Part shown: positions 1 through 64,000 of the stretch, piece after piece
Layout of the letters: the number at the start of each line of letters is the position of its first letter
Numbering within the stretch: the stretch's first letter is position 1
From: a virus
DNA length: 64,000 bases
Direction: 5' to 3' (one strand)
Virus record (IMG/VR): IMGVR_UViG_3300023198_001125
Program-made: the position numbers and the translations under genes
Notes under the pieces: generated by a model
Seen by the model: the letters and a program-made list of their open reading frames with translations, nothing else
Told to the model about the DNA's origin: nothing
The model's database searches: none

Positions 1-207
1 AGCCTATTCAGATTGGTGATAAACCTGATGAACGCCTTTGGATTGATGTCCTAAGTGAGGAATGGGGAAGGGAACATTCAGATGGGTCACACCCCGGCGA
101 TCCTGAAGGTTACTATGATCCATTGGTCAAACAATACCAGCTCATAGAAACCAATACGTTTTATCAAATGAAGAAACGGATTACAGACTTAGAGAAGGAG
201 TTATGCG

Positions 208-459
208 GTGAATGATATTAAAGTTGGTGATCCAGTAGAGGTTATTGATCCAGGATTGATAATGATGCAGAAGTTTGCACCGCCAGGAGCTAAACCAAAC
301 AATCATGGCTATGTAAAAGAATTGGACTATGGCGAGGATAACGATGTTCTGGTAGAGTTTCCAATTGGTGATGATCCAATGGATGAGCATAGTCAAGTTG
401 CACCATATCCAATGTCTATGATGCGCAAGCGAAAGGAGTTAGCCGATGAGGAAAAGTGA
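208..459 (+). CDS. hypothetical phage protein
   Basis: 83-aa ORF with GGAG RBS; first of a tightly overlapping run of small genes. Confidence 0.7.
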   Translation: MNDIKVGDPVEVIDPGLIMMQKFAPPGAKPNNHGYVKELDYGEDNDVLVEFPIGDDPMDEHSQVAPYPMSMMRKRKELADEEK

Positions 460-709
460 TTTAGATTGGGCTCGAGTTTATGGTGGTCGTGTAATTCATG
501 CCTTTACTGGAGAACGAAGAGAGATTGAAAACTCCCCAAGGAATATTCCTAAAACCATTCGTCAGAGAAAGACGCTCTGTGGGAAATGGTTTGGATATGC
601 TTGTGACCCTTGGGATTACGCAGACATCAATCAGTTTCGATATTCAAAATGCAAGGCGTGTGAAGCTAAATCGGAGAAGATGGAAGCAAAGGAGTTAGCC
701 GGTGATTGA
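446..709 (+). CDS. hypothetical protein (Cys/His, possible Zn-binding)
   Basis: 87 aa, TLCG...CKAC; overlaps neighbours. Confidence 0.7.
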   Translation: MRKSDLDWARVYGGRVIHAFTGERREIENSPRNIPKTIRQRKTLCGKWFGYACDPWDYADINQFRYSKCKACEAKSEKMEAKELAGD

Positions 710-1073
710 CGAACAAGTAACCTTTGACGGTATCCCTATCCCGCTTGGAACTGAAACGATATTGGATGCGATGATTACTGCACAGAATAGATACGTGGCA
801 CGTAGATATTCACTCCAGATAGAGGATGAGAAATGTTTGCGCCAATACCACGCCTTCCGCGCCCGTATCCTGCGGATGTTCGAGGTTGGCAAGGCAATAA
901 ACGCTGACTTGGTTATGGAGATTGAGATGCGGGATGCCAGGATTGCGGAGCTGGAAGCCGATAGTGAAACATTGAACAACTATTGCTCAAAAGTTGATAG
1001 GGAGAAGGTCACCAGGATTGTGGAGTTGGAAGCAGCGCTGGCATGGGCTAATTCAAATCTAAAAGGAGAGTAA
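702..1073 (+). CDS. hypothetical protein with C-terminal coiled coil
   Basis: 123 aa, RIAELEA/RIVELEA heptads. Confidence 0.7.
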   Translation: MIDEQVTFDGIPIPLGTETILDAMITAQNRYVARRYSLQIEDEKCLRQYHAFRARILRMFEVGKAINADLVMEIEMRDARIAELEADSETLNNYCSKVDREKVTRIVELEAALAWANSNLKGE

Positions 1074-1075
1074 AC

Positions 1076-1258
1076 ATGAACTGGGATGTATTTGTAGGGA
1101 TTTGTGCGGGCATCATATTGGTGGTATCTGCCATGAATGTAGTTGGTGGTCTTTTTCTGGTGTCAGAGGGTGCGAAATCACCAGGTGTGTATATTGCACA
1201 GGTGATAGTGGCCGCTTGTTCTGTTATCGTCGCTGGCTCTATATTTGGATGGTGGTAG
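1076..1258 (+). CDS. small two-TM membrane protein
   Basis: 60 aa, two hydrophobic segments, AAGGAG RBS. Confidence 0.65.
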   Translation: MNWDVFVGICAGIILVVSAMNVVGGLFLVSEGAKSPGVYIAQVIVAACSVIVAGSIFGWW

Positions 1259-1561
1259 ATGGCTGGCGATTACAACTATCAATTAGCGTCAACGTCAGCG
1301 ATGGTTGCTTTTCCCACTAATCAGGTAATGACCACCGGTTTTCATGTATCAGATGGCCGCCTCCTGGAGGTGATAAAGGACGCCAAAGAGTATGTAGACG
1401 AGGCAGTTGAGGAGTTCTATTTCCATAGGTGTCTTTGCAGCTATTGCTTGATGACGTACGAGGCCAACCTGGAGGTTACATATGAGTGCCCGTGCTGCGG
1501 CGCCAGGGACTACAAGATTATCGAGGAAGTCAAACGTAGTATTGTCAAGGAGGATCAATGA
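1259..1561 (+). CDS. hypothetical Zn-ribbon protein
   Basis: CSYC...CPCC motifs. Confidence 0.65.
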   Translation: MAGDYNYQLASTSAMVAFPTNQVMTTGFHVSDGRLLEVIKDAKEYVDEAVEEFYFHRCLCSYCLMTYEANLEVTYECPCCGARDYKIIEEVKRSIVKEDQ

Positions 1562-1758
1562 AAATGATAAAGTGTGACCGGTGTGGAAAGAATGAAGAGA
1601 ACCCTGGCTCTGTGTTTAGTGCTGGTATTGCGCCTGTCTGGCTTGGGAGCATTACTCAGTACCGGCTTGGAGAGCAGGCTCTAATTCACCCGATAGACCT
1701 GTGCATAAAGTGCCAGGGCAAATTTGACAATCTGACGAGAGAATTCATGGAGGAATAG
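1558..1758 (+). CDS. hypothetical Zn-finger protein
   Basis: CDRC...DLCIKC, ATGA overlap, GGAGG RBS. Confidence 0.7.
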   Translation: MKMIKCDRCGKNEENPGSVFSAGIAPVWLGSITQYRLGEQALIHPIDLCIKCQGKFDNLTREFMEE

Positions 1759-1977
1759 ATGGAGCTGTTTTACAAGATACTGATGGATATCATGAGGTAT
1801 GTCAACAAAACGTATCCTGATAAAGATACCAGGATGGTAATACGCCCAGATCACAGCGGCCACTTCTCGTATATGTCCGAAATAGGCGGGGAAGAAACGG
1901 AGTATAGGCTATTTCAATGGGGGCCTGGGTATGAAAACATATTCAAAAACTTTGTAGAGTTCATTGTGGAGGTGTAA
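1759..1977 (+). CDS. hypothetical protein
   Basis: 72 aa, abuts previous stop, GGAGG RBS. Confidence 0.65.
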   Translation: MELFYKILMDIMRYVNKTYPDKDTRMVIRPDHSGHFSYMSEIGGEETEYRLFQWGPGYENIFKNFVEFIVEV

Positions 1978-2192
1978 TGTACATACACTACAAATTTTAC
2001 TTTGAGATTTTGTCAGAAGGCGAAATTGATAATTGGCCGCTCGAGGCTGTCTTGAGAGAGGCGAACACTGGCGAACTAGTGGCCGGTAAGTTTGGTAGCT
2101 CGAATGAGTATATAAGTGAAGAAAGGATGGCCGAAAAGCTGGTTGAGTTTGGCTCAGAGCCAGGTTTCTTCAGTATAGGAGAAGAAGAATGA
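1977..2192 (+). CDS. hypothetical protein
   Basis: 71 aa, TAATG coupling, GGAGG RBS. Confidence 0.65.
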   Translation: MYIHYKFYFEILSEGEIDNWPLEAVLREANTGELVAGKFGSSNEYISEERMAEKLVEFGSEPGFFSIGEEE

Positions 2193-2563
2193 GTGGAGCA
2201 TGGAGTGTAGTTGAGAAGGCAAGCGCTGGTGGATCAGCGTACAAGAGCTTTTGGAACGAGATGGTAGTGTTTATGCCAAGTGGCAAGACCACAGGGTTTG
2301 TACTAACCCCCACGGTCAAGGAGAAGCTTGGGAACCCAACGCATGTAATGGTTTTGCACCAGGGTACTAAGATCGGGCTCATGGCGGCTGATGAGACCAA
2401 TTCAAATGGCTATGCACTTACCGGGACAGAGAAGATGGGCAGGGTGAATTGCGCCACCTTCATCAAGGAGCACTGCCCTACCTTTCCATACAGGGTGAAG
2501 TTTGAAGCCAATATGGATGGGGATGTGGTCGTGTTTGATACCACGCAGGGGGAACAAGCATGA
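2189..2563 (+). CDS. hypothetical protein
   Basis: 124 aa, ATGA overlaps at both ends. Confidence 0.7.
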   Translation: MSGAWSVVEKASAGGSAYKSFWNEMVVFMPSGKTTGFVLTPTVKEKLGNPTHVMVLHQGTKIGLMAADETNSNGYALTGTEKMGRVNCATFIKEHCPTFPYRVKFEANMDGDVVVFDTTQGEQA

Positions 2564-2778
2564 GTGACGTAGTTGATATCAAGATCAATTGGGAATTTAT
2601 CCTGCTTGGAGAGGGCCAGGCAGGATATGTGTTTACACAAGCGTTTAACGATTTTCCAATGACGATGCAAATTGACAGCACCACATGGGACGAAATGAGC
2701 TCCGAAGATAGGGAGGAGTGTATTGTCAACGACCTGTGGGAGAGATGCAGAACCAATATAGTCAAAATGAAGGAGTGA
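2560..2778 (+). CDS. hypothetical protein
   Basis: 72 aa, ATGA overlap. Confidence 0.65.
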   Translation: MSDVVDIKINWEFILLGEGQAGYVFTQAFNDFPMTMQIDSTTWDEMSSEDREECIVNDLWERCRTNIVKMKE

Positions 2779-2780
2779 GT

Positions 2781-2948
2781 ATGGATAACTCACCTAATTT
2801 TCAGGTTTTGGTAATCACCATGCTGAGATTGATAATCCGCATGATGTACATAAAGCAGTTCACTGATGTGAGCATGCATGTAATTCAGGATACTATATTC
2901 GAGGCAAATCATTTCCTGGAGGAAAACAGATGGAGAGGATCAGAGTAA
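2781..2948 (+). CDS. hypothetical protein
   Basis: AAGGAG RBS before ATG 2781 (shorter than track ORF). Confidence 0.55.
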   Translation: MDNSPNFQVLVITMLRLIIRMMYIKQFTDVSMHVIQDTIFEANHFLEENRWRGSE

Positions 2949-3418
2949 AAAAGAAACCGATTGTTGTGGAGGCTATCCAGTTCACTGGTAACAACACTGA
3001 GGAGGTTATTGTGTTTGCGGGCCCCGAACATAGTATAGGGCCCGCAAAATCTGGCGAGCTGGTAATGATAACCCTTGAGGGGACTATGCTTGCCTCAGAC
3101 GGGGATTGGATAATCAAGGGGGCAGTGGGGGAGATTTATCCTGTCAAAGATGATATCTTCCTGCTGACATATGAGACTGTTGATGAACAGCCGGTTTTCG
3201 ACATCGAAAACTATATGAAGTCACCGTCCCAGTGTGGCTTCTGTGGCTCTGGTGATATTGATGCCGGTTTCTTTGATGCAGATAGTGGTACTGGAGTAAC
3301 CAAGGTCAAATGTGATAATTGTGGAGCTGAATGGCAAGATTACTATGAATTGAAAGGAGTTTCAGATGTATATGCGCCTGATGGTACTTACATCGGTAAT
3401 GTCGAGGCAAAGCCATGA
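2930..3418 (+). CDS. common phage protein (KKPIVVEAIQ...GDWIIKG...YPVK family) with C-terminal Zn ribbon
   Basis: N-terminal motif typical of a widespread phage family; CGFC...CDNC at the C-terminus. Confidence 0.75.
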   Translation: MERIRVKKKPIVVEAIQFTGNNTEEVIVFAGPEHSIGPAKSGELVMITLEGTMLASDGDWIIKGAVGEIYPVKDDIFLLTYETVDEQPVFDIENYMKSPSQCGFCGSGDIDAGFFDADSGTGVTKVKCDNCGAEWQDYYELKGVSDVYAPDGTYIGNVEAKP

Positions 3419-3594
3419 TCAAAGATATTGTGCTTTACGCGTGGATAGTGGCCTTTGCGATCTTCATGTTTTTCATGGTGATGGATATCAGGGACTTACT
3501 CAAGAAGGATGTCATCTTTAGTCCCTGGCATCCTCGTGCGGCTATAGCATCAGTTGTTGTGTGTGTATTGGCCGTTGTTTATGTAATTCTATAG
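3415..3594 (+). CDS. small membrane protein
   Basis: 59-aa ORF translated by hand, ATGA overlap, two hydrophobic segments. Confidence 0.55.
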   Translation: MIKDIVLYAWIVAFAIFMFFMVMDIRDLLKKDVIFSPWHPRAAIASVVVCVLAVVYVIL

Positions 3595-3602
3595 GAGGTG
3601 CT

Positions 3603-3752
3603 ATGTTTACTTTACTGGTTATCTTTTTGACCTGGTTGGTGATAAGGAGGGCTAGGTTGAGCGGTGACATTAGCTGTGTCCTTATTACAGCCATGTTTAT
3701 GGACTTCGCTATCATCATGGTGATTGTCGGCATCTGGGCAGGCTGGTGGTGA
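3603..3752 (+). CDS. small membrane protein
   Basis: AGGAGG RBS, 49 aa, hydrophobic. Confidence 0.55.
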   Translation: MFTLLVIFLTWLVIRRARLSGDISCVLITAMFMDFAIIMVIVGIWAGWW

Positions 3753-4008
3753 GAACTATATTGTTTTGGCTGGTGTGGAATGTCCCGCTGGGCAGGCTGG
3801 CTCCCTGGGTGCTGGGGATAGCTTTAGGAACGCCACCTATGCGCAAGAGCAAGTTGCCTTCGGATGGTCAAGGGGACTAAACAACTACATAACAAAAACA
3901 AAAACTGAACCCCCCACCCCCTCCCCCCTCGCCTGATTAGTACAGTCAGAGCCAAGACAACTTGCCTGACATGCCCCTGGGGGGCGGGGCCCCGCGGCGA
4001 CTACCGTC

Positions 4009-5009
4009 GCCGACCATGCGGTAGTGTTTAGTCTCTTCCATGGTCGATGGCATCAAATGAGCCACCCAACGGAGTAGAACTAAAAGCCAACCGAACCCCG
4101 CCCCGTTTGCCAGCCTACGTGGATAGAACAAGAGCCCACGGGGGCTGGGTCAAACGGATGCGTGCTCCCGCCCAAGAACGCTCTGGGCGGGTGATTGCGT
4201 AAGTGCAAGAACGATAGTGCCCGCTACGTGCTGGAACGATAGTACCGTTTAAGAGCATCTGGGCTCGGTCGGCTTCGCCTCCCTCGCCAATGAAAGAACG
4301 TCACACTACCGGCCAGGCCATGGAGGCCACCCACCTTGCTTGGGCCCACCTGCGTGGCAAGAACAGCCACGGGGGTGGGCTCCAGCGGTGGTTGGCTTTC
4401 ATTGAATACGGCCACACCCTACCACCTGCGTGGCACCATGAGCAAAGAACGCTCATGCTTGTGCCACGGGGGTGGTGTAGTGGCCTGCAAGCGGAATACC
4501 ACCCACTCCGTCGTCGACCACTCTCACAACGGGAGTACAACACACCCTGTGCTTGGTGTCGCCTACGTGGTGCAGCCTAAGAACAGGCTGTACACACCAC
4601 GGGGGCTCGCCAGCCAGGGTACCCAATGACGATAGAACGTTGTCATTGGTGTGTTGGTAGCATTGTATCGGTGGTCAACGACATGGGTGGGTGCCTTACT
4701 ATAAGAGGGAGCCAGTGCACTCATATGGTGCATAGAACAAGAGCGCACCACACTCATTGGCACTGGACATGTGGGCCGTGATGCACAGTACGCTCACGCA
4801 TGCCCACATGTGGCTAATGACCACCATGTACGTACACGTATATATATCTAATGATGTGTATGGTACGGCGGCACCAAGAGCAGGTGCCGACCATGCGGTA
4901 GTAGGTGGCCATACATCTAAAAGAACAGTTGTGCTAGGGATTATGTAGTAGTGGTTTTCCTCGAGCCCATTATGGCAATGCCCCCCAAGAACATCAAGAA
5001 CGGGGGGCA
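4009..5009. repeat. non-coding array of nine stem-loops with AAGAAC/TAGAAC/AAGAGC loops; 17-bp direct repeat at 4009-4025 and 4886-4902
   Basis: Hairpins at 4111-4147, 4167-4191, 4344-4380, 4421-4476, 4561-4606, 4623-4649, 4712-4766, 4869-4889, 4979-5009; repeat is GCCGACCATGCGGTAGT. Confidence 0.85.
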
Positions 5010-5133
5010 ATACATGCCAAACGGGCTTGATGTCAAACCACAAGAACCGAACCTAGGTACTATTCAGTAGTGAATTTACGAAGTTGGCTTTTGTTTATTA
5101 ATTGCTAACTATCTTAATTCTCTGGAGGCTCCA

Positions 5134-5376
5134 ATGTCTAAGTTTGGTTTTTGTTTATCCGTCTTCGCTGGTGTGGTCTTATATAACTACACCGTTGAGA
5201 ATTTAGGCCAACCCCATGAGACGGGTGTCGCTGTTGGGTTGGTAATGGCCGTTCTCTCGCTGGCTATAGTCTATGCGTGGGGTGCATCATCCGCATCAAG
5301 CTTGACACAGGATGATCGCCACAGGTATAAGAGCCACGCCCATAAGCGAAGTTCGAGCCACAATCGGTGGAAATAG
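5134..5376 (+). CDS. small membrane protein (2 TM, basic tail)
   Basis: GGAGG RBS, 80 aa. Confidence 0.65.
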   Translation: MSKFGFCLSVFAGVVLYNYTVENLGQPHETGVAVGLVMAVLSLAIVYAWGASSASSLTQDDRHRYKSHAHKRSSSHNRWK

Positions 5377-5561
5377 CCCGTATTTACGCTAATTTCGGCG
5401 TTTTAAGGCGTTTTGCGGAGTATATCCACGTCCTAACCCCCGTAAGCCTAATCAGCATCGTATTTGGCCGTTTTCGCACTAATAATTGGCCAGAAACGAT
5501 GAAATTAGAGGGGATGTTGCTAACGCGTTCTTGGTTAGTATATACCACTAAGGAGGTAGTA

Positions 5562-5891
5562 ATGATCACCGTAGTAAATAGGCATTCCTATACAGGCAAG
5601 GGTGTCTATATCGGCCGTGGCACTGCATTAGGGAACAAGTTCTCACATGCAGGCTACAAGGGCACAATCAAGGTGCCAAGCCGACAACAATCTGTTGAGC
5701 GGTATGCTCGCTGGCTAAAAAAGCAGTTGAATATGCCACAATCACCAGCATGCGTGATGTTCTTGAAACTGGCTCAGCAAGCATGGGCAGGCAAGGACGT
5801 CACGTTGATTTGCTCATGCGCTCCGAAAGCATGCCATGGAGACGTGATCAAGCAGGCCATCGAAAACTTACTTGAGGAGGTCAAGTCATGA
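5562..5891 (+). CDS. DUF4326 family protein
   Basis: VVN...GVYIGRGT.LGNKF and LICSCAPKACHGDVI signature; AAGGAGG RBS before ATG 5562. Confidence 0.85.
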   Translation: MITVVNRHSYTGKGVYIGRGTALGNKFSHAGYKGTIKVPSRQQSVERYARWLKKQLNMPQSPACVMFLKLAQQAWAGKDVTLICSCAPKACHGDVIKQAIENLLEEVKS

Positions 5892-6769
5892 AGGTTTTCG
5901 CAGGTACAGGTCACCGCCCACCCAAAATTGGCGGGTACGATAAATTCCCTATCGTAGTAAATTTCGCTGTGATGGTATTGACCAAGTTGCAACCTGATGA
6001 GGTAATTTCGGGTATGGCACTTGGTTGGGATCAGGCGCTTGCACAGGCCGCCATCCAGTTGTCCATTCCATTTACCGCCGCATTGCCGTTCATTGGGCAA
6101 GGGCTACGATGGCCAGCAAGTTCGCAGGCACAGTATGAACGTATATTGAGCCATGCGAAGGACACCATCGTATGCTCAAAGGGTGGTTACTCGCCTGAAT
6201 TGATGCAAATCAGGAATGAGTGGATGGTTGACCATAGTTCGCATGTATTGGCCCTTTGGAATGGGTCGAGCGGCGGCACATTCAACTGCATTAAGTACGC
6301 TAATTCAGTTGACAAGATGGTCATGAACGTCTGGAAACCATGGGAGGAATGGTTTTCAGACGACGGTGAGTTGGAGCCCGGTAATATATTTTCGGGCAAT
6401 CCGGCATTAGCGGCACTCACCAATCCCACTGAATTAGCCCGTAAGAAAGGCAATCTGGATGTGCAGTATCCAGTGAAGTTTCGTGGGAAAGTATATCCTG
6501 ACGCAGAACAGGCGTATCAGGTCACTAAGCGCATGTCGGCTCAAATGGACTTTTTGGGCTTGCAGAATTTGTGCATTGACGTGATTACAGCCAAGTTACG
6601 TCAGTATCCCCAGTTGGTTGAACTAATCCGTGCTAATGGCGGCGTTGAGTGGCTACGGCAGTGTTCACATTTTGTGGGCGCACGCACTCAAGGGTTCAAG
6701 CAGTGGGAAGGTAAAGGTATGAAGAGTGCCTTTATCCGTGCTCTCATTGTAGCGTATGAGAGTTGCTAG
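5888..6769 (+). CDS. YspA/DUF1273-type SLOG domain fused to a NADAR-like domain
   Basis: FAGTGHRP...SGMALGWDQ...RNEWMVD...LALWNG..GGT (SLOG); YPDAEQAYQ.TK...AKLRQYPQL (NADAR-like). Confidence 0.8.
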   Translation: MKVFAGTGHRPPKIGGYDKFPIVVNFAVMVLTKLQPDEVISGMALGWDQALAQAAIQLSIPFTAALPFIGQGLRWPASSQAQYERILSHAKDTIVCSKGGYSPELMQIRNEWMVDHSSHVLALWNGSSGGTFNCIKYANSVDKMVMNVWKPWEEWFSDDGELEPGNIFSGNPALAALTNPTELARKKGNLDVQYPVKFRGKVYPDAEQAYQVTKRMSAQMDFLGLQNLCIDVITAKLRQYPQLVELIRANGGVEWLRQCSHFVGARTQGFKQWEGKGMKSAFIRALIVAYESC

Positions 6770-6884
6770 ACTTTTGGGCGGCGGCATAATTGCTGTCGCC
6801 CTTTAGTCATTTAAGCCAACATCGTTTGGTTATCAGCACTGGACGTCCCAGTGATGGAATTTTGCTAAGAGGAGGTATCGCCTT

Positions 6885-7250
6885 ATGATAGTTGAGCAAG
6901 CAGTACGCTTGTTCGGTAAGACGTTGAACGTGGACGTCACCAAGTACCACATCGGTCAAAATGCACTCGTATTGTGCTCCGTTGATGGCTACCCCGGTGA
7001 TTACGGTCACGCCAGCGTAGCAATTCCTAGCGCACCACAGCACCTAATGGCAACATATCTACGCCATTCGGGCTTTGATGTAGCCGAGAACGTCGTCTAT
7101 ATCAAGGGTTGGGAATTCCCTGACCAGCCTATACTCGAGCAATTAGTCGAGGCAGGCATCGTTCAGGACACCGGCTTAGCAGTCCCATGTGGACGCTGTA
7201 TGGCCGATGTAGCACTTATTAACGTCGCCTATCTACCCCGTGTTTCCTAG
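6885..7250 (+). CDS. hypothetical protein
   Basis: 121 aa, GGAGGT RBS. Confidence 0.7.
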   Translation: MIVEQAVRLFGKTLNVDVTKYHIGQNALVLCSVDGYPGDYGHASVAIPSAPQHLMATYLRHSGFDVAENVVYIKGWEFPDQPILEQLVEAGIVQDTGLAVPCGRCMADVALINVAYLPRVS

Positions 7251-7331
7251 AGGTAGATGATTTGCGGCGCATTTATTGAGTAGCCTGAGTTTTCGGCGTC
7301 GGAAACTTGGGCTACTACTCAGGAGAGTTCG

Positions 7332-7799
7332 ATGTATTACCTTATTGATAGCATTGGTCAATTCATAGATGGTGACCATCTGACCAAGTTTGATGCCCTG
7401 CAAGCGGTTGAGACTTTGTTCTCGCCGCTGACTAGGCACTTGGTCGGCATTGTCAGTGTCGACGGATTGGTTTTCGAAGTGTGGTTGGGGAATGAGTATA
7501 TCCACACGTTCGAGAAGTTCAATCAGGCTGAGTACTGCAACCTGTCCAACTTTGGCGGGGATGCAGTAATCAAGCCAGTCTATAAGGTCGGCGGCGCTGA
7601 ATGGCAACCAACGTCGCCTGACTTCACCTACCCCAACGAGAACAAGTATGGTCACTCAGTTTGTGAGTGTGGCCATACCTCGTGTGGCGGTGGACGAGGA
7701 TGCGGTCACTGTGGGGAATGCAGTGGTGAGCATTGCGAGTGCCACATCCCAGAGTTTCCACACGGCGAGGACATTGTTCCTCGTGGTGTTGAGCTCTAG
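7332..7799 (+). CDS. hypothetical protein with Cys/His-rich C-terminus
   Basis: AGGAG RBS; CECGHTSC...CGHCGEC..HCECH. Confidence 0.7.
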   Translation: MYYLIDSIGQFIDGDHLTKFDALQAVETLFSPLTRHLVGIVSVDGLVFEVWLGNEYIHTFEKFNQAEYCNLSNFGGDAVIKPVYKVGGAEWQPTSPDFTYPNENKYGHSVCECGHTSCGGGRGCGHCGECSGEHCECHIPEFPHGEDIVPRGVEL

Positions 7800-7869
7800 T
7801 CAGATTGGGCGTAGTCTAAATGGCTACGCCCTTTCGGCGGTTAAATCCAATCTAATGACTTAGGAGGTC

Positions 7870-8073
7870 ATGATGCCCAGCAAGTTATTATATCTCCAGC
7901 AATTCGGTATTGACCCAGCAGTTGAATGCCCCGAGGGCGAACGCTGTTGGTGGTGCAATACCCCAACCACCCGGTTGGTATTGGTAGAGACGGAAACTTA
8001 TAAAGCACACCGTCTCGAATGCGGTAATTGCAAGCCTCCGAAAGAGTACACAGTAACGGAGGTCAGCAGTTAG
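7870..8073 (+). CDS. small Zn-finger protein
   Basis: CWWC...CGNC, AGGAGGT RBS. Confidence 0.7.
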   Translation: MMPSKLLYLQQFGIDPAVECPEGERCWWCNTPTTRLVLVETETYKAHRLECGNCKPPKEYTVTEVSS

Positions 8074-8162
8074 TAAATCAGGGCGTAGTCAGCAATGGCT
8101 ACGCCCTTTCAGTCGTTAATACTAAACCCGGCAACGGGAACTATCATGACCTAGGAGGTCAC

Positions 8163-8702
8163 ATGTCTCAGCAACGTTTATTCAGTTTGTATCGGCACGA
8201 CAACAACGAGTGCTTGATTGCTGATGTACCACAATCAGAGATCATCACCCGCCAAGCGTCCTATCACGCCCACGGTGGTAAATCAACGCTCGTCGTTGTA
8301 CCTGAAGGGCAGGAGTATCCCAAGCCTGCAACCGTAGCCGCAATCACCACCGAAGGCGAACCGCTGGAAGTGCAGGCAGTTCAGGGTGCATTGCCCGGCA
8401 TGGAGGAAGTCGCAATTGCACAGTCCGTAGCCATTGAGGCTTGCGAGTTCATCCTCCGTGAAGGCCCCAAGGTGGGCAAGAATTACTCATGGAGCGGCGT
8501 CATCAAGCGGGTCATGAACGGTAAAACCCCAACCGCTGATCCCGTTGACGAAAACGGTAAGCCAATCTTTGACAAGAATGGCCGCAAGAAGGTTGGCGAA
8601 CGCACCTACTTGTTCAACACCGTCAGCGAAATCGTTGCTGATGCCAAGCAGATGATTGCAAACCGTGAAGGCATTGCGATCATGAAAGAACTCTCCGAGT
8701 AA
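8163..8702 (+). CDS. hypothetical protein
   Basis: AGGAGGT RBS before ATG 8163. Confidence 0.75.
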   Translation: MSQQRLFSLYRHDNNECLIADVPQSEIITRQASYHAHGGKSTLVVVPEGQEYPKPATVAAITTEGEPLEVQAVQGALPGMEEVAIAQSVAIEACEFILREGPKVGKNYSWSGVIKRVMNGKTPTADPVDENGKPIFDKNGRKKVGERTYLFNTVSEIVADAKQMIANREGIAIMKELSE

Positions 8703-8774
8703 TCGAATTGGGCGTGGCCGTAATGGCTACGCCCTTTCTTGGGTTAATATCCAACTCATTGACTATAGGAGGTC

Positions 8775-9077
8775 ATGATGATTTATTACAACCCGAACGT
8801 AGAACTGTTCTGTGATGCGTGTGGCATCGAGATAGTGACTAGCAACTATTGCACCTATCCCAACTACGATGGTGTATTCCATCGTCAATGTGCCAACCCG
8901 GAGGCGGTCGATGGCCTACTAATTGGCTATAACAACGTTGTAGTAGGCGTTGATGAAACGGTGCTCGTGAAAGAGGCCGTTGAAACAGCCGATGCACGCC
9001 AGCACCCAAGTGATTGTGGTTGCAGTTGGTGTGTACCGTTAGCTTGGGGGAGCCTCACTCCAGCGGCGGAGTATTAA
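8775..9077 (+). CDS. hypothetical Zn-binding protein
   Basis: CDAC...HRQC, CGCSWC; AGGAGGT RBS. Confidence 0.7.
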   Translation: MMIYYNPNVELFCDACGIEIVTSNYCTYPNYDGVFHRQCANPEAVDGLLIGYNNVVVGVDETVLVKEAVETADARQHPSDCGCSWCVPLAWGSLTPAAEY

Positions 9078-9203
9078 GGCTTGCACCGCTCAGCGAAGAA
9101 CCAGCTGAGCGCCGTCAAGCCCGGCGGCCTGGCCATTCGGCTAGGTCGCCTTTTCTTGGGTTAAGCCATAATTCTGTGGCTAATTCTCTCACGGAGGTGC
9201 ACG

Positions 9204-9320
9204 ATGTTCTTGGGTATTCCTACTTGGCAATGGGGGATAGTTCTGTTAATCCTATTCGTAGTATGGAGGTTGTGGGATGCCATCACAATTACCAAACCCA
9301 CGCACAGATGGGACGAGTAG
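9204..9320 (+). CDS. small single-TM protein
   Basis: 38 aa (MFLGIPTWQWGIVLLILFVVWRLW...), GGAGGT RBS; translated by hand. Confidence 0.55.
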   Translation: MFLGIPTWQWGIVLLILFVVWRLWDAITITKPTHRWDE

Positions 9321-9596
9321 CCCAAGCCGAGAGCCAGGCAAAGAACGCCTGGCTCTCTACCTATTTTTTTGTAGAACATGGAGATTGTTCCTACCCAAAG
9401 GTGGTAAAACAAAAGCCACCTTTGGCTGGAACAATGAACATCAAGGAGCAACAGGCTCCAACACGAAGGAGGTGCATGTAAAGACGAGTAAGAGCCTTGC
9501 TAAGTACGTCTATGAAGGGCGAGGACAGGGAGTTAAGGGCCAACACGCTATACGCGAAAATATCTCTATCCCACCCCTGGTCACAAGGAGATAATC

Positions 9597-9779
9597 ATGA
9601 ACGGCATAATGGGAAACATTGGAACGCTTGCATATATATGCATTCCAAGTTGGATTATTTTTTCGGCAATATTAGTTACTATCATTTGTATCAACAGTTC
9701 CAGACTGAGCAGGATCGATGAACCATTCAAAGACCCGGCGGAACTGGCAGAAGAACGAAGGCTTAGGAGGCCACGATGA
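9597..9779 (+). CDS. small single-TM protein
   Basis: AAGGAG RBS, hydrophobic N-terminus. Confidence 0.6.
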   Translation: MNGIMGNIGTLAYICIPSWIIFSAILVTIICINSSRLSRIDEPFKDPAELAEERRLRRPR

Positions 9780-9952
9780 ACGACATAATGCAAAATCCAT
9801 GGACAACAGTATGCTCATGCATAATCGTGTGGACTGTTATCGCAATGGCATTCATTGCGTATAAGTCAAGAAACAGTCACACGACAAACGAGGAAGATGA
9901 ACAATTCTACTTTCGGGTAAGCGACATAGGCTCAGGAGGCCACGATGAATAA
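9776..9952 (+). CDS. small single-TM protein
   Basis: 58 aa translated by hand, AGGAGG RBS, ATGA overlap. Confidence 0.55.
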   Translation: MNDIMQNPWTTVCSCIIVWTVIAMAFIAYKSRNSHTTNEEDEQFYFRVSDIGSGGHDE

Positions 9953-12287
9953 AGTTGATCGCAAGACCAAGGTGCACGTCATTACACCACAGGGCACACT
10001 AATTGAAGAGCGCACGCTCACCAATAGCCCATGGCCAGAACTTTACCCAGATCGTGACATGGTAATCATCGACTGGATGGCAAATACTCAGATACGACCT
10101 GATGAGGAGGCAATAGCAACACCTGTTGAATACGAGGGCAGGATATACTATGGTAATGCCTATTGGGGGAGCGCAGTAAAACAGGGTGTGACCATCGGCG
10201 TGACTGAACACTTCCTTGACGGCCGTATGGTCAAGAAGGCTGAGGATGGCCAGCGTGTAGGACGCTATCTGTTCGCTGAAGGTCATTGGGGTGCAATACA
10301 AGGCAAGTTACGTGTACGTGTATCACCAATCAACACCATGACACCATGGGGATTGATACATGATGGTGCTGGATTTGTACGCAAGGGATTGGCAGATCGA
10401 GCCTACTCAGGTCTGGATAAAATCAGGCTAGGACGAGCGAAAGAGAGTTATACGTTCTGGCAGAGAATTCCATGGACACTCGAGTTGGCACGAGAACTAG
10501 ACCCAATCCTGTCTGAGGCAGTAATGGCCGCTTCAGACATCTCCAAGTTGCTCTTGCAATACTCACCAGCCTCGTTTGATGAAAAACGAGCACTATACGA
10601 GGCAGACAACACAATGGACGAACACCCATACATTGTGAATGCAATTGCACGCAGTTCTGGTGAGTATCTCTCACGCATGGCTACCACAGCAAATGTGGGT
10701 ACTCGATGCGGCGTGATTGTACCAACACAGGCAGACATCGTAATTCCAAGTATGCCTGATGGCAATCCAGTCATTGGCTATCGACACCCCATCGATAGCA
10801 ATGGCTCAATCCAAGCGATGGTGAACAGCACGGACGAGGCAGAGTTCGTGTCTTATGGTCTATCTCAATTCACGCTAGCATCAGGGGAGATATTTGCTAA
10901 GGGTGTGTCCCGAGAGGTAGAAACAGATGACTTTGATGTCTGGCTATGCGATGAGGATATCAAGATGTCTGAATTGCCCCTAGAGGAAGTACGTCGTGAG
11001 GGCGAGTACGAAATAGACAGCATCTATGCTCAAACTCAGCGCCATAAAGAGAACACGGCCGTTGGTATGAACCTTGATAAAGCATCTGTAAGGCAAGGAG
11101 CAGATGGAGACGGCGACATTGAGGATATCGTTGACGGCAACAAGTACCCTGCATTGTACAGCGCAGTGTTACAACAGCCAGAGGGTACAACCAAGAAACT
11201 CGTGAAGTCAAATAGCCCGCTTGATGAACGTACATCAATGATATACAAGTCAATGATGAACTTGGTTGGATTTGCTACCAAGATCATGACTGACACGCTC
11301 ATGGTAACAGACCGTGAATACCTCGCAGACCAACTAGGCTACGAGAACGAGGCCGAAATGGACGCAGAGGGCAACTACCACATCAAGGTCGGCACTGATG
11401 GCTTCAAGACCAACATCGACCAAGCAGAGGTGCGAGCAAGGTTATCAACACTGCAATCCAACATGTTGGGATTGTTTGGCAAGGGTGCACCATACAGTGA
11501 TTGGCCTAACGACCAAGCATTCACACGCTCCATACCTCAGATTTGGCATGAGGGCATGGACGACGAGGATGCAATCGAGGCAATCATGCCATGGATGGAC
11601 AGCACAGTGCCCAGTATATCCCGGCGTGTACTTCCCGGATTGCAGAACGTGTTAGCGGAGCCGTTCAAGACACGCCCATTGACCACATACAAGTATTGGG
11701 CAGACCATTCCACGTACGATGCGCTTAGAATAGCGAGGAAGATGCAGGATTGGTACAACGCCAATGCCAGCGAGGTCAACTGGCAGGATGCAATCGCAAT
11801 CCAGCAATTCAAGTTGGAATGGAAAGAGCGTATTGCAGATGAGACACTACCACGATACGAACTGGCTAATGCACTATGGTTTATAGCGCATGGAGCACGT
11901 AGTGTCAACAGCGGCGCAGGCTCAGTGTTCCTTGGTTTCCCTGAAGAGGCACTCGACATCGTGCTTGAGAAACCCGGACAGCAGTACGTGAAGACCGAAC
12001 AGGGCTATGAAACGGTAATCGTAGGATTGCCAAAGCAATGCCCCAATGTCCTCGAGATGAAAGGCGAGGTAACGATCATTGACGTACCCCTGAAGAAAGC
12101 AGGCAAACTGATGGTGCGCAAAGCCATTGTTGCCGTCGTGGAAGGACAGTTACAGCCAAGTGACAACCGCTATCCAGAGAACACGATAGCATTAGTCGCT
12201 ACCAATGCCTTCCAGCCTCCAGCAGGTGTATACGAGGCATCAATCACACCAAACAGTGAGGCATCACACCTTATTGTATTGGCATAG
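9945..12287 (+). CDS. single-subunit two-barrel RNA polymerase, YonO/eukaryotic-RdRP-like
   Basis: 780 aa; catalytic GADGDGD (DxDGD), HDGAGFV (DGxG), YRHP, FAKG motifs. Confidence 0.75.
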   Translation: MNKVDRKTKVHVITPQGTLIEERTLTNSPWPELYPDRDMVIIDWMANTQIRPDEEAIATPVEYEGRIYYGNAYWGSAVKQGVTIGVTEHFLDGRMVKKAEDGQRVGRYLFAEGHWGAIQGKLRVRVSPINTMTPWGLIHDGAGFVRKGLADRAYSGLDKIRLGRAKESYTFWQRIPWTLELARELDPILSEAVMAASDISKLLLQYSPASFDEKRALYEADNTMDEHPYIVNAIARSSGEYLSRMATTANVGTRCGVIVPTQADIVIPSMPDGNPVIGYRHPIDSNGSIQAMVNSTDEAEFVSYGLSQFTLASGEIFAKGVSREVETDDFDVWLCDEDIKMSELPLEEVRREGEYEIDSIYAQTQRHKENTAVGMNLDKASVRQGADGDGDIEDIVDGNKYPALYSAVLQQPEGTTKKLVKSNSPLDERTSMIYKSMMNLVGFATKIMTDTLMVTDREYLADQLGYENEAEMDAEGNYHIKVGTDGFKTNIDQAEVRARLSTLQSNMLGLFGKGAPYSDWPNDQAFTRSIPQIWHEGMDDEDAIEAIMPWMDSTVPSISRRVLPGLQNVLAEPFKTRPLTTYKYWADHSTYDALRIARKMQDWYNANASEVNWQDAIAIQQFKLEWKERIADETLPRYELANALWFIAHGARSVNSGAGSVFLGFPEEALDIVLEKPGQQYVKTEQGYETVIVGLPKQCPNVLEMKGEVTIIDVPLKKAGKLMVRKAIVAVVEGQLQPSDNRYPENTIALVATNAFQPPAGVYEASITPNSEASHLIVLA

Positions 12288-12317
12288 TTTTCGGCATCGA
12301 AAAGTAGGGGGATTTCG

Positions 12318-12665
12318 ATGCGTGAGGAGATCACGATGAACGATAAAATGAGAATGCAACCGTTTGGATTGCCTGACCCGAGAAACGATGTATATACATG
12401 GCAACTCAGCACAATGTTCAAGGACAATACCAGCATGGCATCGTTCTTGAACAGGCCCGGACAACTATGTGATGAAATCGACAGGCACATCAAGAATAAA
12501 CGTGCCAAGGTCTTGATTGTATTCCATAGAGGACAACTGTATGAAATCTACCAGTTGCTCATGAGCAATCAGTGGATGAAGTCCAACTTCCAGACACACG
12601 AAGTCGACATCGGCACGCCAGAGGAAATCATGGTCATCCGTGATTTAGGAGGTTTCCCGATATGA
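12318..12665 (+). CDS. hypothetical protein
   Basis: 115 aa; start may be 12336. Confidence 0.65.
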   Translation: MREEITMNDKMRMQPFGLPDPRNDVYTWQLSTMFKDNTSMASFLNRPGQLCDEIDRHIKNKRAKVLIVFHRGQLYEIYQLLMSNQWMKSNFQTHEVDIGTPEEIMVIRDLGGFPI

Positions 12666-12958
12666 ACGCAGACACAAGAATGCAACGCATCCTCAGCAGA
12701 AAGGACAGCATGCACTACATATTCGCAAGAAACATGACATACTCGCCAACAGAGAGCAATCCGTGCCCATCAAGACTGCAAAGAGGGCAGATAGAGAACC
12801 TTGTATGTCGAATAGCATTCGCAATCCAAATTGGCGGAGTGCTCGAACTAATGGAAGTGCCACTGTCCAACAAGCAATGGTGGGTATCATTACACCACAA
12901 AGACGGCTCGAAAGAAGGACTAAGACCCTTTCGACGCCGAAAGCGTGCTGAAGTCTAG
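12662..12958 (+). CDS. hypothetical protein
   Basis: 98 aa, ATGA overlap, AGGAGG RBS. Confidence 0.65.
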   Translation: MNADTRMQRILSRKDSMHYIFARNMTYSPTESNPCPSRLQRGQIENLVCRIAFAIQIGGVLELMEVPLSNKQWWVSLHHKDGSKEGLRPFRRRKRAEV

Positions 12959-12983
12959 ATAGCAAACCTGTACATGTTTGCCC

Positions 12984-13012
12984 TTGACAAACCCAGAGAT
13001 TGTGGGTAAAAT
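12984..13012 (+). promoter_or_regulatory. sigma70-type promoter
   Basis: TTGACA-17 bp-TAAAAT. Confidence 0.7.
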
Positions 13013-13116
13013 CGGCGAGCGGGAACCAAGTAGGTAATAGTTATACTTAAAAGGCCAATACCACTTAAGAAGAGGTAGAGGCCTTTTTGGTAATATTGTT
13101 AACACTGGAGAATAAC

Positions 13117-13449
13117 ATGGAAGTAATACTATTAGACAAGGGCATGTTCATCAACGACGAGCCCCAGTTCAGAAAGGTAATGTTTCCTAAGTCTACGCAC
13201 CTAGCAATCGAACATCGAGTGATGCTAGCGGCGTCAGTCCTGACGGGCAATGGCTTCCCGGCATTCAGGCGTGTATCCAAGCGAGGTGTACCGCATGTAG
13301 TGGCTCGAAACAAAACATTCTCAGTAACGTGGTTTCAAAAGGCACGGACATGGAGATTGTTCACGCCATACAATGCGGAATTCCCTGATAAGCATGATTT
13401 CTACGATTTGAACGAACTAGTAGACTTCCTCATGGAGGAAAAGACATGA
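13117..13449 (+). CDS. hypothetical protein
   Basis: GGAG RBS before ATG 13117. Confidence 0.65.
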   Translation: MEVILLDKGMFINDEPQFRKVMFPKSTHLAIEHRVMLAASVLTGNGFPAFRRVSKRGVPHVVARNKTFSVTWFQKARTWRLFTPYNAEFPDKHDFYDLNELVDFLMEEKT

Positions 13450-13847
13450 TAGTCGTATACACAGATGGAGCATGCAGATTGTCGGGTGGAGGCCCCGGTG
13501 GTTGGGCTTTCCTAGCGGATGGAGAACTCGTATCAGGTGGACTGAGATGGACAACCAATAACGCCGCTGAATTATGGGCAATATGGTTTGCCATACTCCA
13601 TGTGGAGGCCAACACCAACGTGCTATTCGTAACAGATAGCAGAAACGTAATCGGGTGGTTGCAAAGAGACTGGAATAGAAGGCAACCACACATCAACGAG
13701 TTATGCCTGATGATTACAGATGCCAAACGTGAGAAGGGCATCAAATGGGCATTCAAGAAAGTGAAAGGACATGCACAAAATGAAAGCAATAACATTGTCG
13801 ATCACGCCGCAACAAATGAGGCACTCAAACTCCTCCGTCAACTATGA
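13446..13847 (+). CDS. rnhA: ribonuclease HI
   Basis: YTDGAC...GPGGW, TNNAAEL, VTDS, KVKGH..NE.N..VD..A. Confidence 0.92.
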   Translation: MIVVYTDGACRLSGGGPGGWAFLADGELVSGGLRWTTNNAAELWAIWFAILHVEANTNVLFVTDSRNVIGWLQRDWNRRQPHINELCLMITDAKREKGIKWAFKKVKGHAQNESNNIVDHAATNEALKLLRQL

Positions 13848-13864
13848 CGGAGGGGGTTTTTTTT
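13830..13864 (+). terminator. intrinsic terminator
   Basis: CTCCTCCGTC/GACGGAGGGG stem followed by T8. Confidence 0.85.
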
Positions 13865-13946
13865 GGCTAACGCGTTCTACAGTTTATTGCTATCGCAATC
13901 TCGAGCGATTTTAATCCACATTCTTTGTACATAGGAGGTACAAACT

Positions 13947-14267
13947 ATGCCAGCACGCAAAAAGAACACCCTATTGGAGGGCTCGCAGGCAATTGAAGTG
14001 CCGGAAGGCGGCCCATCGGGGAACACACAGGAAACCACACGGATTACTGTCCCCGCAAGTAAACTCGAGGACTTTGCTGATTTAGTTCTCAAGACCCACC
14101 CTGATGCGTATGTCCACGAGGCAACCATCGCTAAAGGTGGACGCAATGCGGCAGGGAAACCCAACGTATTGTTTTCGGTCAAGCAGGATGAACCGACCGG
14201 CATGGCAACAGTGTGGGCATCAGGAAAAGGCTCACTGACTGGCGCAATGGCTGATTTACCCTGGTAG
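13947..14267 (+). CDS. hypothetical protein
   Basis: 106 aa, AGGAGGT RBS. Confidence 0.75.
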   Translation: MPARKKNTLLEGSQAIEVPEGGPSGNTQETTRITVPASKLEDFADLVLKTHPDAYVHEATIAKGGRNAAGKPNVLFSVKQDEPTGMATVWASGKGSLTGAMADLPW

Positions 14268-14286
14268 CATCTATCTCCTCCTGAGA

Positions 14287-14320
14287 ACCCCCGGCATCGA
14301 AAGGTGTCGGGGGTATTTTT
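14287..14320 (+). terminator. intrinsic terminator
   Basis: ACCCCCGGCATC-GAAA-GGTGTCGGGGGT then ATTTTT. Confidence 0.8.
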
Positions 14321-14460
14321 ATTTAAGTCCCGGCAAGAACTTGTAGGAACATTGGAGTGCCTGAATTTGCGGCGCTTCAGCCCCTAAAAAACAACGGGCG
14401 GAATGGATGCCCAACACGAATTACGCCCCGAACCCCTCCCCCACCCCGGTTTGACATTTT

Positions 14461-14931
14461 GCCCGTTAGGGCACACGCTTTAACCCCCATCTCCACCCCT
14501 AGTAAAGGATAGCCTCATGTCTAAAATCATATTAGTCCCTTGCTCGCACAAAGACTGTCCCAATGATGCGGTCGGGATGTGTAACGAGTGCAGGGGAATG
14601 TATTGCACCGACCACTTGCTTTTCAATGGTACCGATCCAGATACTATGAACCCGCTGCTGATATGCAAGGACGACCGAGCAAATGCGGTAAGAAGAAAAA
14701 TATTCCAACCTCTTCCAAACGAGATGTTGCCAACTGAAAAGCTTAGGAAATTGGTAATAGATTACGTGGAGATCAGAGCTGGTGAAGAATACATCGGTGA
14801 CCTCCAGCATTACATTTTCGAAGAGGCCATCAAAATGGTCTACGGTGATGATATCTGGCCCAAGCTGAACAAATTACCTGAGCATTAGCCCGTTAGGGCT
14901 CACGCTTTTCACCCCCTTCCCCACCCCTAGT
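14461..14931 (+). repeat. duplicated ~43-bp upstream element
   Basis: GCCCGTTAGGGCWCACGCTTT..ACCCCC....CCACCCCTAGT at 14461-14503 and 14888-14931. Confidence 0.8.
14517..14888 (+). CDS. hypothetical protein with N-terminal B-box/AN1-like Zn finger
   Basis: CSHKDC...CNEC...YCTDH. Confidence 0.7.
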   Translation: MSKIILVPCSHKDCPNDAVGMCNECRGMYCTDHLLFNGTDPDTMNPLLICKDDRANAVRRKIFQPLPNEMLPTEKLRKLVIDYVEIRAGEEYIGDLQHYIFEEAIKMVYGDDIWPKLNKLPEH

Positions 14932-15027
14932 TTACTCTGAGTAAGTGGTATAGCATGGACGTAAAGAGTGGGCACATGGAACCCGGCTGTAACGTGCCCC
15001 TTACCACAACTTTCTCAAGGAGACAAA

Positions 15028-15213
15028 ATGAAATTCTTTGCAATACTTGTGGATACGGCGATAAAGTTTGGTGCTGTCGCCCTGATTACGGGAGTGATTG
15101 TCGGCTTGTTTATACTATGGGCATGGATGATGGACGATCACCCCAAAGCAGCCATATTACTTATAGCCATTATCGCTATAATAGGCATCTCGATAGCAAA
15201 GTACTACACATGA
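15028..15213 (+). CDS. small two-TM protein
   Basis: AAGGAG RBS before ATG 15028. Confidence 0.6.
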   Translation: MKFFAILVDTAIKFGAVALITGVIVGLFILWAWMMDDHPKAAILLIAIIAIIGISIAKYYT

Positions 15214-15216
15214 GTG

Positions 15217-15225
15217 TGGTACAAT
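15217..15225 (+). promoter_or_regulatory. extended -10 promoter for the tRNA cluster
   Basis: TG-G-TACAAT ending 10 nt before tRNA-Val. Confidence 0.55.
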
Positions 15226-15234
15226 AATTTCCCA

Positions 15235-15308
15235 GCGTGTGTAGCTCAGTAGGTCAGAGCACCTCTCTTACAAAGAGGAGGTCGTTGGTTCGAGCCCAAC
15301 CAGACGCA
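15235..15308 (+). tRNA. tRNA-Val(UAC)
   Basis: Hand-folded cloverleaf, loop CTTACAA, T-loop TTCGAGC. Confidence 0.9.
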
Positions 15309-15524
15309 CTAGGCAGGTTTCCAGTTCCAGCCGAGCAGATAGTTAGCCAAGATTTGTCTGAGAAATGTGGCATGCGGCGCTATCGAAAACTGGTGGCATA
15401 TCACGGATACAAGAGAGTAGGCACGGTGCAGCCGTGTTAGCGTGCGCTCCGCCAAAACTCCAACTAATAGAGAGGGTGTTACAGGATCGGGGATGGCCTC
15501 CCGTTATTGAACTAACTCTCTTAT

Positions 15525-15597
15525 GCAAGCGTAGCACAATGGATAGTGCAAAGGTGTTCTAAGCCTTCAGGTGTGGGTTCAACTCCCGCCGCTTGCT
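15525..15597 (+). tRNA. tRNA-Arg(UCU)
   Basis: Cloverleaf, loop GTTCTAA. Confidence 0.88.
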
Positions 15598-15600
15598 CTA

Positions 15601-15678
15601 GCGAATGTAGTTCATAGAGGACGCCACTTATAAGCCGAAAGGCAGGTGTAAAAGTAGGCTCGTACCCTACCATTCGCT
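15601..15678 (+). tRNA. aberrant tRNA-like gene (possible UAU anticodon) with a 10-nt hairpin in the anticodon arm
   Basis: Perfect GCGAATG/CATTCGC acceptor stem and GTAGG/CCTAC T-stem; loop contains CTTATAA plus GCCGAAAGGC. Confidence 0.55.
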
Positions 15679-15738
15679 CTGGTACCACGGGGTGTTTTGC
15701 TGGCCTTCCCCCGAGAACAAAAGAAAGCGCCAGCACAT

Positions 15739-15812
15739 CAGCGTGTAGCTCAGTCCGGTAGAGCGCCGCGTTTGGGACGCGGATGCCGCAGGTTCAAATC
15801 CTGCTTCGCTGA
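15739..15812 (+). tRNA. tRNA-Pro(UGG)
   Basis: Cloverleaf, loop TTTGGGA. Confidence 0.9.
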
Positions 15813-15879
15813 CTGGGTGGGGCACAAGGGCGGCTGAACCCTTCAGCCGTGCCCCGCCAGATTTTATTAGGAGGCTAAT

Positions 15880-16017
15880 ATGGAACCACTAGAGGCATAC
15901 TTTCTTTTCTCGATTATGATAGCACTAGGAATAGTGACCTTCTGCTCGCTGCTAGTACTTGGCATCGCATTCAGCATACTTTTGTTCTGGATCATTGAAT
16001 TGTGGAGGCAACCATGA
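15880..16017 (+). CDS. small TM protein within the tRNA cluster
   Basis: AGGAGG RBS, 45 aa, hydrophobic; translated by hand. Confidence 0.55.
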   Translation: MEPLEAYFLFSIMIALGIVTFCSLLVLGIAFSILLFWIIELWRQP

Positions 16018-16214
16018 GCAGGATACACAAAAGGAAGAAGGAGCAACCCAAGAATTTCCTGGAGGTACTGGGTAGTAGAGAGGCCGTTGATGCTCTTATA
16101 GTATCTCTCAAGCCTGGGTTCATGGCCGTTGTTGAAAGCGGCGCAATCAAGACCAAGAGATACATGACAAGAATTGCACATTACCCACAAGGTAAGTTCA
16201 GACACTTTCGGTAA
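16014..16214 (+). CDS. small basic protein
   Basis: GGAGG RBS, ATGA overlap. Confidence 0.6.
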   Translation: MSRIHKRKKEQPKNFLEVLGSREAVDALIVSLKPGFMAVVESGAIKTKRYMTRIAHYPQGKFRHFR

Positions 16215-16258
16215 AAGGAGAGTGCTATATGTGCCCCCGTAAGTAATGGGGGCTACTC

Positions 16259-16331
16259 GCTTGCGAAGCTCAAATGGACGAGCAGTGGACTTTTAATCCA
16301 TTGGTTGTGGGTTCGAACCCCACGGCAAGCA
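16259..16331 (+). tRNA. tRNA-Lys(UUU)
   Basis: Cloverleaf, loop CTTTTAA. Confidence 0.9.
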
Positions 16332-16386
16332 TTTGGTACCAAACTGTTTGAGGGAGTGCAGGCCCGCAAGGCATAAACCCTCTCCA

Positions 16387-16460
16387 GGATATGTAGCTCA
16401 GCTAGGCAGAGCACCCGGCTCTTAACCGGTAGCGCGTAGGTTCGATCCCTACCATGTCCA
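16387..16460 (+). tRNA. tRNA-Lys(CUU)
   Basis: Cloverleaf, loop CTCTTAA. Confidence 0.9.
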
Positions 16461-16481
16461 CCTTTCGACATCGAAAACTAT

Positions 16482-16562
16482 GTGCAGGCTGAGCATTGGC
16501 GAGCTCAAGTGGCTGTAACCCACCCGTCTGAGACTGTGGGGGTTCAATTCCCTCTCTGCACA
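16482..16562 (+). tRNA. tRNA-Tyr(GUA)
   Basis: Cloverleaf with long variable arm, loop CTGTAAC. Confidence 0.85.
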
Positions 16563-16723
16563 CTAAAGAGACAGAGACTAAAGGCTCCGACAGGATATCC
16601 ATAGGGTTAAAACGGTCACCGCCTACTGATCCGGCAAGTTGTGTGATGCTGAAGTGTGTCTCGCCAATGAATAACACAGGATAGTTGTCGTGCACAGACA
16701 TCATCCGAGGCAGTCTCTTTTAT

Positions 16724-16795
16724 GGCCGCGTAGCTTACCGGAAGAGCGTCTGCCTGTCGAGCAGAAAGGTGTGGGTTCAAATCCCATCGTGGTCG
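16724..16795 (+). tRNA. tRNA-Asp(GUC)
   Basis: Cloverleaf, loop CTGTCGA. Confidence 0.9.
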
Positions 16796-16977
16796 CTGAA
16801 GCAGTCTAAAACGTGAAACGGGCTACTCCGGTAGATGTGTCCATGGCGCACACCCGCGGTCGCAATGTCCGTCGTTCCAACAGGTCATGAACTGGGAACG
16901 AGACTGTGATAAATAAGATGGGGTGGTCGCCCAACAGAGTTGACGTAGACGCTCATGAGGTAGACGCCCCACAATAT

Positions 16978-17050
16978 GGTGATTGAAGTCAAACAGGTGC
17001 GACACGCGGCTGTGAACCGTGGTAAATGGGTTCGAGACCCATCATTCACC
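16978..17050 (+). tRNA. tRNA-His(GUG)
   Basis: Cloverleaf with encoded G-1:C73, loop CTGTGAA. Confidence 0.88.
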
Positions 17051-17054
17051 CTAT

Positions 17055-17126
17055 GTGCCCTTAGCTCAAATGGTAGAGCGCTCGGTTGAAGCCCGAGGTG
17101 ACCAGGTTCGATACCTGGAGGACACA
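17055..17126 (+). tRNA. tRNA-Phe(GAA)
   Basis: Cloverleaf, loop TTGAAGC. Confidence 0.9.
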
Positions 17127-17267
17127 CAGAGGGCTTTGCGGAGTGACGAGCCGCGGAATGCGTGAATAAACCGTCGGAATAAATGAGGGCCTCACGACGA
17201 AGGAAAGTCGCTAACTAAACCCGCAGGTTCTTGTCACTTCTCCTGGCGAAACAAAAAAGAAGTACTT

Positions 17268-17338
17268 GCACTCTTGGCATATCGGAAGTGCGCAGCGCTA
17301 CGAACGCTGTCAGGGAGGTTCGACTCCTCCAGGGTGCT
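17268..17338 (+). tRNA. tRNA-Arg(ACG)
   Basis: Cloverleaf, loop CTACGAA. Confidence 0.9.
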
Positions 17339-17488
17339 CTCGGTGGTGACACCGAACCCACATCTTGCCGAAGCGTATTCGAACCCGTATAGGCAGGGAG
17401 TTTAGTCTTCTCCCGTAAAAAAAGACCCCTGGACAGAGGCCCGCCTGAGCCTGGTCATCCATACTGGAACAACCAAATCAGGCAACAC

Positions 17489-17560
17489 AGGGATATAGGC
17501 TAATTGGTAAACCGCCGGTCTCCAAAACCGGTCATCGAGGTTCGAGCCCTCGTTTCCCTG
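17489..17560 (+). tRNA. tRNA-Trp(CCA)
   Basis: Cloverleaf, loop CTCCAAA. Confidence 0.9.
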
Positions 17561-17587
17561 CCTAAAACATTCATATAGGAGGCTATT

Positions 17588-17977
17588 ATGAACAGCAAAG
17601 AAATGTACGAGAAATATCGTAGGTCTATGATCTGGGCAATAGCATTTGCGGTAGTTTCACTGATTTGTCTTCTGCTGGCCCTGTTCGTTTTTGTTGGATC
17701 GGCGCTATCAGAGGAAGACAACTGCGGCGTAATAAAAGTATGGCCGAGCCATCAGTATTGTGATGGTGGAACACGCACTTTGTATATGTGCGCAACTGAG
17801 AATGGTGGATATTTCAAGACCACTTGCCTTGGTGTTCCAGAATACGTAGAAGAATGTACATGGCGAGATGGCATATGCTATTCTCCTGCACCTATGCCAG
17901 AGATAGACCTGATGCACTTACCAATTGTGGTGAACATGAGACATTTGCCAACACCAGCACCAACAATGACCCCCTGA
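17588..17977 (+). CDS. membrane-anchored Cys-rich protein within the tRNA cluster
   Basis: N-terminal TM, six Cys, Pro-rich tail, AGGAGG RBS. Confidence 0.7.
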   Translation: MNSKEMYEKYRRSMIWAIAFAVVSLICLLLALFVFVGSALSEEDNCGVIKVWPSHQYCDGGTRTLYMCATENGGYFKTTCLGVPEYVEECTWRDGICYSPAPMPEIDLMHLPIVVNMRHLPTPAPTMTP

Positions 17978-18048
17978 CCTTATCGTCTAATGGATAGGAC
18001 GCCTGGCTTTCACCCAGGAAACCGTGGGTTCAACTCCCCGTAAGGCCA
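17976..18048 (+). tRNA. tRNA-Glu(UUC)
   Basis: Cloverleaf, loop CTTTCAC. Confidence 0.85.
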
Positions 18049-18052
18049 CAAT

Positions 18053-18124
18053 GATCGTATCGTCTAGCGGCTAGGACGCTACCCTCTCAAGGTAGAAACC
18101 ATGGTTCGATCCCCTGTATGATCA
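18053..18124 (+). tRNA. tRNA-Glu(CUC)
   Basis: Cloverleaf, loop CTCTCAA. Confidence 0.88.
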
Positions 18125-18178
18125 CTAGTTCGTCGTGATGTTAATCGGCGGACAAAACCAACTTTAGGAGGTGCCAAA

Positions 18179-18604
18179 ATGGCACAATCAAATTCCGCAA
18201 ATGGTTATTTCCACATGGTATTAGTGGGTAACCTGGCAGCCGACCCTGAGCTTCGTTATACGCCCGGTGGCACGGCAGTATGCAACTTCCGCATCGCAGT
18301 AAATCAGCGGGTTCCCGCTGGTAACGATGAGTGGGAAGTAGTTCCACAATGGTTCAAGGTAGCATGCTGGGGTAAGCAGGGTGAAGCCTGCAACCAGTAT
18401 CTCAAGAAGGGTTCCCGTGTACTCGTCGATGTGTCCCGCATGAACTTCGATAAGCTGACCGGCGCCCCTGAGCTCTTCCAGCGCCAAGACGGCACCAACG
18501 GCGCTAACTATGAAGTAACCGCTCAAACGGTTCGCTTCCTGGATAGCCGCCCCGCTGATCAGCCTGGCGAGCCCATGGTTGAAGAAACAATCGACTTCAA
18601 CTAA
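18179..18604 (+). CDS. ssb: single-stranded DNA-binding protein
   Basis: LVGNLAADPELRYTPGGTAVCNFRIAVN; acidic ...IDFN tail. Confidence 0.95.
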   Translation: MAQSNSANGYFHMVLVGNLAADPELRYTPGGTAVCNFRIAVNQRVPAGNDEWEVVPQWFKVACWGKQGEACNQYLKKGSRVLVDVSRMNFDKLTGAPELFQRQDGTNGANYEVTAQTVRFLDSRPADQPGEPMVEETIDFN

Positions 18605-18618
18605 GTTTGTTGGCCCAG

Positions 18619-18648
18619 CCCCCACCTTAACCGGTGGGGGTTTTTTTT
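18619..18648 (+). terminator. intrinsic terminator
   Basis: CCCCCACC/GGTGGGGG followed by T8. Confidence 0.85.
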
Positions 18649-18663
18649 GGAAGGAGTAGTGTT

Positions 18664-19392
18664 ATGCCTCAGCTTTATGAATTGTTAGCAGTAGAACCCG
18701 AATTGCGTCAGCAGGCTCAAGCCAAGCTCAAGGATATCTCCCTGATTTTCTCGAAGGGCGCAGGTCGATTTGTTGGTCAGTTGACATCTTTCAACGTTCT
18801 CTTGGAGGGAGAACCCGAGATCGAGGACGAAGAGATGGTGTTGGCCACTACCGTTGAGAAAGAGCTGCAAAGCCTATTTCATGTTTATGGTGGCTATTTG
18901 GATGTTACAATCCAGAAGGAAGTCACCAATACCAACACCAGAGCAACTGTTGAAATTGGTGATATCAATTTCGATCTCCCTGCGACTGCTTTGCTAAACC
19001 TGGAAAGTCGCCTGGAGGAGCTCAGAAAGGTCTACGCTCGTATCCCAACCCTTGACCCATCAGAAGTATGGGTTTTCGATGTAGGTCAAGAGCGCTACGT
19101 ATCCAAAGTACGCAGCACGATCCGAACGAAGAAAGTCCCGAAGACCATTGTAAAGTACGATGCCACGGTGGAGCATCCCGCACAGGTAGAACTGTTCAAC
19201 GAGGATGTTCCTGCGTATAAGCTCGAGAAGACCGTTTTCTCCGGCGCTTTGACTGTTGCAGCGAAGACTGCTCGCATTGAGCGGATTGACGAACTCATCC
19301 GTCTGGTCAAAAAGGCTCGTCAACGGGCTAATGATACTGAACTGGACTTTGGGAAAATCTCCGAAGCTCTTGAAGAGTACATTAATGGATAA
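18664..19392 (+). CDS. conserved hypothetical protein (resembles the family I recall as DUF7873)
   Basis: PATALLNLE..L, IPTLDP, RTKKVP...VKYDATVEHPAQV...EDV, FSGAL, VKKARQRAN; family name from memory, unverified. Confidence 0.7.
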   Translation: MPQLYELLAVEPELRQQAQAKLKDISLIFSKGAGRFVGQLTSFNVLLEGEPEIEDEEMVLATTVEKELQSLFHVYGGYLDVTIQKEVTNTNTRATVEIGDINFDLPATALLNLESRLEELRKVYARIPTLDPSEVWVFDVGQERYVSKVRSTIRTKKVPKTIVKYDATVEHPAQVELFNEDVPAYKLEKTVFSGALTVAAKTARIERIDELIRLVKKARQRANDTELDFGKISEALEEYING

Positions 19393-19764
19393 GGAGTAGC
19401 GTTAGTTTGAGCATCAGCATTGAATGAGACCCAGGCAATTGGTAAGTCCTGGTGAAGCATCAGTGTTGTACTCCGCTAGCGTCAGTCTCACAGACCGGTT
19501 GTTGACCATTATATGATCCACCTATAGACTACAGGTTCGAGCCCTGTCCCCCTCTCCTTCAATCATTCTCACTATAACGAAATTACTAGTGAGGGGGTAG
19601 CATAATGGAAATGCAATAGACTGTTTGGTGAATATTACAGTCAACAGCCCGAGAGACTGAGGTGCGGGTAAGCACCCAGTCTCTCCTCATATCAGAAGGG
19701 GGAGGCACAGGACACCTAGCTTACAACTCTAAAAATGTAAATCTTAGTCCTCCTCTCCCCCTTC
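19393..19764 (+). ncRNA. multi-domain structured RNA with a circularly permuted tRNA-like core (YrlA/Y-RNA-like topology)
   Basis: T-arm 19531-19547 and CCCCCTC 19548-19554 lie upstream of GAGGGGG 19591-19597 and the D-arm 19600-19614; flanks pair into a long helix. Confidence 0.75.
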
Positions 19765-19778
19765 GCCATGGAGGTAAC

Positions 19779-20018
19779 ATGGAGATATACGAATTTAGCT
19801 ACAACGGTTTTGGGGGTTTTTGCAATCAAGAAAAAGTTATGGAGTACACAGTCAAGTTCGAGCACTGGACAAACGATCCTGGTATTTTTGTTGGTACGTG
19901 CTCAGATGGACAAGAGCGACTTGTACCAACATATGCGATTGTAGATTACCCCGAGGTTGATTTACCAGAGCAAGATTTATCCAAGATGGTTTATTTTGGA
20001 ATACCAGCAACAAGCTGA
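19779..20018 (+). CDS. hypothetical protein
   Basis: GGAGGT RBS before ATG 19779. Confidence 0.65.
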   Translation: MEIYEFSYNGFGGFCNQEKVMEYTVKFEHWTNDPGIFVGTCSDGQERLVPTYAIVDYPEVDLPEQDLSKMVYFGIPATS

Positions 20019-20041
20019 TTGAAGGCAATCATGGAGGTAAC

Positions 20042-20218
20042 ATGCATATTTTAGTAGCTCTAAAAAATACCCGCGCAAGTACAATTAAGTTCCTTGAGGA
20101 TGTCGAGGACGAAGATTATCGAGAACTTCTCAAGGAGGAAATAAAACAACTTACTACCAAAATTGAGGAGGCTCGAAATGGCCCAGCAACTAAATTACGA
20201 AATTCAGCCCTGCATTGA
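20042..20218 (+). CDS. small coiled-coil protein
   Basis: GGAGGT RBS, 58 aa translated by hand. Confidence 0.5.
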   Translation: MHILVALKNTRASTIKFLEDVEDEDYRELLKEEIKQLTTKIEEARNGPATKLRNSALH

Positions 20219-20453
20219 TGGCGAGTGGGGTGAAATTCATGAGTATGTGTTTCAAGATGCAGTCACCCAGGCCAAATGGGAATTGAAAGAATTCGGCGCA
20301 ATGAGAGCGATGCGAAACCTACAGGCTCTTCAGGAGCTAGTAGATAGCAAAACCTGGAGATCGGTGGAGGCCGCTGATCTTATTCTGAGAATTCAGAGAT
20401 TGGCCCTGGAGGAGAAACATGAAGTCAGGATCGGTAAAGTTGTCCACAGTTAA
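20178..20453 (+). CDS. hypothetical protein
   Basis: GGAGG RBS before ATG 20178. Confidence 0.6.
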   Translation: MAQQLNYEIQPCIDGEWGEIHEYVFQDAVTQAKWELKEFGAMRAMRNLQALQELVDSKTWRSVEAADLILRIQRLALEEKHEVRIGKVVHS

Positions 20454-20643
20454 GAAGCACAATCGCCTTGACGCTGAGTATTATCTCGGCGTCGAGGCGG
20501 AGAAAGACTTGGAGCTGGCCAGAAAGCACGCGGTCAAAACCTTCAAGGCTACTGGGAAACGTCTGCTGCGCGGAATATGGGGTACAATAAAAGGTAGAGT
20601 GCGGTACTACTACTGGAAAGCCACTGGGCAGGTCAGAACATGA
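20419..20643 (+). CDS. hypothetical protein
   Basis: 74 aa, GGAGGAG RBS; NRLDAEYY motif. Confidence 0.6.
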   Translation: MKSGSVKLSTVKKHNRLDAEYYLGVEAEKDLELARKHAVKTFKATGKRLLRGIWGTIKGRVRYYYWKATGQVRT

Positions 20644-20703
20644 GTTACGCAAAAAACCCCCTCCCCAGGGCTGGTTTTCGACACCGAAAAGTAAGGAGTT
20701 CAA

Positions 20704-21126
20704 ATGAGATGTCCCAATTGCAACAAAATGAATTTCGGCACCAGGCAATGCGAAGAGTGCACAGAGAAGCTGGATGTTGGTGTCGCGACATGGAAGAAAA
20801 CACTTCCTGGATGGACTGGAGATGCAGCGATATATCATCTCGATCCGCCCTTCGAGTGGACTGACCTGGACGATGACGGGGAAACAGTAATTAACAAATC
20901 GACTGATTATGTTCTTATTAGTGCTACATTTGCCATGGTAGGCCCAGAAACCATTATGGTTGAGGCTGACGAAGACGGGCCCGTATTTGGTGATGTTGAT
21001 GCTAATGGGCAGCCTGTTGGTCTCAAGGCACTGGCAAAGCTGGTTGGGCAGATGGATCATAGACAAATATTACCTGAATACGAGTTCCGTATGCAGTATC
21101 TCGATAGAGCGGATTATGCGGAGTAG
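20704..21126 (+). CDS. hypothetical protein with N-terminal Zn ribbon
   Basis: CPNC...CEEC, AAGGAG RBS. Confidence 0.7.
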   Translation: MRCPNCNKMNFGTRQCEECTEKLDVGVATWKKTLPGWTGDAAIYHLDPPFEWTDLDDDGETVINKSTDYVLISATFAMVGPETIMVEADEDGPVFGDVDANGQPVGLKALAKLVGQMDHRQILPEYEFRMQYLDRADYAE

Positions 21127-21129
21127 AAC

Positions 21130-21330
21130 ATGGACAAAGACCAATTGATTGAATTTGGCATTCTTGCAAATACGCTTATCGTACTTACGCTTCAGTCTGG
21201 CGGCGAGATGACGATATCAAGGGACGAGTGGGAAAATATCTCGTCCTATACTGTCCTCCGGGAATACGATGAAGAAACAAACACTGATACATTCAAGCTG
21301 ATTGGTAAGAACAAAGACAGGCTGTTATAG
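21130..21330 (+). CDS. hypothetical protein
   Basis: 66 aa, GGAG RBS. Confidence 0.6.
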   Translation: MDKDQLIEFGILANTLIVLTLQSGGEMTISRDEWENISSYTVLREYDEETNTDTFKLIGKNKDRLL

Positions 21331-21499
21331 AACAAATGTTCTCTCAAGTGGTTTTGGATTATTTTGGCTTTATCCATTTCGGGTGTTTCAGGCAGTCTCA
21401 ACAAAACCTTTAGCTGACCGAAAATCCTGGAATGGCTCAAATAGGCACACTGGACGATCTCCTCTTCCAGTGTGTCTTTTTTATAACAAGGAGGTCGTA

Positions 21500-21748
21500 A
21501 TGACCAGTAAATTTCCAATGTATTTGGATTATGGAATAAAAATAGTATTGCTTATTTTGCTTTTTCTGGCGGTATTTGGCTCAATATACTTTTTGACCAC
21601 AACTCTTGAATGTGGCGGCTGTATCAAAGAGACAAGTATCTTAACCCTGCATGATGTAGACTATGAGTGTACATTCTACAACAACGGGGATATGATCTGC
21701 AAGGGCGTCAACGATGTGAACGTCGGAGCAGGAAGGATTTCACCATGA
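21500..21748 (+). CDS. small membrane protein
   Basis: AAGGAGGT RBS before ATG 21500; one TM. Confidence 0.6.
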   Translation: MTSKFPMYLDYGIKIVLLILLFLAVFGSIYFLTTTLECGGCIKETSILTLHDVDYECTFYNNGDMICKGVNDVNVGAGRISP

Positions 21749-22065
21749 AAACCGCTTTATTAGTACTTTCGTTTGGGGGATTGGCAGCTCTATTAGCGTA
21801 TTTCCTTGAGCTCCCAGTTCAACCGGAGACCGCCGCATTGGCGACAGCAATTGTCGTAATTTTCTTTCGAGTAAAGAGAGCTATGGGAATTGACCAGATT
21901 ATTACCTACAACAAAAGAGAGTGGAATGAGGCAACTCAAGAGTGGGCTGATGTCAATAAGAACATGCCCGAGAGCCCTGAGAAAACACAAGACCTAAATC
22001 GGATAGCGCGTGCTACATCTGCACGAGCTCAGGATGATAGGGACTTGAGGGGGTGGAAGTGGTAA
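21745..22065 (+). CDS. small membrane protein
   Basis: ATGA overlap, two TM. Confidence 0.6.
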   Translation: MKTALLVLSFGGLAALLAYFLELPVQPETAALATAIVVIFFRVKRAMGIDQIITYNKREWNEATQEWADVNKNMPESPEKTQDLNRIARATSARAQDDRDLRGWKW

Positions 22066-22180
22066 ATGTCCCCATATACAAGTTTTAGAGAAATGAAAGA
22101 GGATGAACTAGCCCTCATGCAGAGGCATGAGGGCGATCTTCCATTCATAGGCTGGAATACACAAACGTCGTGGAAAGGAG

Positions 22181-22960
22181 CTATTTCTCAACAGTTTGTT
22201 CTGATATATCCTGATGGAGGAGTTGCTCTTCTAATTGGTCATCACTCTCGTCAGTCTCGCTTTCTGTCATGGAAGACAAAGGCGTCGTTTCTGATGGAAA
22301 ATGTAACTCGTCGGACAGGGCTTGATCTATACCTAATTGATCTTCGAGCGAGCTACTGTCCGGATTGTCGAGTAAGGCAGGATTGGTGCTTATGTACTCT
22401 GCCTCTAATACCTCCTCTTCGACCTCGACGTACTCAGTCGGTAAAACAATCTTGACCTCAGTGAGGTCTATCTTGTTTTCAACAAGAAAGGAGACAAGTT
22501 CCTGTCTATCAGACTGAGCGGGCTGCATGTTCTCGAGCCCATTGAGTTGGATGACCTTCTCGATAGCACGTAGTTTAGTACCGGCGGCTATAGTGCCGGT
22601 CAAGAGACCTTTGAGCTTGCCAATGGCAAGTGGTAGCATGTCCGCTAACGCGCCCTGCGCTGCCTTGTATCTAGGATCATGCCCCAGCTCTGCAAAGAGC
22701 ATGTTGTAAGCAGTATCAAACTCTTCGGTTTTGGTGATGTCACGTAACTGGTGTGGGGAGATTTCCATTTCATCTGCGATCTCAGCCCATGTGCGTCCAT
22801 CATCAAGGTCAAGAAAGAGTGCAGCGGCTAGTTCTGCACGTTGTTGTCGTATAAAGTCTTCGCGCTCTGCTTTAGTGAGCTTTACACGACGTCCCTTTTT
22901 AGACTGGCGCTCTGCGAGAGCACCAGTAACTATTTCTGTATCAACTTTGAGCTTAGACAT
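22181..22960 (-). CDS. HTH-containing protein, possibly terminase small subunit-like or a regulator
   Basis: RTWAEIADEMEISPHQLR helix-turn-helix, acidic tail; lone minus-strand gene in a plus block. Confidence 0.6.
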   Translation of the reverse strand: MSKLKVDTEIVTGALAERQSKKGRRVKLTKAEREDFIRQQRAELAAALFLDLDDGRTWAEIADEMEISPHQLRDITKTEEFDTAYNMLFAELGHDPRYKAAQGALADMLPLAIGKLKGLLTGTIAAGTKLRAIEKVIQLNGLENMQPAQSDRQELVSFLVENKIDLTEVKIVLPTEYVEVEEEVLEAEYISTNPALLDNPDSSSLEDQLGIDQALSDELHFPSETTPLSSMTESETDESDDQLEEQLLHQDISEQTVEK

Positions 22961-22966
22961 ATGTCC

Positions 22967-22975
22967 ATTATAGCA
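22967..22975 (-). promoter_or_regulatory. extended -10 promoter, probably giving a leaderless transcript
   Basis: TG-C-TATAAT ending 6 nt before ATG 22960; no SD sequence. Confidence 0.55.
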
Positions 22976-23003
22976 CAAAGAATTATAAACTTGGAGGTTA
23001 GAG

Positions 23004-23309
23004 ATGGCTGAAGGCGATTTGCAAGGATTTGATCAATTTCTGGAAGGCTTGGGCGGCGGAGAGGGCGAGGCAGAAAACCCCCTGTTCGACCCGGAGCAAA
23101 TAATTACCCTGCGTTCTACTACTGGTGGCGGGCAAGACTTCGCTATTCCAGTGGAAGAGCCAACCTCGATCCGTGACCTCATTCAGGGCGCAAACCTGAC
23201 TGTATCGCAGGAGATTGAGTACTGGGTTGACGGCAATGTCGTCGAGCCAGATTATGTTGTAGCCCCTGGCGCAACCGTTACCGCTGTTGGTATGGTCAAG
23301 GGAGGCTGA
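23004..23309 (+). CDS. ubiquitin-like (beta-grasp) protein ending in Gly-Gly
   Basis: ...YWVDGNVVEPDYVVAPGATVTAVGMVKGG-stop; first gene of a Ubl/E2/JAB/E1 cluster. Confidence 0.85.
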   Translation: MAEGDLQGFDQFLEGLGGGEGEAENPLFDPEQIITLRSTTGGGQDFAIPVEEPTSIRDLIQGANLTVSQEIEYWVDGNVVEPDYVVAPGATVTAVGMVKGG

Positions 23310-23375
23310 AAACTAAAGTGGTGTATCCTTGCCCTCCCCACGGTGAGGGTACACCATTATCTCTAGGAGCAGAGC

Positions 23376-24077
23376 ATGGTAATTACAGTAAAGAAGAAGT
23401 GCAAGGTAGATGACGGAGTGATGATTATCTATAAGGAGATGGCTCTCAAAGCACTCGAGGCTATCTATGACAATCTCAACACATCGAGAGCCGCCGCAAA
23501 ATATCTCTCCGATAGAAGAGGAGATGTTGCACGTCTCAATGACATAGCCAAGGGCGTATCCAGGCCAGGTAGAGGCATAGACTTAGAGAAGACCAGGCTA
23601 AGAGGAATTGACTTTCATAATATTACAGTGAAAAATATATATGGTAAAAATTATCTAGTAGCACATACAAGAGACATGATAATGACTACTCCTGGTCAGA
23701 GGCACAGTTCGGAAGACTATAGTCCGATGCGTCGCTATACTCATTACGGTTATGAGTATGACCATGGCGATTACAGGGTCTATGTCGATATAAATACCCT
23801 GGGAACACCTAATATATCTCAGTTGCATTTTATACCTGACCTCGACGAGTTCACAGAGAGCAGGCACTACCATCACAAGGCTGATCCAAGGCCAGAGATG
23901 GATCACCCGGTACAGATGGCCCCCTACTCTTGTTGGGGCAATTTTGCAGGCCCGCTGGCGGCCAACCTGTCTTATTGCGACCTGCCGGAATTGTTTAGAA
24001 TGCTAAGAGCATTTGTTGGCCGCTATAATCCTGGCTCGCCACTAACAACCCCTAGATTTGGGAAAGGTAAAATATGA
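23376..24077 (+). CDS. prokaryotic E2-like protein (putative Ubl-conjugating enzyme)
   Basis: C-terminal HYHH...YSCWGNF with a candidate catalytic Cys; located between Ubl and JAB. Confidence 0.6.
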   Translation: MVITVKKKCKVDDGVMIIYKEMALKALEAIYDNLNTSRAAAKYLSDRRGDVARLNDIAKGVSRPGRGIDLEKTRLRGIDFHNITVKNIYGKNYLVAHTRDMIMTTPGQRHSSEDYSPMRRYTHYGYEYDHGDYRVYVDINTLGTPNISQLHFIPDLDEFTESRHYHHKADPRPEMDHPVQMAPYSCWGNFAGPLAANLSYCDLPELFRMLRAFVGRYNPGSPLTTPRFGKGKI

Positions 24078-24793
24078 ATATCAAACTACGAATGACGGCC
24101 TCTGTTGCCTTGAGGTTAGAGACCGCAGTCAAGGAAACTCGTGGACTTGAGTTTTCTGGCCTTGGTTTCTGCAAGCAGGAGCGGGGCGGCATTGTAATCT
24201 ATGATGTTGTAGTCATGCATGTAGGAAGCGAGGCATATACAGAGATAGACCCTAAAAGTGTTATCGATCTCATGGAGAGAGAAGACAACGAGAACATGCA
24301 TGTCTGGTTTCACAGACATCCAGTTGGGAACGGGATACCAGGCAGGCATTGCTGGAGTGGGATGGACGAGAATACCATCCAGACCAACCCGCTGGGCGGC
24401 ATTCCAGAGCTAGTCAAGTGGAGTATATCCATTGTACGTACACCAGGCGGGTGGGTGGGCAGACTGGACGACCACATCAACAAGACTACCATGCACATCC
24501 CGCTGCATCCGCAACTACCAATGGATTACATCCAATGTATCAGGGATATGACCCCGAAACAGTTCACGGCTTACCCGATGCCGAATGAGAAAAAAAAGCC
24601 GATCCTTCTCCGACCCCTGGCACGGAAAAATCGAGAAGTCACAGAGAAGGTCTATTCAGACGCCTTTGGCGACGACTACTGGACTGAACAGAGGTGGTAC
24701 GAAGAAGATTACGACACCGATACCGAGCTCGAGTTCCAACTTAGCTTATGGGAGCCAGATAATGACGATGAGAGAATACCTGGAGAACATTAG
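24074..24793 (+). CDS. JAB/MPN metallopeptidase (deubiquitinase-like)
   Basis: LEFSG; WFHRHP...WSGMD (E, HxH, SxxD). Confidence 0.85.
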   Translation: MNIKLRMTASVALRLETAVKETRGLEFSGLGFCKQERGGIVIYDVVVMHVGSEAYTEIDPKSVIDLMEREDNENMHVWFHRHPVGNGIPGRHCWSGMDENTIQTNPLGGIPELVKWSISIVRTPGGWVGRLDDHINKTTMHIPLHPQLPMDYIQCIRDMTPKQFTAYPMPNEKKKPILLRPLARKNREVTEKVYSDAFGDDYWTEQRWYEEDYDTDTELEFQLSLWEPDNDDERIPGEH

Positions 24794-24959
24794 TTCTTTG
24801 GCTAAAGAATTCCCCGAAGTTTTAGATTACGTTGTGGTTTCAAACAAGGGAGGGTTTCATGACGAGGTTGAGTTCTACCCACATCCAGGACTATGGCAAC
24901 CGAAGTCAGGAGCATTTCGTACTGGCACAAATAAAGCCAATGCGATCTGTATAAACTGA
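24762..24959 (+). CDS. hypothetical protein
   Basis: GGAG RBS, MTMREYLENI... Confidence 0.55.
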   Translation: MTMREYLENISSLAKEFPEVLDYVVVSNKGGFHDEVEFYPHPGLWQPKSGAFRTGTNKANAICIN

Positions 24960-24970
24960 GGAGATGAAGA

Positions 24971-25198
24971 ATGAAGTCAGTACACAAAGCGCTGGTTGTA
25001 GTTCACAATGTAAAGTACACCAGAATGGTTCGAGAGGCCAGGTTTAGAGGCAGGGTAGAGAGGGTGTTTGGTCAGACCAAGTTCCTATGGACTGGGCTGG
25101 TAAAGGTGAACGCTAGACTTCATCAGGTGTTTGGCTACACTCACTCGTTCAACGTCCCGCCTGTAAATTGGAGTTCCCAGGAGGAGATAAATGGTTGA
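24971..25198 (+). CDS. small basic protein
   Basis: GAGGAG RBS, 75 aa. Confidence 0.6.
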   Translation: MKSVHKALVVVHNVKYTRMVREARFRGRVERVFGQTKFLWTGLVKVNARLHQVFGYTHSFNVPPVNWSSQEEING

Positions 25199-25871
25199 CC
25201 ACATTAGACATAGTGGTATCTTTCAGATAAAGGATCAAGACATCAGCGTTGTTGGGTGTGGAGGTATCGGCGCCATCACTGCCATTACGCTGGCAAAGAT
25301 GGGGTTCGATAACATCCAACTTTTCGACGCCGAAAACGTTGAGGAGGAAAATATTGCTACTCAGTTCCACCCACTTGGTTCGCTTAACAAACCAAAGAAT
25401 TTGTCGGTGCAACGAGAGATAGGCAAGCACGATCCATCGATAGAGGTGCACACATTTCCCAACGTTGATGAGAATACCAACCTGGTTGGCCAGTTCATCT
25501 TTTGTACGGTGGACAGCATTACCTCCAGGAAGGCAGTCTGGGAGGCGGCGAAGAAAGGCCGGTGGCTGTACTATCTTGATGCCCGCATGGGTGCCGAGGT
25601 GTTTCAGTTATACAGTGTACACAACGCCGACATGGAGTGGTATGATAAGAGGCTGGCTCAAATTAGTGAAGACGACATACCCGAGCTACCCTGTACTGAG
25701 AAAGCAACCATCTACACCGCCATGGGTGCCGCCAGTTTTATCGGCAGTACTGTAAGGAAATTCCTAACCAACCAACATGTTCCAAGATTTCAACAAATGG
25801 ATTACGTCAATGGTACATTCTTTCATTCAGGCTTTCATAAGGAAAGTGACATTTCCCCGCTGTCAAAGTGA
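25191..25871 (+). CDS. ThiF/E1-like Ubl-activating enzyme
   Basis: VVGCGGIG, LFDAENVEEENIATQ, CTVDS, LDARMG, candidate catalytic Cys in PELPCTEK. Confidence 0.9.
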   Translation: MVDHIRHSGIFQIKDQDISVVGCGGIGAITAITLAKMGFDNIQLFDAENVEEENIATQFHPLGSLNKPKNLSVQREIGKHDPSIEVHTFPNVDENTNLVGQFIFCTVDSITSRKAVWEAAKKGRWLYYLDARMGAEVFQLYSVHNADMEWYDKRLAQISEDDIPELPCTEKATIYTAMGAASFIGSTVRKFLTNQHVPRFQQMDYVNGTFFHSGFHKESDISPLSK

Positions 25872-25984
25872 GGAAGGTGTTGTACTCCAGTGAATATGGA
25901 AATGGCACTCACTGGAGGTGAGTTCAATGATGGCTGACAAAAACCAAGTATATTATATCGGAGTTGGGGAACGGGAGGTGTATC

Positions 25985-26926
25985 GTGCACTCGTTTCAGG
26001 AGATCAGAGATTTTAGAAGAATATATACCATCAGGTCGGTGCTCAATTATCATGGGCGCAAGAACTGGATGGTGTGTCCGCTGCCTCAGCATTTGCACGG
26101 CAACAGTCCGACCCCATCGTTTTCTATCTACTATGACAAGGATGGCGTGGAGAGGTTTAAGTGTCACGGAGTTTGTGGTTTGAAGGGTGATGTGATTGAT
26201 TTGATTGGTTACTTGCAGGTCTCATCGTACGACCCTACCAGTATCAACTCCGTTCTCCGCGCCGTCTCTATTCTAGGTAATAAGTTTGAAATATCGACCG
26301 CCCCTAAAAAGGTGCGTCGTGACCTCCTTAGAGCCGATGCCTGGCGGGCCTATGTCCCGCCGGGTGTCGAAGCTCATAGGTTTGCCGAGAGTAGGGGGTT
26401 GACCCGTCCTACCGTAGAGAAGTTCAAGATCGGCCAGAAGAATAGTTATTTGTCCATGCCCGTGTTTGAGAACGAGAAGCTTGCTGGTATTAAGTTCAGG
26501 GCAATGTATCCTGGTGGTGCCAGTCTCAGGTTTTTTACAGAGAAAGGTAGTAGAGCAGGGCTGTTCAACTTTGATAGGGTACTATGGACTGAAAAACCAG
26601 TTCTTATTGTCAAGGGCGAGATACCTGTGATGCTGCTGGATCAATATGATATGCTGGCGTGTGCTCCTACCGGTGGCGAGGGAATGTTGGTGGACGAGTA
26701 CGCAAGAGCACTAGCGTTTTCAGCTAGAAGGGTCGTCGTAGGTGATAATGACCCTGACGCAGAGGTAAGGGAGAAGATGCAAGAGGCCGCCAGGGTGCGT
26801 GCTAACGCGCTCCATGCCGAGCTGAGATTTCCTCCCGAAAAGTATAAAGACATTGACGAGTGGATACTTGCCGATGAATATGCAATCGATGAGATAAAAA
26901 GATGGTTTGATGGTTGGTCATTCTAA
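25985..26926 (+). CDS. DNA primase (CHC2 Zn finger + TOPRIM)
   Basis: CPLPQH...FKCHGVC; IVKGE...VVGDND; GTG start after GGGAGG. Confidence 0.85.
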   Translation: MHSFQEIRDFRRIYTIRSVLNYHGRKNWMVCPLPQHLHGNSPTPSFSIYYDKDGVERFKCHGVCGLKGDVIDLIGYLQVSSYDPTSINSVLRAVSILGNKFEISTAPKKVRRDLLRADAWRAYVPPGVEAHRFAESRGLTRPTVEKFKIGQKNSYLSMPVFENEKLAGIKFRAMYPGGASLRFFTEKGSRAGLFNFDRVLWTEKPVLIVKGEIPVMLLDQYDMLACAPTGGEGMLVDEYARALAFSARRVVVGDNDPDAEVREKMQEAARVRANALHAELRFPPEKYKDIDEWILADEYAIDEIKRWFDGWSF

Positions 26927-28414
26927 TGAATAAAACACAAACTAAGAAGCTGAGGAAGGCCATGTTTCATGCGGGCACTCCCAGTACCGAGTTAGGCATC
27001 TTCAAGTCCAGTATTGGACTATGGTGGGTGGGCAGAGAGGACTGGGGGTTATACCAAACTGCCTGGCCTGATGGCTATTTTCTAACCGCCGACGAGGCAA
27101 TAGAGGCCGCTCTCAATGGACAGCGGCCCGAAAGGACAGAACCATGCATAACGTACAAGCCACGGAGTATGAGGTAAAGTTTCAAAAACGTGGATCAGAC
27201 AATCCAGTTCAGAGAGCGAGGTTCTTTGCGCCTGATGCAGAGAAGACCTTCGAGGCCTGGCTGGAGATGATAGTAGAGAGCGATGACCCCAAGAATTATA
27301 TCTATCTTGGTGAGCGCGAGTGCACCGGCGAACCCATCACCCTGGAGGTGAAGGATGTCATCGTCGAGCCAAGGGGGAAAATTGGCTAGAGATGTGGAAA
27401 TTCCTCAAACATGTGGTTGGATTGATGATACGCTAGGTGATATAGATGCGATGGGGAGCGCCGCCAGGAAAGGACATGTATCGGATGTGGAAGAGCATGC
27501 TGGAAATGCCTGCTGCAATCTTGAATATCTGCGTGAGATGAATGCCGAACTACGGGAGGTAGCCGAGGATTATGGCAGCGATGCAGATATGTTCGAGGGC
27601 CAGGTAAACAGACTTCAGGATGCTCTCCATAGAAAGGATCAAGAGATAGTGTCTCTCGAGGAGAAGATAAGGAGGCTAGAGAATGGCCAGAATTTTAGAC
27701 AACCCCAATGGCAATACTGATAGAGCTATTGTGGAGTACGCACCAGAGGAATTACTTCCCAAGGTTTTCGATGCCGAAAAGTCTACATTTGGGAATGCAA
27801 TCCAATCGATAGCGTGGAAAGACCTGTGGGCTAACGCGCCCCATATTGTCAAAGGAAAAGAATTCAAGTATAGTAATTGCACAGTTATAGATGGACTGTA
27901 TATTGTTACCTTCTATACTGAGCTACCAGAAATCAAGAGCCCGCAACCGGAGGCTAGATGAGCGACATAACTACGAAGACAATGAAGACACCACACGTCA
28001 AGTATATTTCGAAGGGCCCAGGTTTTATGGCGATGATGACTATTCAAGCTGGGAGCGTGTCAGATGCCAAGTTGTTTAGGATGCATGATGACCAGCATGG
28101 TTCTATCATTCAATTCGATAACTATCTGGACATGCTGAACGGATATAGGGTTCTAGGTGCTTTGATAGAGGAGATCAAGAACGATGATCCAGGTTATAGT
28201 GAACAGCCAGAACCTACTGGTGAAGGCAGTGGCGCCGAATAGAGAGGAGAGCGCCCAGACTATCATGAAGGAGATACATCCAGCTCACCGTAAATATATG
28301 GGCAAGGGTGTTTGGGCTGTCGGGAACCCATGGAGATATAGAAATATTCCTGCAATAAAAAGTGCATTGAGGGACGCTCAGAAGCAAATGTCGTTTCTTG
28401 ATGATGCAATATAA
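26926..28414 (+). CDS. run of six hypothetical genes (26926-27177, 27144-27389, 27355-27720, 27683-27961, 27958-28242, about 28184-28414)
   Basis: Overlapping plus-strand ORFs, most with an RBS; starts uncertain. Confidence 0.6.
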
Positions 28415-28435
28415 ATTGTAAAAAGGACAAGTGAA

Positions 28436-29044
28436 ATGGCTAAGAAAGATAAAACGTTAGTGTGCTTTGTGCTGGATCAAAGTGGCTCCATGTGGTCTGT
28501 CAAGGATGACACCATTGGTGGTTACAATGAGTACATTGGTGGTCTTCGAGACGAGAAGAATATGTCGATGATGCTGACCCGCTTTAATACACAGGCGGTT
28601 ACTGTTGGTGAACCTGAGCCAATCAAGAATGTAACCAAGCTCTCTAAAGAAAATTACCGGCCTAGCTCTGGCACCCCGCTTTATGATGCAGTTGGCAGGG
28701 CTATCAAAGTAGCCGAGGCACACAAGAAAGTCAAGAATGTTCTTGTTGTTATCATGACTGATGGCCTGGAGAACTCATCTATAGAGTACGGAAGGAAAGC
28801 TCTGTTTGCTCTTGTCAAAGAGAAGGAGGAGGAGGGGTGGAAGTTTGCTTACCTTGGTGCCAATCAGGATGCGTATGCTGAGAGCGGTCTGATAGGTATT
28901 CAGAAGGGTGCTACTATGAACTACAGCCAGGATAGAACGGCTGAGACATTTAATGCCACCCTGCATGCAACCAAGCGGTACGCCCAAGCTCCGCAATCAA
29001 AGGACGATCTCTTTGATAAAGAGGAGAAGGATAAGGTCAAATAA
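28436..29044 (+). CDS. vWA (MIDAS) domain protein
   Basis: VLDQSGSM, GTPLYDAVG, VIMTDGLENSS. Confidence 0.9.
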   Translation: MAKKDKTLVCFVLDQSGSMWSVKDDTIGGYNEYIGGLRDEKNMSMMLTRFNTQAVTVGEPEPIKNVTKLSKENYRPSSGTPLYDAVGRAIKVAEAHKKVKNVLVVIMTDGLENSSIEYGRKALFALVKEKEEEGWKFAYLGANQDAYAESGLIGIQKGATMNYSQDRTAETFNATLHATKRYAQAPQSKDDLFDKEEKDKVK

Positions 29045-29046
29045 TT

Positions 29047-29146
29047 GGGGCTGAAGGTCATCGACGGCATACGTGATAAGGTTAAATGGACAAGAACAAA
29101 GCCTTGTATGAACCGGACGCGGGTTCAATTCCCGCCAGCTCCACCT
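29047..29146 (+). ncRNA. mini-tmRNA (tRNA-like domain only)
   Basis: 5' GGGGCTG...TCGAC; 3' GGACGCGGGTTCAATTCCCGCCAGCTCCA; G3:U70; only ~50 nt between the two ends. Confidence 0.85.
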
Positions 29147-29156
29147 AGGAGATAGC

Positions 29157-29333
29157 ATGAACAGAGCACAAAGAAGACACCTGAGCAGAAAGCATAAAAA
29201 CAAGAGGTTCAAGTTTAGATTGGGGTGTGCACCTGGGAAATGTTCCTATTGCAATGATAACAGGCAGTATTCATCTCTGTGGAGACTGGAGGCCGCAAAG
29301 GAAGAAATCAAACTTTTCGATACCGAAAACTAG
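29157..29333 (+). CDS. small basic protein with Cys motif
   Basis: AGGAG RBS; MNRAQRRHLSRKHK...CAPGKCSYC; 58 aa translated by hand. Confidence 0.6.
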   Translation: MNRAQRRHLSRKHKNKRFKFRLGCAPGKCSYCNDNRQYSSLWRLEAAKEEIKLFDTEN

Positions 29334-29342
29334 GAGGCTAGT

Positions 29343-29828
29343 ATGAGTGACAAAGTTACAGCAGTTCTACCGAATATAGATATAAGTGATTGGAAAATTG
29401 GCGTTGATTTTCGACAGGAGTGGGTGATGGCGCCAAGGCGGCCCAGGACTTTTGATTGTGGTTTGACGCCACGAGAGTGGGAGGTGCTGGTGCAGCGTGG
29501 TGTGGATGACTTTGGTGATAATAGAAGGCGTGTGACTATGACGCTCACCAAGGATGATGTTGAGGGTATGGTCATGCAGTTGGAAGGGACGCTGAAGGAC
29601 ATGGAAGAAATGGATGAGATGAGGGTACATGTCCAGCTGGATGATCGGCGTAATGCACGCTTGCAAGAGCCTATGTATGCTGTGGGTCAATGTACGCCTT
29701 ATCGTGCACGAATGACCCGCCCACCGGCTGGCCCTATCGAAAGCGCGAGCCTTGGTATGGGGCGCTCCCTTCTGGAAAACACTCGCCGTTTGGCAGGCAT
29801 ACATCATGGCGGAGGCATCGATGAGTGA
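29343..29828 (+). CDS. hypothetical protein
   Basis: AGGAGG RBS, 161 aa. Confidence 0.65.
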   Translation: MSDKVTAVLPNIDISDWKIGVDFRQEWVMAPRRPRTFDCGLTPREWEVLVQRGVDDFGDNRRRVTMTLTKDDVEGMVMQLEGTLKDMEEMDEMRVHVQLDDRRNARLQEPMYAVGQCTPYRARMTRPPAGPIESASLGMGRSLLENTRRLAGIHHGGGIDE

Positions 29829-30531
29829 CGATCCTATTAGGGTAGACCCATTGATAAAAGTACGTGTGTACCGTGGCTCGACCCAGGCCAAAGGGATTAT
29901 CAACCTAGCCAAGAAACATCACATGCATATTATAGGTGGGTACGTTCGTTGGATGTGCTCGCCCAGACCCAACCCTCATAAGCCAGGGGACATTGACTTG
30001 TTTCCCTCCGAGGAGGGCTGTGACGAGGACTTTGTAGAGCTCTTGCTGGCTAAGAAGTTCGAACTCGTCATTGAGACCGACGCCGCTTGGACATTCAAGA
30101 AGCACGAGAAATCCCCATACATCAGATGGCCGCAGATACAGGTGATCAAAGCATATCGAGAGGGTCGCACTGTGTGTGTTGGCACGCTCGAGGAGATCAT
30201 CTCCAACTTTGACTTCACTGTTTGCCGTGTCGGTTTGATTGACAAAACCTGGGCGCTGGCTGACCCAGATTTCAAGAGGGACGAAATTGGAAAACGTCTT
30301 AGATGGAAGAATATCCACTGCCCTATATCAGCAGTGGTTAGAGCCTGCAAATACTCTAAAAAGGGCTATTTTGTGGGCCCTATGGAGATTTTGAAGTTGT
30401 TCCATGACTGGGATGACCGTGGAGAAGTGTATAAATCAGAGCTGGCCGAGTTATTCCTTGCCTCCGAGAGCGAGGAGGAGTTTACTGAGGAGCAGCTACA
30501 CAGACTTGAGAGAATGCTGAGGATAGACTAA
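29821..30531 (+). CDS. Pol-beta superfamily nucleotidyltransferase, CCA-adding/poly(A) polymerase head-like
   Basis: IIGGYVRW...GDIDLF, NFDFTVC (cf. GGxVRD...DxD, RDFT). Confidence 0.75.
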   Translation: MSDDPIRVDPLIKVRVYRGSTQAKGIINLAKKHHMHIIGGYVRWMCSPRPNPHKPGDIDLFPSEEGCDEDFVELLLAKKFELVIETDAAWTFKKHEKSPYIRWPQIQVIKAYREGRTVCVGTLEEIISNFDFTVCRVGLIDKTWALADPDFKRDEIGKRLRWKNIHCPISAVVRACKYSKKGYFVGPMEILKLFHDWDDRGEVYKSELAELFLASESEEEFTEEQLHRLERMLRID

Positions 30532-32711
30532 TGTATAAAGTTATTGTTGCTTACTCTAGCGGAGAGCTTCAGAAGAAGTTGAACCATGCGGCGGAAACGG
30601 GCTTCTATTTATCTGGACAGCACCAGGCAACGACTTTCAAAGAGGCAGGCTTCAAGGGTGAGCGGATCATGTACTCTGCCATAGCGATAAGTCAGGAAAA
30701 GTCCCTTGGTATTGTACAGGGATATGTTGGTGCCATAGAGGAGGCGGTTGATGCTAATTGAAAAATATGGAACGGATGCCAAGACCCTGGTGATAGCATT
30801 TGCTTTGTCTTTCACACAGGCTAATATTGACCTTGAAGATATCACCGATCATTTTGGTATTGATGACGAGCACGCTGAGCAGGCCCTTGCAGAGGCTCAG
30901 AGTATACTGAGTGTTCAGTTGGAGACCTTCCAAACGGCCATCGAAGTCCGTAACAGACTGGAGGCCATTGAAGAACAAATCAACCGGGCAAATAAAGCCC
31001 ACTTGAATTAGGAGATAGTATGGGTATTACGCAGAAGGAAAAAGATTATTGGTTAAGGGAACTCGATAGTGAGTTAGAGAAACAGCAAGAGGAGTACGCT
31101 GCCGAGGTCGAGCATGCCATGGCTATAGCTGAGGTATTGACAATTGAAGAGAGTGGCGTTGCTGGAGAGTTGGAGGCGATGGATAGGAAGCTGGCTGAGG
31201 TAAACGAGCTCTATCGTGTCTACGAAGAGGCCAACGATGAACTTCAAGATATGGTAGAGGACACTAACAAGAAACTGAAGCCATTCAGGTATAGCCAGGA
31301 GCGATATGGTCAACTAAACTGGTACTCGGCAAAAGTTGACTACAGTCCACCTAGTAGTGCTTACCAGAAGACGGGTGTTGGAGATATCAAAAACAGTTGG
31401 ATCGAAACGTTTGCCGAGATGAAACTGGACGAGGTTCTTGCAAGCGAAGGGCTTACTGGTACACTGACGATCGGGGCAAAGCGCAAGGGTCTCAAGCGCA
31501 ACGTTATGCTGGCCACCACCAGTGCACAACTCCGTACTTTCCTGGAGGCGTTCTGTTCTGAAAATGGATTGGAGCTTTAATGTCATTCAAAGGTATGTGG
31601 GGAGTACAAAATCATATGCCGTTTACCGGCGGAACGTACCTTACCCGCATGCTTAGAAAGACAGGTGATAAGGGCACTCGCTTTGGTAATATGCATGACC
31701 TGCCTGTAACCGAGTGGTCATATGACAGGGAGTTCATGACTATCAGACAAATACCTGAGTGGTATCGTTCTGCTCATGGGTATATGTCCCCTAATTGGAG
31801 GTGCGGTGGAACCGATAGCCAGATGTGGAATATTGTCAGCGCAAGGATGGTTCACTGTGCTGACAATAACTTCGACAACTGGATGATGAACATTCAGGAT
31901 AAGTACCCTGGTTTGTGTTCGTGGGTGTATAACATGTATGCTGTCCCTAGAATAGAGCTTATCCATTTAGATGATGTGGACAAGTGGTTGTTGGCCAACT
32001 TTAGTATCGAAAGTGATAATAAGGTCAAGCGTAATTCACACAAAGACCCCAAAGTGATAATAACTCCACAGGTGAGGGCGATGTGTGAACTTATGGAGAG
32101 CCCACTATGGTGGGAGCTAACGCGTTCGAGGCAGACATGATAAGTGTAGGAGACAAGGTGAAGGTGAAGAAAGGAAGGCTTACACCGATGACGAGGAAGT
32201 TTATCGGCATGGTGGGAGAGGTTACCGAGAAGAAGGATAAGATGGGTAGCGTTCTCTATAGAGTTACGTTTGTTAGCACCAACCTTGTCTCCTCCGCATG
32301 TTTCTTCGGGCCCGAACTGGAGCCTGATATGGTAGAATAGGAGGAAACATGATACGGTTCATTACCTCAGAGAAATTGAGGCTAATCACTTCCACACGCG
32401 GCCTGCATATCGGCCGCGTTTTGTACCGCCTACACCGTCACTACTGTAGAAAGATGGACACGCGGGGGAAGTGCGACCTGGTGTGTAATACAACCTGTAA
32501 GGTCAGCTTGACCCGTATCTTCCGTCCTTTTGAAAATCCCAAAGACCCATATGCTCTGGTTGTATGGCGGTGCCGTGAGGCATTGGCCGTGCAGGTAGAG
32601 GAGACATCACAGGCGGTACCCCAAGTAAATATCTTCAATGAACAAGTTATTGGTAATGCATTCGAATGGTTAGCAGAGGAGTATGATGAAAGCGAGGCCG
32701 AGGCGAATTGA
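30531..32711 (+). CDS. run of six hypothetical genes (30531-30761, 30751-31011, 31020-31580, 31580-32140, 32137-32340, 32349-32711)
   Basis: Translationally coupled ORFs with RBS; 32137-32340 looks KOW/SH3-like. Confidence 0.65.
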
Positions 32712-33186
32712 AAACAAAGTTGCAGAACTACTATCCGATTACCTTGTATCTATTGCGCCCGTCTCGAAGGTGGAGAGAATACCCGTATTGGGTCGAACTG
32801 GCCCCGATATCGATATCCTGCCCATCTTCCGAGTTGCGGTCGATGTCAAGTCAAGGAAAGCAAATCCAAAATCGTACCAAGCAAGACCAGGCCAGATAAT
32901 GAGGTGGAGGAGCGACCATCATGGGTATACTCATGTTGGTGCTACCTTACAAGACCTTGATGTGCTTTTCGACATCGAAAACCATCCGGTCATTGTTGAA
33001 AAAATGTCGAAGGTAGTAGATGATTGGCTCGAGCATATGGATAGATGGTGTGATGAGAACAAACCTGTTTTGCCTGCGCTGGTATTACATTGGCCAGGTA
33101 GACCAGTCAAAGACAGTGTATTTGTAATTTATGATGGCGACAGGAGGATTTTGCATGACAGAAGAAAATGCTTTGACGATTTATAG
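32683..33186 (+). CDS. PD-(D/E)xK nuclease, Holliday junction resolvase-like
   Basis: RRIENKVAELL...GPDID...VDVKS. Confidence 0.65.
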   Translation: MMKARPRRIENKVAELLSDYLVSIAPVSKVERIPVLGRTGPDIDILPIFRVAVDVKSRKANPKSYQARPGQIMRWRSDHHGYTHVGATLQDLDVLFDIENHPVIVEKMSKVVDDWLEHMDRWCDENKPVLPALVLHWPGRPVKDSVFVIYDGDRRILHDRRKCFDDL

Positions 33187-34054
33187 TTATAACCCATCAA
33201 CTTCTGTACAATTATCGGGGGCCTTAGTGGGGCTAAGGGAGAATATTGAGGTAGCGGCGAGAGCTAGTTTGGATGCCGCAATGGACGAGGATGCCGACTG
33301 GACTGAAACAGAACAGTTGGCCATGCTCAGGATTGAACAGCTCAGGCAGGTGAATGGATTGGATTTGGCCGCCGTCTTATTGCGGGCGGAATACCTCCAG
33401 GAGATTGAGGGTAACAACCTCATCTCTCGACACCCTGCTGGGTATGCAAATATGGGGGAGATGGCTCGTGATCAAGGTATATCCCTTGCGGAGTTATCAC
33501 AAACACTAGACCTGGCCAATGTTGTCTTCCCATACGTACAACAGTTTGTTGCAATCCCTGTTCTTTGGGAGCAAATTGGTAAGTCCAACATGCGGGAACT
33601 GGTGCCGGTGTTGAAGTGTATCATCACTGGTGTAGATGCAGGTGCACAGTCAGTGAATGACGCGGCGCAAAGAATTCTCGATGATGTTGTTCTCACCTTC
33701 GCTAATGCTGATCGACCAGATGATGCCGAGGACAGAGATATTGTGCGGCGCGCTGCTGTTGAGCAGTTACTCGAGCATGGCGCTACACTAACGAACCGGG
33801 AGCTGAGACAGCAAATCAGACCTGAAAGAACTCCAGCCGCAGAAGTAACCACGTTCTCGACACCTGACGAGACCATTGTTATCGCTGCCGAGCTTACCCC
33901 TGAGCAGTGGGAACTGTTCATGAGAAGGATGGGTGCGTACGCTGATCCAATGCCGTTTGTTGCAGCAAACGACGCAGCCCAGAGACAGAGAGACGCCTTG
34001 GGTATCCGTGCCCTCCGTAGGATTATCGATGTAGTCGGAGGCGCTGATGCATAA
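33155..34054 (+). CDS. hypothetical replication-region protein
   Basis: AGGAGG RBS before ATG 33155; directly upstream of DnaB. Confidence 0.7.
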   Translation: MTEENALTIYSYNPSTSVQLSGALVGLRENIEVAARASLDAAMDEDADWTETEQLAMLRIEQLRQVNGLDLAAVLLRAEYLQEIEGNNLISRHPAGYANMGEMARDQGISLAELSQTLDLANVVFPYVQQFVAIPVLWEQIGKSNMRELVPVLKCIITGVDAGAQSVNDAAQRILDDVVLTFANADRPDDAEDRDIVRRAAVEQLLEHGATLTNRELRQQIRPERTPAAEVTTFSTPDETIVIAAELTPEQWELFMRRMGAYADPMPFVAANDAAQRQRDALGIRALRRIIDVVGGADA

Positions 34055-35390
34055 TGTGGGTTGGGAAAGAGCTGTTATAGCGACAGCAATATACGATCCA
34101 CAAACTATGGAGGAGGCTGGTGACTTGTTGCCAGCCGACTTCACCGATGAGCGTCAGGATATCTGGTCAGAGATAATGACGCTACATCGAAATGGTGCGC
34201 TTGATCAGAGAGCATTGATAGAGGCTCTCCGCGACAGAGGGGTGATGGGCACCGGTGCTTTGAGCGAGGAGTATCTCGCTGAACTGATGCAGTATCGTGG
34301 GACTGCGATGGAAGAGTACGCAAATAGGGTACTGAGTGCATCGAATAAGAGACAGATCATGCAAGTAGCGGGGATGATTATTGCAGATGCTCAGGATGAA
34401 AACGTAGATGATCAGGAGGCGTTTGATGCAGCGGAACGTAGACTTATGACGCTCCGCCGTAACAGATCGTCTGAATTAGGCACACCATTAGGAAGTATTA
34501 TTGGTGTCTTTCAGGATAGAATGCAAGGACTATTGGACGGTACGATTGTCCCCATGTGGATACCAGAGATTGAGCCTCTGAAAAGGGTTGTTCAATTCAT
34601 TGATGAGGAAGATTATATAGTTCTTGGTGGGAGACCAGGCGAGGGTAAGTCCTCGATTATGAGATACATGTTCATTGAGGGAGCGCTGGCGGGTACCCCG
34701 TCACTGCTGTTCAACCTGGAAAACGGAGAGCTTGAGTATGCTAAGTTTGCGCTTTCGTATAGGGCGCAAGTCGACAGCTCCAAGCTAAAAGACCCCAGAC
34801 TTTTGTCAGAAGAAGAACACGAGCGTGTTCGTTACGCTGCAAGGGAGCTCGCTAACGCGCCCTTGTATGTCAAGACACTGGGTGCCCCTTCGGTATATGA
34901 GGTGGAGCGTATATCTCGCCACCACATTACACGTTATGACGTCAAACGAATTGGCGTTGATTACATACAGCTAATAAGAAATGGCAAGGAGAATAAGGTA
35001 GCGGATGTGACAGAGAGCTCGCAGGTTTTGCGCTCTATTCCGATCAATTACAGAGTACCTCTTCTGGCCAATGCACAACTGTCAAGAAAAATTGAACACC
35101 GTGGGGAAGGGTCTATTCCAGTGCTCGCTGACTTGCGAGAGAGTGGCTCGCTGGAACAAGACGCTACCATGGTGTGGGTTCCTCGAGCAGTGTGGCCTAC
35201 ACCGACAGGCACGCAACTGCGGACGTTTCCAGATAATATAGACGAGAGTGGTGAGCTATATGAGGGAGCGAAAGCAATTCCAATCAAGGTTCATGTACTA
35301 AAGAACCGAAATGGTTCAGTAGGTGTGACACGTCCATTTCTATGGCGTAAGCACACGAACGATTTCAATACCATTATGATGGAGGTGTAG
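34047..35390 (+). CDS. dnaB: replicative DNA helicase, DnaB family
   Basis: GGRPGEGKS, FNLE, IGVDYIQL, AQLSR, DLRESGSLEQDA, KNRNG. Confidence 0.95.
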   Translation: MHNVGWERAVIATAIYDPQTMEEAGDLLPADFTDERQDIWSEIMTLHRNGALDQRALIEALRDRGVMGTGALSEEYLAELMQYRGTAMEEYANRVLSASNKRQIMQVAGMIIADAQDENVDDQEAFDAAERRLMTLRRNRSSELGTPLGSIIGVFQDRMQGLLDGTIVPMWIPEIEPLKRVVQFIDEEDYIVLGGRPGEGKSSIMRYMFIEGALAGTPSLLFNLENGELEYAKFALSYRAQVDSSKLKDPRLLSEEEHERVRYAARELANAPLYVKTLGAPSVYEVERISRHHITRYDVKRIGVDYIQLIRNGKENKVADVTESSQVLRSIPINYRVPLLANAQLSRKIEHRGEGSIPVLADLRESGSLEQDATMVWVPRAVWPTPTGTQLRTFPDNIDESGELYEGAKAIPIKVHVLKNRNGSVGVTRPFLWRKHTNDFNTIMMEV

Positions 35391-35687
35391 ATGATTATAT
35401 ACATGGATAGAGTTCCAACCTATCGTTTCAAAAGCAAACAGAGTTTTGCCAAGATGTTGTGGCCGCGACTAATTGGCATAAACATATCGCCAGGTGACCC
35501 ACCAGAGGTTATACCTGTTTACATTCCGTTCGCTCGAGTTGAGCCCGGTGATGGACAGGTAGTAATCGAGCTGTCGATGTGGACTGAGGACGCGTGGGTA
35601 ATCCTCCTATATAAGCGCTGGCCGTTTGTATACATTACGAGGGGCGGAGGAATAGATTTGGCAACACGGAGGATAGATGAAGATTAA
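35391..35687 (+). CDS. hypothetical protein
   Basis: 98 aa, GGAGGT RBS. Confidence 0.6.
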   Translation: MIIYMDRVPTYRFKSKQSFAKMLWPRLIGINISPGDPPEVIPVYIPFARVEPGDGQVVIELSMWTEDAWVILLYKRWPFVYITRGGGIDLATRRIDED

Positions 35688-36480
35688 TTGTAGTGGATAT
35701 CCTAGTAAGGGCACTATCACTATTGATGAGTGCTTGCAGTGTTCCCTGGATAGGGATAATACCTGCGGATATGACTACGCACTACTCAAGGGCATGTTCT
35801 ATGGCTCTGACCGTAGTGGTATTCATGTCACCGATTTGACTGGTTGCCTGCGTAAGGCATACCTTGATAAGGAGAAACCAAAGCCACAGTGGGTGCATGA
35901 ACGATTGGTATTGTTTATTGGTACCGCAATGCACGGTTTCCTGGAGGAGGGAGATGAATACATCGATGCGGAACTGCCGGTTGAGGCCTTTGGGGTTCGA
36001 GGAACTGCTGATGTTGTCTACAAAGCAGATGGAAGAGTCATTGATTACAAAACTACCAGATGGCTCAACCCGTCCAAGCTACCGTATGGTAGTCATGAAC
36101 TGCAAGTCAATATCTATGCCCAGCTTCTACGGGGTATGGGGAGGGAAGTTTCTGATCTCTTCATCCAGTACATAGACATGTCTGGGCCCACCAAGTGCAG
36201 AAATTGCAGATTGCCTGTGAGGCCTGACCATACTGGCGAGTTGGTTTGTCCTAGATGCGAGAAACAGCCAGCGAATGCTCACCTGGGTGCATATCTGGTC
36301 GAGATACCTGTTATGCCTGCTAATGAGATACGCACCTCGATTGAGATGCGGCGCAATGATATTCAGGTTGCATTTGATACAGGTATCTTCCCCGATGCCG
36401 AGCCTGGTTTCCTATGTTCCTATTGCTCCCACTGGGAGGAGGGGGACTGTGATGAGGGGAAGGCAGAGGTGGGTAGATGA
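35677..36480 (+). CDS. Cas4-like PD-(D/E)xK exonuclease
   Basis: GCLRKAY, GTAMH, GTADV, IDYKT, QVNIY, CSYC; Zn-ribbon insert CRNC...CPRC. Confidence 0.85.
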   Translation: MKINCSGYPSKGTITIDECLQCSLDRDNTCGYDYALLKGMFYGSDRSGIHVTDLTGCLRKAYLDKEKPKPQWVHERLVLFIGTAMHGFLEEGDEYIDAELPVEAFGVRGTADVVYKADGRVIDYKTTRWLNPSKLPYGSHELQVNIYAQLLRGMGREVSDLFIQYIDMSGPTKCRNCRLPVRPDHTGELVCPRCEKQPANAHLGAYLVEIPVMPANEIRTSIEMRRNDIQVAFDTGIFPDAEPGFLCSYCSHWEEGDCDEGKAEVGR

Positions 36481-36871
36481 CAGACAAAAGGTTCAAGGTA
36501 ACAAGTGGCCTTGGTGAACCGGTGGAGTTTGGTGAACCCGACTTGGAAGACGATGCCTATCTCCATGTTGATGTTGCTGGCATGGGCTTGATCTTGATCA
36601 AGGCCGACATCGAGGGAATAGTCGTAGATGTCTATCCCGAAGATGAAGAGGAGCCTGTTGCTGGTTGTTGGGCTACCAAGGGAGAGCTGGAGGCACCAGA
36701 ATGATACGAGAGAGTGGGTGTTTTCTGCTTATAGTGTTACTGATATGGTTTCTTGCGGCGCTCTATGGAAGTTTTATATTCTTGACTAGTGTCGGCGGGA
36801 TGAACCCATACATGGCAGGTTTTATCATAGTCCTGCTAATTATAACGACGTGGTTACTAGGAGAAGCCTAA
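36477..36871 (+). CDS. two hypothetical genes (36477-36704 acidic; 36701-36871 membrane)
   Basis: ATGA overlaps and RBS. Confidence 0.6.
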
Positions 36872-37857
36872 TGTTTCAAATCGAAAAAGCTACAAAGTTA
36901 GCTGCGAAAGGTCGCATTGCGATAACCGGCCCAGCGGGCTCTGGGAAAACCTATACTGCACTGGTGATTGCTACTGTGCTGATGGGTGATGGTAGGATTT
37001 TATACCTGGATAGTGAGGCGAGATCAAGTGAGAAGTACGCTGACATATTTGACTTTGATATTCTCCCTTTGGCTCCTCCGTATAGCGTCAAGACTTATCT
37101 TGACGCGATCAAGTTTGCCGGTGAGCAAGAGGGGTATACTGTTGTCGTGGTCGATAGCCTTTCTCACGCATGGAGCGGTGAGGGCGGTGCTCTTGAGCAA
37201 GTGGATGCAGCAAAGACAAAGTACAGAGGAAATACCTACGCCGCTTGGAAAGACGTGACCCCGACCCAATGGAAGATGGTTGAGGCCATCCTTCAAAACC
37301 CGAAGCATGTGATTGCCTGCATGCGTAGTAAGATGGAGCACGTCATCGAGAAGAGTGGTGATAAAACCTCTGTCCGCAAGGTTGGTATGGAACCCATCCA
37401 GCGAGCTGGTATGGAGTACGAGTTTGATGTTGTGCTTGACATGGACTGGGATCACAATGCCATTGTGTCCAAGACACGTATGGATAGTATCGCTGACCTG
37501 GTAGTCAATAAGCCTGATGCTGAGTTCGCTCAGAAGATTGCAGATTGGCTGTCGAGCGGTGAAGCTGCAAGACCAGAGCCTTTGGCAGTCCAAGAGCCTG
37601 CCGTAGAGCAAGAGGCAGTCAATGTTGAAGAAGGAGAGGCCATTGTTGAGGCATTGGGTGAGCGTAGCTTTACTCAGGGTGATTTGGTTGCCCTGGCAAG
37701 ACAGAGCTATGACTTTGATGCATCGCAGGTAGGTGCAGCTCTCAAAGCCCAAGGTCATTCGACTTTCGACGTCGAAAACTGGGATAGCTATGTGGAAGCA
37801 CTTGCGTTGTACAACGAGAGCATCCAAGAGGCCAACCAGGCACATGTCCTTACTTGA
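36871..37857 (+). CDS. AAA ATPase, Sak4/AAA_24-like recombination protein
   Basis: GPAGSGKT, LDSE, VVVDSLSH, YEFD. Confidence 0.85.
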   Translation: MFQIEKATKLAAKGRIAITGPAGSGKTYTALVIATVLMGDGRILYLDSEARSSEKYADIFDFDILPLAPPYSVKTYLDAIKFAGEQEGYTVVVVDSLSHAWSGEGGALEQVDAAKTKYRGNTYAAWKDVTPTQWKMVEAILQNPKHVIACMRSKMEHVIEKSGDKTSVRKVGMEPIQRAGMEYEFDVVLDMDWDHNAIVSKTRMDSIADLVVNKPDAEFAQKIADWLSSGEAARPEPLAVQEPAVEQEAVNVEEGEAIVEALGERSFTQGDLVALARQSYDFDASQVGAALKAQGHSTFDVENWDSYVEALALYNESIQEANQAHVLT

Positions 37858-38077
37858 GTTTTATACCTACGCCCTCAAGCCAATGCTAGTTGGCTTGGGG
37901 GCACTAATAGTAATATTTGTGGTTGGCGCGCTCCTGGGTGCTGGCTGGGTCTATGTCGAGGAGAAGATAAAAGAGAGAGTTCAGATTGTTGTTCCAAGAT
38001 GGCTGGACATAACTGTGAAGACAGTCCTAGCCATAGGGTTTGTCTGGGCACTAGGGATGATGCTAACGATGGAGTAG
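37844..38077 (+). CDS. small membrane protein
   Basis: Two TM segments. Confidence 0.6.
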   Translation: MSLLEFYTYALKPMLVGLGALIVIFVVGALLGAGWVYVEEKIKERVQIVVPRWLDITVKTVLAIGFVWALGMMLTME

Positions 38078-38080
38078 GAG

Positions 38081-38296
38081 ATGGAAGATCAAGTTCTGAA
38101 GTACGTAAAGGAGTTCATAGAAGAGCATGGATACTCGCCAACAATCAGGGAAATACGTGATAGTTGTGGTATCAGCTCGACTTCGGTGGTGGCTACCTAC
38201 TTGGGTACGCTAGAGAGAAGGCAGCTCATCACCATGGAGGCTGGAAAGCCAAGAACAATACGAGTAAAGGAGAACGGAAATGAAGGTGTTCTTTAG
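38081..38296 (+). CDS. stand-alone LexA-type winged-helix DNA-binding domain
   Basis: FIEEHGYSPTIREI...GISSTSVV..YL..LER...I......PRTIRV; no peptidase domain. Confidence 0.85.
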   Translation: MEDQVLKYVKEFIEEHGYSPTIREIRDSCGISSTSVVATYLGTLERRQLITMEAGKPRTIRVKENGNEGVL

Positions 38297-40405
38297 TCAC
38301 TGGCGCATACCAAATGGTCAGGCCAAGAAGGACAGAGGCGAGCCGCAGTTCGATGGAGAGCTGCTGCGCTACTACCGCAGCACAACGAACATGTATGTTC
38401 CCGATCCAAGAGGTGGCGCAACAACGTGTGAGGCCAGGCTGGACAACGGCCTGGTGTTTTCTGCTACAGCCAAGTGCTCTCGCGGCGACGTGTTCTGCTA
38501 CAAAGAGGGGCGGATGTGGGCGTACGCTCGTGTACTAGAGCAAATGATCGAGAGTGTAGAGGAGTGGAACTATGTGCCCACTGAGCCTGGCACAGTCTCG
38601 ATGATTATGCCGAAGATATCGGCGGAGTACATTGGCCTGGCACTCAAGAAGATTTTGAGAAACCGGAACTACTCTCAGGAGTTTCGAACTAAGCTGGGCA
38701 GGTTCATCAAAGATGTCAAATACTCTGAAGTTTGAGATCGACGCTAGATTTAGTAAGGAGCTCTCTCCCGTCCAAAAGGGCGTGCTGGTCAAAGAGATTA
38801 TTGGTAAGTTACTGGAGGCTCAGCTCGCCGAAGAGTTGGTATACTTATCGGTGCATGTGGGCGGGAGAGAGGTTCTAATCAAAACTTTAGACAAGGAGAA
38901 GATAGAATGAATGATGAAGAAGTTTTCGATGTCGAAAACGAAGAGAAGGCGGTATACGCACCAATGGATGGTGAGTACCCCGATCAGCCTGATGAAGACC
39001 CGCCGGAGATTGCTCGTGAGCTAGTTGACGAAAGTGTCAAGCAACAGATCGAGCTCTGGGTTACTGACGGTAACATATGGGGCCAGGAAAACATGGGTGT
39101 ACGCAAGACAATCAGTGTCGCACCGGTTGACGAGGAGCGTAAGACAGAGGTGATGCTTGATGACAAAGAGATATCACCGAAAGACCTGATTGAACCCCTC
39201 CTGGAGGCAGGTGTATTGTTTGGCCCGTTTACCCTTGCGGTGGACGAGTACAAGGATGGGAGTAAAAAGAAGTTTGCCATTTCTCAGGCTATTGTCTTCA
39301 AGGGCAATGACCTGTCCAGAACCGTTGCTGAAGTACGCCTATCTGCGGCGCGTCAAGTCTACGGGTTCCTGGTCAATTCGGGAGAGGCAGAGCGCTTCAG
39401 TATACTTGACACTGCCAAGTCAGTAGAGGAGAAGAGAGCCTTGGAGCACCCAGCGTTCTTTGGGTTGAACTTTGGCTACACAGCCCCCTGATTGGGGTTA
39501 CTGTCCCCGTTGCTGGACGCAGACCCAATGGGAGAATGGAAAATGCAAGTGTGGACGGGAGGTGCGCAATGGAGGAAAAGACCTGGGATTGGGTAGACGT
39601 AGAGAGCCTGATCGAGAAGAGAGTGTACGAGCTACAACACGATCTGATCAAGCCAGAGGACTTCACTGAACAGGTTCGCATGGACTTACAGGAGCTAATG
39701 GGTGAGCCCGAATAGGGCTCACCAAGGAGTTACTATGAGCAAGACGATAGAGATGTGGATACTTGACAACGCCGAGGAGGAAGTCCCCTGTCCTAGTTGT
39801 GAGGTGAATGTCCAATTGGAGGTTCTCAACAAAGCTTACGAGATGAACAAAAAATTCAAGTGGTCACGTAAGCTAAGCATTAAATGTCCGTACTGCAAGA
39901 AGATTATTGCGTTTGAAGTATCGTGGATACCAGAGTGGGTTAGAGCAAGAGCGATGGAGGTATGATGGTTTCTCTAGATGAGGTATTATACAAAAACAAG
40001 GCTGCAATTCAGGAGGACAGAGCTGACCGAAATCTTGCTCTGTACAGGGAGGAGAAGCGCGATCACTGGGCTACAAAGCGAGAGAGGGATAGTGCCGTTG
40101 AAGAAAGCGAGAGAAGGTGGGCGGGGCACCAGAGAGATCGCGATGACCTGGCGCTAGCCAAAGACCGTATTATGTCACTCTCTAAGATGGTTGTGGAGCT
40201 GTCGAGAAATATAGAAATCGCCAAGGGGACGGAAGAGGCCCTCCGTATACTACTTGACGAGAAACTGAACGATGATATCTTCTTGAGCAAGTTCGGGGGT
40301 GAGCTCAGTGAGGCTGATGTAGATGCCCTGACGCTCATGAAGCAAAGAGCATGGGGGTTATCACAGCTTGCAGGTGAATTGTTAAAAGACAGAGCCCCTA
40401 ACTAG
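38280..40405 (+). CDS. run of six hypothetical genes (38280-38735, 38713-38910, 38907-39491, 39472-39669, 39735-39965, 39962-40405)
   Basis: Coupled ORFs; two carry CxxC pairs. Confidence 0.65.
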
Positions 40406-40418
40406 GGGCTCTTTTTTT
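40391..40418 (+). terminator. intrinsic terminator at the convergence of the two gene blocks
   Basis: AGAGCCCCT-AACT-AGGGGCTCT followed by a T run. Confidence 0.85.
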
Positions 40419-40830
40419 AGGGTGTATTGATACTGATGAGACTAAAGTAATACCCTAGTCCCAGTGTAACTATCGTGCTTATTGTCACAGTTATACCAGT
40501 GAAGAATACCGCCCTCCATCCTCGTAGCCACTCCAGTTTAGATGTGGCGCTGAGTGTAGCTCTATTGGTGCTGTCGTTTTCTATTGCTGTGAGGCGCACA
40601 TTGATTTCGCCAACTGCGTTGTCGATACACTTGAGTTCGTTGGTTAGACCAGGTTTGCCATTGCCGTGTACAGCATCATGGATTTCTCCTACGCTGTTGT
40701 TGAGTGTATTGTGCCACTCTTCGTTGCGTATGAGCTCCCCTTTGACGTACTCCATGCCGTCGCACAGACTGTCGACTTTGCCTCCAATTGAGTTCATTCC
40801 TACGAGTAGGAGTTCGTTGTCAGTTGCCAT
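40417..40830 (-). CDS. putative holin-like/lysis-associated membrane protein
   Basis: Coiled coil plus C-terminal TM; immediately downstream of the endolysin. Confidence 0.5.
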   Translation of the reverse strand: MATDNELLLVGMNSIGGKVDSLCDGMEYVKGELIRNEEWHNTLNNSVGEIHDAVHGNGKPGLTNELKCIDNAVGEINVRLTAIENDSTNRATLSATSKLEWLRGWRAVFFTGITVTISTIVTLGLGYYFSLISINTP

Positions 40831-40831
40831 G

Positions 40832-41713
40832 TTACTCCATTGGTATGATGTATTTGGCTTTTACGAAGGAGCCATCACCTAGTTTGTACCACTTGACTTG
40901 CTCGGCATCTCGAGTTTCATCAAGTACAGCGACACCTGCCTCGTGTGGTATCAGGCCGATTTTCTCGCCCATCGGGACGTTGAATATGTTGATGTTTGCA
41001 GGTAGTGAGACCTTACCCATGAATGGGAATGGCGCTGGCTCTACTGGCCAGTCAATCATACCCTTGCGTAGTGCTATGTAGGCATCGTACTGTGATTGCG
41101 TGCCCTTGTACCAGTTGCGGTCGTATCCCTTGAATACGGCGCCAGGGATTGGATTGGTCTTGCTGTCCTGCCAGAGTTCGTACTCAGGGGCTCTCTTGCC
41201 CTCCCAGGGAACAGGGATTGCAGGGGCATTTTCTCTGTATGACGCTACCCATAGTGGATAGTTGCCTAACCATGATGGATTGCCCAAGAGGTCTTTGACT
41301 ACGTAGTAGCTCGTGTAGAGCCATGGCTTTTCGCCCCATATCTGTTCTGTTTCCAGACATAGGAGTTGTAAATGTGCGCTCGCTGCGGATAGGGACAGGA
41401 CACCGGTGTTGTTGTATTTCTCGATGTCAATTGCGGGTGGGAATAATGGGCGTTGCCAGGCGGTAGCAATATCGAAGTAGTGCTTCGCTTGCTTCTGTGC
41501 ATCAAAGCCAGCACGCCAATAGTGGAAAGAGCCAAAAGGAAGGTCGAGGCCCTCGGCTTCTTGCTGCCAGTCATCATAATAGTCATCCGTCCATGTTGTG
41601 CCCTCTGTGCACTTGGTAATGAACCCTTGCTGTCCATCGGCGATGAGTAACGGGAGAGGCGTTGGCCATCTCCAGTGACTACCATCGGTTATCTCTACTT
41701 GCTTATTCGGCAT
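40832..41713 (-). CDS. endolysin, GH25 muramidase with SH3-like C-terminus
   Basis: TDGSHW, KCTEG, FHY, AIDIEK (DxE), LWVASY, LWQ; start MPNKQ at 41713. Confidence 0.9.
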   Translation of the reverse strand: MPNKQVEITDGSHWRWPTPLPLLIADGQQGFITKCTEGTTWTDDYYDDWQQEAEGLDLPFGSFHYWRAGFDAQKQAKHYFDIATAWQRPLFPPAIDIEKYNNTGVLSLSAASAHLQLLCLETEQIWGEKPWLYTSYYVVKDLLGNPSWLGNYPLWVASYRENAPAIPVPWEGKRAPEYELWQDSKTNPIPGAVFKGYDRNWYKGTQSQYDAYIALRKGMIDWPVEPAPFPFMGKVSLPANINIFNVPMGEKIGLIPHEAGVAVLDETRDAEQVKWYKLGDGSFVKAKYIIPME

Positions 41714-42083
41714 TCTGTACTCCTTCGGGATCAGCGGCAGGAATATCCTGTATATCTTCGGCGCCGATTTCTGGAGGCGCACCATCTTCTGGTGTAGGTA
41801 GTTCAACTGAACCTCCTGCCTGTGCAAGTTCTACCTGCTTGGCTATCTCCTGCTGGTTGAATAGGTTCTTGGCTGCATCAAAAATTTGTTGCAGGATTTC
41901 GTTGGGGGCCTCCCCACCAACCTGCTTTGCGTCAACACGCTGGGTGCGACTGTCAAAGGTGACAACAATGGTAAGTACAGGTGCATTAGCTAGCTGAGCT
42001 AGCTGTTGGATTTGTTCCACTTGTTCTTTCTTGTTGCTGGTTCCTAGCATTTCTGCTATTGGGTCTTTCTTTCTCATTGGCAT
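41703..42083 (-). CDS. hypothetical protein
   Basis: AGGAGG RBS, 126 aa. Confidence 0.7.
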   Translation of the reverse strand: MPMRKKDPIAEMLGTSNKKEQVEQIQQLAQLANAPVLTIVVTFDSRTQRVDAKQVGGEAPNEILQQIFDAAKNLFNQQEIAKQVELAQAGGSVELPTPEDGAPPEIGAEDIQDIPAADPEGVQNAE

Positions 42084-42101
42084 AATAAGCCTCCTATTTG
42101 T

Positions 42102-42110
42102 ATTGTATCA
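42102..42110 (-). promoter_or_regulatory. extended -10 promoter for the lysis cassette
   Basis: TG-A-TACAAT upstream of the RBS of 42083. Confidence 0.5.
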
Positions 42111-44720
42111 TATTGAGTAACCATATACCTGTACCCAGCAGTCCATGGTTCCCGATCCACTTGCGGAGATAGCCCAATTTAGTGTACCGCCGCTAAGAGG
42201 AACAAGTGCTGTAGCGCCGGAGAATATTCCGTTGGTTATTGGAGAACTTGCACCAGGTGGGTAGCAAGCCAGTGCTAGGTGAGAGGATTGAGGGCCAACA
42301 GCAAAGTAAAGGTCTTTTGGCCATGCTCCACTATCTCTGGCAATGAGCCGCACGAGTACGGCATTTGCGTTCTCTGGTATACCAAGGTTGGCCTCAGTAA
42401 AACTACCAGTGCTTGATGAGCGACCAGTTCCTGCCCATCCAGAAACGGCTACTGCTGATGTGAAATAGTGAACAGCATATACATCTCTGAATGTCCCGCT
42501 TTTGTACGAACGAAGGTTGCCGGTGTAGCCAACGTCTCCTGAGCCAGGCCCAGTTGATCCACCTGCCATAAGTTGAAGAGTACTTATCAATCCATTTGTT
42601 GCTTGAACTGCTGGCCCACTACTCCCAACATTTAGCCCACCAAGGATGCCCATGTCTCCAGTTAGTAAGAGCTGGTCAGTTACTCCGGTTATCTTTCTGG
42701 CCGGAGATGCGTTTGCATCAGTCCATACTTGCCAGTAAGCTTGTGTTGCCCCACTGCTTGCGTTTAGTTTTGTGTATGCGGCATAGTTTGTAGCCGCCAT
42801 CGATAATAGCTCCAGTCCTTCTGATCTGGTATCCGTCGCACCACCTTGGACTATAACCCCAACGGCTTTTGATACTTGCTCACTACCATATATCTTGAAT
42901 GTTGTATTGCCATAGTCCCATTCAATTGCAGCCTCTTGAGCATATGCATTCCATGTAGATAGCTTTATTCCTAGGCCATCGATAGACACTACTCCACCAG
43001 CTGCCTTGATTACAAATGCACCCTCTGTCTCTGCGTTATAGGACATATAGTTGCCAGTGTCGTAATCACCAATGCCAATACCATAGCGGTTGGTGCCAGC
43101 TCCATATGATCCGTACATATTTCCAATGCGTGCTTTTACAAACTGCTGAGACCATGGGCCATGGACTGCTGTTATGTCAATAGTGCATAGCGTCCCGCCT
43201 GCCGGGGCAACAGTTGTGGCCTTGATACCTGTAGAGTAGTCGTATCCTGCTGTTGTTAGTGTCACTGTATCTACTACCGTTGTTGTACCAACTAGTGTGG
43301 CTACGGTGCATGTTGCTGTGCCACTTGAGCCTACTTCAACAAGAGTAAGGATGTTTCCAACAGCATAGCCTGATCCCCCGTCTTCTACTACTACTGTTGT
43401 CACCATATGATTTAGTATTTCAGCAATACTTATGTTTGCTGATGCACCAATGGTTCCATCAGCAGACTGCATAATATAACCGCTGGTAGATGGCCCATAG
43501 TCAATAATAGCCATGCCTTTGTTGAAGGTTGTGTCCCAGCTACCGCTTTCCATGTAGGCGTCGTATTCGGTGTATCCAGTTTGGACATCGGGAGTGCCAG
43601 TGATGGTCATCCATATGTCAACGATAGCAGTACCACTCCATCCCTTAATTCTTACTACATCACCGCTTGCTAAAAGTGCAACATCTCCTGTCTCATTGTT
43701 CTTTGCTTGGAATGCGTTGCTTACTGCGCCTGCTGCTGATGGTGTAGTGAAGCTCTCGTACAGTTCAGCGGCGGATTTGAATACGCCCTGTGAGCCTGCT
43801 GTTGCAGTTATCTCTCCGATATTGAATACGCTGGCACGAATAGTCCCTCTTACAACTACGTTATTGAACTCTGCGTTTCCGTCTAGGGCATAAAGACCGA
43901 AGCCAGTATATCCAGGGTCAAATCCTTCGGACTTGATCATCCTGCTATCACCGTCTATGTATATCCTTGGCGCGCCAGCACCAACAATAATTTGGTCGTT
44001 GGCACTATCAAGAATAATACCGGTCTTCTTTATTTGGGTGGCGTTGATAGTCCATCCAGCAATGACAGCAGAAGAGGAGATTAGCTGGCCACTTTTCGAC
44101 ACCGAAAAGGGTGCACTTGCGGGGGCGCTGTCACCTGCCCATATACGGTAAGTGGCGTCCTCTACTCCTAGTTTTACAATGTCAGGGTCTCTTCCTAGGG
44201 TTATTGTCCCTAGAGGGTTAATGGATACTTGGTCTGAGAAAAGTATACCGTCGCTGGTAACATCCCAGCCTGGGAGAATTTCGCCGATGGCGTGCTTATG
44301 GTCTGCGAGAGCTGGTATAAAACTGAGGTGCTCGAATGATATGCCGCCCTTCTTTACTCTTAGCCCCTGAGTTGCGCTGTTCTCGATTGTGATGCCGTCG
44401 GCTACTACGCCGCCGCCTGAACTACCACCAACAGAGAAGAGAATGCGGTTCTCTCCACCTCCACCACCTCCAGGGGCATACACCACTGGACGCATTGTTC
44501 CATGGTCGTTCTCCCATGTAAGTCCAACAACCTGACCAATTGCTATCTGGTTTGGATCGCCGACTACGCGGCAGTTTCTCATATGGGTTGTGCGACCAGG
44601 TAGCTGGATGTCGACTAGGTTTCCGTCAATTACTGCTACTGTCGCGCTTGTAGGATAGTCAATAATCTTACTATCAACTATTTTTTCAACAAGCTTGCGT
44701 ACTTGCTTAGGTGTTAGCAT
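42108..44720 (-). CDS. tail fibre / receptor-binding protein
   Basis: Gly/Thr-rich beta-structured 870 aa; AEFNNVVVRGTI; last gene of the tail module. Confidence 0.75.
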   Translation of the reverse strand: MLTPKQVRKLVEKIVDSKIIDYPTSATVAVIDGNLVDIQLPGRTTHMRNCRVVGDPNQIAIGQVVGLTWENDHGTMRPVVYAPGGGGGGENRILFSVGGSSGGGVVADGITIENSATQGLRVKKGGISFEHLSFIPALADHKHAIGEILPGWDVTSDGILFSDQVSINPLGTITLGRDPDIVKLGVEDATYRIWAGDSAPASAPFSVSKSGQLISSSAVIAGWTINATQIKKTGIILDSANDQIIVGAGAPRIYIDGDSRMIKSEGFDPGYTGFGLYALDGNAEFNNVVVRGTIRASVFNIGEITATAGSQGVFKSAAELYESFTTPSAAGAVSNAFQAKNNETGDVALLASGDVVRIKGWSGTAIVDIWMTITGTPDVQTGYTEYDAYMESGSWDTTFNKGMAIIDYGPSTSGYIMQSADGTIGASANISIAEILNHMVTTVVVEDGGSGYAVGNILTLVEVGSSGTATCTVATLVGTTTVVDTVTLTTAGYDYSTGIKATTVAPAGGTLCTIDITAVHGPWSQQFVKARIGNMYGSYGAGTNRYGIGIGDYDTGNYMSYNAETEGAFVIKAAGGVVSIDGLGIKLSTWNAYAQEAAIEWDYGNTTFKIYGSEQVSKAVGVIVQGGATDTRSEGLELLSMAATNYAAYTKLNASSGATQAYWQVWTDANASPARKITGVTDQLLLTGDMGILGGLNVGSSGPAVQATNGLISTLQLMAGGSTGPGSGDVGYTGNLRSYKSGTFRDVYAVHYFTSAVAVSGWAGTGRSSSTGSFTEANLGIPENANAVLVRLIARDSGAWPKDLYFAVGPQSSHLALACYPPGASSPITNGIFSGATALVPLSGGTLNWAISASGSGTMDCWVQVYGYSI

Positions 44721-47700
44721 CGTGTCCTTGTATTTGCATGTCGAATACGGCTTGTGTCTTGCTGACTTCCATAGCAATGGCTATGCGGTCAACAACAATG
44801 CTTACTGTCTCGTCTGGAAACTCTACCTCGATTATATCACCGGCTTCTACACGAGGGTCACAAGCTCCAGATAGGTTGTATGAGTTAGATTGTTTGTATA
44901 CTTCATCTAGTAGCCAATCGGCCTCTACTTGGGCATCCTGAGCAGTCATTACGTCCTCAGAGTTAGCTAAGAAGAATAGGTTTCCGTGTTCTGCTAACGC
45001 GTCCTCGTCGATGGACATAGCAGCATCGGCTCCCTCAACACGCACCCTGGTGGCCATATTAGTCTCGTTGTATTCACCACCGCCTGCGTTGGCTAGATCG
45101 TATGGGTCTCCAGAGTTTACAGTTACTTTCTCTCTATATAGGCGCAGATCGCCATTTTGATCGTCCTGCCAGTATATCCTTTTCTGGCCAATTAGGCGGT
45201 TCATAGAGCTGCTGCCCTTGATACCTATATCCATGATGAAGTTGTCCACTCTTTGGCCTAATTCAGGCCAATTGTAGCGAACTGTGGCACCTGAGTAAGC
45301 GGGTGCAGCCCAGGATTGCGTGTTTATCTCTTCGGGTAGCTTGAATGCGGCCACCAGTGCTCCTGCCAGGTATACATTCGCTCGTTGCTCTTGCACTGAG
45401 AAGGTCATCCACCCGTCGGTTGCATAGGTTGAGTTGTTTAGAGGCACAGACTGGAGGACTGTCTGACTATCAGCGGTCATAAGTACTGCATGTCCGTTCG
45501 ATCCGCCTTGTACATATACCACCCATCCTCCGCTACCAGATGATGTGCGACCAAATTGAATGCCGCCCTTTCCACTTGAGCCGAGCATAGCCATATGCAC
45601 TACGCAGTTGGCCTGTTTTATCTTGTAGCTCCCAAACTGACTGCCTAGGTTCCATGAACCACTTGAGGTGACAGTTCTGTCCATGTGCTTCTTGGCTTCT
45701 ATATTTTGTACGCCAGCTTTTCGGGCTATCTCAACAATCATCTCCTCCATAGACCATTCCTTCTCGTTGGTAAATACGTTGAACTCATCTATGTGAACAC
45801 GACCTGGTGTATATAGGTTTAGCTTCTCTGTAAGGTCGTTATGGGATGATATCAGCGTGCTGTTGTAGCCACGGGTGCATGTTCCCTTGTAGACTATTGC
45901 CCACTGAGTGCCTGGTCTGAAAGCGCCACGGGTATCCTCGGTGACAAATATACGGGAGAAGTTCTTTGTGTCCCATTCTCCATATGATACGTTTCCAACG
46001 AAGTCTAACCAGTCGGGATTAGTTGGAGAAAAGTACCCACCGGTAGGTTTCCATTGGCGTGGGGCATCATAGTCCCATCCGCCTGCTGCCACCTCATATG
46101 TGTTTCCTTTTGCGGGCCCATCAAGGACTACAACCATCATATCGTTGTAGTAGTTGGCACTTGTGTCACCAAGCCCTCCTACATATTCACCCCATATTGG
46201 GAATGAGTTGGCTGGAGGCGTAAAACCTGGGTTGTCTTTTGGTTGTCCGTCATTTGGCCATAGATGGCATTCTTGATTTATCCATGCTGAGCGGGCGGTT
46301 GATGCAGTTCCGCCTATTGCGGTTACGTAATACTGCTCCTCGTCCACTATATATACTTCGGGTACCGGGAGAGCATTACTATATTGGTCTACCTTCCATC
46401 CAAATGGAAGATATGTGGCGGTGTTGTTGTGGGGTCGGTTGTATGTCCATGAGATTTCGTTGTGTGTGAATAAGCCGAAGCGACCAACTGGCTGAGCACG
46501 GAAATAGGGTTTGTCCTCCTCTTCAAAGCTTTCAGTAAAAAGCTTTGTCCAGGAGGAAGCGCTGTCTGCCCTGTAGTAGACGTCTATGTGCCCCTCTTGG
46601 TATCTCACCATAAGCCAGTAGTCTGTAGCCGCTGATAGTGCCAATGACACGGTGTTGAGAACAGGCCAGGTTACCCAGTCTCCATCACGTACTGCTCTTA
46701 GTGATACACCAGGCGCACCAGAATGCTCTTTTGTACCCCAGGCAACCAACAGATAGTTCCTGCCATAATCTAGCCATGATAGCGTGTTTGGATCAGCAAC
46801 TCCAGCTCTTTCTGCTGCCTGCTCTTTAGTTTCAACATAGTAGTTTATAGCGATACCGGCTATAGGGTTATAGTTTGTATCACTATCGTACTTGAATTTC
46901 ATTTGAGCTATTCCACCTCTGGATGGGCGGGCTGTAGAATACATAAGGCCAAGTTTTTCTTGGGTAGCGAGGTTGGACACTGGGTTCATGTCAGTGCAGG
47001 TTAGTTTGTCGGCGACAACTTCCCAATGACCATCAACCCTGATTACCTCAGAGCGAAGAGCAGGTGATGCTATTTTAGTATCAGCACCCCAATAGTCATA
47101 TGACGTATCTGGCTTCCACATTTGCAGGTTCTTAGCTGAGCGAGAACGGCCAATAATAGTCTTGTATTCCCCACTCTCGCCTTGGTCATCGAGGACAACA
47201 TCTATGTTGAATGTCCCCATCTTGACTTCCTGTGGTGAGCCACCTTCTTGAGCTACACTTGCATACCATATGAGGTCGGAACCACTTCGAAGAGCTGAGC
47301 CAGACACACTGGGTGGTATGTCGGCGATAATCTTGGCACTGTCGTTTTGTGATGATGTAAAACGTACACTGTGTACGTCATCGATAGATAGGGATGGAGA
47401 TGTATCTCCAGTGAAGTCAACGCCATCTGCCTCATAGCCAAATCCGGGCCCAATGTAATACACCTTTGAGCCTATAAAGTGCATCTTTCCACCAGCTAGA
47501 ATGTTATCATCTGTTGTGCCATCAGTTCCCACAAAGATGTCACGTCCCATAGTCCATGGAGGCCCTTGTGAGTACATTTGCATGTGGCCGCCATCAGTTC
47601 TTATTAGGGCGCCGCCAACCCATAGGTCACCAGTAAGAGCCCATGGTTCATCACTGCCTATACTACCTGGACGGGTCACGCCACCCCATGCGAATTGGTT

Positions 47701-48414
47701 GAGGTCATCGACGACATCCATAGGGATTACGTCCTGAACGTCACTCCATGGTTCATAACTCTCTAAAAATCGCATGTACTTCATTCGTTTGCTTTCGTTG
47801 TCGGAGAAGAATACGTAAGTCCATCCGTTTTCATCAGTTTCGGCGTCGAAAAACTCTAGTGAGAGGTCAGTATTTCCATATAGTCTACCCTCCCACTGGT
47901 ACCCCGCTGGATAGGTAACCATTACTGTTGCCCATACACCCGTTGGTGAGGGCACATCACGCATCACGCATGTCGTTGGGCCAATAGGGGCGATTGAGAG
48001 AGTTCCCGCGATAGGGAACCCAGTATATGTGTTTGCACCACCAAGAGATGAGCCGCTAAAATCAGAGTATTTCACTGATCCGCCGCTCTCTTGATAGAAC
48101 ACACGGTTCTGGTAAAGACCTGGCCTGCTGTTGGCTTTCAATGAACGTCCTGTGCTTGTCCATCCCGGCCAACTGCCTCCAGGAGATGATAGATAGCAGT
48201 AGTACAGTGTGTTGCTGATGTTTGCTACTCTATATATGGTGCTCCCCTTAGTGGCGGCATCGTATGACTTCATGTTGCTGTACAACGCACCATCGCTCCC
48301 CGACTTATTCATGTTAGAGAAGCGCAGGCGGTTGTCTCTTGCTACAAGACGACTGCTAACTATACGTGCCGATTGTGCGGCGGCCGATACTAGACCTGAC
48401 GGTACTGTTCTCAT
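44707..48414 (-). CDS. large tail/baseplate hub (Tal-like) protein
   Basis: 1235 aa; follows the distal tail gene; C-terminal ACDPRVEAGDII motif. Confidence 0.7.
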   Translation of the reverse strand: MRTVPSGLVSAAAQSARIVSSRLVARDNRLRFSNMNKSGSDGALYSNMKSYDAATKGSTIYRVANISNTLYYCYLSSPGGSWPGWTSTGRSLKANSRPGLYQNRVFYQESGGSVKYSDFSGSSLGGANTYTGFPIAGTLSIAPIGPTTCVMRDVPSPTGVWATVMVTYPAGYQWEGRLYGNTDLSLEFFDAETDENGWTYVFFSDNESKRMKYMRFLESYEPWSDVQDVIPMDVVDDLNQFAWGGVTRPGSIGSDEPWALTGDLWVGGALIRTDGGHMQMYSQGPPWTMGRDIFVGTDGTTDDNILAGGKMHFIGSKVYYIGPGFGYEADGVDFTGDTSPSLSIDDVHSVRFTSSQNDSAKIIADIPPSVSGSALRSGSDLIWYASVAQEGGSPQEVKMGTFNIDVVLDDQGESGEYKTIIGRSRSAKNLQMWKPDTSYDYWGADTKIASPALRSEVIRVDGHWEVVADKLTCTDMNPVSNLATQEKLGLMYSTARPSRGGIAQMKFKYDSDTNYNPIAGIAINYYVETKEQAAERAGVADPNTLSWLDYGRNYLLVAWGTKEHSGAPGVSLRAVRDGDWVTWPVLNTVSLALSAATDYWLMVRYQEGHIDVYYRADSASSWTKLFTESFEEEDKPYFRAQPVGRFGLFTHNEISWTYNRPHNNTATYLPFGWKVDQYSNALPVPEVYIVDEEQYYVTAIGGTASTARSAWINQECHLWPNDGQPKDNPGFTPPANSFPIWGEYVGGLGDTSANYYNDMMVVVLDGPAKGNTYEVAAGGWDYDAPRQWKPTGGYFSPTNPDWLDFVGNVSYGEWDTKNFSRIFVTEDTRGAFRPGTQWAIVYKGTCTRGYNSTLISSHNDLTEKLNLYTPGRVHIDEFNVFTNEKEWSMEEMIVEIARKAGVQNIEAKKHMDRTVTSSGSWNLGSQFGSYKIKQANCVVHMAMLGSSGKGGIQFGRTSSGSGGWVVYVQGGSNGHAVLMTADSQTVLQSVPLNNSTYATDGWMTFSVQEQRANVYLAGALVAAFKLPEEINTQSWAAPAYSGATVRYNWPELGQRVDNFIMDIGIKGSSSMNRLIGQKRIYWQDDQNGDLRLYREKVTVNSGDPYDLANAGGGEYNETNMATRVRVEGADAAMSIDEDALAEHGNLFFLANSEDVMTAQDAQVEADWLLDEVYKQSNSYNLSGACDPRVEAGDIIEVEFPDETVSIVVDRIAIAMEVSKTQAVFDMQIQGHDANT

Positions 48415-48803
48415 GTAGCTGTTACCTTTACGTTGACCAGTATTTCGTTACTGGCGACATCCCAGTCGGGCTGGATACTTTGTTCACTGAACGAGCCTTG
48501 TATAGCTGCTTCAGTGTAGACTTCTTCGTAGTGATCTGTAAATGTGAATAGAACCTTTCTGGCAAGCTGTGTTCTCAAGGTGGCTATTGTTCCGTAGCTG
48601 CCACCAGGAGAAGTTACAGGCGCTTTTATGTCGCCTTCCCATTCCTTGACGTCTGCATTGCCATAAGTTACATCCATTTTACCAGATAACAATATCCTCG
48701 CGGTGCTGGGATTGTTAGGTGCATAGTGCCATGTTTTGGAAATGGTTTTATACCAGTAGGTATCGGTTCCATCATTGATGATGATGTATGGTTTGAAAGC
48801 CAT
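48411..48803 (-). CDS. distal tail protein-like
   Basis: 130 aa directly after the tape measure gene. Confidence 0.55.
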   Translation of the reverse strand: MAFKPYIIINDGTDTYWYKTISKTWHYAPNNPSTARILLSGKMDVTYGNADVKEWEGDIKAPVTSPGGSYGTIATLRTQLARKVLFTFTDHYEEVYTEAAIQGSFSEQSIQPDWDVASNEILVNVKVTAT

Positions 48804-51800
48804 TAGAACCCTCCTTCTATTTCTGCTAGCAGACGAGCGATTGTTGCCAGTCTACGAGGATCGAGATTGCCAATTACAGCAAATAACACGGCTAGCTCGT
48901 GTGCTATATCATCGCTTACTTTACTCATTGATGTAAATGATTTACCAATTTCTTGAGCCTTGGTAGTGCTTAGTTTATCAACCTCAATAACCATGTCTGA
49001 GAGAGCTTCGAATACTGCCATAGGATCGTGTTTGATTATCTCCCCAGTGCTCTTTTCCATGGTATCGAAAGCAAGCGATGTTATACCCATCGCCTTGGAG
49101 AACGTTTCTTGTTCCTCGGCGGCCTGTGCTTGAACCGCGGCCGCAGCAGCCTGTAATGCTAGTTGCTCTGCTTGGTACTCGCGTTGCTTGGCAACCATCT
49201 CATCTTGAAGCTTCTTGTTTTCTTGGTAGAAGGCAATTTGCTTCTCAAGGTGCTCTGAGTTCATCTCGAACACGGTTTCACGTTGCTCTTGCTGTAGCTC
49301 GAACTGCTCTTCGTCGAGCTCCATCATGGTCTCAGAGTAGCCTTGTGCCTTTTCGAACCGCTCATCCTCACGAGCCCATGTTTCTTCTTGGCGCTCTCTT
49401 TGAGTGTCGACTTGCTCACCCTCGAGATTAAATTTAGTTGTAGCACGTTCTTTCTGGCGTACCAGGTTAGAGCGCTTACGGCCAGATGAAGTTCGGATGG
49501 CCTCATCCATATCTTCCATCGCCCACCCAAAGCCCATGTTCCGCATGCTGTCCTGGAAGTTCCAGTCCTCTTGTGCCCAGCCACGCTGCATTTGCATTCC
49601 TTCTTGCTGGAACCCAAATTGCCATCTCTGGTTGGCCTGGTTGACGGCCATGCGTGTGCCTTGGATTTCCTCTCCGCGGACTGCAAACTCGTTTTGAGTT
49701 TCCATCATGTCGCGAGAGAAACCAAAGTTGTACATTTGCTGTCTGTGAGCTAATGCACGTTGTCTGTCTTGGATACCCCAGATACTATCTTCTGTTGGTG
49801 TGCCTGTCCATTCTCCACCACCCCACAGCATGCGTCTTGATAGAGCTACACCAGCCATTGCTATACCGGCTGATTGGCGCTGGTAACCAGCCATACGTGA
49901 GGCATGTAGAGTTTGGGCTGTTTGTCCAGATATGTTGAAGGCACCCATCATTTCTTGGTCAATACCACTTGAGCCAAGAAGCGCTTGCGTCCGTTGCATC
50001 TGTGTAGCACCAGGCCCAGCCATCTGTAAGCTTCTCAAGGACGTAGATAGCTGTGAACCTGCTGGGACGAGCCCAGCATTTATCATTTGGCCTGTTCTTC
50101 CCTGGAGGGTCTTAGTGAAAGCACCAAAGTCGGTCGTGAACATTGGAGCGCCAGCTTGGTTACGGAAGTTCCACTGGCTTGCGTCCTGGAATAGCTCTGG
50201 CTGGGTATTGGCCATATATGAAATGGTTCCCATATCGCCACCAACCATAGCGCCTACCTGTGATATCTGCTGGTCAGTTAGGTTCTGCCCCATGCCACCG
50301 GCAAGAACTTGCATAGCGTTGGTATATCCCTGTCGCATAAGTGGCTCTGCTATTGATGGAATTGCTGAGCCTGCATAAGAGGACACGCCAGCTATTGGAG
50401 ATATAAATCTCTCTGGATCGTCGTACCCTACACCATAAGCGGCTCCTGCTCCTAGCCATCTTTGGGCGCTTTGTACTTGTTGTGCGTTTGAGAACCCTAG
50501 TCTTTCTGCCGCCCCTAGAGCAATTTGGGCTTCTTGTCCCATGCCTGTGAGTGCACTAGCTAGAGGGGTATCGACATTGTAGGTCAAGAGGTTTCCACGT
50601 CTTTCGACTTGCTCTCTGACCATATCGAACATAGTGTACTCTCTGCCGGTAGCACTATATGCTACTATATCTTCTCCCTCTAGACCACCTCTTGAGCCTA
50701 CCGCCATCAGGGATTGCACTGGGCCCATACGAGCGGCCGTTGTCAACTTGTTCTTTTTAGTTAGTCTTTCTGCTGTTGACGTGCTTCTGAAGTAAGGTGC
50801 TATTTGTCCAGAGAACTGGGCATTTCTTGCAGCGCTACCTTGCAGTCTGTAGAACTCAGAAATGTCATTCTCTGCCATTGTGGAGTTGAATGTTTCCCAG
50901 AAGCCTTCGAACTCTGGTGTTCCTGGTATGTATCCGAAAGCATCGGACATCTGCATAAAAGCGTTTGTTCCTTGCTCTACAGATAGTCCCATTTCAGCCC
51001 ATTGTCTGGCTGTGTCTTCAAAGCCTTTAGGTACGTAGCCTAGACCCTGAACAACCTTGGCGAGCGCTTGGTACATTCCTCCGCCAGTTTCACCAGTTGC
51101 CTCGTCAATGGCCTTGTACATACCTATTGTGTTCTGGGTCATCTCTGGCTGGTCTTGATAGTTGACTATGGCGCGTGCCTGTGGTGTCATAAATTGAGTG
51201 AGCTTCGCATCTGACATAGGTGCGCCGAATATAGCTTCGAGCCCCTCGCCCTGGAACATTGCGGCGAGGTTCTGTCTCGTTGTTCCGCCTGCGGCTTTGC
51301 TTGCTTGTGAGCGATGCCAATCAGCAGATAGCTCACGCGTTACGCTACCAATGGATACCGGTGGCTGATCTGGGTTAGCGGCGTTGTATAGCTCCATTGC
51401 ACCGACAGTTCCAGCTAGGGCGACAGCGGCCGGAATGGCAACTGTTGATATTGCGCTACCAAGACCTGCCATCATTCCAGCGCCTTGCACACCCATCGAT
51501 CCGCCAAATGCACCCATGAAACCTAGAGTTTGTCCTGCGATCACACCGCTAGTGGCAAGACCACCGGCTAGCGCAAGCCCAGACATAGCTCTTGGGCCTG
51601 CACCCGAGCCGCCCGTGAATGAGTACGCGGCGTCTGTTATTCCACCAAGTTGCTCAAAAGCACCACGTTGCATGAAGCTTTCTACTCCGCGTTGCCTTGC
51701 TCCAAACCCGGTTTCGGTTGAAGTTATTCCTGGGCCAGCCATTGGGCCATATTGCTGGGCGTTGAGGATGTGAAATAGTGGTGCCCCCTGACTTATTTCT

Positions 51801-54800
51801 TCACCATATTTTTGTGCGGCTTGAACTTGTGGTGCTGCGGTCATACTCCACATACGCTTTGTGATGTATGCAGCATACATCATACCCCCAGCTCTACCAC
51901 CGAATAGGTTCAAGCGGCCTCTTCCTGGCCCTGCTGGGCCTGCTGGGCCAGCTCCGCCACGACCAAACATTAGAGCGCGCCCCTTGTCGTCTATCCGCTG
52001 TATTCCACCTCCACCAGAGGAGGCGAGTGCTCTTGGGTCTACGCCTTCGCTGTCAAGTCGTGCCCTAAGTGCTGGATTTTGTGCCATAACCTCGTCAACA
52101 TTGGCTTCATTGACATTTAGCCTGAAGGCTGTGGCGGCACCAGTTTTTGCTCTTCCAAGCTCTTGTCCCTCTAGCCCGGTTGTTACTTTGGCAATGGCCC
52201 CTTGGCCAATCGATCTTGAAACTGCTCTTTGTGTTTCAATTATCGCTCTCTCGGCATGCGGCATGTCTTTAGCGAGAGCCTTGTCGTATGTATCGATTAT
52301 TGCCTTGTTGAAACGCTGCATGACAGAGCCAACTACATTTCCGGCACCTCCAGCACCTTGGAAAGACCCCTCTGTAGCTTTTATCAAGGCACTGTTGGCT
52401 ACGTTAGCGGCTTGCGTAACCTGCCCTTTGTTTAGAACCTGGGTGCCCTCTTGTGTTACCAGCTCGCCATCGACGATGTTCATGTCGCTGCCACCCATTT
52501 GGATGGTTCCCCTGACGTTCTCTGGGTTTATAGCGTCTCGTCTGAGCTGTGTTACTATATTTTCAGGGTTGCGTACAGTTTCAGCACGTCTGACTTGTCT
52601 TCTCCAGTAGGCTTTCTTATCTGCTTCGTAACCGGCGTTTCTTGGAGCTACGCTTGGGTTCCTGTTTGGGCTACCCTCATCGGTGAGTTCATGGCCTTCT
52701 CTCCATTTTGCATTTGCCGCTCTGTCTCTCTCCCATGATTTCTCTATCGATCTACTGGTGGCCCATAAGTCAGAGCGCTTCTCTTGTCTAGGTACAGTCG
52801 ATGAAATGGTGTTGCCACCACTTGTTGGTACATTTGTCCATCCGCCTGTATCCCCTGATATTTCATATCCGGCAATCATCGCAGCTTGAGTGTATGCTGC
52901 GCGTACTCCACCAATGTTTGCGCTGCCATGCTTTACCTGCATAGGCACGCCGGTCTCGGCAGAAGTCGTTATTTGCTTAACCATCCCCTTGAATATGTCT
53001 TGTCTTGAGTATCCCTCACCTGATGTATTTCGAAGATGGTTTCTTAGAGCATCAAAGGCTTTCATCCTGCCATAGCTTTTTTGCTGGGCAGTACGAGGGC
53101 CAGCACGAGCTGCTTGTTCCTCTGCTCTGGCAATGACGCTGGCCTCTCTAGCGTCGTCTGGGTCTCCTTCAGCATTCACCCTGTCGATTTCTTCTTGGAA
53201 GCTACCGGCAGTATTTGGGTCTTCAAAGTTAGGCAGGTTGCCAAGTACCCTACCTCTTGTTATTGCCTTTGGCTTGAGTGCGGTAGTCTCACCCATGTGC
53301 TCTACAAGGGTGGCCGCCTGCTCACCCTTGGCAATCTTATCCTCGTATTTTCGGAAGAACTCAGCATACTCTGGGAAGTCTTTCTCCAGTCTTTCGCCAC
53401 CTAAACCAGCGGCGGCGGCATAGGCTTGAGCAAACTCCTCTCTGAATGATGCAGACTTGCTTGGCCATCTGGCCGTGAGCATATTCTCTTTACCGACCTG
53501 CTCTAGGCGGGCAGTATATACCTTGAGGAACTCTTTTCTTACAGTGGCATCTGCATATCTGAAGACAACATGACCTAGTTCATGGAAGCCAGCAAGCTTC
53601 TGTACCATGTACGATCTTTGCAGCCCTTCCATGCCTGGGTATTTCTTTGCAAGTTCAACTTCTGAAATATATTGATAAGGCTTACCTTCTGGATCGATAG
53701 CTCTCAGGTATCCTGTTTGGTCAATAGCTCTACCACGACCAGGGGCACCCTCAAAGGCTTCTTCCTCTGATAGGTGCTGACCAGGTACGAATTCTGTCGG
53801 AACTAGCTGACGCGCACGGAATGATGTTGGCCGTTGCTTCATTCCTAGAGGATCGACTGCTGCCTCTTTGCTCCACTGGTTTTCTTCACTCCATGTTGGA
53901 GGCGGCGGAGGTCTTCTATGCTGTGATGTTGGAGCAGCAGCTTGCTGTGCTACATCAACTACCCGCTGCGGTGTTGTTACAGCCCTGTCAGGTGGTCTTA
54001 CGCCGTGCACCATCTCTATGCCATCCTGCCATAGCTTGTACTCCATATCGTTCAGTTGAGTATTCCGCGCTAGGTCGGTAGGCGATATACTACTGCCTCC
54101 GGTATGGGTGGTACGGACATAGGCAGATTGAAGATTGCGGTTCTGTCTCTGTCCTATTACGTCTCTTCGTTCACTCTCGAGCCTGTCTTGTTCCCACTCA
54201 ATTTGCTCAAGTGGGCTCATTGCACGCTGCTCACGCTCTGGTCTGTCGCCAGGGATAGGATTATATAGCCCAGCTTGCGGGAGGCCATAACCACTTTGTA
54301 CTGTTCTGCCAGCTCTTTGCTCTATATAGTCTAGCCTGTTATAGGGAGGTACCCATTCTTTGCGCTCTGAGCTTCCGTAGAGAAAAGCTTCACTTTTTCC
54401 TCTGGTTAGAAGAGGCCATGGCTGTCGTAGTGTTCTCGCTGCTCTGACCTGTGGTATCAGCGCGCCTCGAGTAGCCTCATCTGGGCTTGTTAGAAGATAC
54501 TGTTGATCGGGATCAAGCGATTGTCTACCGGCTGTAAGAAGAGGCCATGGTTTTGTAGGATATGGAGGTTTTGCCGGATGCCTTGACTGAGGCATGAATG
54601 CATCTGGATCGTTTTCGAACTGCGATGTGACCATCGGCACACGTTCCCCAGTACGTGGGTCGTTTATATATACCAGGTTACGTGATCTTTCACTTTCGGC
54701 AGTTACCAGCTCTTGCAGGAAGCCCTGGTTCTCTGTGATAGACGGGCGTGCTGATACATACCCCTCCATGTGCTTCCATATTTGATTAGCTACACCGCGC

Positions 54801-55762
54801 TCTCTGTGAAATAAGTCTTTGACATTTTCCCCTGGAGGAAGAAACTTCCCATATAGAGGGTTGTCTCTTATATCTCGTGGTGATGCATTCCCGGTCAGGA
54901 AGAGGACGTGCTGTGGGTTCATAGCCTTCATGCCACGACGAAGGTTCGTTGGCATTTGATTTGGAAGGTCTCTATATACCATCTTGGCCAGATCGGCGGC
55001 GACTTCCTCTGTTGATGGTGTTCTGGTTTGCATACCAGGCATTGGGGGCTGTGTGTTCATGCCTGGGTCGCGGAAATCGGCACCAAATTGTGCTCCGGCA
55101 ACGTCTCCAAGGCTTCCTGCCGCCTGTGGTGGCTCACTGAATGTTTCTCGGCGACCGAATTGTTGTACAGCCTCAAAGGCTTTGCCAAGACCATATTGGA
55201 CAATACTACGTAGCCCTGTTGGGTTACTTCCTGGCTGGTAGTTAGGAAAAGCTCTTTCTACAATACCAACTACCATTTCGCCAAAGACTTCGGGCCCAGA
55301 CTGGAATAATCTAGTTGGGGCTTGCTCGGCAAGGCCCTGGGTCATATTGTTTATAAGTACCTGCTGCAATGCTCTTACATCACCAGCGGCTTTGAATGTC
55401 TCGGTGCCGCGTATGAACTGTCCTTTCTGTTGCTTAGTGGCATCAGCAGGAACATCTACCCAGTATTTTCTTTGTAGCTCTTTGAGAACAGGGGGAAGAG
55501 TGCTGTTGAGCACTCTTTGTTCAGCTAGCCCTCTCTGGTACTCGAGAGGGCCGTCTTTTCTCCAGAAGCTCTTGTAGTGCTTCTGTCGTTCGGGAGAACT
55601 CAGGCTCTCGTTTTTTTCAAGAGGAAATTGTGAAAGATAGTCCTGTTCATATAGTTTCTGAATTTCCCGAGCTGATGCATTGGCCACCTCAGGAAGCAAC
55701 CAGACACTATCCCGCATTATTTGTTTGTACCAGCTAGAGTGAGAGAATTCGTATGGTTCCAT
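48803..55762 (-). CDS. tape-measure-position protein with an internal HExxH metallopeptidase motif
   Basis: 2319 aa after the chaperones; FHELGH at 53570-53584; C-terminal helical Q/E-rich region. Confidence 0.75.
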   Translation of the reverse strand: MEPYEFSHSSWYKQIMRDSVWLLPEVANASAREIQKLYEQDYLSQFPLEKNESLSSPERQKHYKSFWRKDGPLEYQRGLAEQRVLNSTLPPVLKELQRKYWVDVPADATKQQKGQFIRGTETFKAAGDVRALQQVLINNMTQGLAEQAPTRLFQSGPEVFGEMVVGIVERAFPNYQPGSNPTGLRSIVQYGLGKAFEAVQQFGRRETFSEPPQAAGSLGDVAGAQFGADFRDPGMNTQPPMPGMQTRTPSTEEVAADLAKMVYRDLPNQMPTNLRRGMKAMNPQHVLFLTGNASPRDIRDNPLYGKFLPPGENVKDLFHRERGVANQIWKHMEGYVSARPSITENQGFLQELVTAESERSRNLVYINDPRTGERVPMVTSQFENDPDAFMPQSRHPAKPPYPTKPWPLLTAGRQSLDPDQQYLLTSPDEATRGALIPQVRAARTLRQPWPLLTRGKSEAFLYGSSERKEWVPPYNRLDYIEQRAGRTVQSGYGLPQAGLYNPIPGDRPEREQRAMSPLEQIEWEQDRLESERRDVIGQRQNRNLQSAYVRTTHTGGSSISPTDLARNTQLNDMEYKLWQDGIEMVHGVRPPDRAVTTPQRVVDVAQQAAAPTSQHRRPPPPPTWSEENQWSKEAAVDPLGMKQRPTSFRARQLVPTEFVPGQHLSEEEAFEGAPGRGRAIDQTGYLRAIDPEGKPYQYISEVELAKKYPGMEGLQRSYMVQKLAGFHELGHVVFRYADATVRKEFLKVYTARLEQVGKENMLTARWPSKSASFREEFAQAYAAAAGLGGERLEKDFPEYAEFFRKYEDKIAKGEQAATLVEHMGETTALKPKAITRGRVLGNLPNFEDPNTAGSFQEEIDRVNAEGDPDDAREASVIARAEEQAARAGPRTAQQKSYGRMKAFDALRNHLRNTSGEGYSRQDIFKGMVKQITTSAETGVPMQVKHGSANIGGVRAAYTQAAMIAGYEISGDTGGWTNVPTSGGNTISSTVPRQEKRSDLWATSRSIEKSWERDRAANAKWREGHELTDEGSPNRNPSVAPRNAGYEADKKAYWRRQVRRAETVRNPENIVTQLRRDAINPENVRGTIQMGGSDMNIVDGELVTQEGTQVLNKGQVTQAANVANSALIKATEGSFQGAGGAGNVVGSVMQRFNKAIIDTYDKALAKDMPHAERAIIETQRAVSRSIGQGAIAKVTTGLEGQELGRAKTGAATAFRLNVNEANVDEVMAQNPALRARLDSEGVDPRALASSGGGGIQRIDDKGRALMFGRGGAGPAGPAGPGRGRLNLFGGRAGGMMYAAYITKRMWSMTAAPQVQAAQKYGEEISQGAPLFHILNAQQYGPMAGPGITSTETGFGARQRGVESFMQRGAFEQLGGITDAAYSFTGGSGAGPRAMSGLALAGGLATSGVIAGQTLGFMGAFGGSMGVQGAGMMAGLGSAISTVAIPAAVALAGTVGAMELYNAANPDQPPVSIGSVTRELSADWHRSQASKAAGGTTRQNLAAMFQGEGLEAIFGAPMSDAKLTQFMTPQARAIVNYQDQPEMTQNTIGMYKAIDEATGETGGGMYQALAKVVQGLGYVPKGFEDTARQWAEMGLSVEQGTNAFMQMSDAFGYIPGTPEFEGFWETFNSTMAENDISEFYRLQGSAARNAQFSGQIAPYFRSTSTAERLTKKNKLTTAARMGPVQSLMAVGSRGGLEGEDIVAYSATGREYTMFDMVREQVERRGNLLTYNVDTPLASALTGMGQEAQIALGAAERLGFSNAQQVQSAQRWLGAGAAYGVGYDDPERFISPIAGVSSYAGSAIPSIAEPLMRQGYTNAMQVLAGGMGQNLTDQQISQVGAMVGGDMGTISYMANTQPELFQDASQWNFRNQAGAPMFTTDFGAFTKTLQGRTGQMINAGLVPAGSQLSTSLRSLQMAGPGATQMQRTQALLGSSGIDQEMMGAFNISGQTAQTLHASRMAGYQRQSAGIAMAGVALSRRMLWGGGEWTGTPTEDSIWGIQDRQRALAHRQQMYNFGFSRDMMETQNEFAVRGEEIQGTRMAVNQANQRWQFGFQQEGMQMQRGWAQEDWNFQDSMRNMGFGWAMEDMDEAIRTSSGRKRSNLVRQKERATTKFNLEGEQVDTQRERQEETWAREDERFEKAQGYSETMMELDEEQFELQQEQRETVFEMNSEHLEKQIAFYQENKKLQDEMVAKQREYQAEQLALQAAAAAVQAQAAEEQETFSKAMGITSLAFDTMEKSTGEIIKHDPMAVFEALSDMVIEVDKLSTTKAQEIGKSFTSMSKVSDDIAHELAVLFAVIGNLDPRRLATIARLLAEIEGGF

Positions 55763-55818
55763 AGTCTTCCCATAAGTATGGTCAAGACGGGAGGCGACGC
55801 CTTGGCCATACTTTTATT

Positions 55819-56088
55819 TTATGTTGGGAACTCGAGGCCAGGTATCTTCGCTAGCACGCCATCTTGTGCCTTGGAGATTTCCTCCTGTGCTGCTCTAGCA
55901 TCCTCAAGTCCTTCTTTGACCATTCCCATGAACTTGCCAAATAGCACTGGCTCGTCCAAGGGGTTTGGGAAGACGGGTCGTTTTTCGTATATCGACACAA
56001 ACGCTATTCGTATCAGCCATCTGAGCTCTGGGTCTGGTGCTTTCTCAGTGATGAGGACTTCAACAACTGCGTCCTCGAGCTCTTCCAT
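55819..56088 (-). CDS. tail assembly chaperone, gpT-like C-terminal part
   Basis: In the -1 frame of the upstream chaperone. Confidence 0.7.
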   Translation of the reverse strand: MEELEDAVVEVLITEKAPDPELRWLIRIAFVSIYEKRPVFPNPLDEPVLFGKFMGMVKEGLEDARAAQEEISKAQDGVLAKIPGLEFPT

Positions 56089-56090
56089 TG

Positions 56091-56531
56091 CTATTTCGGC
56101 GAGTTCGAATTTGGTTGCGTCGTCTCCACGTTTGGGTCAGCGGGCCCCCAGTAAGGGTAAGCTTCGCCGACTGCACCCCAGATTTCATAGAACATGTCTC
56201 TGGGTAGGAGACTGAGCGATAGTTCGATCTGTTCAACCGTGGCGTCGTCAGATAGGAAAGGCTCTCCGCCTTCTTCAATAGTCTTATTCTCATCTAACGG
56301 AATGTTTGTGCCCCCAAAAGTAAGTGCGACCTCACGCATGGCAATTTCCATGTGGGTCGGCGGAAGTTCGATCCTTCCTTCTGGTGTTGAGATGAGACGC
56401 CTGTGGTTGAGAAACTTTGACATTTCCAGCTCCATTCCTGTGGTTACTGGTGTTACTTTCCAGTACCAATCTGGCTCTTGTTCAAAGTTGTGTGTTACAT
56501 CTGTTGCTATTGCATATTTTCCGAATTTCAT
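56091..56531 (-). CDS. tail assembly chaperone, gpG-like
   Basis: Between major tail and tape measure genes; GGAGG RBS before ATG 56531. Confidence 0.75.
   Translation of the reverse strand: MKFGKYAIATDVTHNFEQEPDWYWKVTPVTTGMELEMSKFLNHRRLISTPEGRIELPPTHMEIAMREVALTFGGTNIPLDENKTIEEGGEPFLSDDATVEQIELSLSLLPRDMFYEIWGAVGEAYPYWGPADPNVETTQPNSNSPK
56130..56136 (-). promoter_or_regulatory. programmed -1 frameshift site C CCA AAC
   Basis: X XXY YYZ heptamer in frame; the -1 frame is open into 55819-56088. Confidence 0.75.
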
Positions 56532-56586
56532 TTCAGCCTCCATAGGGGAGGGTTTTCGATGTCGAAAACCCTCCTAAAGGTCACTC

Positions 56587-57633
56587 TTAGTACTGAGTGG
56601 ATTGTGTGTTGATCAGGTTGACAGTTACGGGTTCGTAAGAACCTGTTGGGTCAGCGGTGAATGTGCCTGTTACGGCCATGGTCAGTTGACGACCGGCTCT
56701 CATAGAGATCGGTGTCGCTGTCCATAGAACGTTGGCATCTGCTCCGGTTTGGGCGTTAGCTAGTACTTCGATTGAGTATGGATATGCAGTGTCAGCCTCG
56801 ACATCACTCTCGAACTTGAGACCGATGTCAGCTTCACGATAGACTTCTGCTAACCAAGCAGCTCCGTCTGCGGGATCGTAGTTCATCTTGTTATAGAGAA
56901 CCTTGTCCGTAGTCTTCACCACCATTGTAAGAGCGAATGCTCTTTGGTTGATATCGAAGTCATCAGGGTAGTAACTCCCTGTTATCCATTGCTCATCCAT
57001 AGGTATCTGCATACCCATGGTGAAAGCACCACTTAGGCACTTGACGGCTGTCGACGTTGGAAGTTCAGTTGTGAATAGGGGAGCCAAGAACTGCGGCCCT
57101 CCATCAACTGCGGCCAGAGCACTCCATGTACCAGTTGACACGTTTGGAGTGGGAAGCCCACCCAAGAATGCAACTTGTCCACGAAGATAATCTGCGGCCC
57201 TCCAGGTGAAAGCCAGGTTAGCTATTCTGCAATCCTGAAATGTTTCTCCCCAAAGTGAGCCAGGTGTTGACCGCACGGTGTGATACGGAGCGGCGAACTG
57301 GTCTGTGCCAAGGTCAAAGGCGTGAAGGTAAGCTGCTGTCGTTCCCTGCATTGCTGGAGCGGCAACGTCACCCATTGCACCTAGAAGAAACATGCCCGTG
57401 ATAGTTGGGCGGGGGATAAAGCTAAAAGCACCTACAGAGGTAACGCCAACCTTAGCTACGCCACGTAGCATAGCACCACCACCTACCTCTTGGTCAAGGG
57501 GCAGGTTGTTGTTCTGAGGCCCGACGGTTCCTTCGTTGAACAAAAAGTAAGAGAACTCCCCATCTGTTGTGTTGGGGGTTGCCTTAGCAGTTTGTTTTGC
57601 GAAGCCGACAAATGAGCTCTCGCTAGCGGTCAT
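56587..57633 (-). CDS. major tail protein
   Basis: 348 aa, position and beta-rich composition. Confidence 0.8.
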   Translation of the reverse strand: MTASESSFVGFAKQTAKATPNTTDGEFSYFLFNEGTVGPQNNNLPLDQEVGGGAMLRGVAKVGVTSVGAFSFIPRPTITGMFLLGAMGDVAAPAMQGTTAAYLHAFDLGTDQFAAPYHTVRSTPGSLWGETFQDCRIANLAFTWRAADYLRGQVAFLGGLPTPNVSTGTWSALAAVDGGPQFLAPLFTTELPTSTAVKCLSGAFTMGMQIPMDEQWITGSYYPDDFDINQRAFALTMVVKTTDKVLYNKMNYDPADGAAWLAEVYREADIGLKFESDVEADTAYPYSIEVLANAQTGADANVLWTATPISMRAGRQLTMAVTGTFTADPTGSYEPVTVNLINTQSTQY

Positions 57634-58172
57634 GGTTGTACTCCTCTTGTGGTTTCTACTTGAAAACGTACTTTAATATGGTAGTCGTAGGCTTCGGGGC
57701 CTCCAGCCTGTATCATTTCTCCGCGAAGTGCATAGTTGAATACTCGTTTGGAGACAAACTCCCCTGTTTCTGCATCAGTGACACCTGTAAACCTCATTGT
57801 GAGCAGTGATGTTTCCATTCTACTGCGTAGCTTTGATGCGATGTCTCTGGTTTCGGACAGGGTTTCACCAGTGCTTGCGAGTAGTACACGAGCCATTGCT
57901 GTAAACCGGCGGTACATTGTTATAGAGCCGCTACATTCAATTTCAGCTACGTCATCTACCCACTCGTTGGTCATATTCGTGTTGCCTGGTTTGTATACGC
58001 CATCGGGGTCGTTCTCATGAAGAGTGACACTTAGCCTTGCGTCTGCAACATCAGGATCGTCCTGGACTGGGCCTAATATGACTTGGTGAACTTTAGCGTC
58101 GTCGCTCACATTGTCTATTAGGTCAGTCTCAAAGTTAGACCTGACATGCTCGAGAATTGCATCGTGTATCAT
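57630..58172 (-). CDS. tail terminator-like protein
   Basis: Directly upstream of the major tail protein. Confidence 0.6.
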   Translation of the reverse strand: MIHDAILEHVRSNFETDLIDNVSDDAKVHQVILGPVQDDPDVADARLSVTLHENDPDGVYKPGNTNMTNEWVDDVAEIECSGSITMYRRFTAMARVLLASTGETLSETRDIASKLRSRMETSLLTMRFTGVTDAETGEFVSKRVFNYALRGEMIQAGGPEAYDYHIKVRFQVETTRGVQP

Positions 58173-58816
58173 CTGTTACGACCTGGGCGGTACAATGCTA
58201 TGGCACCACCTGGTGATCTTTCAGCGATTTTAGAGTAGTATTCATCCATAAGTGTCGAGACTTCTAGGTTTACTGGGTTGTCATCCCGTCTACCGGCGCC
58301 GAGTTTGAAGCGGTCGATACCAGATTGCTTAGTCCTTACCTGTTCGTTGGCCTTTGCCAGAACGTAGAGGCGAATAAGCTCCTCGTCGGACGAGGGGACT
58401 GACATGACCGTAGTCGTGCTCAGGTAGGTAGCCGGAATTGTGTGTAATGCTCCATAAGTCAGTAGACACTCACTTATGGGGGCGGCATCAAGGTAGAGCC
58501 GCCCCCCGGAAATGTGATATAGAGTAGGAGAGGCTGGTGTTGTGTATTTCTTACCTGGCCGTCCCGATCTCCTTTCAAGGAAGCTGTTCTCTGGGCTCTC
58601 GACAGTGAAGTCCTGGAGGAAGTCACTAGGCAGGGTAGCGGAGAATGTGTCATCGAGGGACATTTCCTGTTTGTCCACCGCCATCGGGAACCAACCAGAG
58701 TAATCCTTGATTGCATCTTTTACCCAAATGTAAAGACTTTCGTTAGGCCACTTGGTTGCGGCCACATCCTTTAGCTCTACACGGATATCAGCTAGGAGCT
58801 GGGCGTAGGTAGTCAT
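58169..58816 (-). CDS. head-tail adaptor (DUF6682/gp6-like)
   Basis: TYAQLLADIRVELKD...KWPNESL; follows the capsid gene. Confidence 0.65.
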   Translation of the reverse strand: MTTYAQLLADIRVELKDVAATKWPNESLYIWVKDAIKDYSGWFPMAVDKQEMSLDDTFSATLPSDFLQDFTVESPENSFLERRSGRPGKKYTTPASPTLYHISGGRLYLDAAPISECLLTYGALHTIPATYLSTTTVMSVPSSDEELIRLYVLAKANEQVRTKQSGIDRFKLGAGRRDDNPVNLEVSTLMDEYYSKIAERSPGGAIALYRPGRNR

Positions 58817-58825
58817 ACACAATCC

Positions 58826-60097
58826 TTAGTCTGTTGAACCTTGGACTTCCACTACTTCGAAGTACTCGGGGCGGAACAGTTGGAACTTCACAAACCCTCT
58901 CCAACCGATACGATTGACCATCATTAGGTCATCGTACTTAGGAGGCATAACTGGGTGTGGACGTTCTCCAACGGCGTAAACGACACCAGGGCCACCCATG
59001 AAGATCGCGCTGTGGATATCTGCGGCTACAGTAACGTAGTCGGTATCTGCGTGAGGCTTCAGAAGAGGCTTGTCGAGAACGATTTTGTTGGTTCCAGGAA
59101 GGGAAACGATACGACGTGTTTCTTGTGTCCCGTCAGCATCAAGTACGGTTGTTCCCGATGCTTGGTTGCTGATAGTGATGTATTGCCCAACCGCGAAGCC
59201 GGTGTCATCAGTTACAGTGATGTAACGTGTTGAGCCTGACTGACCTGGTGAGTACACCTGGTCAACAGTTGATGCAGCACCTTGTCCAACCACTGTGGCT
59301 CCGTCGAGGTCGTCTTGGTTGACGGCAAGACCTGCGTTCTTCAGACGAAGACGGTTTGAACGGATGAAGCGAACTCCACCCCACATTCCAACTTCGTTTG
59401 TGAACTTCTTGACAGGCCCAGCATACTCTTGGACTTCTAGCCACTTGCTGGATGGATCATTACGGATGTCCTTGATTACACGAGGGGATGTGGCGCAAAC
59501 AATTTGGCCACCGTCTCCGTCCTGTACTCCGGCAACGCCGGGGATTTCGTTCTCTTCAAGGTGGACACGGATTGTCTCCACGATGTCGGGATCGAACAGG
59601 TCAGTAGCGGTGATTGATGCGCGTGCTCCACCTGGTGTCAGGGTGCCCGCAATGAGAGCGTTCTTGTTGGGGTGCGAGAGGAAGGCGTTCCTCGCAAGGA
59701 TATCCAGATAATCAACCTGGTTTTGGCCGATCTTTTCTTTCACCAAACCACGGAAGTTGCCCGCGTTCACGTACTGAACGATCTGGTTGTAGTCGGAAAA
59801 CTTCAGGGTGTCGCCGTGGATTTCAAGCGCAATTTGGACGGTTCTGCTGTCCAGCGCCGCACCGCGAAGCCAGATATCGGTTTCGGACAGTGCGTTCCAG
59901 TTAGGCTCAGTGTCATATACTTCGGTGAAGATAACGACACCTGAGTTTGCGGCGGCAAAGTCTTCCTTCATCAGGGCGAAGGGAACTAGAATACTTTTGG
60001 TTCTCAGTGTCTCCAGTAGCAACAGTGAGTAATAATCACGTTGCCATGAGGGGAGAGTTGAAGACCAATGTAGACCAGTCGTTAGACTGTTAGCCAT
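58826..60097 (-). CDS. major capsid protein (N4-gp56-like, HK97 fold)
   Basis: 423 aa after the scaffold; EVGMWGGVRFI, DDL....IGW. Confidence 0.85.
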   Translation of the reverse strand: MANSLTTGLHWSSTLPSWQRDYYSLLLLETLRTKSILVPFALMKEDFAAANSGVVIFTEVYDTEPNWNALSETDIWLRGAALDSRTVQIALEIHGDTLKFSDYNQIVQYVNAGNFRGLVKEKIGQNQVDYLDILARNAFLSHPNKNALIAGTLTPGGARASITATDLFDPDIVETIRVHLEENEIPGVAGVQDGDGGQIVCATSPRVIKDIRNDPSSKWLEVQEYAGPVKKFTNEVGMWGGVRFIRSNRLRLKNAGLAVNQDDLDGATVVGQGAASTVDQVYSPGQSGSTRYITVTDDTGFAVGQYITISNQASGTTVLDADGTQETRRIVSLPGTNKIVLDKPLLKPHADTDYVTVAADIHSAIFMGGPGVVYAVGERPHPVMPPKYDDLMMVNRIGWRGFVKFQLFRPEYFEVVEVQGSTD

Positions 60098-60119
60098 TTC
60101 TTACTCCTATTCATTGGTA

Positions 60120-60803
60120 TTATTGTTGGCTGTCCGCCCAATCACCGAACTCGTCCATAGCTTTGGCGCGTTCGGGAGTACCAAGAGGAATACCATTTAC
60201 GTATTCTTCCCATCCTTGAGATGTAGAGGGTTTCACTGGGGCTGTTACTACGGAGCTGATCGGGTCAGTCACGCCTGCTTTCAGTTGTGTTTCCCTTGCT
60301 TGTACAAGGTCATCTCCCCATCCCAAAAAGTCTTTTGCGACGGTTGTTAGAGCTTCCTTGTCAGTAAGGTTCGGCAGACGATCTAGTATTGCTACCAGGT
60401 CAGGTCGTTGCAAGTCCTTAGCTACTTCCAGCTTTAGCCTCAAGGCTCGGAGTTCTGTTAACTCCGTCAATAGGGCTTGGTTCTCCTCAAGTGATGTTTG
60501 GAGAGCCTTGTCACGCTCACCCACTGCGACTGTCTTTTCCGTGTCCTTGACTGCCAGTTGTCCGGTAAGCTGTTCCTCTGCGGAAGTCTTACCAGCAAGT
60601 TGACCTTCTGTTTCACGGAGCTGAAGTGTGAGCTCCTCGACCTTCTTTACGAGGCCGTTGTAGCGGGCTTGTTCGATATAGCCTGCTGGGGGTGACACCG
60701 GCGGTGTGGGGGCCGGAGTAGCTGGCGGCGGCTGTACAGGTGGGGTCTCCGTCGGAGGTGTCTCCACTGCTGCTACAGGGACGTTTGCTGGGTTGTCGGT
60801 CAT
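60120..60803 (-). CDS. capsid scaffolding protein
   Basis: Pro-rich N-terminus, coiled coil, directly upstream of the capsid gene. Confidence 0.75.
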   Translation of the reverse strand: MTDNPANVPVAAVETPPTETPPVQPPPATPAPTPPVSPPAGYIEQARYNGLVKKVEELTLQLRETEGQLAGKTSAEEQLTGQLAVKDTEKTVAVGERDKALQTSLEENQALLTELTELRALRLKLEVAKDLQRPDLVAILDRLPNLTDKEALTTVAKDFLGWGDDLVQARETQLKAGVTDPISSVVTAPVKPSTSQGWEEYVNGIPLGTPERAKAMDEFGDWADSQQ

Positions 60804-60814
60804 TATGCGCTCCT

Positions 60815-60844
60815 ATTGTAAAGTGTTCCTACCCTTATTGTCAA
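60815..60844 (-). promoter_or_regulatory. sigma70-type promoter of the scaffold-capsid-tail operon, with an inverted repeat over -35
   Basis: TTGACA-18 bp-TACAAT; TACCCTT-N6-AAGGGTA at 60830-60849. Confidence 0.65.
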
Positions 60845-60891
60845 GGGTAAATGTATGCCCACCCCGAGGGGTGGGCCTTTAGCTGGGCTAG

Positions 60892-61203
60892 TTAGGCAGT
60901 GATGCCAGCAGCGTCTAGCGCCGCTACAACCAATGCCATCTGGTCATTGAGCTCTTCGCAGAACTCAAGAAGCTCTGCTACCGTGGGTGCTGATCCATCA
61001 GCAATGGTAATTGCCTCATCAGTGGTGATCGTGGGATCATTCGCTGTGTAGGTAATCGCTACCTTGGCAACTGTTGCTTGTGCGTCAAACTGACCGGCGG
61101 CAATTTCAGGTGCGATATAATCGCGGAAATTAGCTCGGGCCCGTGCGCCGCGGATGTACTCGCTGACTTCGGCGATCTTAGCCGATGTAAAATACTTAGC
61201 CAT
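60892..61203 (-). CDS. putative head decoration/fibre protein
   Basis: Ala/Thr-rich, ends ...LVVAALDAAGITA. Confidence 0.55.
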   Translation of the reverse strand: MAKYFTSAKIAEVSEYIRGARARANFRDYIAPEIAAGQFDAQATVAKVAITYTANDPTITTDEAITIADGSAPTVAELLEFCEELNDQMALVVAALDAAGITA

Positions 61204-61237
61204 TTCTGTCTCCTTTCGTAGTTTTCGATGTCGAAAA

Positions 61238-61543
61238 TTACAGGTTATCTAGTACGGCGAAAGTTAATACGCTGGTCTTCCAGGCTCCACCTGGCAAGGT
61301 CACCTGGCCTTGCCATTGCCAGTTGCCAATCTCTGCAAGGACATTGGCGGCGGTAGTAGCGTACTCCATTTTTCCATCAGTTCCATCAGTTGTGTGAGTA
61401 GCTGTGTGGGTAGTTTTTACGGTTGTGGGACTAACCAGATTGATCTTCATTACCGACGCAGCAGAGATGTCGACAATGGATGTTCCATCCATAATCGTGA
61501 GAATAAATGTAGTTCCAACATCTCCCTCGTGGATATCGCTCAT
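61238..61543 (-). CDS. BppU-N-like small virion protein
   Basis: IHEGDVGTTFILTI...DGTDGKMEY...GNWQWQGQV. Confidence 0.6.
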   Translation of the reverse strand: MSDIHEGDVGTTFILTIMDGTSIVDISAASVMKINLVSPTTVKTTHTATHTTDGTDGKMEYATTAANVLAEIGNWQWQGQVTLPGGAWKTSVLTFAVLDNL

Positions 61544-63054
61544 ATTTCACCATCCTGTTCGTATGTTACTGCAACGGGTGCATCTTGGCCGTGCTCTTGT
61601 TCGATCTCCCCGTCACCGTCTAGTTGCTGGTCGATATAAGCGTCTATGTCGTACTCTTGATCAATCAAAGCATACTCCTCATGGACTAACAGTACATATC
61701 CTACCACAGAGTATGTTATTGTCGCAAGCCCGATGTCTTCATGGCGCTCATACCACCATTCTCCTAAGTATATTAATTGAAGGCCATTTGCTTGTGATAG
61801 CCCAAGACCAGCTAGGTTATGTACCTGCGTAAGTGTAGGTACAGAGAAGGTGTTGGCCTGTGTGATGTTTATTGTGGACAGTTGGTAAGCTGTGTTTACC
61901 CATGGTTTCTCAACTAGGTTAGACTGGGTGAGATTATTTACAGCTATTACATGGGTCTGAGTTAGTGATGGGACAGAGACGATGTTGGCTTGTGCTAACG
62001 CGTACCCAATGACAGAGCCTTCGGGCTCGATGGAAGCCTTCTCTACTTGGTTTGACTGCGATAGATCATTTACTATAAGGTCACTGGTTAGAGTGAGGCT
62101 CTTCTTCTCTACAGTGCTCTCTTGTGAGAGGTCCTTGAGGGAAAGATTGTGGGCTTGTGTAAGTGTAATGGCGGTGAAGTCACTAACCTGTGACAAATTG
62201 TCAATGGCCAGCGTACTCTCTTTCGTTATGCCAACCTTGTCTACAGCATTGGACTGGGAGAGATCGTCAACAACAAGCGTGCTTTCTGTGGCGCCAACAG
62301 GGAAGTTGAAGAACCGCTGTGGGTAGTCTATCCAGGCAGGTTGTTTTGTTTCTGGAGGTGCGTATTGGCTATTGTATGCGTATGTTACTGTTGTTGCTTC
62401 TTTGCCGTCGACGACGTTGGCTTTCTTGCGATCAGTTAGTGGCGCATAAAATACAAGCCCATTCGGAAACCATAGAGGGGAGTGGCCCTTGGCTAGCCAG
62501 GCAATTTCGCTTGGCAAGAGCATCCTTCTCCATATACCGTAGTGGGCTATGGCGCCATCAAATTCTGCACCACCTGAGTTTCTAGTCCCTATTCGGAATT
62601 CGTCTGGATGTGTTTCTGTTGATGAACCACCAGAGCTGGAGCTACGACCGACTGCGATGCCGTCCTTGTAAGGTTCTATGTTGTCTGCTTGGTATATACC
62701 GCCACCAATTCCACCTAGGTCTGTATATGCATAGTGATGCCACTCATCCCAATCGATGGTTGCATTAAAGGCTGCGTATCGGCTATTTGGTCTGAAGGCC
62801 AGTATGCGTGACCCGCTATCGATGCTATAGAGCCTCCAGCCCCATGTGTTTGTGGCACCGCTTGTGCTGTAAGCGGTGCCAATATATGGGTTGCCCGTGA
62901 TATCACCAGTTGGTCTTAGCCAGGCAGACATGGTGTATGGATGTTCCCATGCATCCATGGGAACATACTTGTCATAAAAGACTGTCTGGCCAGTTGTCTG
63001 GTCGAAACGGGTAGAGCCCCTCAAACGCAAGACTTCGGGCTTCGCAATTATCAT
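61540..63054 (-). CDS. LamG/concanavalin-like virion protein with repetitive stalk
   Basis: YTMSAW...WHHYAYT...FDGAIAHYGIWRRML; repeated L.V..LSQ motifs. Confidence 0.7.
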   Translation of the reverse strand: MIIAKPEVLRLRGSTRFDQTTGQTVFYDKYVPMDAWEHPYTMSAWLRPTGDITGNPYIGTAYSTSGATNTWGWRLYSIDSGSRILAFRPNSRYAAFNATIDWDEWHHYAYTDLGGIGGGIYQADNIEPYKDGIAVGRSSSSGGSSTETHPDEFRIGTRNSGGAEFDGAIAHYGIWRRMLLPSEIAWLAKGHSPLWFPNGLVFYAPLTDRKKANVVDGKEATTVTYAYNSQYAPPETKQPAWIDYPQRFFNFPVGATESTLVVDDLSQSNAVDKVGITKESTLAIDNLSQVSDFTAITLTQAHNLSLKDLSQESTVEKKSLTLTSDLIVNDLSQSNQVEKASIEPEGSVIGYALAQANIVSVPSLTQTHVIAVNNLTQSNLVEKPWVNTAYQLSTINITQANTFSVPTLTQVHNLAGLGLSQANGLQLIYLGEWWYERHEDIGLATITYSVVGYVLLVHEEYALIDQEYDIDAYIDQQLDGDGEIEQEHGQDAPVAVTYEQDGEI

Positions 63055-63494
63055 GTTTGTATGTTGTACAGAAGGTACTTCAGTGTGTTACCAGAGGATG
63101 CAAATGCAACGCCGATCTCATTGATTATTAGAAATCTGAAATCCTCTGGCGGAAGAAGAATATTGCGGAGGACTACATAGCGGGCCGCTGTTGCGGACGC
63201 GTCAAGCTGAAAGTCTCCAACATGTGTATTGTTAGCTGGGTCTAATGATGCACCTCCATAGGCGTAGTTGGAGCCGTCTACTGTTGGTAGCAAATATAGT
63301 TCTACCCGAGCATCAGTTCCTCTAGAGGTTGTTGTTGCTAAATATAGCTCTACGTCTGCGAACATGTATAGCTCGCCTGCGGCGTCATTGGATATGACAT
63401 CACCCAGAACGTTGCCGCCATCTGCTAAGCTGTTCAGGTCTGTAGTTTCATAAGTAGTTGGGCCACTGGGTGCTTCCCATTTAGTTGTTCCCAT
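63051..63494 (-). CDS. virion-associated hypothetical protein
   Basis: 147 aa, beta-rich, AAGGAG RBS. Confidence 0.65.
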   Translation of the reverse strand: MGTTKWEAPSGPTTYETTDLNSLADGGNVLGDVISNDAAGELYMFADVELYLATTTSRGTDARVELYLLPTVDGSNYAYGGASLDPANNTHVGDFQLDASATAARYVVLRNILLPPEDFRFLIINEIGVAFASSGNTLKYLLYNIQT

Positions 63495-63503
63495 AATTGC
63501 TCC

Positions 63504-63902
63504 TTATATGGCTTGGGCTTTTACGATATCGCTCTCGCGGACATTGCCAAGGCCAAGTTCAGTGCCTCTGCTGATATCATCCTTGCGTGCGTCTGCTAGG
63601 GCTACGATTGTATCTGAGCCTCCGCCGAATACCGATGTAAAAATAGTGGCCTCGTTACCAAATGGGTCAAGGTCTCCACCCATGTGGAGAATGTCCCATA
63701 TTTGACGTTGCTCGTCGGCAGTGAGAGCTACCCAGTCTGCAATTACAACTGTGTTGAGTACCTCCGTAGGTGACATTCTCTCTCTGTTTTTCTCTCTGTA
63801 GAGAGTATTCATGTCGCTGGCGATTTCTTGGTTTGTCATACCAGAATACCCTCTTCCCAGAGGGTCTGCATCTATCTCTGTCATGAGTACTTGATAGTTC
63901 AT
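63504..63902 (-). CDS. hypothetical protein
   Basis: AAGGAG RBS before ATG 63902. Confidence 0.65.
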   Translation of the reverse strand: MNYQVLMTEIDADPLGRGYSGMTNQEIASDMNTLYREKNRERMSPTEVLNTVVIADWVALTADEQRQIWDILHMGGDLDPFGNEATIFTSVFGGGSDTIVALADARKDDISRGTELGLGNVRESDIVKAQAI

Positions 63903-64000
63903 GGTTCTCCTTTTCGGCGCCGAAAACTTAGATGATGTTCGGGTTGACTGTGAAGGGCACGCTTGATGTGTAGCCGTGCCATGCGGGTAGTTCAACCTTA

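Follow-up and report, generated by a model that had tools for sequence, protein, structure and literature searches.

The stretch of DNA analysed here (64 kb, hereafter the window) belongs to a new siphovirus-like phage and carries 16 exact copies of the palindrome TTTCG-RYRY-CGAAA (pattern TTTCGRYRYCGAAA), compared with about 0.004 expected. We consider it about even odds (a probability near 0.5) that this motif is a selected, twofold-symmetric docking site on double-stranded DNA for a phage-encoded, sequence-specific homodimer with a genome-wide role.

No exact site arose in 100 dinucleotide-preserving shuffles of the window. A scan with the spacer left free (TTTCG-N4-CGAAA) returns the identical 16 sites (Table 1), so that every spacer in the window is RYRY, and a one-mismatch scan adds just two positions, 7291 and a non-RYRY site at 53392 that is probably a chance match. 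Synonymous codon shuffling, which leaves proteins and codon usage intact, reduces the count from 16 to about 5, the survivors being intergenic sites untouched by the procedure; because this shuffling abolishes the in-gene sites, they are not a by-product of protein sequence. Pooled over 175 kb, 58 sites are perfect and 6 have one mismatch, which is of the wobble type in one of the six. A preliminary description of this DNA had reported 16 exact sites and one single-mismatch site with an invariably purine-pyrimidine alternating spacer and had proposed a codon-preserving null; our recount gives the same numbers and the same spacer rule, and the enrichment stands under that null. The sites it listed are real, with coordinates that were 1-2 nt too low.

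The full consensus extends over about 20 bp, A-n-Y-TTTCG-RYRY-CGAAA-R-n-T, and is twofold symmetric, with the symmetric preference reaching positions +/-1 (Y...R) and +/-3 (A...T) and with the RYRY rule, itself symmetric, obeyed at 57 of 58 sites. Within single sites, complementarity beyond the arms stops at +/-1, so that the extended symmetry represents a sequence preference and not a longer stem. The spacer is asymmetric relative to transcription: AC in the 5' half occurs 34 times overall and its mirror, GT in the 3' half, 13 times, and the mirror-pair spacers of sites preceding a ribosome-binding site are skewed in the same direction (13 versus 2), which hints at a strand-specific constraint or function. 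The sites are evenly spaced, the coefficient of variation of the gaps being 0.2-0.74 in 11 genomes or fragments versus about 0.9 for random placement (Fisher-combined p 2e-11). Seven exact sites and the one-mismatch site are located in short intergenic gaps, 0-13 nt 5' of a Shine-Dalgarno sequence or in the tRNA-Lys/tRNA-Tyr gap; the position ahead of ribosome-binding sites probably arises because a site of 14-20 bp must fit intergenic gaps of 30-45 nt. Among the nine in-gene sites of the window, eight share the frame T-TTC-GRY-RYC-GAA-A, which reads F-[DG]-x-E-[KN]. The earlier observation that several sites immediately precede ribosome-binding sites and others are embedded in coding sequences, often as F-D-[IVAT]-E-[NK], holds.

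Table 1. Motif sites and candidate reader genes in the window
Feature	Coordinates	Strand	Context
Exact site TTTCGACATCGAAA	3196..3209	.	In ORF 2930-3418, reads F-D-I-E-N
One-mismatch site TTTCGGCGTCGGAA	7291..7304	.	Intergenic; ORF 7332 starts 27 nt on
Two-barrel (YonO/QDE-1-like) single-subunit RNA polymerase	9945..12287	+	Rejected as reader
Exact site	12289..12302	.	1 nt past RNA polymerase stop, 15 nt 5' of ORF 12318 ATG; L054 and L056 have a site within about 60 nt of the matching position
Exact site	12929..12942	.	Near 3' end of ORF 12662-12958, frame F-R-R-R-K; same nucleotide position in L020
Exact site	16463..16476	.	Fills gap between tRNA-Lys(CTT) (end 16462) and tRNA-Tyr (start 16482)
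Exact site	20676..20689	.	14 nt 5' of ORF 20704 ATG; same position in L054
HTH protein with small-terminase-like helical core and acidic tail	22181..22978	-	Lone opposite-strand gene, conserved
Exact site	25322..25335	.	In ThiF/E1-like gene, F-D-A-E-N; same codons in L054
Exact site	27766..27779	.	In ORF 27683-27961; same position in L054
Exact site	29315..29328	.	14 nt 5' of ORF 29343 ATG
Exact site	32967..32980	.	In conserved ORF 32683-33186, upstream of DnaB module; same position in L055
Exact site	37764..37777	.	3' end of AAA_24 gene (36850-37857)
Stand-alone LexA DNA-binding domain, 71 aa	38081..38293	+	Rejected as reader
Exact site	38924..38937	.	17 nt inside ORF 38907-39491
Exact site	44094..44107	.	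In tail gene 42108-44777 (-); same position in G001 and G006p, 36-43% amino-acid identity
Exact site	47838..47851	.	In tail gene 44707-48414 (-); same position in G001 and G006p, 29-34% identity; G004 (type B) keeps the F-D-A-E peptide with other codons and no site
Exact site	56554..56567	.	Between tail tube gene and next gene
Exact site	61223..61236	.	1 nt past stop of ORF 61238-61543, 19 nt before start of ORF 60892-61203 (-)
Exact site	63912..63925	.	Abuts AGGAGA Shine-Dalgarno, then ATG near 63896 (-)

The relatives of the window include prophages located beside tRNA genes in Chloroflexia genomes. Each related genome carries a single motif type, namely TTTCG-RYRY-CGAAA, TTCCG-RYRY-CGGAA, GGTTCG-RYRY-CGAACC, TTTCC-WGCGCW-GGAAA or TTGCGTCGACGR, and dyad symmetry is retained in every palindromic type; the prophage G006p has the same motif as the window. 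The density of sites in the relatives is 0.12-0.48 per kb, and across the family a copy recurs about every 2-4 kb, whether the DNA is coding or not. Some in-gene sites occupy the same nucleotide in proteins that share only 29-52% identity. At the spot following the tail tube gene, G006p has a type A site and G002 a type D site, and a type B site is found 17-18 nt off in G007p; in the window, the site at this spot forms the tip of a longer GC hairpin (approximately 56547-56574; RNA fold -21 kcal/mol), the stem of which shows compensatory changes in several lineages. A search of two other relatives, L021 and L033, found no such motif. Three Chloroflexia genomes of 5-6 Mb (G006, G007 and G008), each with one prophage region of 52-94 kb, allow comparison with host DNA: of the genome-wide matches, 17 of 24, 11 of 19 and 27 of 28, respectively, fall inside the prophage region, and the 7, 8 and 1 matches outside do not exceed the reversed-pattern control in G006 and G007, the control in G008 being 0. 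A host genome-wide repeat of the HIP1-like or REP-like kind is therefore rejected. The preliminary description had reasoned that equal density in the host chromosome would indicate a host element, and had favored a genome-wide phage system; in these relatives, the host chromosome is not equally dense, and the latter view is borne out by a prophage-confined, evenly spaced, dyad-symmetric motif of about 20 bp that changes between lineages.

Three possible binders had been suggested, namely the stand-alone LexA domain, the HTH protein encoded at 22181 and a host factor. The LexA domain (P0002) is abandoned, given that no homologue was found in any motif-bearing relative, including G006p, which is informative in this respect as a genome with the same motif and a covered syntenic region; the nearest relatives of this domain come from unrelated phages without a dispersed array. 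The LexA (Cheo) box of Gram-positive bacteria and Chloroflexi, CGAAC-N4-GTTCG, resembles the motif in its half-site letters (CGAAA versus CGAAC) and in having a 4-bp spacer that favors an R-N-R-Y-like pattern, and the window encodes a LexA-type winged HTH. However, the half-sites are reversed, TTTCG...CGAAA as opposed to CGAAC...GTTCG, and with the LexA gene absent from every motif-bearing relative, a LexA/SOS box is rejected; that the motif is neither canonical parS nor the Gram-positive LexA box had been recognized previously. A host factor is unlikely because the motif occurs at chance level in host genomes. The 22181 protein is real, conserved and contains an HTH, and it is the only conserved candidate reader, albeit a weak one. 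Its fold matches 2ao9 (Z 5.9 over 99 residues) and the E217 TerS (Z 4.4), and it matches phrog_2538; with a mean pLDDT of 64 for the model and Z values below 6, the likeness to small terminases is modest. The recognition helix of this family does not co-vary with motif type across the relatives, and no site lies near the family's gene. The 780-aa RNA polymerase (AF2 model with pLDDT 90, DxDGD invariant, Foldseek matches to QDE-1/RDR2 at about 1e-9 and to phage P32 gp64 and P74 gp62 at about 1e-4) is rejected as the reader because a six-frame HMM search detected no homologue in G007p and G008p, two prophages that bear the motif. Six-frame searches of the genomes G006-G008 for the ParB family (PF02195, PF17762, PF08857) yield matches on host contigs only and none on prophage contigs, and no ParB family member was detected among the 91 ORFs of the 64-kb window, 17 kb of its contig lying outside. 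A ParB/KorB-type clamp is accordingly rejected: an exact palindromic site network is present, but ParB_N, HTH_ParB and ParBc_2 domains were not found in the three prophage regions or among the window ORFs.

Under the favored homodimer reading, each monomer would recognize a single half-site (A-n-Y-T-T-T-C-G-R-Y), and the central pyrimidine-purine step might provide flexibility for binding. Reader specificity would switch jointly with every site of a genome, and we propose that such concerted change accounts for the lineage-specific motif variants. The role would be genome-wide, such as coating, silencing or organising the phage chromosome or marking it as self, rather than control of a single promoter, as the sites are placed without regard to genes or promoters yet stay evenly spaced. 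Several observations count against a dimeric reader, namely the spacer asymmetry, the hairpin after the tail tube gene, the motif-free relatives L021 and L033, the lack of a detected ParB and the failure of the 22181 family to co-vary with the motif. A more specific version, which we advance tentatively and hold to be less probable than its negation, is a ParB-free form of self-marking, in which a new kind of phage dimeric reader, possibly the 22181 HTH protein, would occupy the even lattice of palindromes and, in lytic growth, serve to coat, compact or flag the entire phage chromosome, e.g., so that phage DNA is told apart from host DNA in packaging, is shielded from nucleases or comes under global transcriptional control; joint switching of reader and lattice might then give rise to incompatible "marking groups".

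Alternatively, the motif might be read on one strand as a hairpin, either an RNA stem-loop (UUUCG-RYRY-CGAAA) in polycistronic transcripts that affects processing, stability or translation via a sequence-specific RNA-binding protein or nuclease, or a DNA hairpin in the lagging-strand template that serves as a priming or loading signal, an explanation that appears unlikely. The dyad symmetry of every palindromic variant is compatible with it, as are the spacer asymmetry, the one-mismatch site at 7291, which still pairs in sense RNA (G-U), and the long hairpin with compensatory stem changes that the motif caps after the tube gene. Okazaki fragments are roughly as long as the 2-4 kb gaps between motifs. 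About 30-45% of the sites lie 0-13 nt 5' of a Shine-Dalgarno sequence, and one site separates two tRNAs, but nearness to ribosome-binding sites is expected of any site confined to gaps of 30-45 nt, and more than half of the sites are in genes, where cleavage or a bound protein would damage expression. Furthermore, the free RNA hairpin of the motif is weak (-3 kcal/mol), the arms do not co-vary but keep an invariant sequence, the symmetric preference reaches +/-3 although complementarity ends at +/-1, a symmetric RYRY rule is what duplex recognition predicts, and the wobble type is represented by only one of the six one-mismatch sites. Next in rank, and similarly improbable, is the possibility that the sites are self-identification tags, read by the packaging apparatus (via 22181), by a recombination nuclease or by a system that spares tagged phage DNA during degradation of host DNA; even spacing would place a tag in any stretch of phage DNA of a few kb. 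Chi and USS/DUS are exact, strongly over-represented, genome-specific words that mark self DNA, are evenly spread and prefer particular frames within genes. The motif resembles them in being exact and not degenerate, evenly spaced, in one preferred frame in genes and strictly phage-specific, and the small-terminase-like core of one conserved HTH protein (22181) points in the same direction. The window phage, moreover, keeps its array without the CI-like gene present at the corresponding position in prophages, which argues for a role in lytic growth. The known tags, however, lack symmetry, and established machines recognize them on one strand, whereas a spaced palindrome with a fixed 4-bp RYRY spacer and dyad symmetry suggests a simple dimeric binder; the modest terminase likeness of 22181 also weakens this explanation, as does L021, in which a separate HNH-169 aa-TerL arrangement might include a small terminase of its own.

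That the sites are stoperator-like operators, at which a lysogen immunity repressor would block transcription along the prophage, with the variants as immunity groups, is a distinctly poorer explanation. It accommodates the integrated relatives beside tRNA genes, the CI-like HTH_3 gene found at the prophage end (in G006p, G007p and G002) and the presence of sites in early and late modules, and the lineage-specific variation between close relatives is reminiscent of repressor-stoperator co-evolution in Cluster A mycobacteriophages, which likewise carry many phage-specific copies spread over both gene modules (PMC6550527, PMC9283540). However, the window (64 kb, with 17 kb of the contig outside) lacks a CI-like homologue, including at the syntenic position, and any integrase family match, and nevertheless keeps a full, position-conserved array; in three prophages, the CI-like gene start and the site closest to it are 400-615 nt apart, and that site is not at the divergent promoters. 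A stoperator is an asymmetric site that follows the direction of transcription and to which the repressor binds as a monomer (PMC9283540), whereas the motif here is a palindrome with only a weak spacer bias. Least probable by far is that the sites are promoters or terminators of the phage's own polymerase, analogous to the dedicated motifs of other phage polymerases. The AF2/Foldseek assignment of the 780-aa protein as a two-barrel enzyme, the promoter motifs known for P23-45 enzymes of this kind (PMC10770324), the intercistronic sites and a weak orientation bias speak for it, but it is largely refuted by the distribution across genomes: G007p (11 sites) and G008p (27 sites) lack a polymerase homologue, and L021 has the polymerase and no motif. 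In addition, the motif is dyad-symmetric, most sites are in genes, and some abut a Shine-Dalgarno sequence, which leaves no room for a downstream start site.

The closest published parallel to the motif, drawn as an analogy and not as a claim of homology, is the 17-bp dyad repeat of Cluster O mycobacteriophages (Corndog), 5'-TGTTCGG-NNN-CCGAACA, which has invariant arms, is absent from the host and has no known function, a dimeric binding protein being proposed by its authors (PMC4351075). Both phage groups are siphoviruses of about 70-80 kb with tens of dispersed copies, about 40% of them intergenic and the remainder in genes; in both, inverted invariant arms flank a variable short spacer, copies with one mismatch are very rare (3 in Corndog next to 34 perfect ones, and 6 next to 58 here), the host lacks the repeat and positions are mostly kept among relatives. 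They differ in arms and spacer (5 bp and RYRY here, 7 bp and 3 bp there) and in host phylum, and the five lineage variants, statistically even spacing, prophage confinement and codon-level conservation are documented here. Because the sequences differ, the motif joins the Cluster O-type dyad repeat in a descriptive class only. The OB sites bound by KorB, 13-bp palindromes with TTT...AAA ends, are another network of exact palindromes, recurring about every 5 kb over an element of about 60 kb, some within genes or distant from promoters, with a role in genome-wide silencing or partition. KorB is a ParB-family CTP-dependent clamp with 12 OB operators on the IncP plasmid RK2 (PMC11790492). The present system differs in belonging to an integrating phage rather than a plasmid and in that ParB domains were not found in the three prophage regions or the window ORFs.

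In print, palindromes that are exact, evenly spaced and phage-specific have a single precedent, in the Cluster O mycobacteriophages. The Chloroflexi phage family offers a clean comparative system, with at least five co-evolving variants, prophages for which the host DNA serves as an internal control, sites in the same codons of very divergent proteins, and no ParB-type reader found. Should the reader be found, it would explain how the entire chromosome of a virus can be marked or controlled simultaneously, and it could define a new class of sequence-specific DNA-binding proteins that readily change specificity. In practice, the motif can serve as a marker with which to find such phages and set prophage borders in Chloroflexi genomes.

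A pattern scan of the window identifies exactly 16 matches to TTTCGRYRYCGAAA, the number given in the preliminary description, the coordinates of which are 1-2 nt too low; its chance expectation of 0.004 sites is arithmetically correct, and 100 dinucleotide-preserving shuffles of the window contain no match. A search with the spacer left free returns the identical 16 sites, so that every spacer alternates purine and pyrimidine, and allowing one mismatch adds only two sites, 7291 and 53392, the latter without the RYRY centre and probably a chance occurrence. Permutation of synonymous codons among all called genes, which retains the proteins and the codon usage, reduces the count from 16 to about 5, these being the intergenic sites that the procedure leaves untouched. 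The suggestion that the enrichment might vanish under such a codon-preserving null is thus answered: the in-gene enrichment is real, and the in-gene sites are selected at the DNA level.

Among cultured phages, megablast and tblastn searches detect no relatives of the window phage except for a 23% capsid match. IMG/VR contigs hold relatives with 50-92% capsid identity, window proteins are found on an 81-kb contig, and further relatives occur in metagenome-assembled genomes that carry Anaerolineae and Chloroflexia labels, very long contigs among them. The phage part of one such genome (G007) is flanked by genes for tyrosyl-tRNA synthetase, a PAS/GAF/HD signalling protein, tRNA-Cys and tRNA-Gly, and that of another (G006) adjoins tRNA-Met, which indicates that these relatives are integrated prophages of Chloroflexi. 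Both contigs end just past the primase gene, at the other prophage border, and the extent of the prophages can be read precisely from the motif lattice. The tmRNA match listed in the table spans both ends of the Rfam model and accordingly represents a mini tRNA-like domain; it is located between the primase and DnaB genes, where integration opens the G006 and G007 prophages, and could be related to attP. The conserved ORFs 32349, 32683, 33131, 20704, 12318 and 29343, among others, show no family match in Pfam, PHROGs or NCBIfam.

Coordinates of features in the window, its relatives and compared contigs (suffix p, prophage part of a genome)
Feature	Location	Strand	Details
Early and replication part of window	up to ~40.4 kb	+	13-14 tRNAs, SSB, RNase H, DnaG-like primase, DnaB, AAA_24 protein, PD-(D/E)XK exonuclease
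Late part of window	~40.4-64 kb	-	lysis functions, tail proteins, 2319-aa tape measure, tail tube, major capsid protein
SLOG/YpsA-like domain protein	window 5888-6769	+	weak DprA-like match; neighbour is a DUF4326 protein
RNA polymerase	window 9945-12287	+	780 aa, single-subunit, two-barrel, YonO/QDE-1 kind
tRNA cluster	window 15235-18125	+	13 genes (ARAGORN)
Weak 14th tRNA	window 15601-15678		30 bits (Rfam)
HTH gene (22181 family)	window 22181-22978	-
Ubiquitin-like conjugation cassette	window 23004-25871	+	includes ThiF/E1-like gene; conserved across the phage family (L054-L057, G006p-G008p)
tmRNA match (RF00023)	window 29047-29146	+	100 nt, 56 bits, gathering score 47
Prophage in Chloroflexia genome G006	C6 228-286 kb		beside tRNA genes
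Prophage in Chloroflexia genome G007	C11 145-198 kb		beside tRNA genes
Prophage in Chloroflexia genome G008	C10 7-100 kb		beside tRNA genes
Ro60/TROVE protein	L055 13351-14970		vWA_Ro60 domain; near SSB gene
GTGCG-N4-CGCAC palindromes	L018 1468-1562		four in tandem within 100 nt; in an unrelated phage that also encodes a stand-alone LexA-like protein
Second palindrome (R)ACCTCGAGG(T), besides the TTGCGTCGACGR motif	L003 (IMG/VR 3300027985_000682) 146-11943		second palindrome: seven copies in 15 kb versus ~0.2 copies of the 8-mer expected
GATACNTTCTA repeats (D-T-F-Y)	L003 5342-6617		eight, in frame, ~70-280 nt apart

The preliminary description allowed that the motif might be a host element of equal density in the chromosome. 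A scan of three whole genomes of 5-6 Mb, each searched with the motif type of its own prophage, rules this out: one prophage region contains 17 of the 24 matches in G006 (57 kb), 11 of 19 in G007 (52 kb) and 27 of 28 in G008 (94 kb). The outside matches in G006 and G007 are no commoner than those of a reversed-pattern control and mostly lack RYRY spacers, and G008 has one single match outside. Given this concentration in prophage regions, the motif is a phage system.

De novo palindrome counting finds a single dominant type in each related genome, the genomes being essentially monotypic. Type A, TTTCG-RYRY-CGAAA, is found in the window, L020, L054-L056, G001, L008 and G006; type B, TTCCG-RYRY-CGGAA, in G004, L034, G007 and L057; type C, GGTTCG-RYRY-CGAACC, in G003, L012 and L036; type D, (G)TTTCC-WGCGCW-GGAAA(C), in G002, G008, L013 and others; and type E, the half-palindrome TTGCGTCGACGR, in G005 and L004. 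The arm letters vary between types, with dyad symmetry retained throughout and the RYRY centre in types A-C. The relative L003, with its second palindrome, may be a case of one genome carrying two arrays; its GATACNTTCTA repeats resemble those of a tail or fibre protein with repeat domains.

Non-coding DNA, about 10% of the window, holds 7 of the 16 exact sites (binomial P ~0.002). In the relatives, roughly one-third of the sites precede an RBS-led start by no more than 45 nt; by the same permissive criterion, 15% of random positions do so. The intergenic gaps in these genomes are only 30-45 nt long, so that any site of 14-20 bp placed there ends a few bases from the Shine-Dalgarno sequence, and the association is here attributed to the tight packing of the genomes rather than to a role in translation. 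In 11 genomes or fragments, the sites are spaced significantly more evenly than chance would give (coefficient of variation of the gaps 0.20-0.74 versus ~0.9 for random placement; Fisher-combined p = 2e-11).

Sequence comparison shows that individual sites are old. In-gene sites occupy the identical nucleotide position in the window and in G001, G006p, L054, L055 or L020, even though the proteins around them share only 29-52% identity. The type B genome G004 retains the orthologous F-D-A-E peptide but encodes it as TTT GAT GCC GAA, a spelling that abolishes the type A site. The only spot at which sites of different types coincide exactly is located after the tail tube gene, where the window and G006 have a type A site and G002 a type D site; the type B site of G007 is 17-18 nt away. 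In-place conversion between types inside the E1 gene was considered and rejected, a codon-level check having put the type B sites 47-54 nt away.

The anatomy of the site was derived from 58 type A copies aligned in the direction of transcription. Their arms do not vary, the RYRY spacer is present in 57 of the 58, and the outward preferences are symmetric (Y at -1 and R at +1; A at -3 and T at +3), which extends the consensus to a twofold-symmetric sequence of about 20 bp. Complementarity at the -1/+1 pair occurs in 49 of 72 cases, compared with 42 expected from within-genome shuffles (P = 0.012), and no co-variation beyond this pair is seen within single sites. The motif is sharp: 175 kb contain 58 perfect and 6 one-mismatch copies. 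The spacers depart from perfect symmetry: in the sense orientation, 34 have AC in the 5' half and 13 the mirror-image GT in the 3' half, and the mirror-pair spacers of sites just before an RBS divide 13 to 2 in the same direction. Choice of the GAC codon explains part of the excess at in-gene sites and avoidance of ATG/GTG may explain part of it at intergenic ones, but both accounts are only partial.

These properties are best compatible with the hypothesis, to which a probability of about 0.5 is assigned, that the motif is a double-stranded docking site for a putative phage-encoded homodimer with a genome-wide role. Reading of the duplex by a symmetric dimer fits the flank pattern better than selection for a longer stem. 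A rival idea is a single-strand hairpin element, in RNA or lagging-strand DNA. The RNA hairpin of the motif on its own has a predicted folding energy of only -3 kcal/mol. In several lineages, the site downstream of the tail tube gene caps a longer GC hairpin whose stem carries compensatory changes; given that a palindrome can be placed at a hairpin tip at no cost, this arrangement is suggestive of an RNA role, not decisive, and the hairpin explanation is unlikely overall. Somewhat less probable still is that the sites are self tags read by a packaging or DNA-processing machine. Stoperator-like immunity operators are improbable. G006p, G007p and G002 encode a CI-like HTH_3 protein at the end of the prophage, with the nearest site 400-615 nt from the gene start, but the window keeps its array, with deep positional conservation, without a CI-like gene at the syntenic place or elsewhere. 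The function is thus probably not limited to silencing a prophage.

That the sites are polymerase promoters is the least probable reading, being contradicted by their distribution across genomes. The window polymerase (AF2 pLDDT 90) finds QDE-1/RDR2 in a Foldseek search at ~1e-9 and the Thermus phage non-virion polymerases P32 gp64 and P74 gp62 at ~1e-4, and its G-x-D-x-D-G-D (DxDGD) motif is invariant in 20 homologues; in one relative, its gene is followed by those for RNase H and SSB. In phage P23-45, polymerases of this two-barrel kind have dedicated promoters (PMC10770324). Nevertheless, the polymerase was rejected as the reader, the presumed motif-binding protein: G007p and G008p have arrays without it, and L021 has the polymerase and no array. 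A ParB/KorB-type reader was also rejected because the three prophages contain no ParB_N, HTH_ParB or ParBc_2 domain, matches being confined to other contigs of the host genomes.

Two phage proteins had been proposed as binders from the sequence alone, besides a host factor. The first, the stand-alone LexA domain (38081), which is the one DNA-binding domain that Pfam recognises in the 91 window ORFs, does not hold up: phmmer finds no homologue in any related contig, and the protein is missing from G006p despite the same motif and a syntenic region. Its database relatives (34-48% identical) come from unrelated phages. The L018 palindrome cluster resembles origin or operator iterons and is local, with no further array in that contig, and L022, a phage with a LexA-like relative, has no enriched palindrome. 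The HTH protein 22181 fares better. Its gene is real and conserved, with 83 database homologues, and is always alone on the opposite strand beside the ubiquitin-like conjugation cassette. The protein matches phrog_2538, and its model, an HTH followed by helices, is closest to the nonameric phage protein 2ao9 (Z 5.9, 99 residues) and to phage small terminases; among PDB sequences, a profile of the family picks up nothing but a designed HTH repeat. Members of the family occur in genomes of types A and B, and the type D prophage shows a weak match at the C-terminus. However, its recognition helix is near-identical between a type A and a type B genome and variable within type A, so that no co-variation with motif type is visible (5 type A, 2 type B genomes), and no site flanks the gene. 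The 22181 family is the leading candidate for the reader, yet an unlikely one.

A literature search with the motif strings gives no match. By analogy, the closest published case is the 17-bp dyad repeat of Cluster O mycobacteriophages, which has 34 copies with invariant arms, only three one-mismatch copies, ~40% of copies intergenic, no occurrence in the host and a function without known assignment (PMC4351075). The best models of mechanism are the KorB-OB network of RK2 (PMC11790492) and the Cluster A stoperators (PMC6550527, PMC9283540), yet the present array departs from each in a defining property. The phenomenon itself is genuine, under strong selection and a good subject for cross-genome comparison.

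What the first reader, a model, noticed from the sequence alone, without database searches (positions are those of the whole stretch)
4009..5009. ~1-kb non-coding array of nine hairpins displaying AAGAAC-type loops
Seen: nine stem-loops with differing stem sequences but shared loop sequence. Loops are ATAGAACAAGAGC (twice, 4123-4135 and 4732-4744), AAGAACGCTCT, AAGAACA, AAAGAAC, AAGAAC, AGAAC, AAGAGCA and AAGAACATCAAGAAC. Four stems share an internal-loop module CC-TR-CGTGG/CCACG-GG-GG (4111, 4344, 4421, 4561), and a 17-bp direct repeat sits near each end (4009, 4886). Variable stems with constant loops point to selection on structure. Established: CsrB/RsmZ RNAs titrate CsrA through repeated GGA loops, and N4 virion RNAP promoters are DNA hairpins. 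Inference: either a multivalent protein-sponge/decoy ncRNA or an ssDNA/cruciform platform (origin, packaging or ejection signal) just upstream of the early genes. I know no family that matches.
Basis: partly seen in the sequence, partly recalled or inferred. Interest (0 to 1): 0.82.

Follow-up and report, generated by a model that had tools for sequence, protein, structure and literature searches.

The report
Phage hairpin array with AAGAAC loops
An uncultured phage carries a 1.2-kb gene-free stretch packed with stable hairpins that nearly all display the same six letters (AAGAAC) at their tips, two related phages have the same device at the same place, and it most likely is an undescribed folded RNA that offers many docking sites to one unknown protein.

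Summary
Window 3881-5133 has no conserved ORF. It is GC-rich (0.58-0.60, flanks 0.44-0.47) and dense in hairpins. Eight perfect-stem hairpins carry AAGAAC/AAGAGC/TAGAAC in the loop, against 0.09 expected from shuffles, and none occur on the minus strand. GAAC occurs 18 times and GTTC never.

Only two relatives could be reached (L067, L073). Both hold a noncoding hairpin tract at the same syntenic place. Both show the same plus-strand loop hexamer, there AAGAAC or AAGTAC, on unrelated stems (5 vs 0.10; 4 vs 0.25 and 2 vs 0.05).

Two helix modules with fixed non-Watson-Crick pairs recur across the phages between helices that differ yet still pair. Single hairpins of the same type sit between early genes (9087, 9329).

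No Rfam family, phage record or genome holds it.

Best reading (about 0.45): part of the plus-strand early transcript, serving as a multivalent platform or sponge for a protein that reads the AAGWAC loop. The protein is unidentified, and neither transcription nor strand is shown.

Rivals: cis-acting processing or antitermination signals, a DNA-level site, a minus-strand RNA with boxA-like GUUCUU loops, or repeat debris.

It is a new RNA-like element of a known general kind.

The parts
3881..5133 (+). Whole ORF-free, GC-rich hairpin tract, between the stop of the small ORF 3746-3880 and the ATG of the small membrane ORF at 5134
   Evidence: GC is 0.58-0.60 against 0.44-0.47 in the flanks. Each of the six frames has 13-16 stops and no tblastn match to relatives. 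No Rfam hit.
3918..3989 (+). Opening C-run / G-run long-range hairpin; its start (TGAAC..CCCACCCCCT) is alignable with the start of the L067 tract
   Evidence: Inverted repeat I6. blastn anchor 3906-3922 = L067 5280-5296.
4009..4025 (+). First copy of the exact 17-bp direct repeat, following a GC hairpin (3995-4012)
   Evidence: D4. Not conserved in L067 or L073.
4099..4162 (+). Long hairpin 1 with the CC-TA-CGTGG/CCACG-GG-GG module and a 13-nt double-hexamer loop (4123-4135)
   Evidence: Fold -32.6 kcal/mol, z -3.5.
4167..4191 (+). Hairpin 2: 8-bp GC stem, loop AGAACGCTC. L067 6279-6310 has a similar stem
4200..4250 (+). Direct-repeat pair carrying AAGAACGATAGT / TGGAACGATAGT, and a small hairpin (4234-4250) with loop ATAGTAC
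   Evidence: (D2).
4320..4402 (+). Long hairpin 5: outer helix, conserved TGCTTGGGC/GCTCCAGC module, CC-TG-CGTGG/CCACG-GG-GG module, 7-nt loop AAGAACA (4359-4365)
   Evidence: Fold -62.1 kcal/mol, z -8.1; minus strand only -49.8. The module recurs in L067 and L073.
4410..4485 (+). Long hairpin 6 with the CGTGG/CCACGGGGG module, an extra tip helix and loop AAAGAAC (4444-4450)
   Evidence: Fold -52.6 kcal/mol, z -7.2.
4544..4620 (+). Long hairpin 7 with the CGTGG/CCACGGGGG module, a tip helix and loop AAGAAC (4579-4584)
   Evidence: Fold -48.3 kcal/mol, z -4.9.
4623..4649 (+). Hairpin 8: 10-bp stem, loop TAGAACG
   Evidence: z -4.0.
4712..4766 (+). Hairpin 9: outer stem CCAGTGC/GCACTGG, tip stem, 13-nt double-hexamer loop (4732-4744) almost identical to that of hairpin 1
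   Evidence: (D1).
4767..4811 (+). Hairpin 10: 10-bp perfect outer stem; the inner tip loop holds CAGTAC
   Evidence: (I8).
4826..4860 (.). AT-rich island (GTATATATAT) inside the GC-rich tract, alignable with L067 5974-5987
   Evidence: Meaning unknown; could be a promoter -10 or an unwinding element.
4867..4902 (+). Hairpin 11 (loop AAGAGCA, 4876-4882) followed by the second copy of the 17-bp repeat (4886-4902)
   Evidence: Its stem and loop are near-identical to L073 5268-5285.
4912..4933 (+). Weak hairpin with loop AAAAGAAC
4973..5019 (+). Hairpin 13: 8-bp GC stem, 15-nt loop with two AAGAAC copies (4987-5001)
5134..5376 (+). Small two-helix membrane protein with a basic tail, conserved directly after the tract in L067 (6490-6702)
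   Evidence: BLASTP E 8e-8, 35% identity. No Pfam family. Marks the synteny; no shown link to function.
9087..9111 (+). Single hairpin of the same type outside the tract (8-bp stem, loop GAAGAACCA), just after ORF 8775-9077 and just before a terminator-like hairpin
9329..9357 (+). Single hairpin of the same type (11-bp stem, loop AAAGAAC) after ORF 9204-9320, followed after 6 nt by a T-run

Best explanation
The tract is the DNA copy of a long folded RNA segment. It is made on the plus strand as part of the phage's early transcript, with no promoter of its own identified. The RNA folds into a chain of independent hairpins, several of them about 85 nt long. Their tips display one single-stranded hexamer, AAGWAC/AAGAGC, once in 6-8-nt loops or twice in 13-15-nt loops. 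Several stems also carry fixed non-Watson-Crick modules.

I read these as docking sites for one sequence-specific RNA-binding protein, of the phage or of the host. Single sites between early genes would put those messages under that protein's control. The tract, with a dozen or more sites, would act as a high-capacity platform or sink that gathers or titrates the protein early in infection. This is the logic of CsrB/RsmZ or CrcZ.

Shown: the hairpins, the strand-specific loop motif, its conservation on unrelated stems in three phages, the shared modules, the synteny, and the absence of coding.

Inferred: transcription, strand, protein binding, and the titrating role.
For: 1. Motif and structure are coupled and strand-specific in three phages:
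- Window: 8 hairpins with the hexamer in the loop against 0.09 in shuffles.
- L067: 5 against 0.10.
- L073: 4 against 0.25, and 2 against 0.05.
- Minus strand: none in any of them.

2. Stems differ while loops stay. In an alignment of nine tips from three phages, all 6 pairs change on both sides and 98% of cells pair. These tips were picked as hairpins, so the pairing percentage is partly circular.

3. Two helix modules are kept to the letter between helices that differ yet still pair.
- TGCTTGGGC/GCTCCAGC has one U-C mismatch and one G-U pair. It occurs in the window at 4338, in L067 at 9565, and in L073 at 5264 and 5337, with different outer and inner helices.
- CC-TG-CGTGG/CCACG-GG-GG occurs in the window four times and in L067 at 5628-5685.

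4. In L073, two hairpins have swapped arms but both keep AAGAAC on the plus strand. A plain DNA inversion would give the opposite.

5. The same hairpin occurs singly in intercistronic gaps of the plus-strand early operon: window 9087 and 9329, L067 9565, L073 5264 and 5337.

6. Loops are 52% A and unpaired bases 39% A and 16% G, as in known folded RNAs (plus general knowledge). GTTC is absent from the tract, so the loops have no internal partner.

7. The largest hairpin needs G-U pairs: plus strand -62.1 against minus strand -49.8 kcal/mol.

8. Every long ORF (150 aa or more) from the window start to about 20 kb is on the plus strand. More distant relatives have long plus-strand hairpins capped by GNRA loops in the same early region.

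9. The position is syntenic: downstream of an early block that holds a conserved 124-aa protein, and in the window and L067 before a conserved small membrane ORF.
Against: - No transcript is shown, and no sequencing run could be listed.
- No promoter or terminator is convincing on either strand.
- Sliding-window folding does not favour the plus strand overall. The window is neutral, and in L067 and L073 the minus strand folds slightly better, because the tracts are C-rich on the plus strand.
- No RNA-binding domain was found among the neighbouring early proteins.
- The one conserved upstream protein looks, weakly, like a DNA-binding MraZ/AbrB fold.
- Only three family members exist, so there is no proper covariation statistic on orthologous columns.
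- The L073 tract is built mostly of other hairpin types, so the AAGAAC display is not the only thing conserved at this place.
Confidence: 0.45

Rival explanations
1. The same plus-strand RNA hairpins act only in cis, not as a sink. They would be processing, stabilising or antitermination signals of the early transcript, like RNase III sites between T7 early genes or nut/put sites. The tract would then be a stack of such signals at the boundary between two early gene blocks.
For: - Single copies sit exactly at gene boundaries, next to terminator-like hairpins (9087 before the hairpin plus T-run at 9123; 9329 followed by a T-run).
- The long imperfect 85-nt hairpins resemble RNase III substrates (my own knowledge).
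- A promoter-like TTGCTA-N16-TATATA follows at 5514-5544 (read), so the tract lies at the end of a transcription unit.
Against: - A dozen signals in 1.2 kb with no genes between them is far more than punctuation needs.
- RNase III sites and terminators do not need a fixed loop sequence.
- The loops do not fit the 5-nt GNRA-like boxB loop.
Confidence: 0.2
2. The tract works as DNA. It would be a replication origin, a packaging site or an injection-stop site in which hairpins or cruciforms form. This would resemble the repeat- and palindrome-rich untranslated iss region of phage T5, or single-strand initiation hairpins.
For: - In L067 the tract lies about 3.5 kb into the plus-strand early block, which starts at a divergent junction with the structural genes. 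That resembles a 'first DNA in' segment followed by a stop.
- T5 iss is likewise a large untranslated region full of repeats, inverted repeats and palindromes (bioRxiv 10.1101/866236).
- A conserved AT island lies inside the GC-rich tract.
- RNAP, RNase H and SSB genes cluster in relatives, which would fit transcript-primed replication.
- Contigs carrying a distant homologue of the 124-aa gene end right after it in two samples.
Against: - A cruciform or duplex site gives no reason for an 18:0 strand bias of the loop motif, or for stems that differ while the loops are kept.
- There is no DnaA-box cluster: one 1-mismatch site, at chance level.
- The helicase and other replication genes lie about 27-31 kb away.
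- Cumulative GC skew does not turn here.
- The single copies lie between genes, not at plausible origins.
- Single-strand initiation signals come in ones and twos, not dozens (my own knowledge).
Confidence: 0.15
3. The functional strand is the minus strand. Read that way, the loops show (U)G(U/C)UCUU(U/G), the core of boxA, the RNA site of NusB-S10 in antitermination complexes. The tract would be a stand-alone antisense RNA that soaks up NusB/S10 or a similar factor.
For: - The reverse complements of the loops are UGUUCUU, GUUCUUU, UGCUCUU, GCUCUUGUUCUAU and GUUCUUGAUGUUCUU.
- GUUCUUU and GCUCUUU are the two common boxA cores (my own knowledge; lead from earlier finding e1-4399465).
- A weak minus-strand promoter-like site lies at 5140-5111.
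- On the minus strand, the left edge of the window's tract reads as a G/C hairpin followed by a U-rich run.
- The L067 and L073 tracts fold slightly better on the minus strand.
Against: - Relatives use AAGTAC as often as AAGAAC. Its complement GUACUU is not boxA-like.
- The single copies sit in plus-strand operons, where an antisense transcript is unlikely.
- boxA is normally linear, not in a loop.
- The U-run at the left edge is not conserved in L067.
- U-rich loops are less typical of folded RNAs.
- The biggest hairpin loses 12 kcal/mol on the minus strand.
Confidence: 0.07
4. There is no dedicated function. The tract would be a fast-evolving spacer where hairpin-forming repeats (REP/MITE-like or duplication products) pile up.
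For: - The content turns over quickly. Each phage has expanded different hairpin types, and primary sequence is barely alignable.
- The four module-bearing hairpins look like duplicates.
Against: - Selfish palindromes keep their stems and vary their loops; here it is the reverse.
- The motif is strand-specific in three phages whose polymerases are only 50-54% identical.
- The tract is kept at 1.2-2 kb at one syntenic place in compact phage genomes.
- No copies of the hairpin occur in the structural half of the window, in IMG/VR beyond the L067 contig, or in 185,579 species genomes.
Confidence: 0.08

Closest known systems
CsrB/CsrC/RsmX/RsmY/RsmZ protein-sponge RNAs
   Same: A noncoding RNA built of many hairpins with unrelated stems that all show one short motif in the loop. 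Copy number varies between relatives. The logic is multivalent capture of one RNA-binding protein.
   Different: - The motif is AAGWAC, not GGA/ANGGA; no loop of the fold holds GGA.
- It is three to four times longer.
- It is embedded in a phage early operon, not a stand-alone gene with a known promoter and terminator.
- No Rfam hit.
- The partner is unknown.
CrcZ/CrcY, the Hfq-titrating RNAs of Pseudomonas (PMC4063720)
   Same: Several A-rich single-stranded motifs on one RNA bind the distal (A-R-N) face of Hfq and titrate it. AAGAAC, AAGAACA and the double loops read as two to five AAN/ARN triplets.
   Different: - CrcZ stretches are long enough to fill six pockets of an Hfq hexamer; here most loops hold only 6-8 nt.
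- The AAGTAC variant of the relatives breaks the A-R-N rule.
- Whether the host has Hfq was not tested.
- No Rfam hit.
Lambda-type nut sites (boxB hairpin plus boxA) and HK022 put RNAs
   Same: Small RNA hairpins in an early phage transcript, recognised through the loop and placed upstream of terminators.
   Different: - boxB has a 5-nt GNRA-like loop and comes once per operon arm with a linear boxA.
- Here loops are 6-15 nt and a dozen are stacked together.
- The boxA-like sequence appears only on the opposite strand.
Injection stop signal (iss) region of phage T5 (bioRxiv 10.1101/866236)
   Same: A large untranslated tract crowded with repeats, inverted repeats and palindromes, placed after a block of small pre-early genes near one genome end.
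   Different: - T5 iss is defined by eight ordered DnaA boxes and lies in the terminal repeat.
- Here there is no DnaA-box cluster, and termini are unknown.
- The conserved feature is a strand-specific loop, which a duplex DNA site does not need.
N4 virion RNA polymerase hairpin promoters
   Same: Small hairpins with sequence-specific loops in an early phage region, in a phage that encodes its own unusual RNA polymerase.
   Different: - N4 promoters have 5-7-bp stems and 3-nt loops, and each is followed by early genes (my own knowledge).
- Here loops are 6-15 nt, stems reach 40 bp, and no genes lie between the hairpins.
- The phage polymerase is YonO-like, not N4-like. The promoter of YonO itself is unknown (PMC5467207).
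Large structured RNAs often carried by phages (GOLLD, ROOL) and other repeated-hairpin phage RNAs noted earlier in this scan (e1-4741597, e1-226599)
   Same: Several hundred to more than a thousand bases of phage noncoding sequence folding into many helices, near tRNA-rich or early regions.
   Different: - No similarity to any Rfam model.
- GOLLD and ROOL have one conserved global fold, whereas this tract is a chain of similar independent hairpins with rapid turnover.

Membership tests
CsrB/Rsm sponge RNAs | Many GGA (ANGGA) motifs in hairpin loops | tested here: not met
   None of the 22 predicted hairpin loops contains GGA; 11 contain AGAAC, AGAGC or AGUAC.
CsrB/Rsm sponge RNAs | Match to the Rfam covariance models of the family | tested here: not met
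   cmscan at E up to 1 over 3500-5500 gives only two chance-level hits to unrelated eukaryotic models.
CsrB/Rsm sponge RNAs | Binds and titrates CsrA/RsmA | not testable with these tools
   Needs binding assays; the host and its proteins are unknown.
CrcZ-type Hfq sponge | Several A-rich (A-R-N)n stretches long enough for the distal face of Hfq | tested here: inconclusive
   AAGAAC and the 13-15-nt double loops fit two to five ARN/AAN triplets. Most loops are only 6-8 nt, and the AAGTAC variant in relatives does not fit.
Lambda-type nut (boxA + boxB) | boxB hairpin with a 5-nt GNRA-like loop | tested here: not met
   Loops are 6-15 nt; none is a GNRNA pentaloop closed as in boxB.
Lambda-type nut (boxA + boxB) | Linear boxA (G[C/U]UCUUU) on the transcribed strand next to the hairpin | tested here: not met
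   GTTC is absent from the plus strand of the tract. The boxA-like core exists only as the reverse complement of the loops.
T5-type injection stop region | Ordered series of DnaA boxes | tested here: not met
   One 1-mismatch DnaA box in the tract (4809); 19 in the window against 16.9 expected.
T5-type injection stop region | Lies in the terminal repeat near the first-injected end | not testable with these tools
   Genome ends are unknown. No reads could be laid and the window's own contig could not be looked up.
N4-type hairpin promoters | 5-7-bp stem, 3-nt loop, each followed by a transcribed gene | tested here: not met
   Loops are 6-15 nt; hairpins lie 60-100 nt apart with no ORFs between them.
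Known large structured RNAs (GOLLD, ROOL, OLE, HEARO and others in Rfam) | Match to the family covariance model | tested here: not met
   No hit in the window tract or in L067 and L073.
REP/BIME/MITE-like palindromic repeats | Copies share the stem sequence, loops are free to vary, and copies are dispersed over the genome | tested here: not met
   Stems differ at all six tip pairs while the loop is kept. Copies are confined to the early region and absent from other genomes.
CRISPR array or repeat mimic | Near-identical direct repeats at regular spacing | tested here: not met
   The direct-repeat search finds only two-copy families at irregular spacing.

The most novel reading that the evidence does not exclude
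The tract is a new class of phage host-takeover RNA. It would be an abundant early transcript whose dozen or more identical loop sites capture a host RNA-binding factor, for example an Hfq-like A-rich binder, or NusB-S10 if the minus strand is the active one. It would thereby reprogram host RNA metabolism. Each phage lineage would re-tool the hairpin types for its own host.
Probability: 0.25. Interest if true: 0.85.

Novelty: new variant of a known kind. Interest (0 to 1): 0.62.

Why it matters
Protein-sponge RNAs are well known in bacteria. A kilobase-scale, multivalent hairpin RNA carried by a phage in its earliest genes would be a new way for a virus to take over or regulate RNA-level control.

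This phage already invests heavily in RNA: 13 tRNAs, a mini-tmRNA, a Y-RNA-like gene, and its own YonO-type polymerase whose signals are unknown.

The loop hexamer and the two fixed mismatch modules are concrete, testable handles for finding the partner protein.

Even if it turns out to be a cis-acting signal stack or a DNA site, it defines a conserved regulatory landmark for an uncultured phage group. That group is thought to infect Chloroflexota, and almost nothing about its gene regulation is known.

Tried and rejected
**Searches for relatives**
- blastn of the tract and of 20 kb next to it against 50,697 phage records: no match.
- The 17-mer in IMG/VR: nine single hits in unrelated contigs, taken as chance.
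- Neighbour proteins in IMG/VR: only distant phages without such a tract.
- Polymerase-based searches: IMG/VR gave one relative. The metagenome scan gave five contigs too short to reach the tract.
- The large protein index gave 21 homologues, but only L073/L074 carried a syntenic tract. P0002, P0013 and P0026 had no DNA available, and the window's own protein was not on record.
- The 124-aa neighbour: the word-index search found only itself. The profile search found only the two known close relatives.
- Structured pattern for the TGCTTGGGC...GCTCCAGC hairpin: in IMG/VR only the L067 contig was real. In 185,579 species genomes all 107 hits were unpaired chance or coding matches.

**Ideas tested and dropped**
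- Trans pairing of the loops with GUUCUUGG sites in early messages: dropped. Those sites are the coding starts (Met-Phe-Leu-Gly) of small ORFs and are not enriched.
- A 9-nt complement between loop 4172-4180 and the hairpin at 5525-5533 (with a weaker echo in L067) is noted but is not beyond chance.
- Strand choice from folding energy: not decisive, because it follows G/C skew.
- Candidate partner proteins: no RNA-binding Pfam domain in 20 early proteins. The conserved 124-aa protein folds confidently (pLDDT 86). Its only fold hint is MraZ, a tandem AbrB-like DNA binder (probability 0.8, TM 0.48).
- More distant relatives (L075-L079) have structured gaps but no AAGWAC loops.
Full report
**What is there**

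The window is part of an uncultured phage. It encodes a major head protein and a DnaB-type helicase, 13 tRNAs, a mini-tmRNA and a 780-aa polymerase at 9945-12287. I used it only as a marker to find relatives. No record in the phage collection resembles the window.

Between the stop of a small ORF at 3880 and the start of a small membrane ORF at 5134 lies a 1.25-kb stretch.
- It is GC-rich: 0.58-0.60 against 0.44-0.47 around it.
- Every reading frame holds 13-16 stops.
- It has no translated similarity to the matching stretches of relatives.
- It therefore does not code for protein.

The pattern is far beyond chance.
- Eight perfect-stem hairpins carry AAGAAC, AAGAGC or TAGAAC in the loop, against 0.09 +/- 0.29 in dinucleotide shuffles. 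None occur on the other strand.
- GAAC occurs 18 times and its complement GTTC never. A third of the window's AAGAAC copies sit in 2% of its length.
- In a fold of the whole stretch, 11 of 22 hairpin loops hold AGAAC, AGAGC or AGUAC.
- Several hairpins are long and very stable: 4320-4402 (-62 kcal/mol, z -8.1), 4410-4485 (z -7.2) and 4544-4620 (z -4.9).
- Thirteen- to fifteen-base loops hold two hexamers in tandem.

**Relatives**

The family is rare. Using the polymerase as a marker, I reached one IMG/VR contig (L067, 54% identity) and one ENA contig found in two samples (L073/L074, 50%). Both have a gene-free, GC-rich hairpin tract at the same place:
- It lies downstream of an early block that holds a conserved 124-aa protein.
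- In the window and L067 it lies directly before a conserved small membrane ORF.

Primary sequence is barely alignable. A few anchors stand in the same order.

The loop motif is there again, on the plus strand only.
- L067 has 5 hairpins with AAGAAC or AAGTAC loops, against 0.10 expected.
- L073 has 4 (against 0.25) in the main tract and 2 (against 0.05) in a second small tract.
- An alignment of nine hairpin tips from the three phages pairs in 98% of cells. All six pairs change on both sides. These tips were chosen as hairpins, so this describes stem diversity and does not prove structure.

**Conserved helix modules**

Two helix modules are kept to the letter while the helices around them change.
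- TGCTTGGGC / GCTCCAGC has one U-C mismatch and one G-U pair. It is found in the window (4338-4386), in L067 (9565-9608) and twice in L073 (5264, 5337). The outer helices are CCACC/GGTGG, CATGCCAC/GTGGCATG and CCCACC/GGTGGG. The inner helices differ as well. The tips are AAGAACA or AAGTACA.
- CC-TG-CGTGG / CCACG-GG-GG occurs in the window four times and in L067 at 5628-5685.

In L073, two hairpins (about 2871-2915 and 3392-3436) use the same two 12-mers as arms in swapped order. Both still show AAGAAC on the plus strand. A simple DNA inversion would have flipped the loop.

Hairpins of the same type also stand alone between early genes: window 9087-9111 and 9329-9357, and the L067 and L073 copies just named.

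The L073 main tract is otherwise dominated by other hairpin types, GGGGC-N3-4-GCCCC followed by AGACCCC, with GAGTACG linkers. The place is conserved but its hairpin repertoire turns over.

**RNA or DNA, and which strand**

Nothing here shows a transcript. No sequencing run could be listed.

The case for a plus-strand RNA is indirect:
- A loop motif with an 18:0 strand bias on stems of free sequence is what a single-stranded reader needs. A duplex site does not need it.
- The loops are A-rich and G-poor, like those of known RNAs.
- Every long ORF (150 aa or more) from the window start to about 20 kb is on the plus strand.
- The single copies sit in that operon.
- The largest hairpin relies on G-U pairs that become A-C on the other strand.
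- More distant relatives have long plus-strand hairpins with GNRA caps in their early gaps.

Two points count against certainty. Sliding-window energies follow base skew and do not favour the plus strand in L067 and L073. Promoter and terminator scans are at chance level.

**A lead from an earlier finding**

An earlier finding (e1-4399465) gave a lead. The reverse complements of the loops read (U)G(U/C)UCUU(U/G), the core of boxA. A minus-strand NusB-S10 sponge is therefore conceivable. I rate it low for three reasons:
- The relatives' AAGTAC variant does not fit.
- The single copies lie in plus-strand messages.
- boxA is normally linear.

**DNA-level readings**

An origin, a packaging site or a T5-like injection stop would explain the position after a block of tiny early ORFs and the wealth of palindromes. 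Against this:
- There is no DnaA-box cluster.
- GC skew does not turn here.
- The replication genes are far away.
- None of these readings explains the strand-specific loops.

They stay open at about 0.15.

**Mechanism proposed**

I commit, at about 0.45, to a multivalent protein-binding RNA. The AAGWAC loop is the docking site, single or doubled. The two mismatch modules may be further contacts. The tract would act as a high-capacity platform or sink within the early transcript. Single sites elsewhere would tie individual early messages to the same protein.

The closest analogies in logic are CsrB/RsmZ and CrcZ (PMC4063720). The hexamer even reads as two A-R-N triplets. It is not a member of either family: there is no GGA, no model match, and the loops are short.

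A purely cis-acting role (processing, stability, antitermination) is the main rival, at 0.2.

I found no candidate partner.
- Twenty early proteins have no RNA-binding Pfam domain.
- The conserved 124-aa neighbour looks, weakly, like an MraZ/AbrB-type DNA binder.

**Novelty**

No Rfam family, no phage record, no other IMG/VR contig and none of 185,579 species genomes holds this hairpin.

It is an undescribed element. Its general kind, a repeated-hairpin noncoding RNA with a common loop, is known, and similar unannotated phage tracts were noted earlier in this scan on other DNA (e1-4741597, e1-226599). I therefore class it as a new variant of a known kind. Interest is moderately high because the anatomy is unusually clear and testable, while the function is unproven.

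Noticed in passing
window 5376-5560; L067 6700-6880: The roughly 180-nt gap after the small membrane ORF is much better conserved between the two phages than the hairpin tract. It holds GGCGTTTT-type repeats, TAACCCCCGTA, GGCCGTTTT(T)GCAC and GCTAACGCGTTCT. In the window a good promoter-like TTGCTA-N16-TATATA lies at 5514-5544, ahead of the DUF4326 gene (true start probably ATG 5562). It looks like a regulated promoter with operators.
   Followed up: partly
It often lies 25-45 nt before a ribosome-binding site or just after a terminator. It could be a promoter or other signal of the phage's own polymerase.
   Followed up: partly
window 2189-2563; L073 1403-1786; L067 4410-4781: A conserved 124-aa early protein with no Pfam family. 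The model is confident (pLDDT 86) and its only fold hint is MraZ, a tandem AbrB-like DNA binder (probability 0.8, TM 0.48). The profile search finds about 55 relatives. Two Logan contigs carrying a distant homologue end within 60 nt after the gene.
   Followed up: partly
window 2560-2778; L073 806-1081: A 72-aa acidic protein is 85% identical between two phages whose polymerases are only 50% identical. That is unusually strong conservation for a tiny early ORF. No family known.
   Followed up: no
L073 1790-3800: A two-kilobase gene-free tract (GC 0.62-0.67; the two called genes inside it are probably spurious). It holds at least seven copies of a hairpin GGGGC-N3-4-GCCCC followed by AGACCCC, and a duplicated unit with GAGTACG linkers. 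This is a different repeated-hairpin repertoire at the same syntenic place.
   Followed up: partly
The AAGAAC-loop hairpin at 9087 sits 12 nt before the second one.
   Followed up: partly
window 13446-13847; L076 4799-5206; L077 3014-3601; L103 2493-2912: An RNase H gene follows the YonO-like polymerase gene within 0.3-1.2 kb in the window and in most relatives, often with SSB nearby. This hints that the polymerase may also serve replication priming.
   Followed up: no
window 4015-4030 and 4892-4907: The 17-bp repeat contains GCGGTAGTGT. It differs at one of ten positions from the core of the enterobacterial ops element (GGCGGTAGCGTG, recalled from memory). It is probably coincidence, and it is not conserved in relatives.
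   Followed up: partly
L076 494-1406; L079 526-879; L075 9335-10001: More distant relatives have 0.35-0.9-kb structured noncoding gaps upstream of the polymerase gene. These hold long plus-strand hairpins capped by GNRA tetraloops (GCAA, GAGA, GCGA on 14-17-bp stems).
   Followed up: partly

Follow-up and report, generated by a model that had tools for sequence, protein, structure and literature searches.

A 12-letter word on one strand of a phage genome

The window analysed here, by which we mean the whole 64-kb stretch of DNA, comes from an uncultured ~77-kb siphovirus-like phage and contains two transcription arms, an early/replication arm and a late arm, that converge at ~40.4 kb. Dispersed through it, and present also in the phage's closest relatives, is a 12-letter word, GCTAACGCGYYC, that is spaced at ~7 kb and occurs on one strand only. 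An exact two-strand count finds the 9-mer core of this word, GCTAACGCG, nine times on the plus strand and not at all on the minus strand. The nine plus-strand coordinates given in a prior description of this DNA from its letters alone (hereafter the sequence-only reading) are all exact matches, and the pyrimidine at position 10 and the C at position 12 that it described are present in 9 of 9 window copies.

The first two copies, which like all of the others are on the plus strand, are intergenic. Copy 1 (GCTAACGCGTTC, 5519..5530) lies 43 nt upstream of the ATG of a DUF4326 gene (5562-5891), which is followed by a SLOG gene, and copy 2 (GCTAACGCGTTC, 13866..13877) immediately follows an intrinsic terminator (13830-13865) and is 81 nt upstream of the ATG at 13947; a promoter scan revealed no sigma-70-type promoter at either copy. 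Copy 3 (GCTAACGCGCCC, 22644..22655) is within an HTH-like gene (22181-22960) that is the sole minus-strand gene of the early arm, and is placed by its coordinates in an Ala-Leu-Ala frame. Copy 4 (GCTAACGCGCTC, 26801..26812) is within the plus-strand primase gene (25964-26926), where it specifies Ala-Asn-Ala-Leu, and copy 5 (GCTAACGCGCCC, 27830..27841) specifies Ala-Asn-Ala-Pro in a plus-strand ORF (27683-27961). Copy 6 (GCTAACGCGTTC, 32116..32127) sits where the end of one ORF (31580-32140) overlaps the start of another (32107-32340), and copy 7 (GCTAACGCGCCC, 34851..34862) occupies codons 269-272 of the DnaB helicase gene (34047-35390), again as Ala-Asn-Ala-Pro. Copy 8 (GCTAACGCGTCC, 44993..45004) is on the non-coding strand of a minus-strand tail gene (44707-48414) in an Ala-Leu-Ala frame, and copy 9 (GCTAACGCGTAC, 61994..62005) is within a minus-strand tail-fibre-like repeat gene (61540-63054; Tyr-Ala-Leu-Ala). 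The copies at 22644, 44993 and 61994 are thereby the three in minus-strand genes that had been reported before. Copies are denser in the early/replication arm (7 in 40 kb) than in the other arm (2 in 24 kb).

Three relatives contribute a further five copies, three in G001 (3:0) and one each in L001 and L021, all in the window's orientation, such that 14 of 14 copies point the same way (two-sided P = 1.2e-4). The consensus over these 14 copies is BBBB-GCTAACGCG-YYC: position 12 is C in every copy, positions 10 and 11 are pyrimidines in 26 of 28 cases, and A is found at only 3 of the 56 positions formed by the four upstream bases, across coding frames and orientations. The position-10 pyrimidine rule is broken once among the relatives, by GCTAACGCGATC in G001. 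Eleven of the 14 copies are inside coding sequence, six of them antisense to their gene, while the remaining three (window 5519, window 13866 and G001 19748) are intergenic and 43-81 nt upstream of a start codon.

Individual copies can be followed between genomes. Copy 1 has a counterpart in G001, where the word occurs upstream of the SLOG homologue. In L021 all 12 nt of the DnaB copy are identical and use the same codons, whereas of 10 conserved residues in the flanks 7 have changed at synonymous sites; a more distant relative, L022, lacks the word. L001 carries its one copy in the homologue of the tail-fibre-like repeat gene, on the same strand and five codons away within the repeat unit. 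Relatives of the capsid genes at 57-69% identity have no copy in their structural regions. Searches of IMG/VR with the tail-protein, primase and DUF7873 queries returned no further close relatives, and the SLOG query returned unrelated phages only. Among the more distant relatives, G002, G004, G005, G311, G312 and G313 revealed no convincing alternative polar word; one lead for such a word was seen in G310.

Enrichment and polarity of the word

The core GCTAACGCG is the top-ranking 9-mer of the window, at ~80-fold or more over chance. Dinucleotide shuffles gave an expectation of 0.22 on both strands summed and a maximum of 2, and Markov models of orders 1, 3 and 4 gave 0.06-0.11 per strand (Bonferroni-corrected P ~1e-9 to 1e-11). 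The 0.24 copies per strand expected according to the sequence-only reading is correct under equal base frequencies, but composition-aware nulls give about half that value. Shuffling synonymous codons within genes left ~0.3 coding copies, compared with the 7 observed, and ~330 kb of unrelated viral loci, used as a negative control, contained 1 copy. A chance origin, or one as a by-product of coding, is ruled out by the dinucleotide shuffles, Markov orders 1-4 and the synonymous-codon shuffle. A similar count on the minus strand, or a loss of enrichment against a Markov or codon null, would have spoken against the sequence-only reading; the counts are 9 and 0, and the enrichment survives both nulls. 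One-mismatch variants of the word are at chance on both strands (plus, 2 compared with 2.8 expected; minus, 3 compared with 2.9 expected), and because these variants show no excess, recognition of the word appears from its sequence to be all-or-none.

The copies occur in intergenic DNA, in plus-strand genes, in minus-strand genes and in both transcription arms, and their orientation does not switch at the convergence of the arms (~40.4 kb) or at the divergence point of G001 (~14.6 kb). Because copies are found in intergenic DNA and in genes of both directions, the polarity is tied to the genome and is independent of transcription, as had been proposed before the relatives were brought in. A protein motif is ruled out by the intergenic copies, by the encoding of Ala-Asn-Ala in plus-strand genes and Ala-Leu-Ala in minus-strand genes, and by a position 12 that is constant throughout. 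A hairpin or other structured element is likewise ruled out, since the flanks fold with energies similar to those of random windows and share no common structure. A palindrome found window-wide, TTCGRYRYCGAA, has no spatial association with the word. Selection on the word acts at the DNA level, only one strand carries it irrespective of the direction of the genes, and relatives have it too. The general idea of a genome-polar signal, first put forward in the sequence-only reading, is borne out by the single orientation across four phages and by the conservation at synonymous sites, and we regard it as well supported by the sequence data that the signal resides in the DNA, is independent of transcription and is read by a process that is either directional or specific to one strand.

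A candidate nick site

The described signature that appears closest to this one is the nick-associated 9-mer of the phages tf and Rembedalsseter and ~60 relatives. Phage tf carries its 9-mer 14 times, each time on the top strand and each time with a nick, in a genome with two convergent transcription units and few near-cognate sites, and the sites are common to its relatives (PMC3517423). In Rembedalsseter 13 nicks are linked to the motif. A one-strand enrichment of its word is seen in 60 relatives that have little similarity at the nucleotide level, and 88% of the 542 copies fall within coding sequences, where coding and non-coding strands are both represented (PMC11780129). The motifs of tf, Rembedalsseter and the LUZ24-like Pseudomonas phages are TACT/RTGMC and WACTRTGAC, and neither report names a nickase for tf or Rembedalsseter (PMC3517423, PMC11780129). 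Shared with this group are a one-strand 9-mer core, ~9-14 copies per genome, two convergent transcription arms, a majority of coding copies lying on both coding and non-coding strands, few near-cognate sites, and retention of the word in divergent relatives with some positions conserved. The word described here nevertheless differs from theirs in sequence, in its longer footprint (12-16 nt) and in its density (1 per 7 kb compared with 1 per 3.3 kb), and belongs to an unrelated uncultured ~77-kb siphovirus-like phage as opposed to a 45-kb podovirus; the nicks of the tf group have been shown physically, whereas our word is known from sequence alone.

Two further nick systems resemble the word in their confinement to one strand and their tie to a consensus sequence. 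The localized nicks of phiKMV-like phages occur at CGACxxxxxCCTA/CTCCGG, with 14 specified bases, and those of T5 and BF23 at R/GCGCRGG, and their function is still unknown (PMC3517423). The phiKMV consensus is likewise long, but phiKMV has only ~4 sites, all in the non-coding strand, and the T5 consensus is short and is also present on the un-nicked strand; neither is related to the word in sequence. Taken as a set, the programmed nick sites of tf, phiKMV and T5 appear to be the best matches for the one-strand signature.

By analogy with these phages, our best reading, to which we assign a probability of roughly 40%, is that the word may be a site-specific nick site on the plus strand. According to this reading GCTAACGCGYYC, preceded by four non-A bases, would be the recognition site of a strictly sequence- and strand-specific DNA enzyme of the phage lineage. 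The enzyme would most likely be a nicking activity that acts on the plus strand at every site, either towards the end of infection or while DNA is being packaged, leaving virion DNA with ~10-11 fixed single-strand interruptions such as those of tf/Rembedalsseter, phiKMV and T5. We infer that the plus strand is the one cut and that the enzyme would be the phage's own. The proteins of the window, which covers ~85% of the genome and has many unannotated ORFs, include no HNH, GIY-YIG or HUH nickase candidate by Pfam, PHROGs, NCBIfam or simple patterns, and the only nucleases among them are a Cas4-like exonuclease and a lead for an Hjc-like resolvase. Portal, terminase and adjacent genes belong to the 11-15 kb beyond the window, and G001 has a Metallophos protein. 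No contig end of a relative falls at the word, an observation that is uninformative for short-read assemblies.

Programmed single-strand nicks have been on record in phage DNA for ~50 years, yet no function for them has gained acceptance, and motif-defined arrays have been described in only a few groups, namely the T5-like, phiKMV-like and tf/LUZ24-like phages. Should the word be a nick site, the phenomenon would extend to an unrelated, uncultured siphovirus-like lineage with a cleanly defined word of 12 letters on one strand; should it not be, the word would mark some other, undescribed directional DNA transaction. The copies in both arms and the retention at synonymous sites provide sequence-level evidence of strong selection on such words.

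Other directional processes

Other directional processes would leave the same signature in sequence. One possibility, which we consider somewhat unlikely, is that the word belongs with neither nick sites nor Chi sites and is instead a genome-polar signal of a kind not yet described, from an uncultured lineage whose hosts are probably Chloroflexota. Examples would be a polar barrier to forks, or a site of strand-specific initiation, by which replication is kept one-way (rolling-circle); it would be read by one of the replication arm's numerous proteins that lack annotation.

Replication direction could also be signalled by the word as a single-stranded DNA priming site, located on the strand that rolling-circle replication displaces, or as a polar barrier that forks can pass from one side only. 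The polarity that does not flip where the two arms converge, the phage's own primase, DnaB and SSB, and the higher density of copies in the early/replication arm are all as this would predict. We nonetheless think it unlikely: known DnaG-type primases recognise only 3-5 nt, at 1-17 kb the intervals between copies are longer and less regular than Okazaki priming would lead one to expect, hairpins of the kind seen at known ssi signals are lacking around the copies, and no Tus- or RTP-like protein was seen.

Like Chi sites and phage Chi clusters, the word is over-represented, orientation-dependent and independent of genes, and its density of ~1 per 7 kb is comparable to that of Chi in E. coli. 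It might then attenuate a helicase-nuclease of the RecBCD/AddAB type, from the host or the phage. Such an enzyme would load at the one free end that rolling-circle or packaging intermediates offer, and a single orientation genome-wide would follow. Against this, Chi sites are 5-8 nt words of the host genome skewed to the leading strand, whereas the footprint here is 12-16 nt (12 positions with a specified base, preceded by four that are depleted of A) and GCTAACGCGYYC is not enriched in the candidate host genomes searched. In four MAGs with related capsid modules the 9-mer has 11-30 copies per 2.6-6 Mb, below a control word, and in 301 sampled Chloroflexota genomes the 12-mer has at most 5 copies per genome, with the host possibly lying outside the genomes sampled. 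The copies are also dispersed, with no clustering near an end, and the phage has its own SSB, Sak4-like ATPase, Cas4-like exonuclease and resolvase lead. The host Chi-like site suggested in the sequence-only reading thus gains no support from the MAGs and Chloroflexota genomes, nor from the long footprint or the phage's own recombination module, and we regard attenuation of this kind as distinctly unlikely.

The uniform polarity relative to the whole genome raises the possibility of a KOPS-like orientation signal that guides the packaging motor or acts during ejection, packaging and ejection being the steps at which phage DNA most obviously moves one way. We consider this very unlikely, as we know of no precedent for a terminase or an ejection apparatus reading dispersed words, KOPS are far denser in bacterial chromosomes than GCTAACGCGYYC is here, and the window yielded no protein of the FtsK/HerA type. 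KOPS and AIMS, moreover, switch orientation between replichores, at origin and terminus, whereas the word does not.

Finally, the word could be a promoter, or a pause or termination signal, of a putative YonO-like single-subunit RNA polymerase (9945-12287), yielding rightward transcripts that would include antisense RNAs over late genes. The three intergenic copies are promoter-like in position, and the motif-bearing G001 shares the putative polymerase gene at 54% identity. Promoter arrays of T7-type single-subunit RNA polymerases, in contrast, sit upstream of genes and are co-directional with them, whereas most copies of the word are within coding sequence, many of them antisense; on the strand antisense to the late arm's genes the word still reaches a density ~50-fold above chance, and most intergenic regions of the early arm are without the word. 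We therefore judge this explanation to be highly improbable. Evasion of Type III restriction, which has left phage T7 with EcoP15I sites that are asymmetric and in a single orientation as the word is, would explain the orientation but not the 50- to 100-fold over-representation or the conservation of the 12-mer at synonymous sites, and was rejected. The literature matches to the 9-mer that we checked correspond to a conserved stretch of 16S rRNA, and because the 12-mer does not match this stretch we have treated the likeness as coincidence.

Counts and placement of the polar word

An exact count over both strands of the 64-kb window finds the 9-mer GCTAACGCG nine times on the plus strand and never on the minus strand, at the same nine coordinates that the sequence-only reading had listed. 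The pyrimidine and the C it had described at positions 10 and 12 are also present throughout, with Y-N-C directly 3′ of the 9-mer in 9/9 window copies. GCTAACGCG ranks first by frequency among the 9-mers of the window, against expectations of 0.22 copies on both strands together in dinucleotide-preserving shuffles (maximum 2) and 0.06–0.11 per strand under Markov models of order 1, 3 and 4 (P = 1e-9 to 1e-11 under the Markov models, Bonferroni-corrected for all 9-mers). Shuffling synonymous codons in every predicted gene gives ~0.3 expected coding copies on the plus strand versus 7 observed, and ~0.17 copies in all on the minus strand versus 0 observed; the enrichment thus survives both the Markov and the codon nulls against which it had been proposed to weigh it. 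Variants with one mismatch occur about as often as chance predicts on each strand, and unrelated viral loci totalling ~330 kb hold the word once. We conclude that the polar word is a real, strongly selected feature.

Copies at 5519 and 13866 are intergenic, those at 26801 (primase), 27830, 32116 and 34851 (DnaB) lie in plus-strand genes, and those at 22644, 44993 and 61994 lie, as had been noted, inside minus-strand genes. Frames worked out from the coordinates show that the word is translated as Ala-Asn-Ala in plus-strand genes and Ala-Leu-Ala in minus-strand genes, and that the remaining frame contains a stop codon in each orientation, indicating that the word is placed at least protein cost, yet in either gene orientation. 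We note that GCTAACGCG (window 5519–5527 and the other copies) is found unchanged in a conserved segment of bacterial 16S rRNA (...GGAGCTAACGCGTTAA...), which explains the literature matches checked for the 9-mer; the identity is probably a coincidence, since the 12-mer does not match the rRNA, which has A at position 12.

Relatives also carry the word. G001 (IMGVR_UViG_3300027987_000364; 26 kb compared), whose polymerase gene is 54% identical to that of the window at the amino-acid level and which elsewhere has little nucleotide similarity, carries three forward copies and no reverse copy: one inside a Metallophos gene and one inside a holin gene, both genes on the minus strand, and one intergenic, upstream of a SLOG gene, in the place that corresponds to copy 5519 of the window. 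L001, a relative whose capsid is 92% identical in amino acids and 77% in nucleotides, carries the word once, in the homologous tail-fibre-like gene and on the same strand as in the window, shifted by five codons relative to the window's copy within the repeat unit. At the codons that hold the word in the window's DnaB gene, that of L021 (78% amino-acid identity) also reads GCT AAC GCG CCC, and 7/10 conserved flanking residues use different synonymous codons. A more distant DnaB gene (L022, 54% identity) reads GCC GCC GCG CCC and lacks the word, which would have been either lost or never present there. Capsid relatives at 57–69% identity have no copies in the 14–28 kb structural region available for each. 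Across the window and its relatives, position 12 is C in 14/14 copies, positions 10–11 are pyrimidines in 26/28 cases, and A occupies only 3/56 of the positions in the four bases upstream (P = 1e-4). The constraint therefore acts at the level of DNA rather than of protein or RNA structure. Recognition is sharp and extends over ~12–16 nt, as would fit a protein that reads a specific sequence.

Genome layout

Gene content shows that the window belongs to an uncultured siphovirus-like phage; among the records of the phage collection it has no nucleotide-level match, and its capsid has remote protein matches only. A rightward early/replication arm (1–40.4 kb) encodes an RNA polymerase candidate (a putative YonO-like protein of 780 aa), RNase H, SSB, primase, DnaB and nuclease/recombination genes, and a leftward late arm (40.4–64 kb) encodes lysis genes, tail genes, a 2319-aa tape measure, tail tube and capsid. 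No DNA polymerase gene was recognised within the window. The phage's own recombination set, all on the plus strand, is a PDDEXK_15/Hjc-like resolvase lead (32683–33186; ESM Atlas, score 0.93), a Cas4-like exonuclease (35677–36480), a Sak4/AAA_24 ATPase (36850–37857) and SSB (18179–18604). The sole leftward early-arm gene (22181–22978, minus strand), inside which copy 3 lies, encodes a 265-aa protein with an acidic tail and a weak helix-turn-helix/small-terminase-like match (PHROG E = 2e-4; Pfam HTH_23 E = 0.01) that could be a DNA-binding regulator.

In G001 the arms meet at a divergence point ~0.5 kb before position 1 of the window, and the late arm runs on past the window's right end through portal, DNA methylase, probable large terminase and holin, a layout implying a genome of ~75–80 kb of which the window is ~85%. 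Between portal and terminase, in the late-arm part absent from the window, G001 has minus-strand genes for a Metallophos phosphoesterase (L029 4841–6160), an N6/N4 DNA methylase (8143–8922), a sulfotransferase-like protein (9811–10461) and a DUF4406 protein (11060–11428).

Candidate mechanisms

Ordinary binding sites on double-stranded DNA should point either way at random. The sequence-only reading's broad view of the word as a polar DNA signal is upheld: 14/14 copies have one orientation (P = 1.2e-4) throughout both transcription arms, which requires a process that is strand-specific or runs one way along the whole genome. The closest known arrays are those of two Pseudomonas phages. Phage tf, whose genome has two convergent transcription units, has the word TACTRTGMC 14 times, on the top strand only; each of these sites is nicked, near-cognate sites number just three, and relatives of tf have sites at similar positions (PMC3517423). 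In Rembedalsseter, native nanopore reads linked 13 strand breaks to WACTRTGAC, and 60 related phages with little nucleotide similarity show one-strand enrichment of this word (net 9.0 per genome in the cluster versus 0.7 outside), 88% of the 542 copies being in coding sequence, on coding and non-coding strands (PMC11780129). The window's polar word, known here from sequence, agrees with these arrays in every sequence-level property, and we therefore take strand-specific nicking as its most likely mechanism, with a probability of about 40%. No nickase candidate was found among the window's proteins, nor is one named for tf or Rembedalsseter (PMC3517423, PMC11780129). The polar word is a new case of a known, functionally unexplained class, the one-strand phage words.

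A process running one way along the genome could instead be replication, with the word as a priming or fork-polarity signal, which we consider unlikely. The sequence-only reading had also proposed a host Chi-like site. Capsid-module relatives occur in MAG contigs of Chloroflexia (L039 and L041; 198 and 286 kb), Anaerolineaceae (L040) and Lentisphaerota (L038), syntenic with window 48–60.7 kb (scaffold, capsid, tail tube, tape measure) inside long contigs, suggesting that they are prophage relatives and making Chloroflexota a plausible candidate host phylum of this capsid lineage. The 9-mer occurs 11–30 times per 2.6–6 Mb in these four MAGs, more rarely than a control word, and none of the 301 Chloroflexota genomes sampled (including the unpublished G154, G236 and G281, with 0–1 copies each, on which the conclusion does not depend) has more than five copies of the 12-mer. 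Chi- or AIMS-like use is thus apparent in none of the candidate hosts searched; these low counts do not support a host Chi site, and since the footprint is also long and the phage brings a recombination module of its own, we rate this reading low. Guidance of a translocase seems improbable, and use by the phage RNA polymerase, as a promoter or pause site, slightly more so, since 11/14 copies lie within genes, 6 of them antisense. The rest of the probability falls to some other process.

Other repeated words

The distantly related G310 (IMGVR_UViG_3300014839_001411, loci L044–L047), a 69.7-kb sequence classed as a provirus and with a DnaB of 36% identity, carries a one-strand word of its own, TCTCCAGGCA, 7:0, at 10982, 20786, 31589, 33673, 41500, 48635 and 68142; its 9-mer CTCCAGGCA is 8:0, standing without the longer word at 63052. 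Its copies are spaced by about 8 kb and fall in open frames running either way (P ~5e-6 to 1e-2 by Markov order, after Bonferroni correction). If real, it would mean that the word varies between lineages, as expected of a reader co-evolving with the phage.

The window has a second strand-biased word, GTATATCC, ten times on the plus strand (5420, 6491, 7496, 11614, 24423, 33477, 43906, 43959, 45172 and 50322) and once on the minus strand (10148), in genes of both strands; AGTATATCC is 7:1 versus 0.44 expected on both strands. This second word is 0:2 in G001, and so not common to it, and 3:0 in G002, a more distant relative. The palindrome TTCGRYRYCGAA has 16 window sites, spread between 3197 and 63913 (12290, 27767, 44095 and 61224 among them), and their positions show no association with those of the polar word. 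Variant palindromes occur in relatives: TTCGACGTCGAA in G005 (8:8, the GAT-extended form being mainly on one strand) and GCGTCGACGC in G002.
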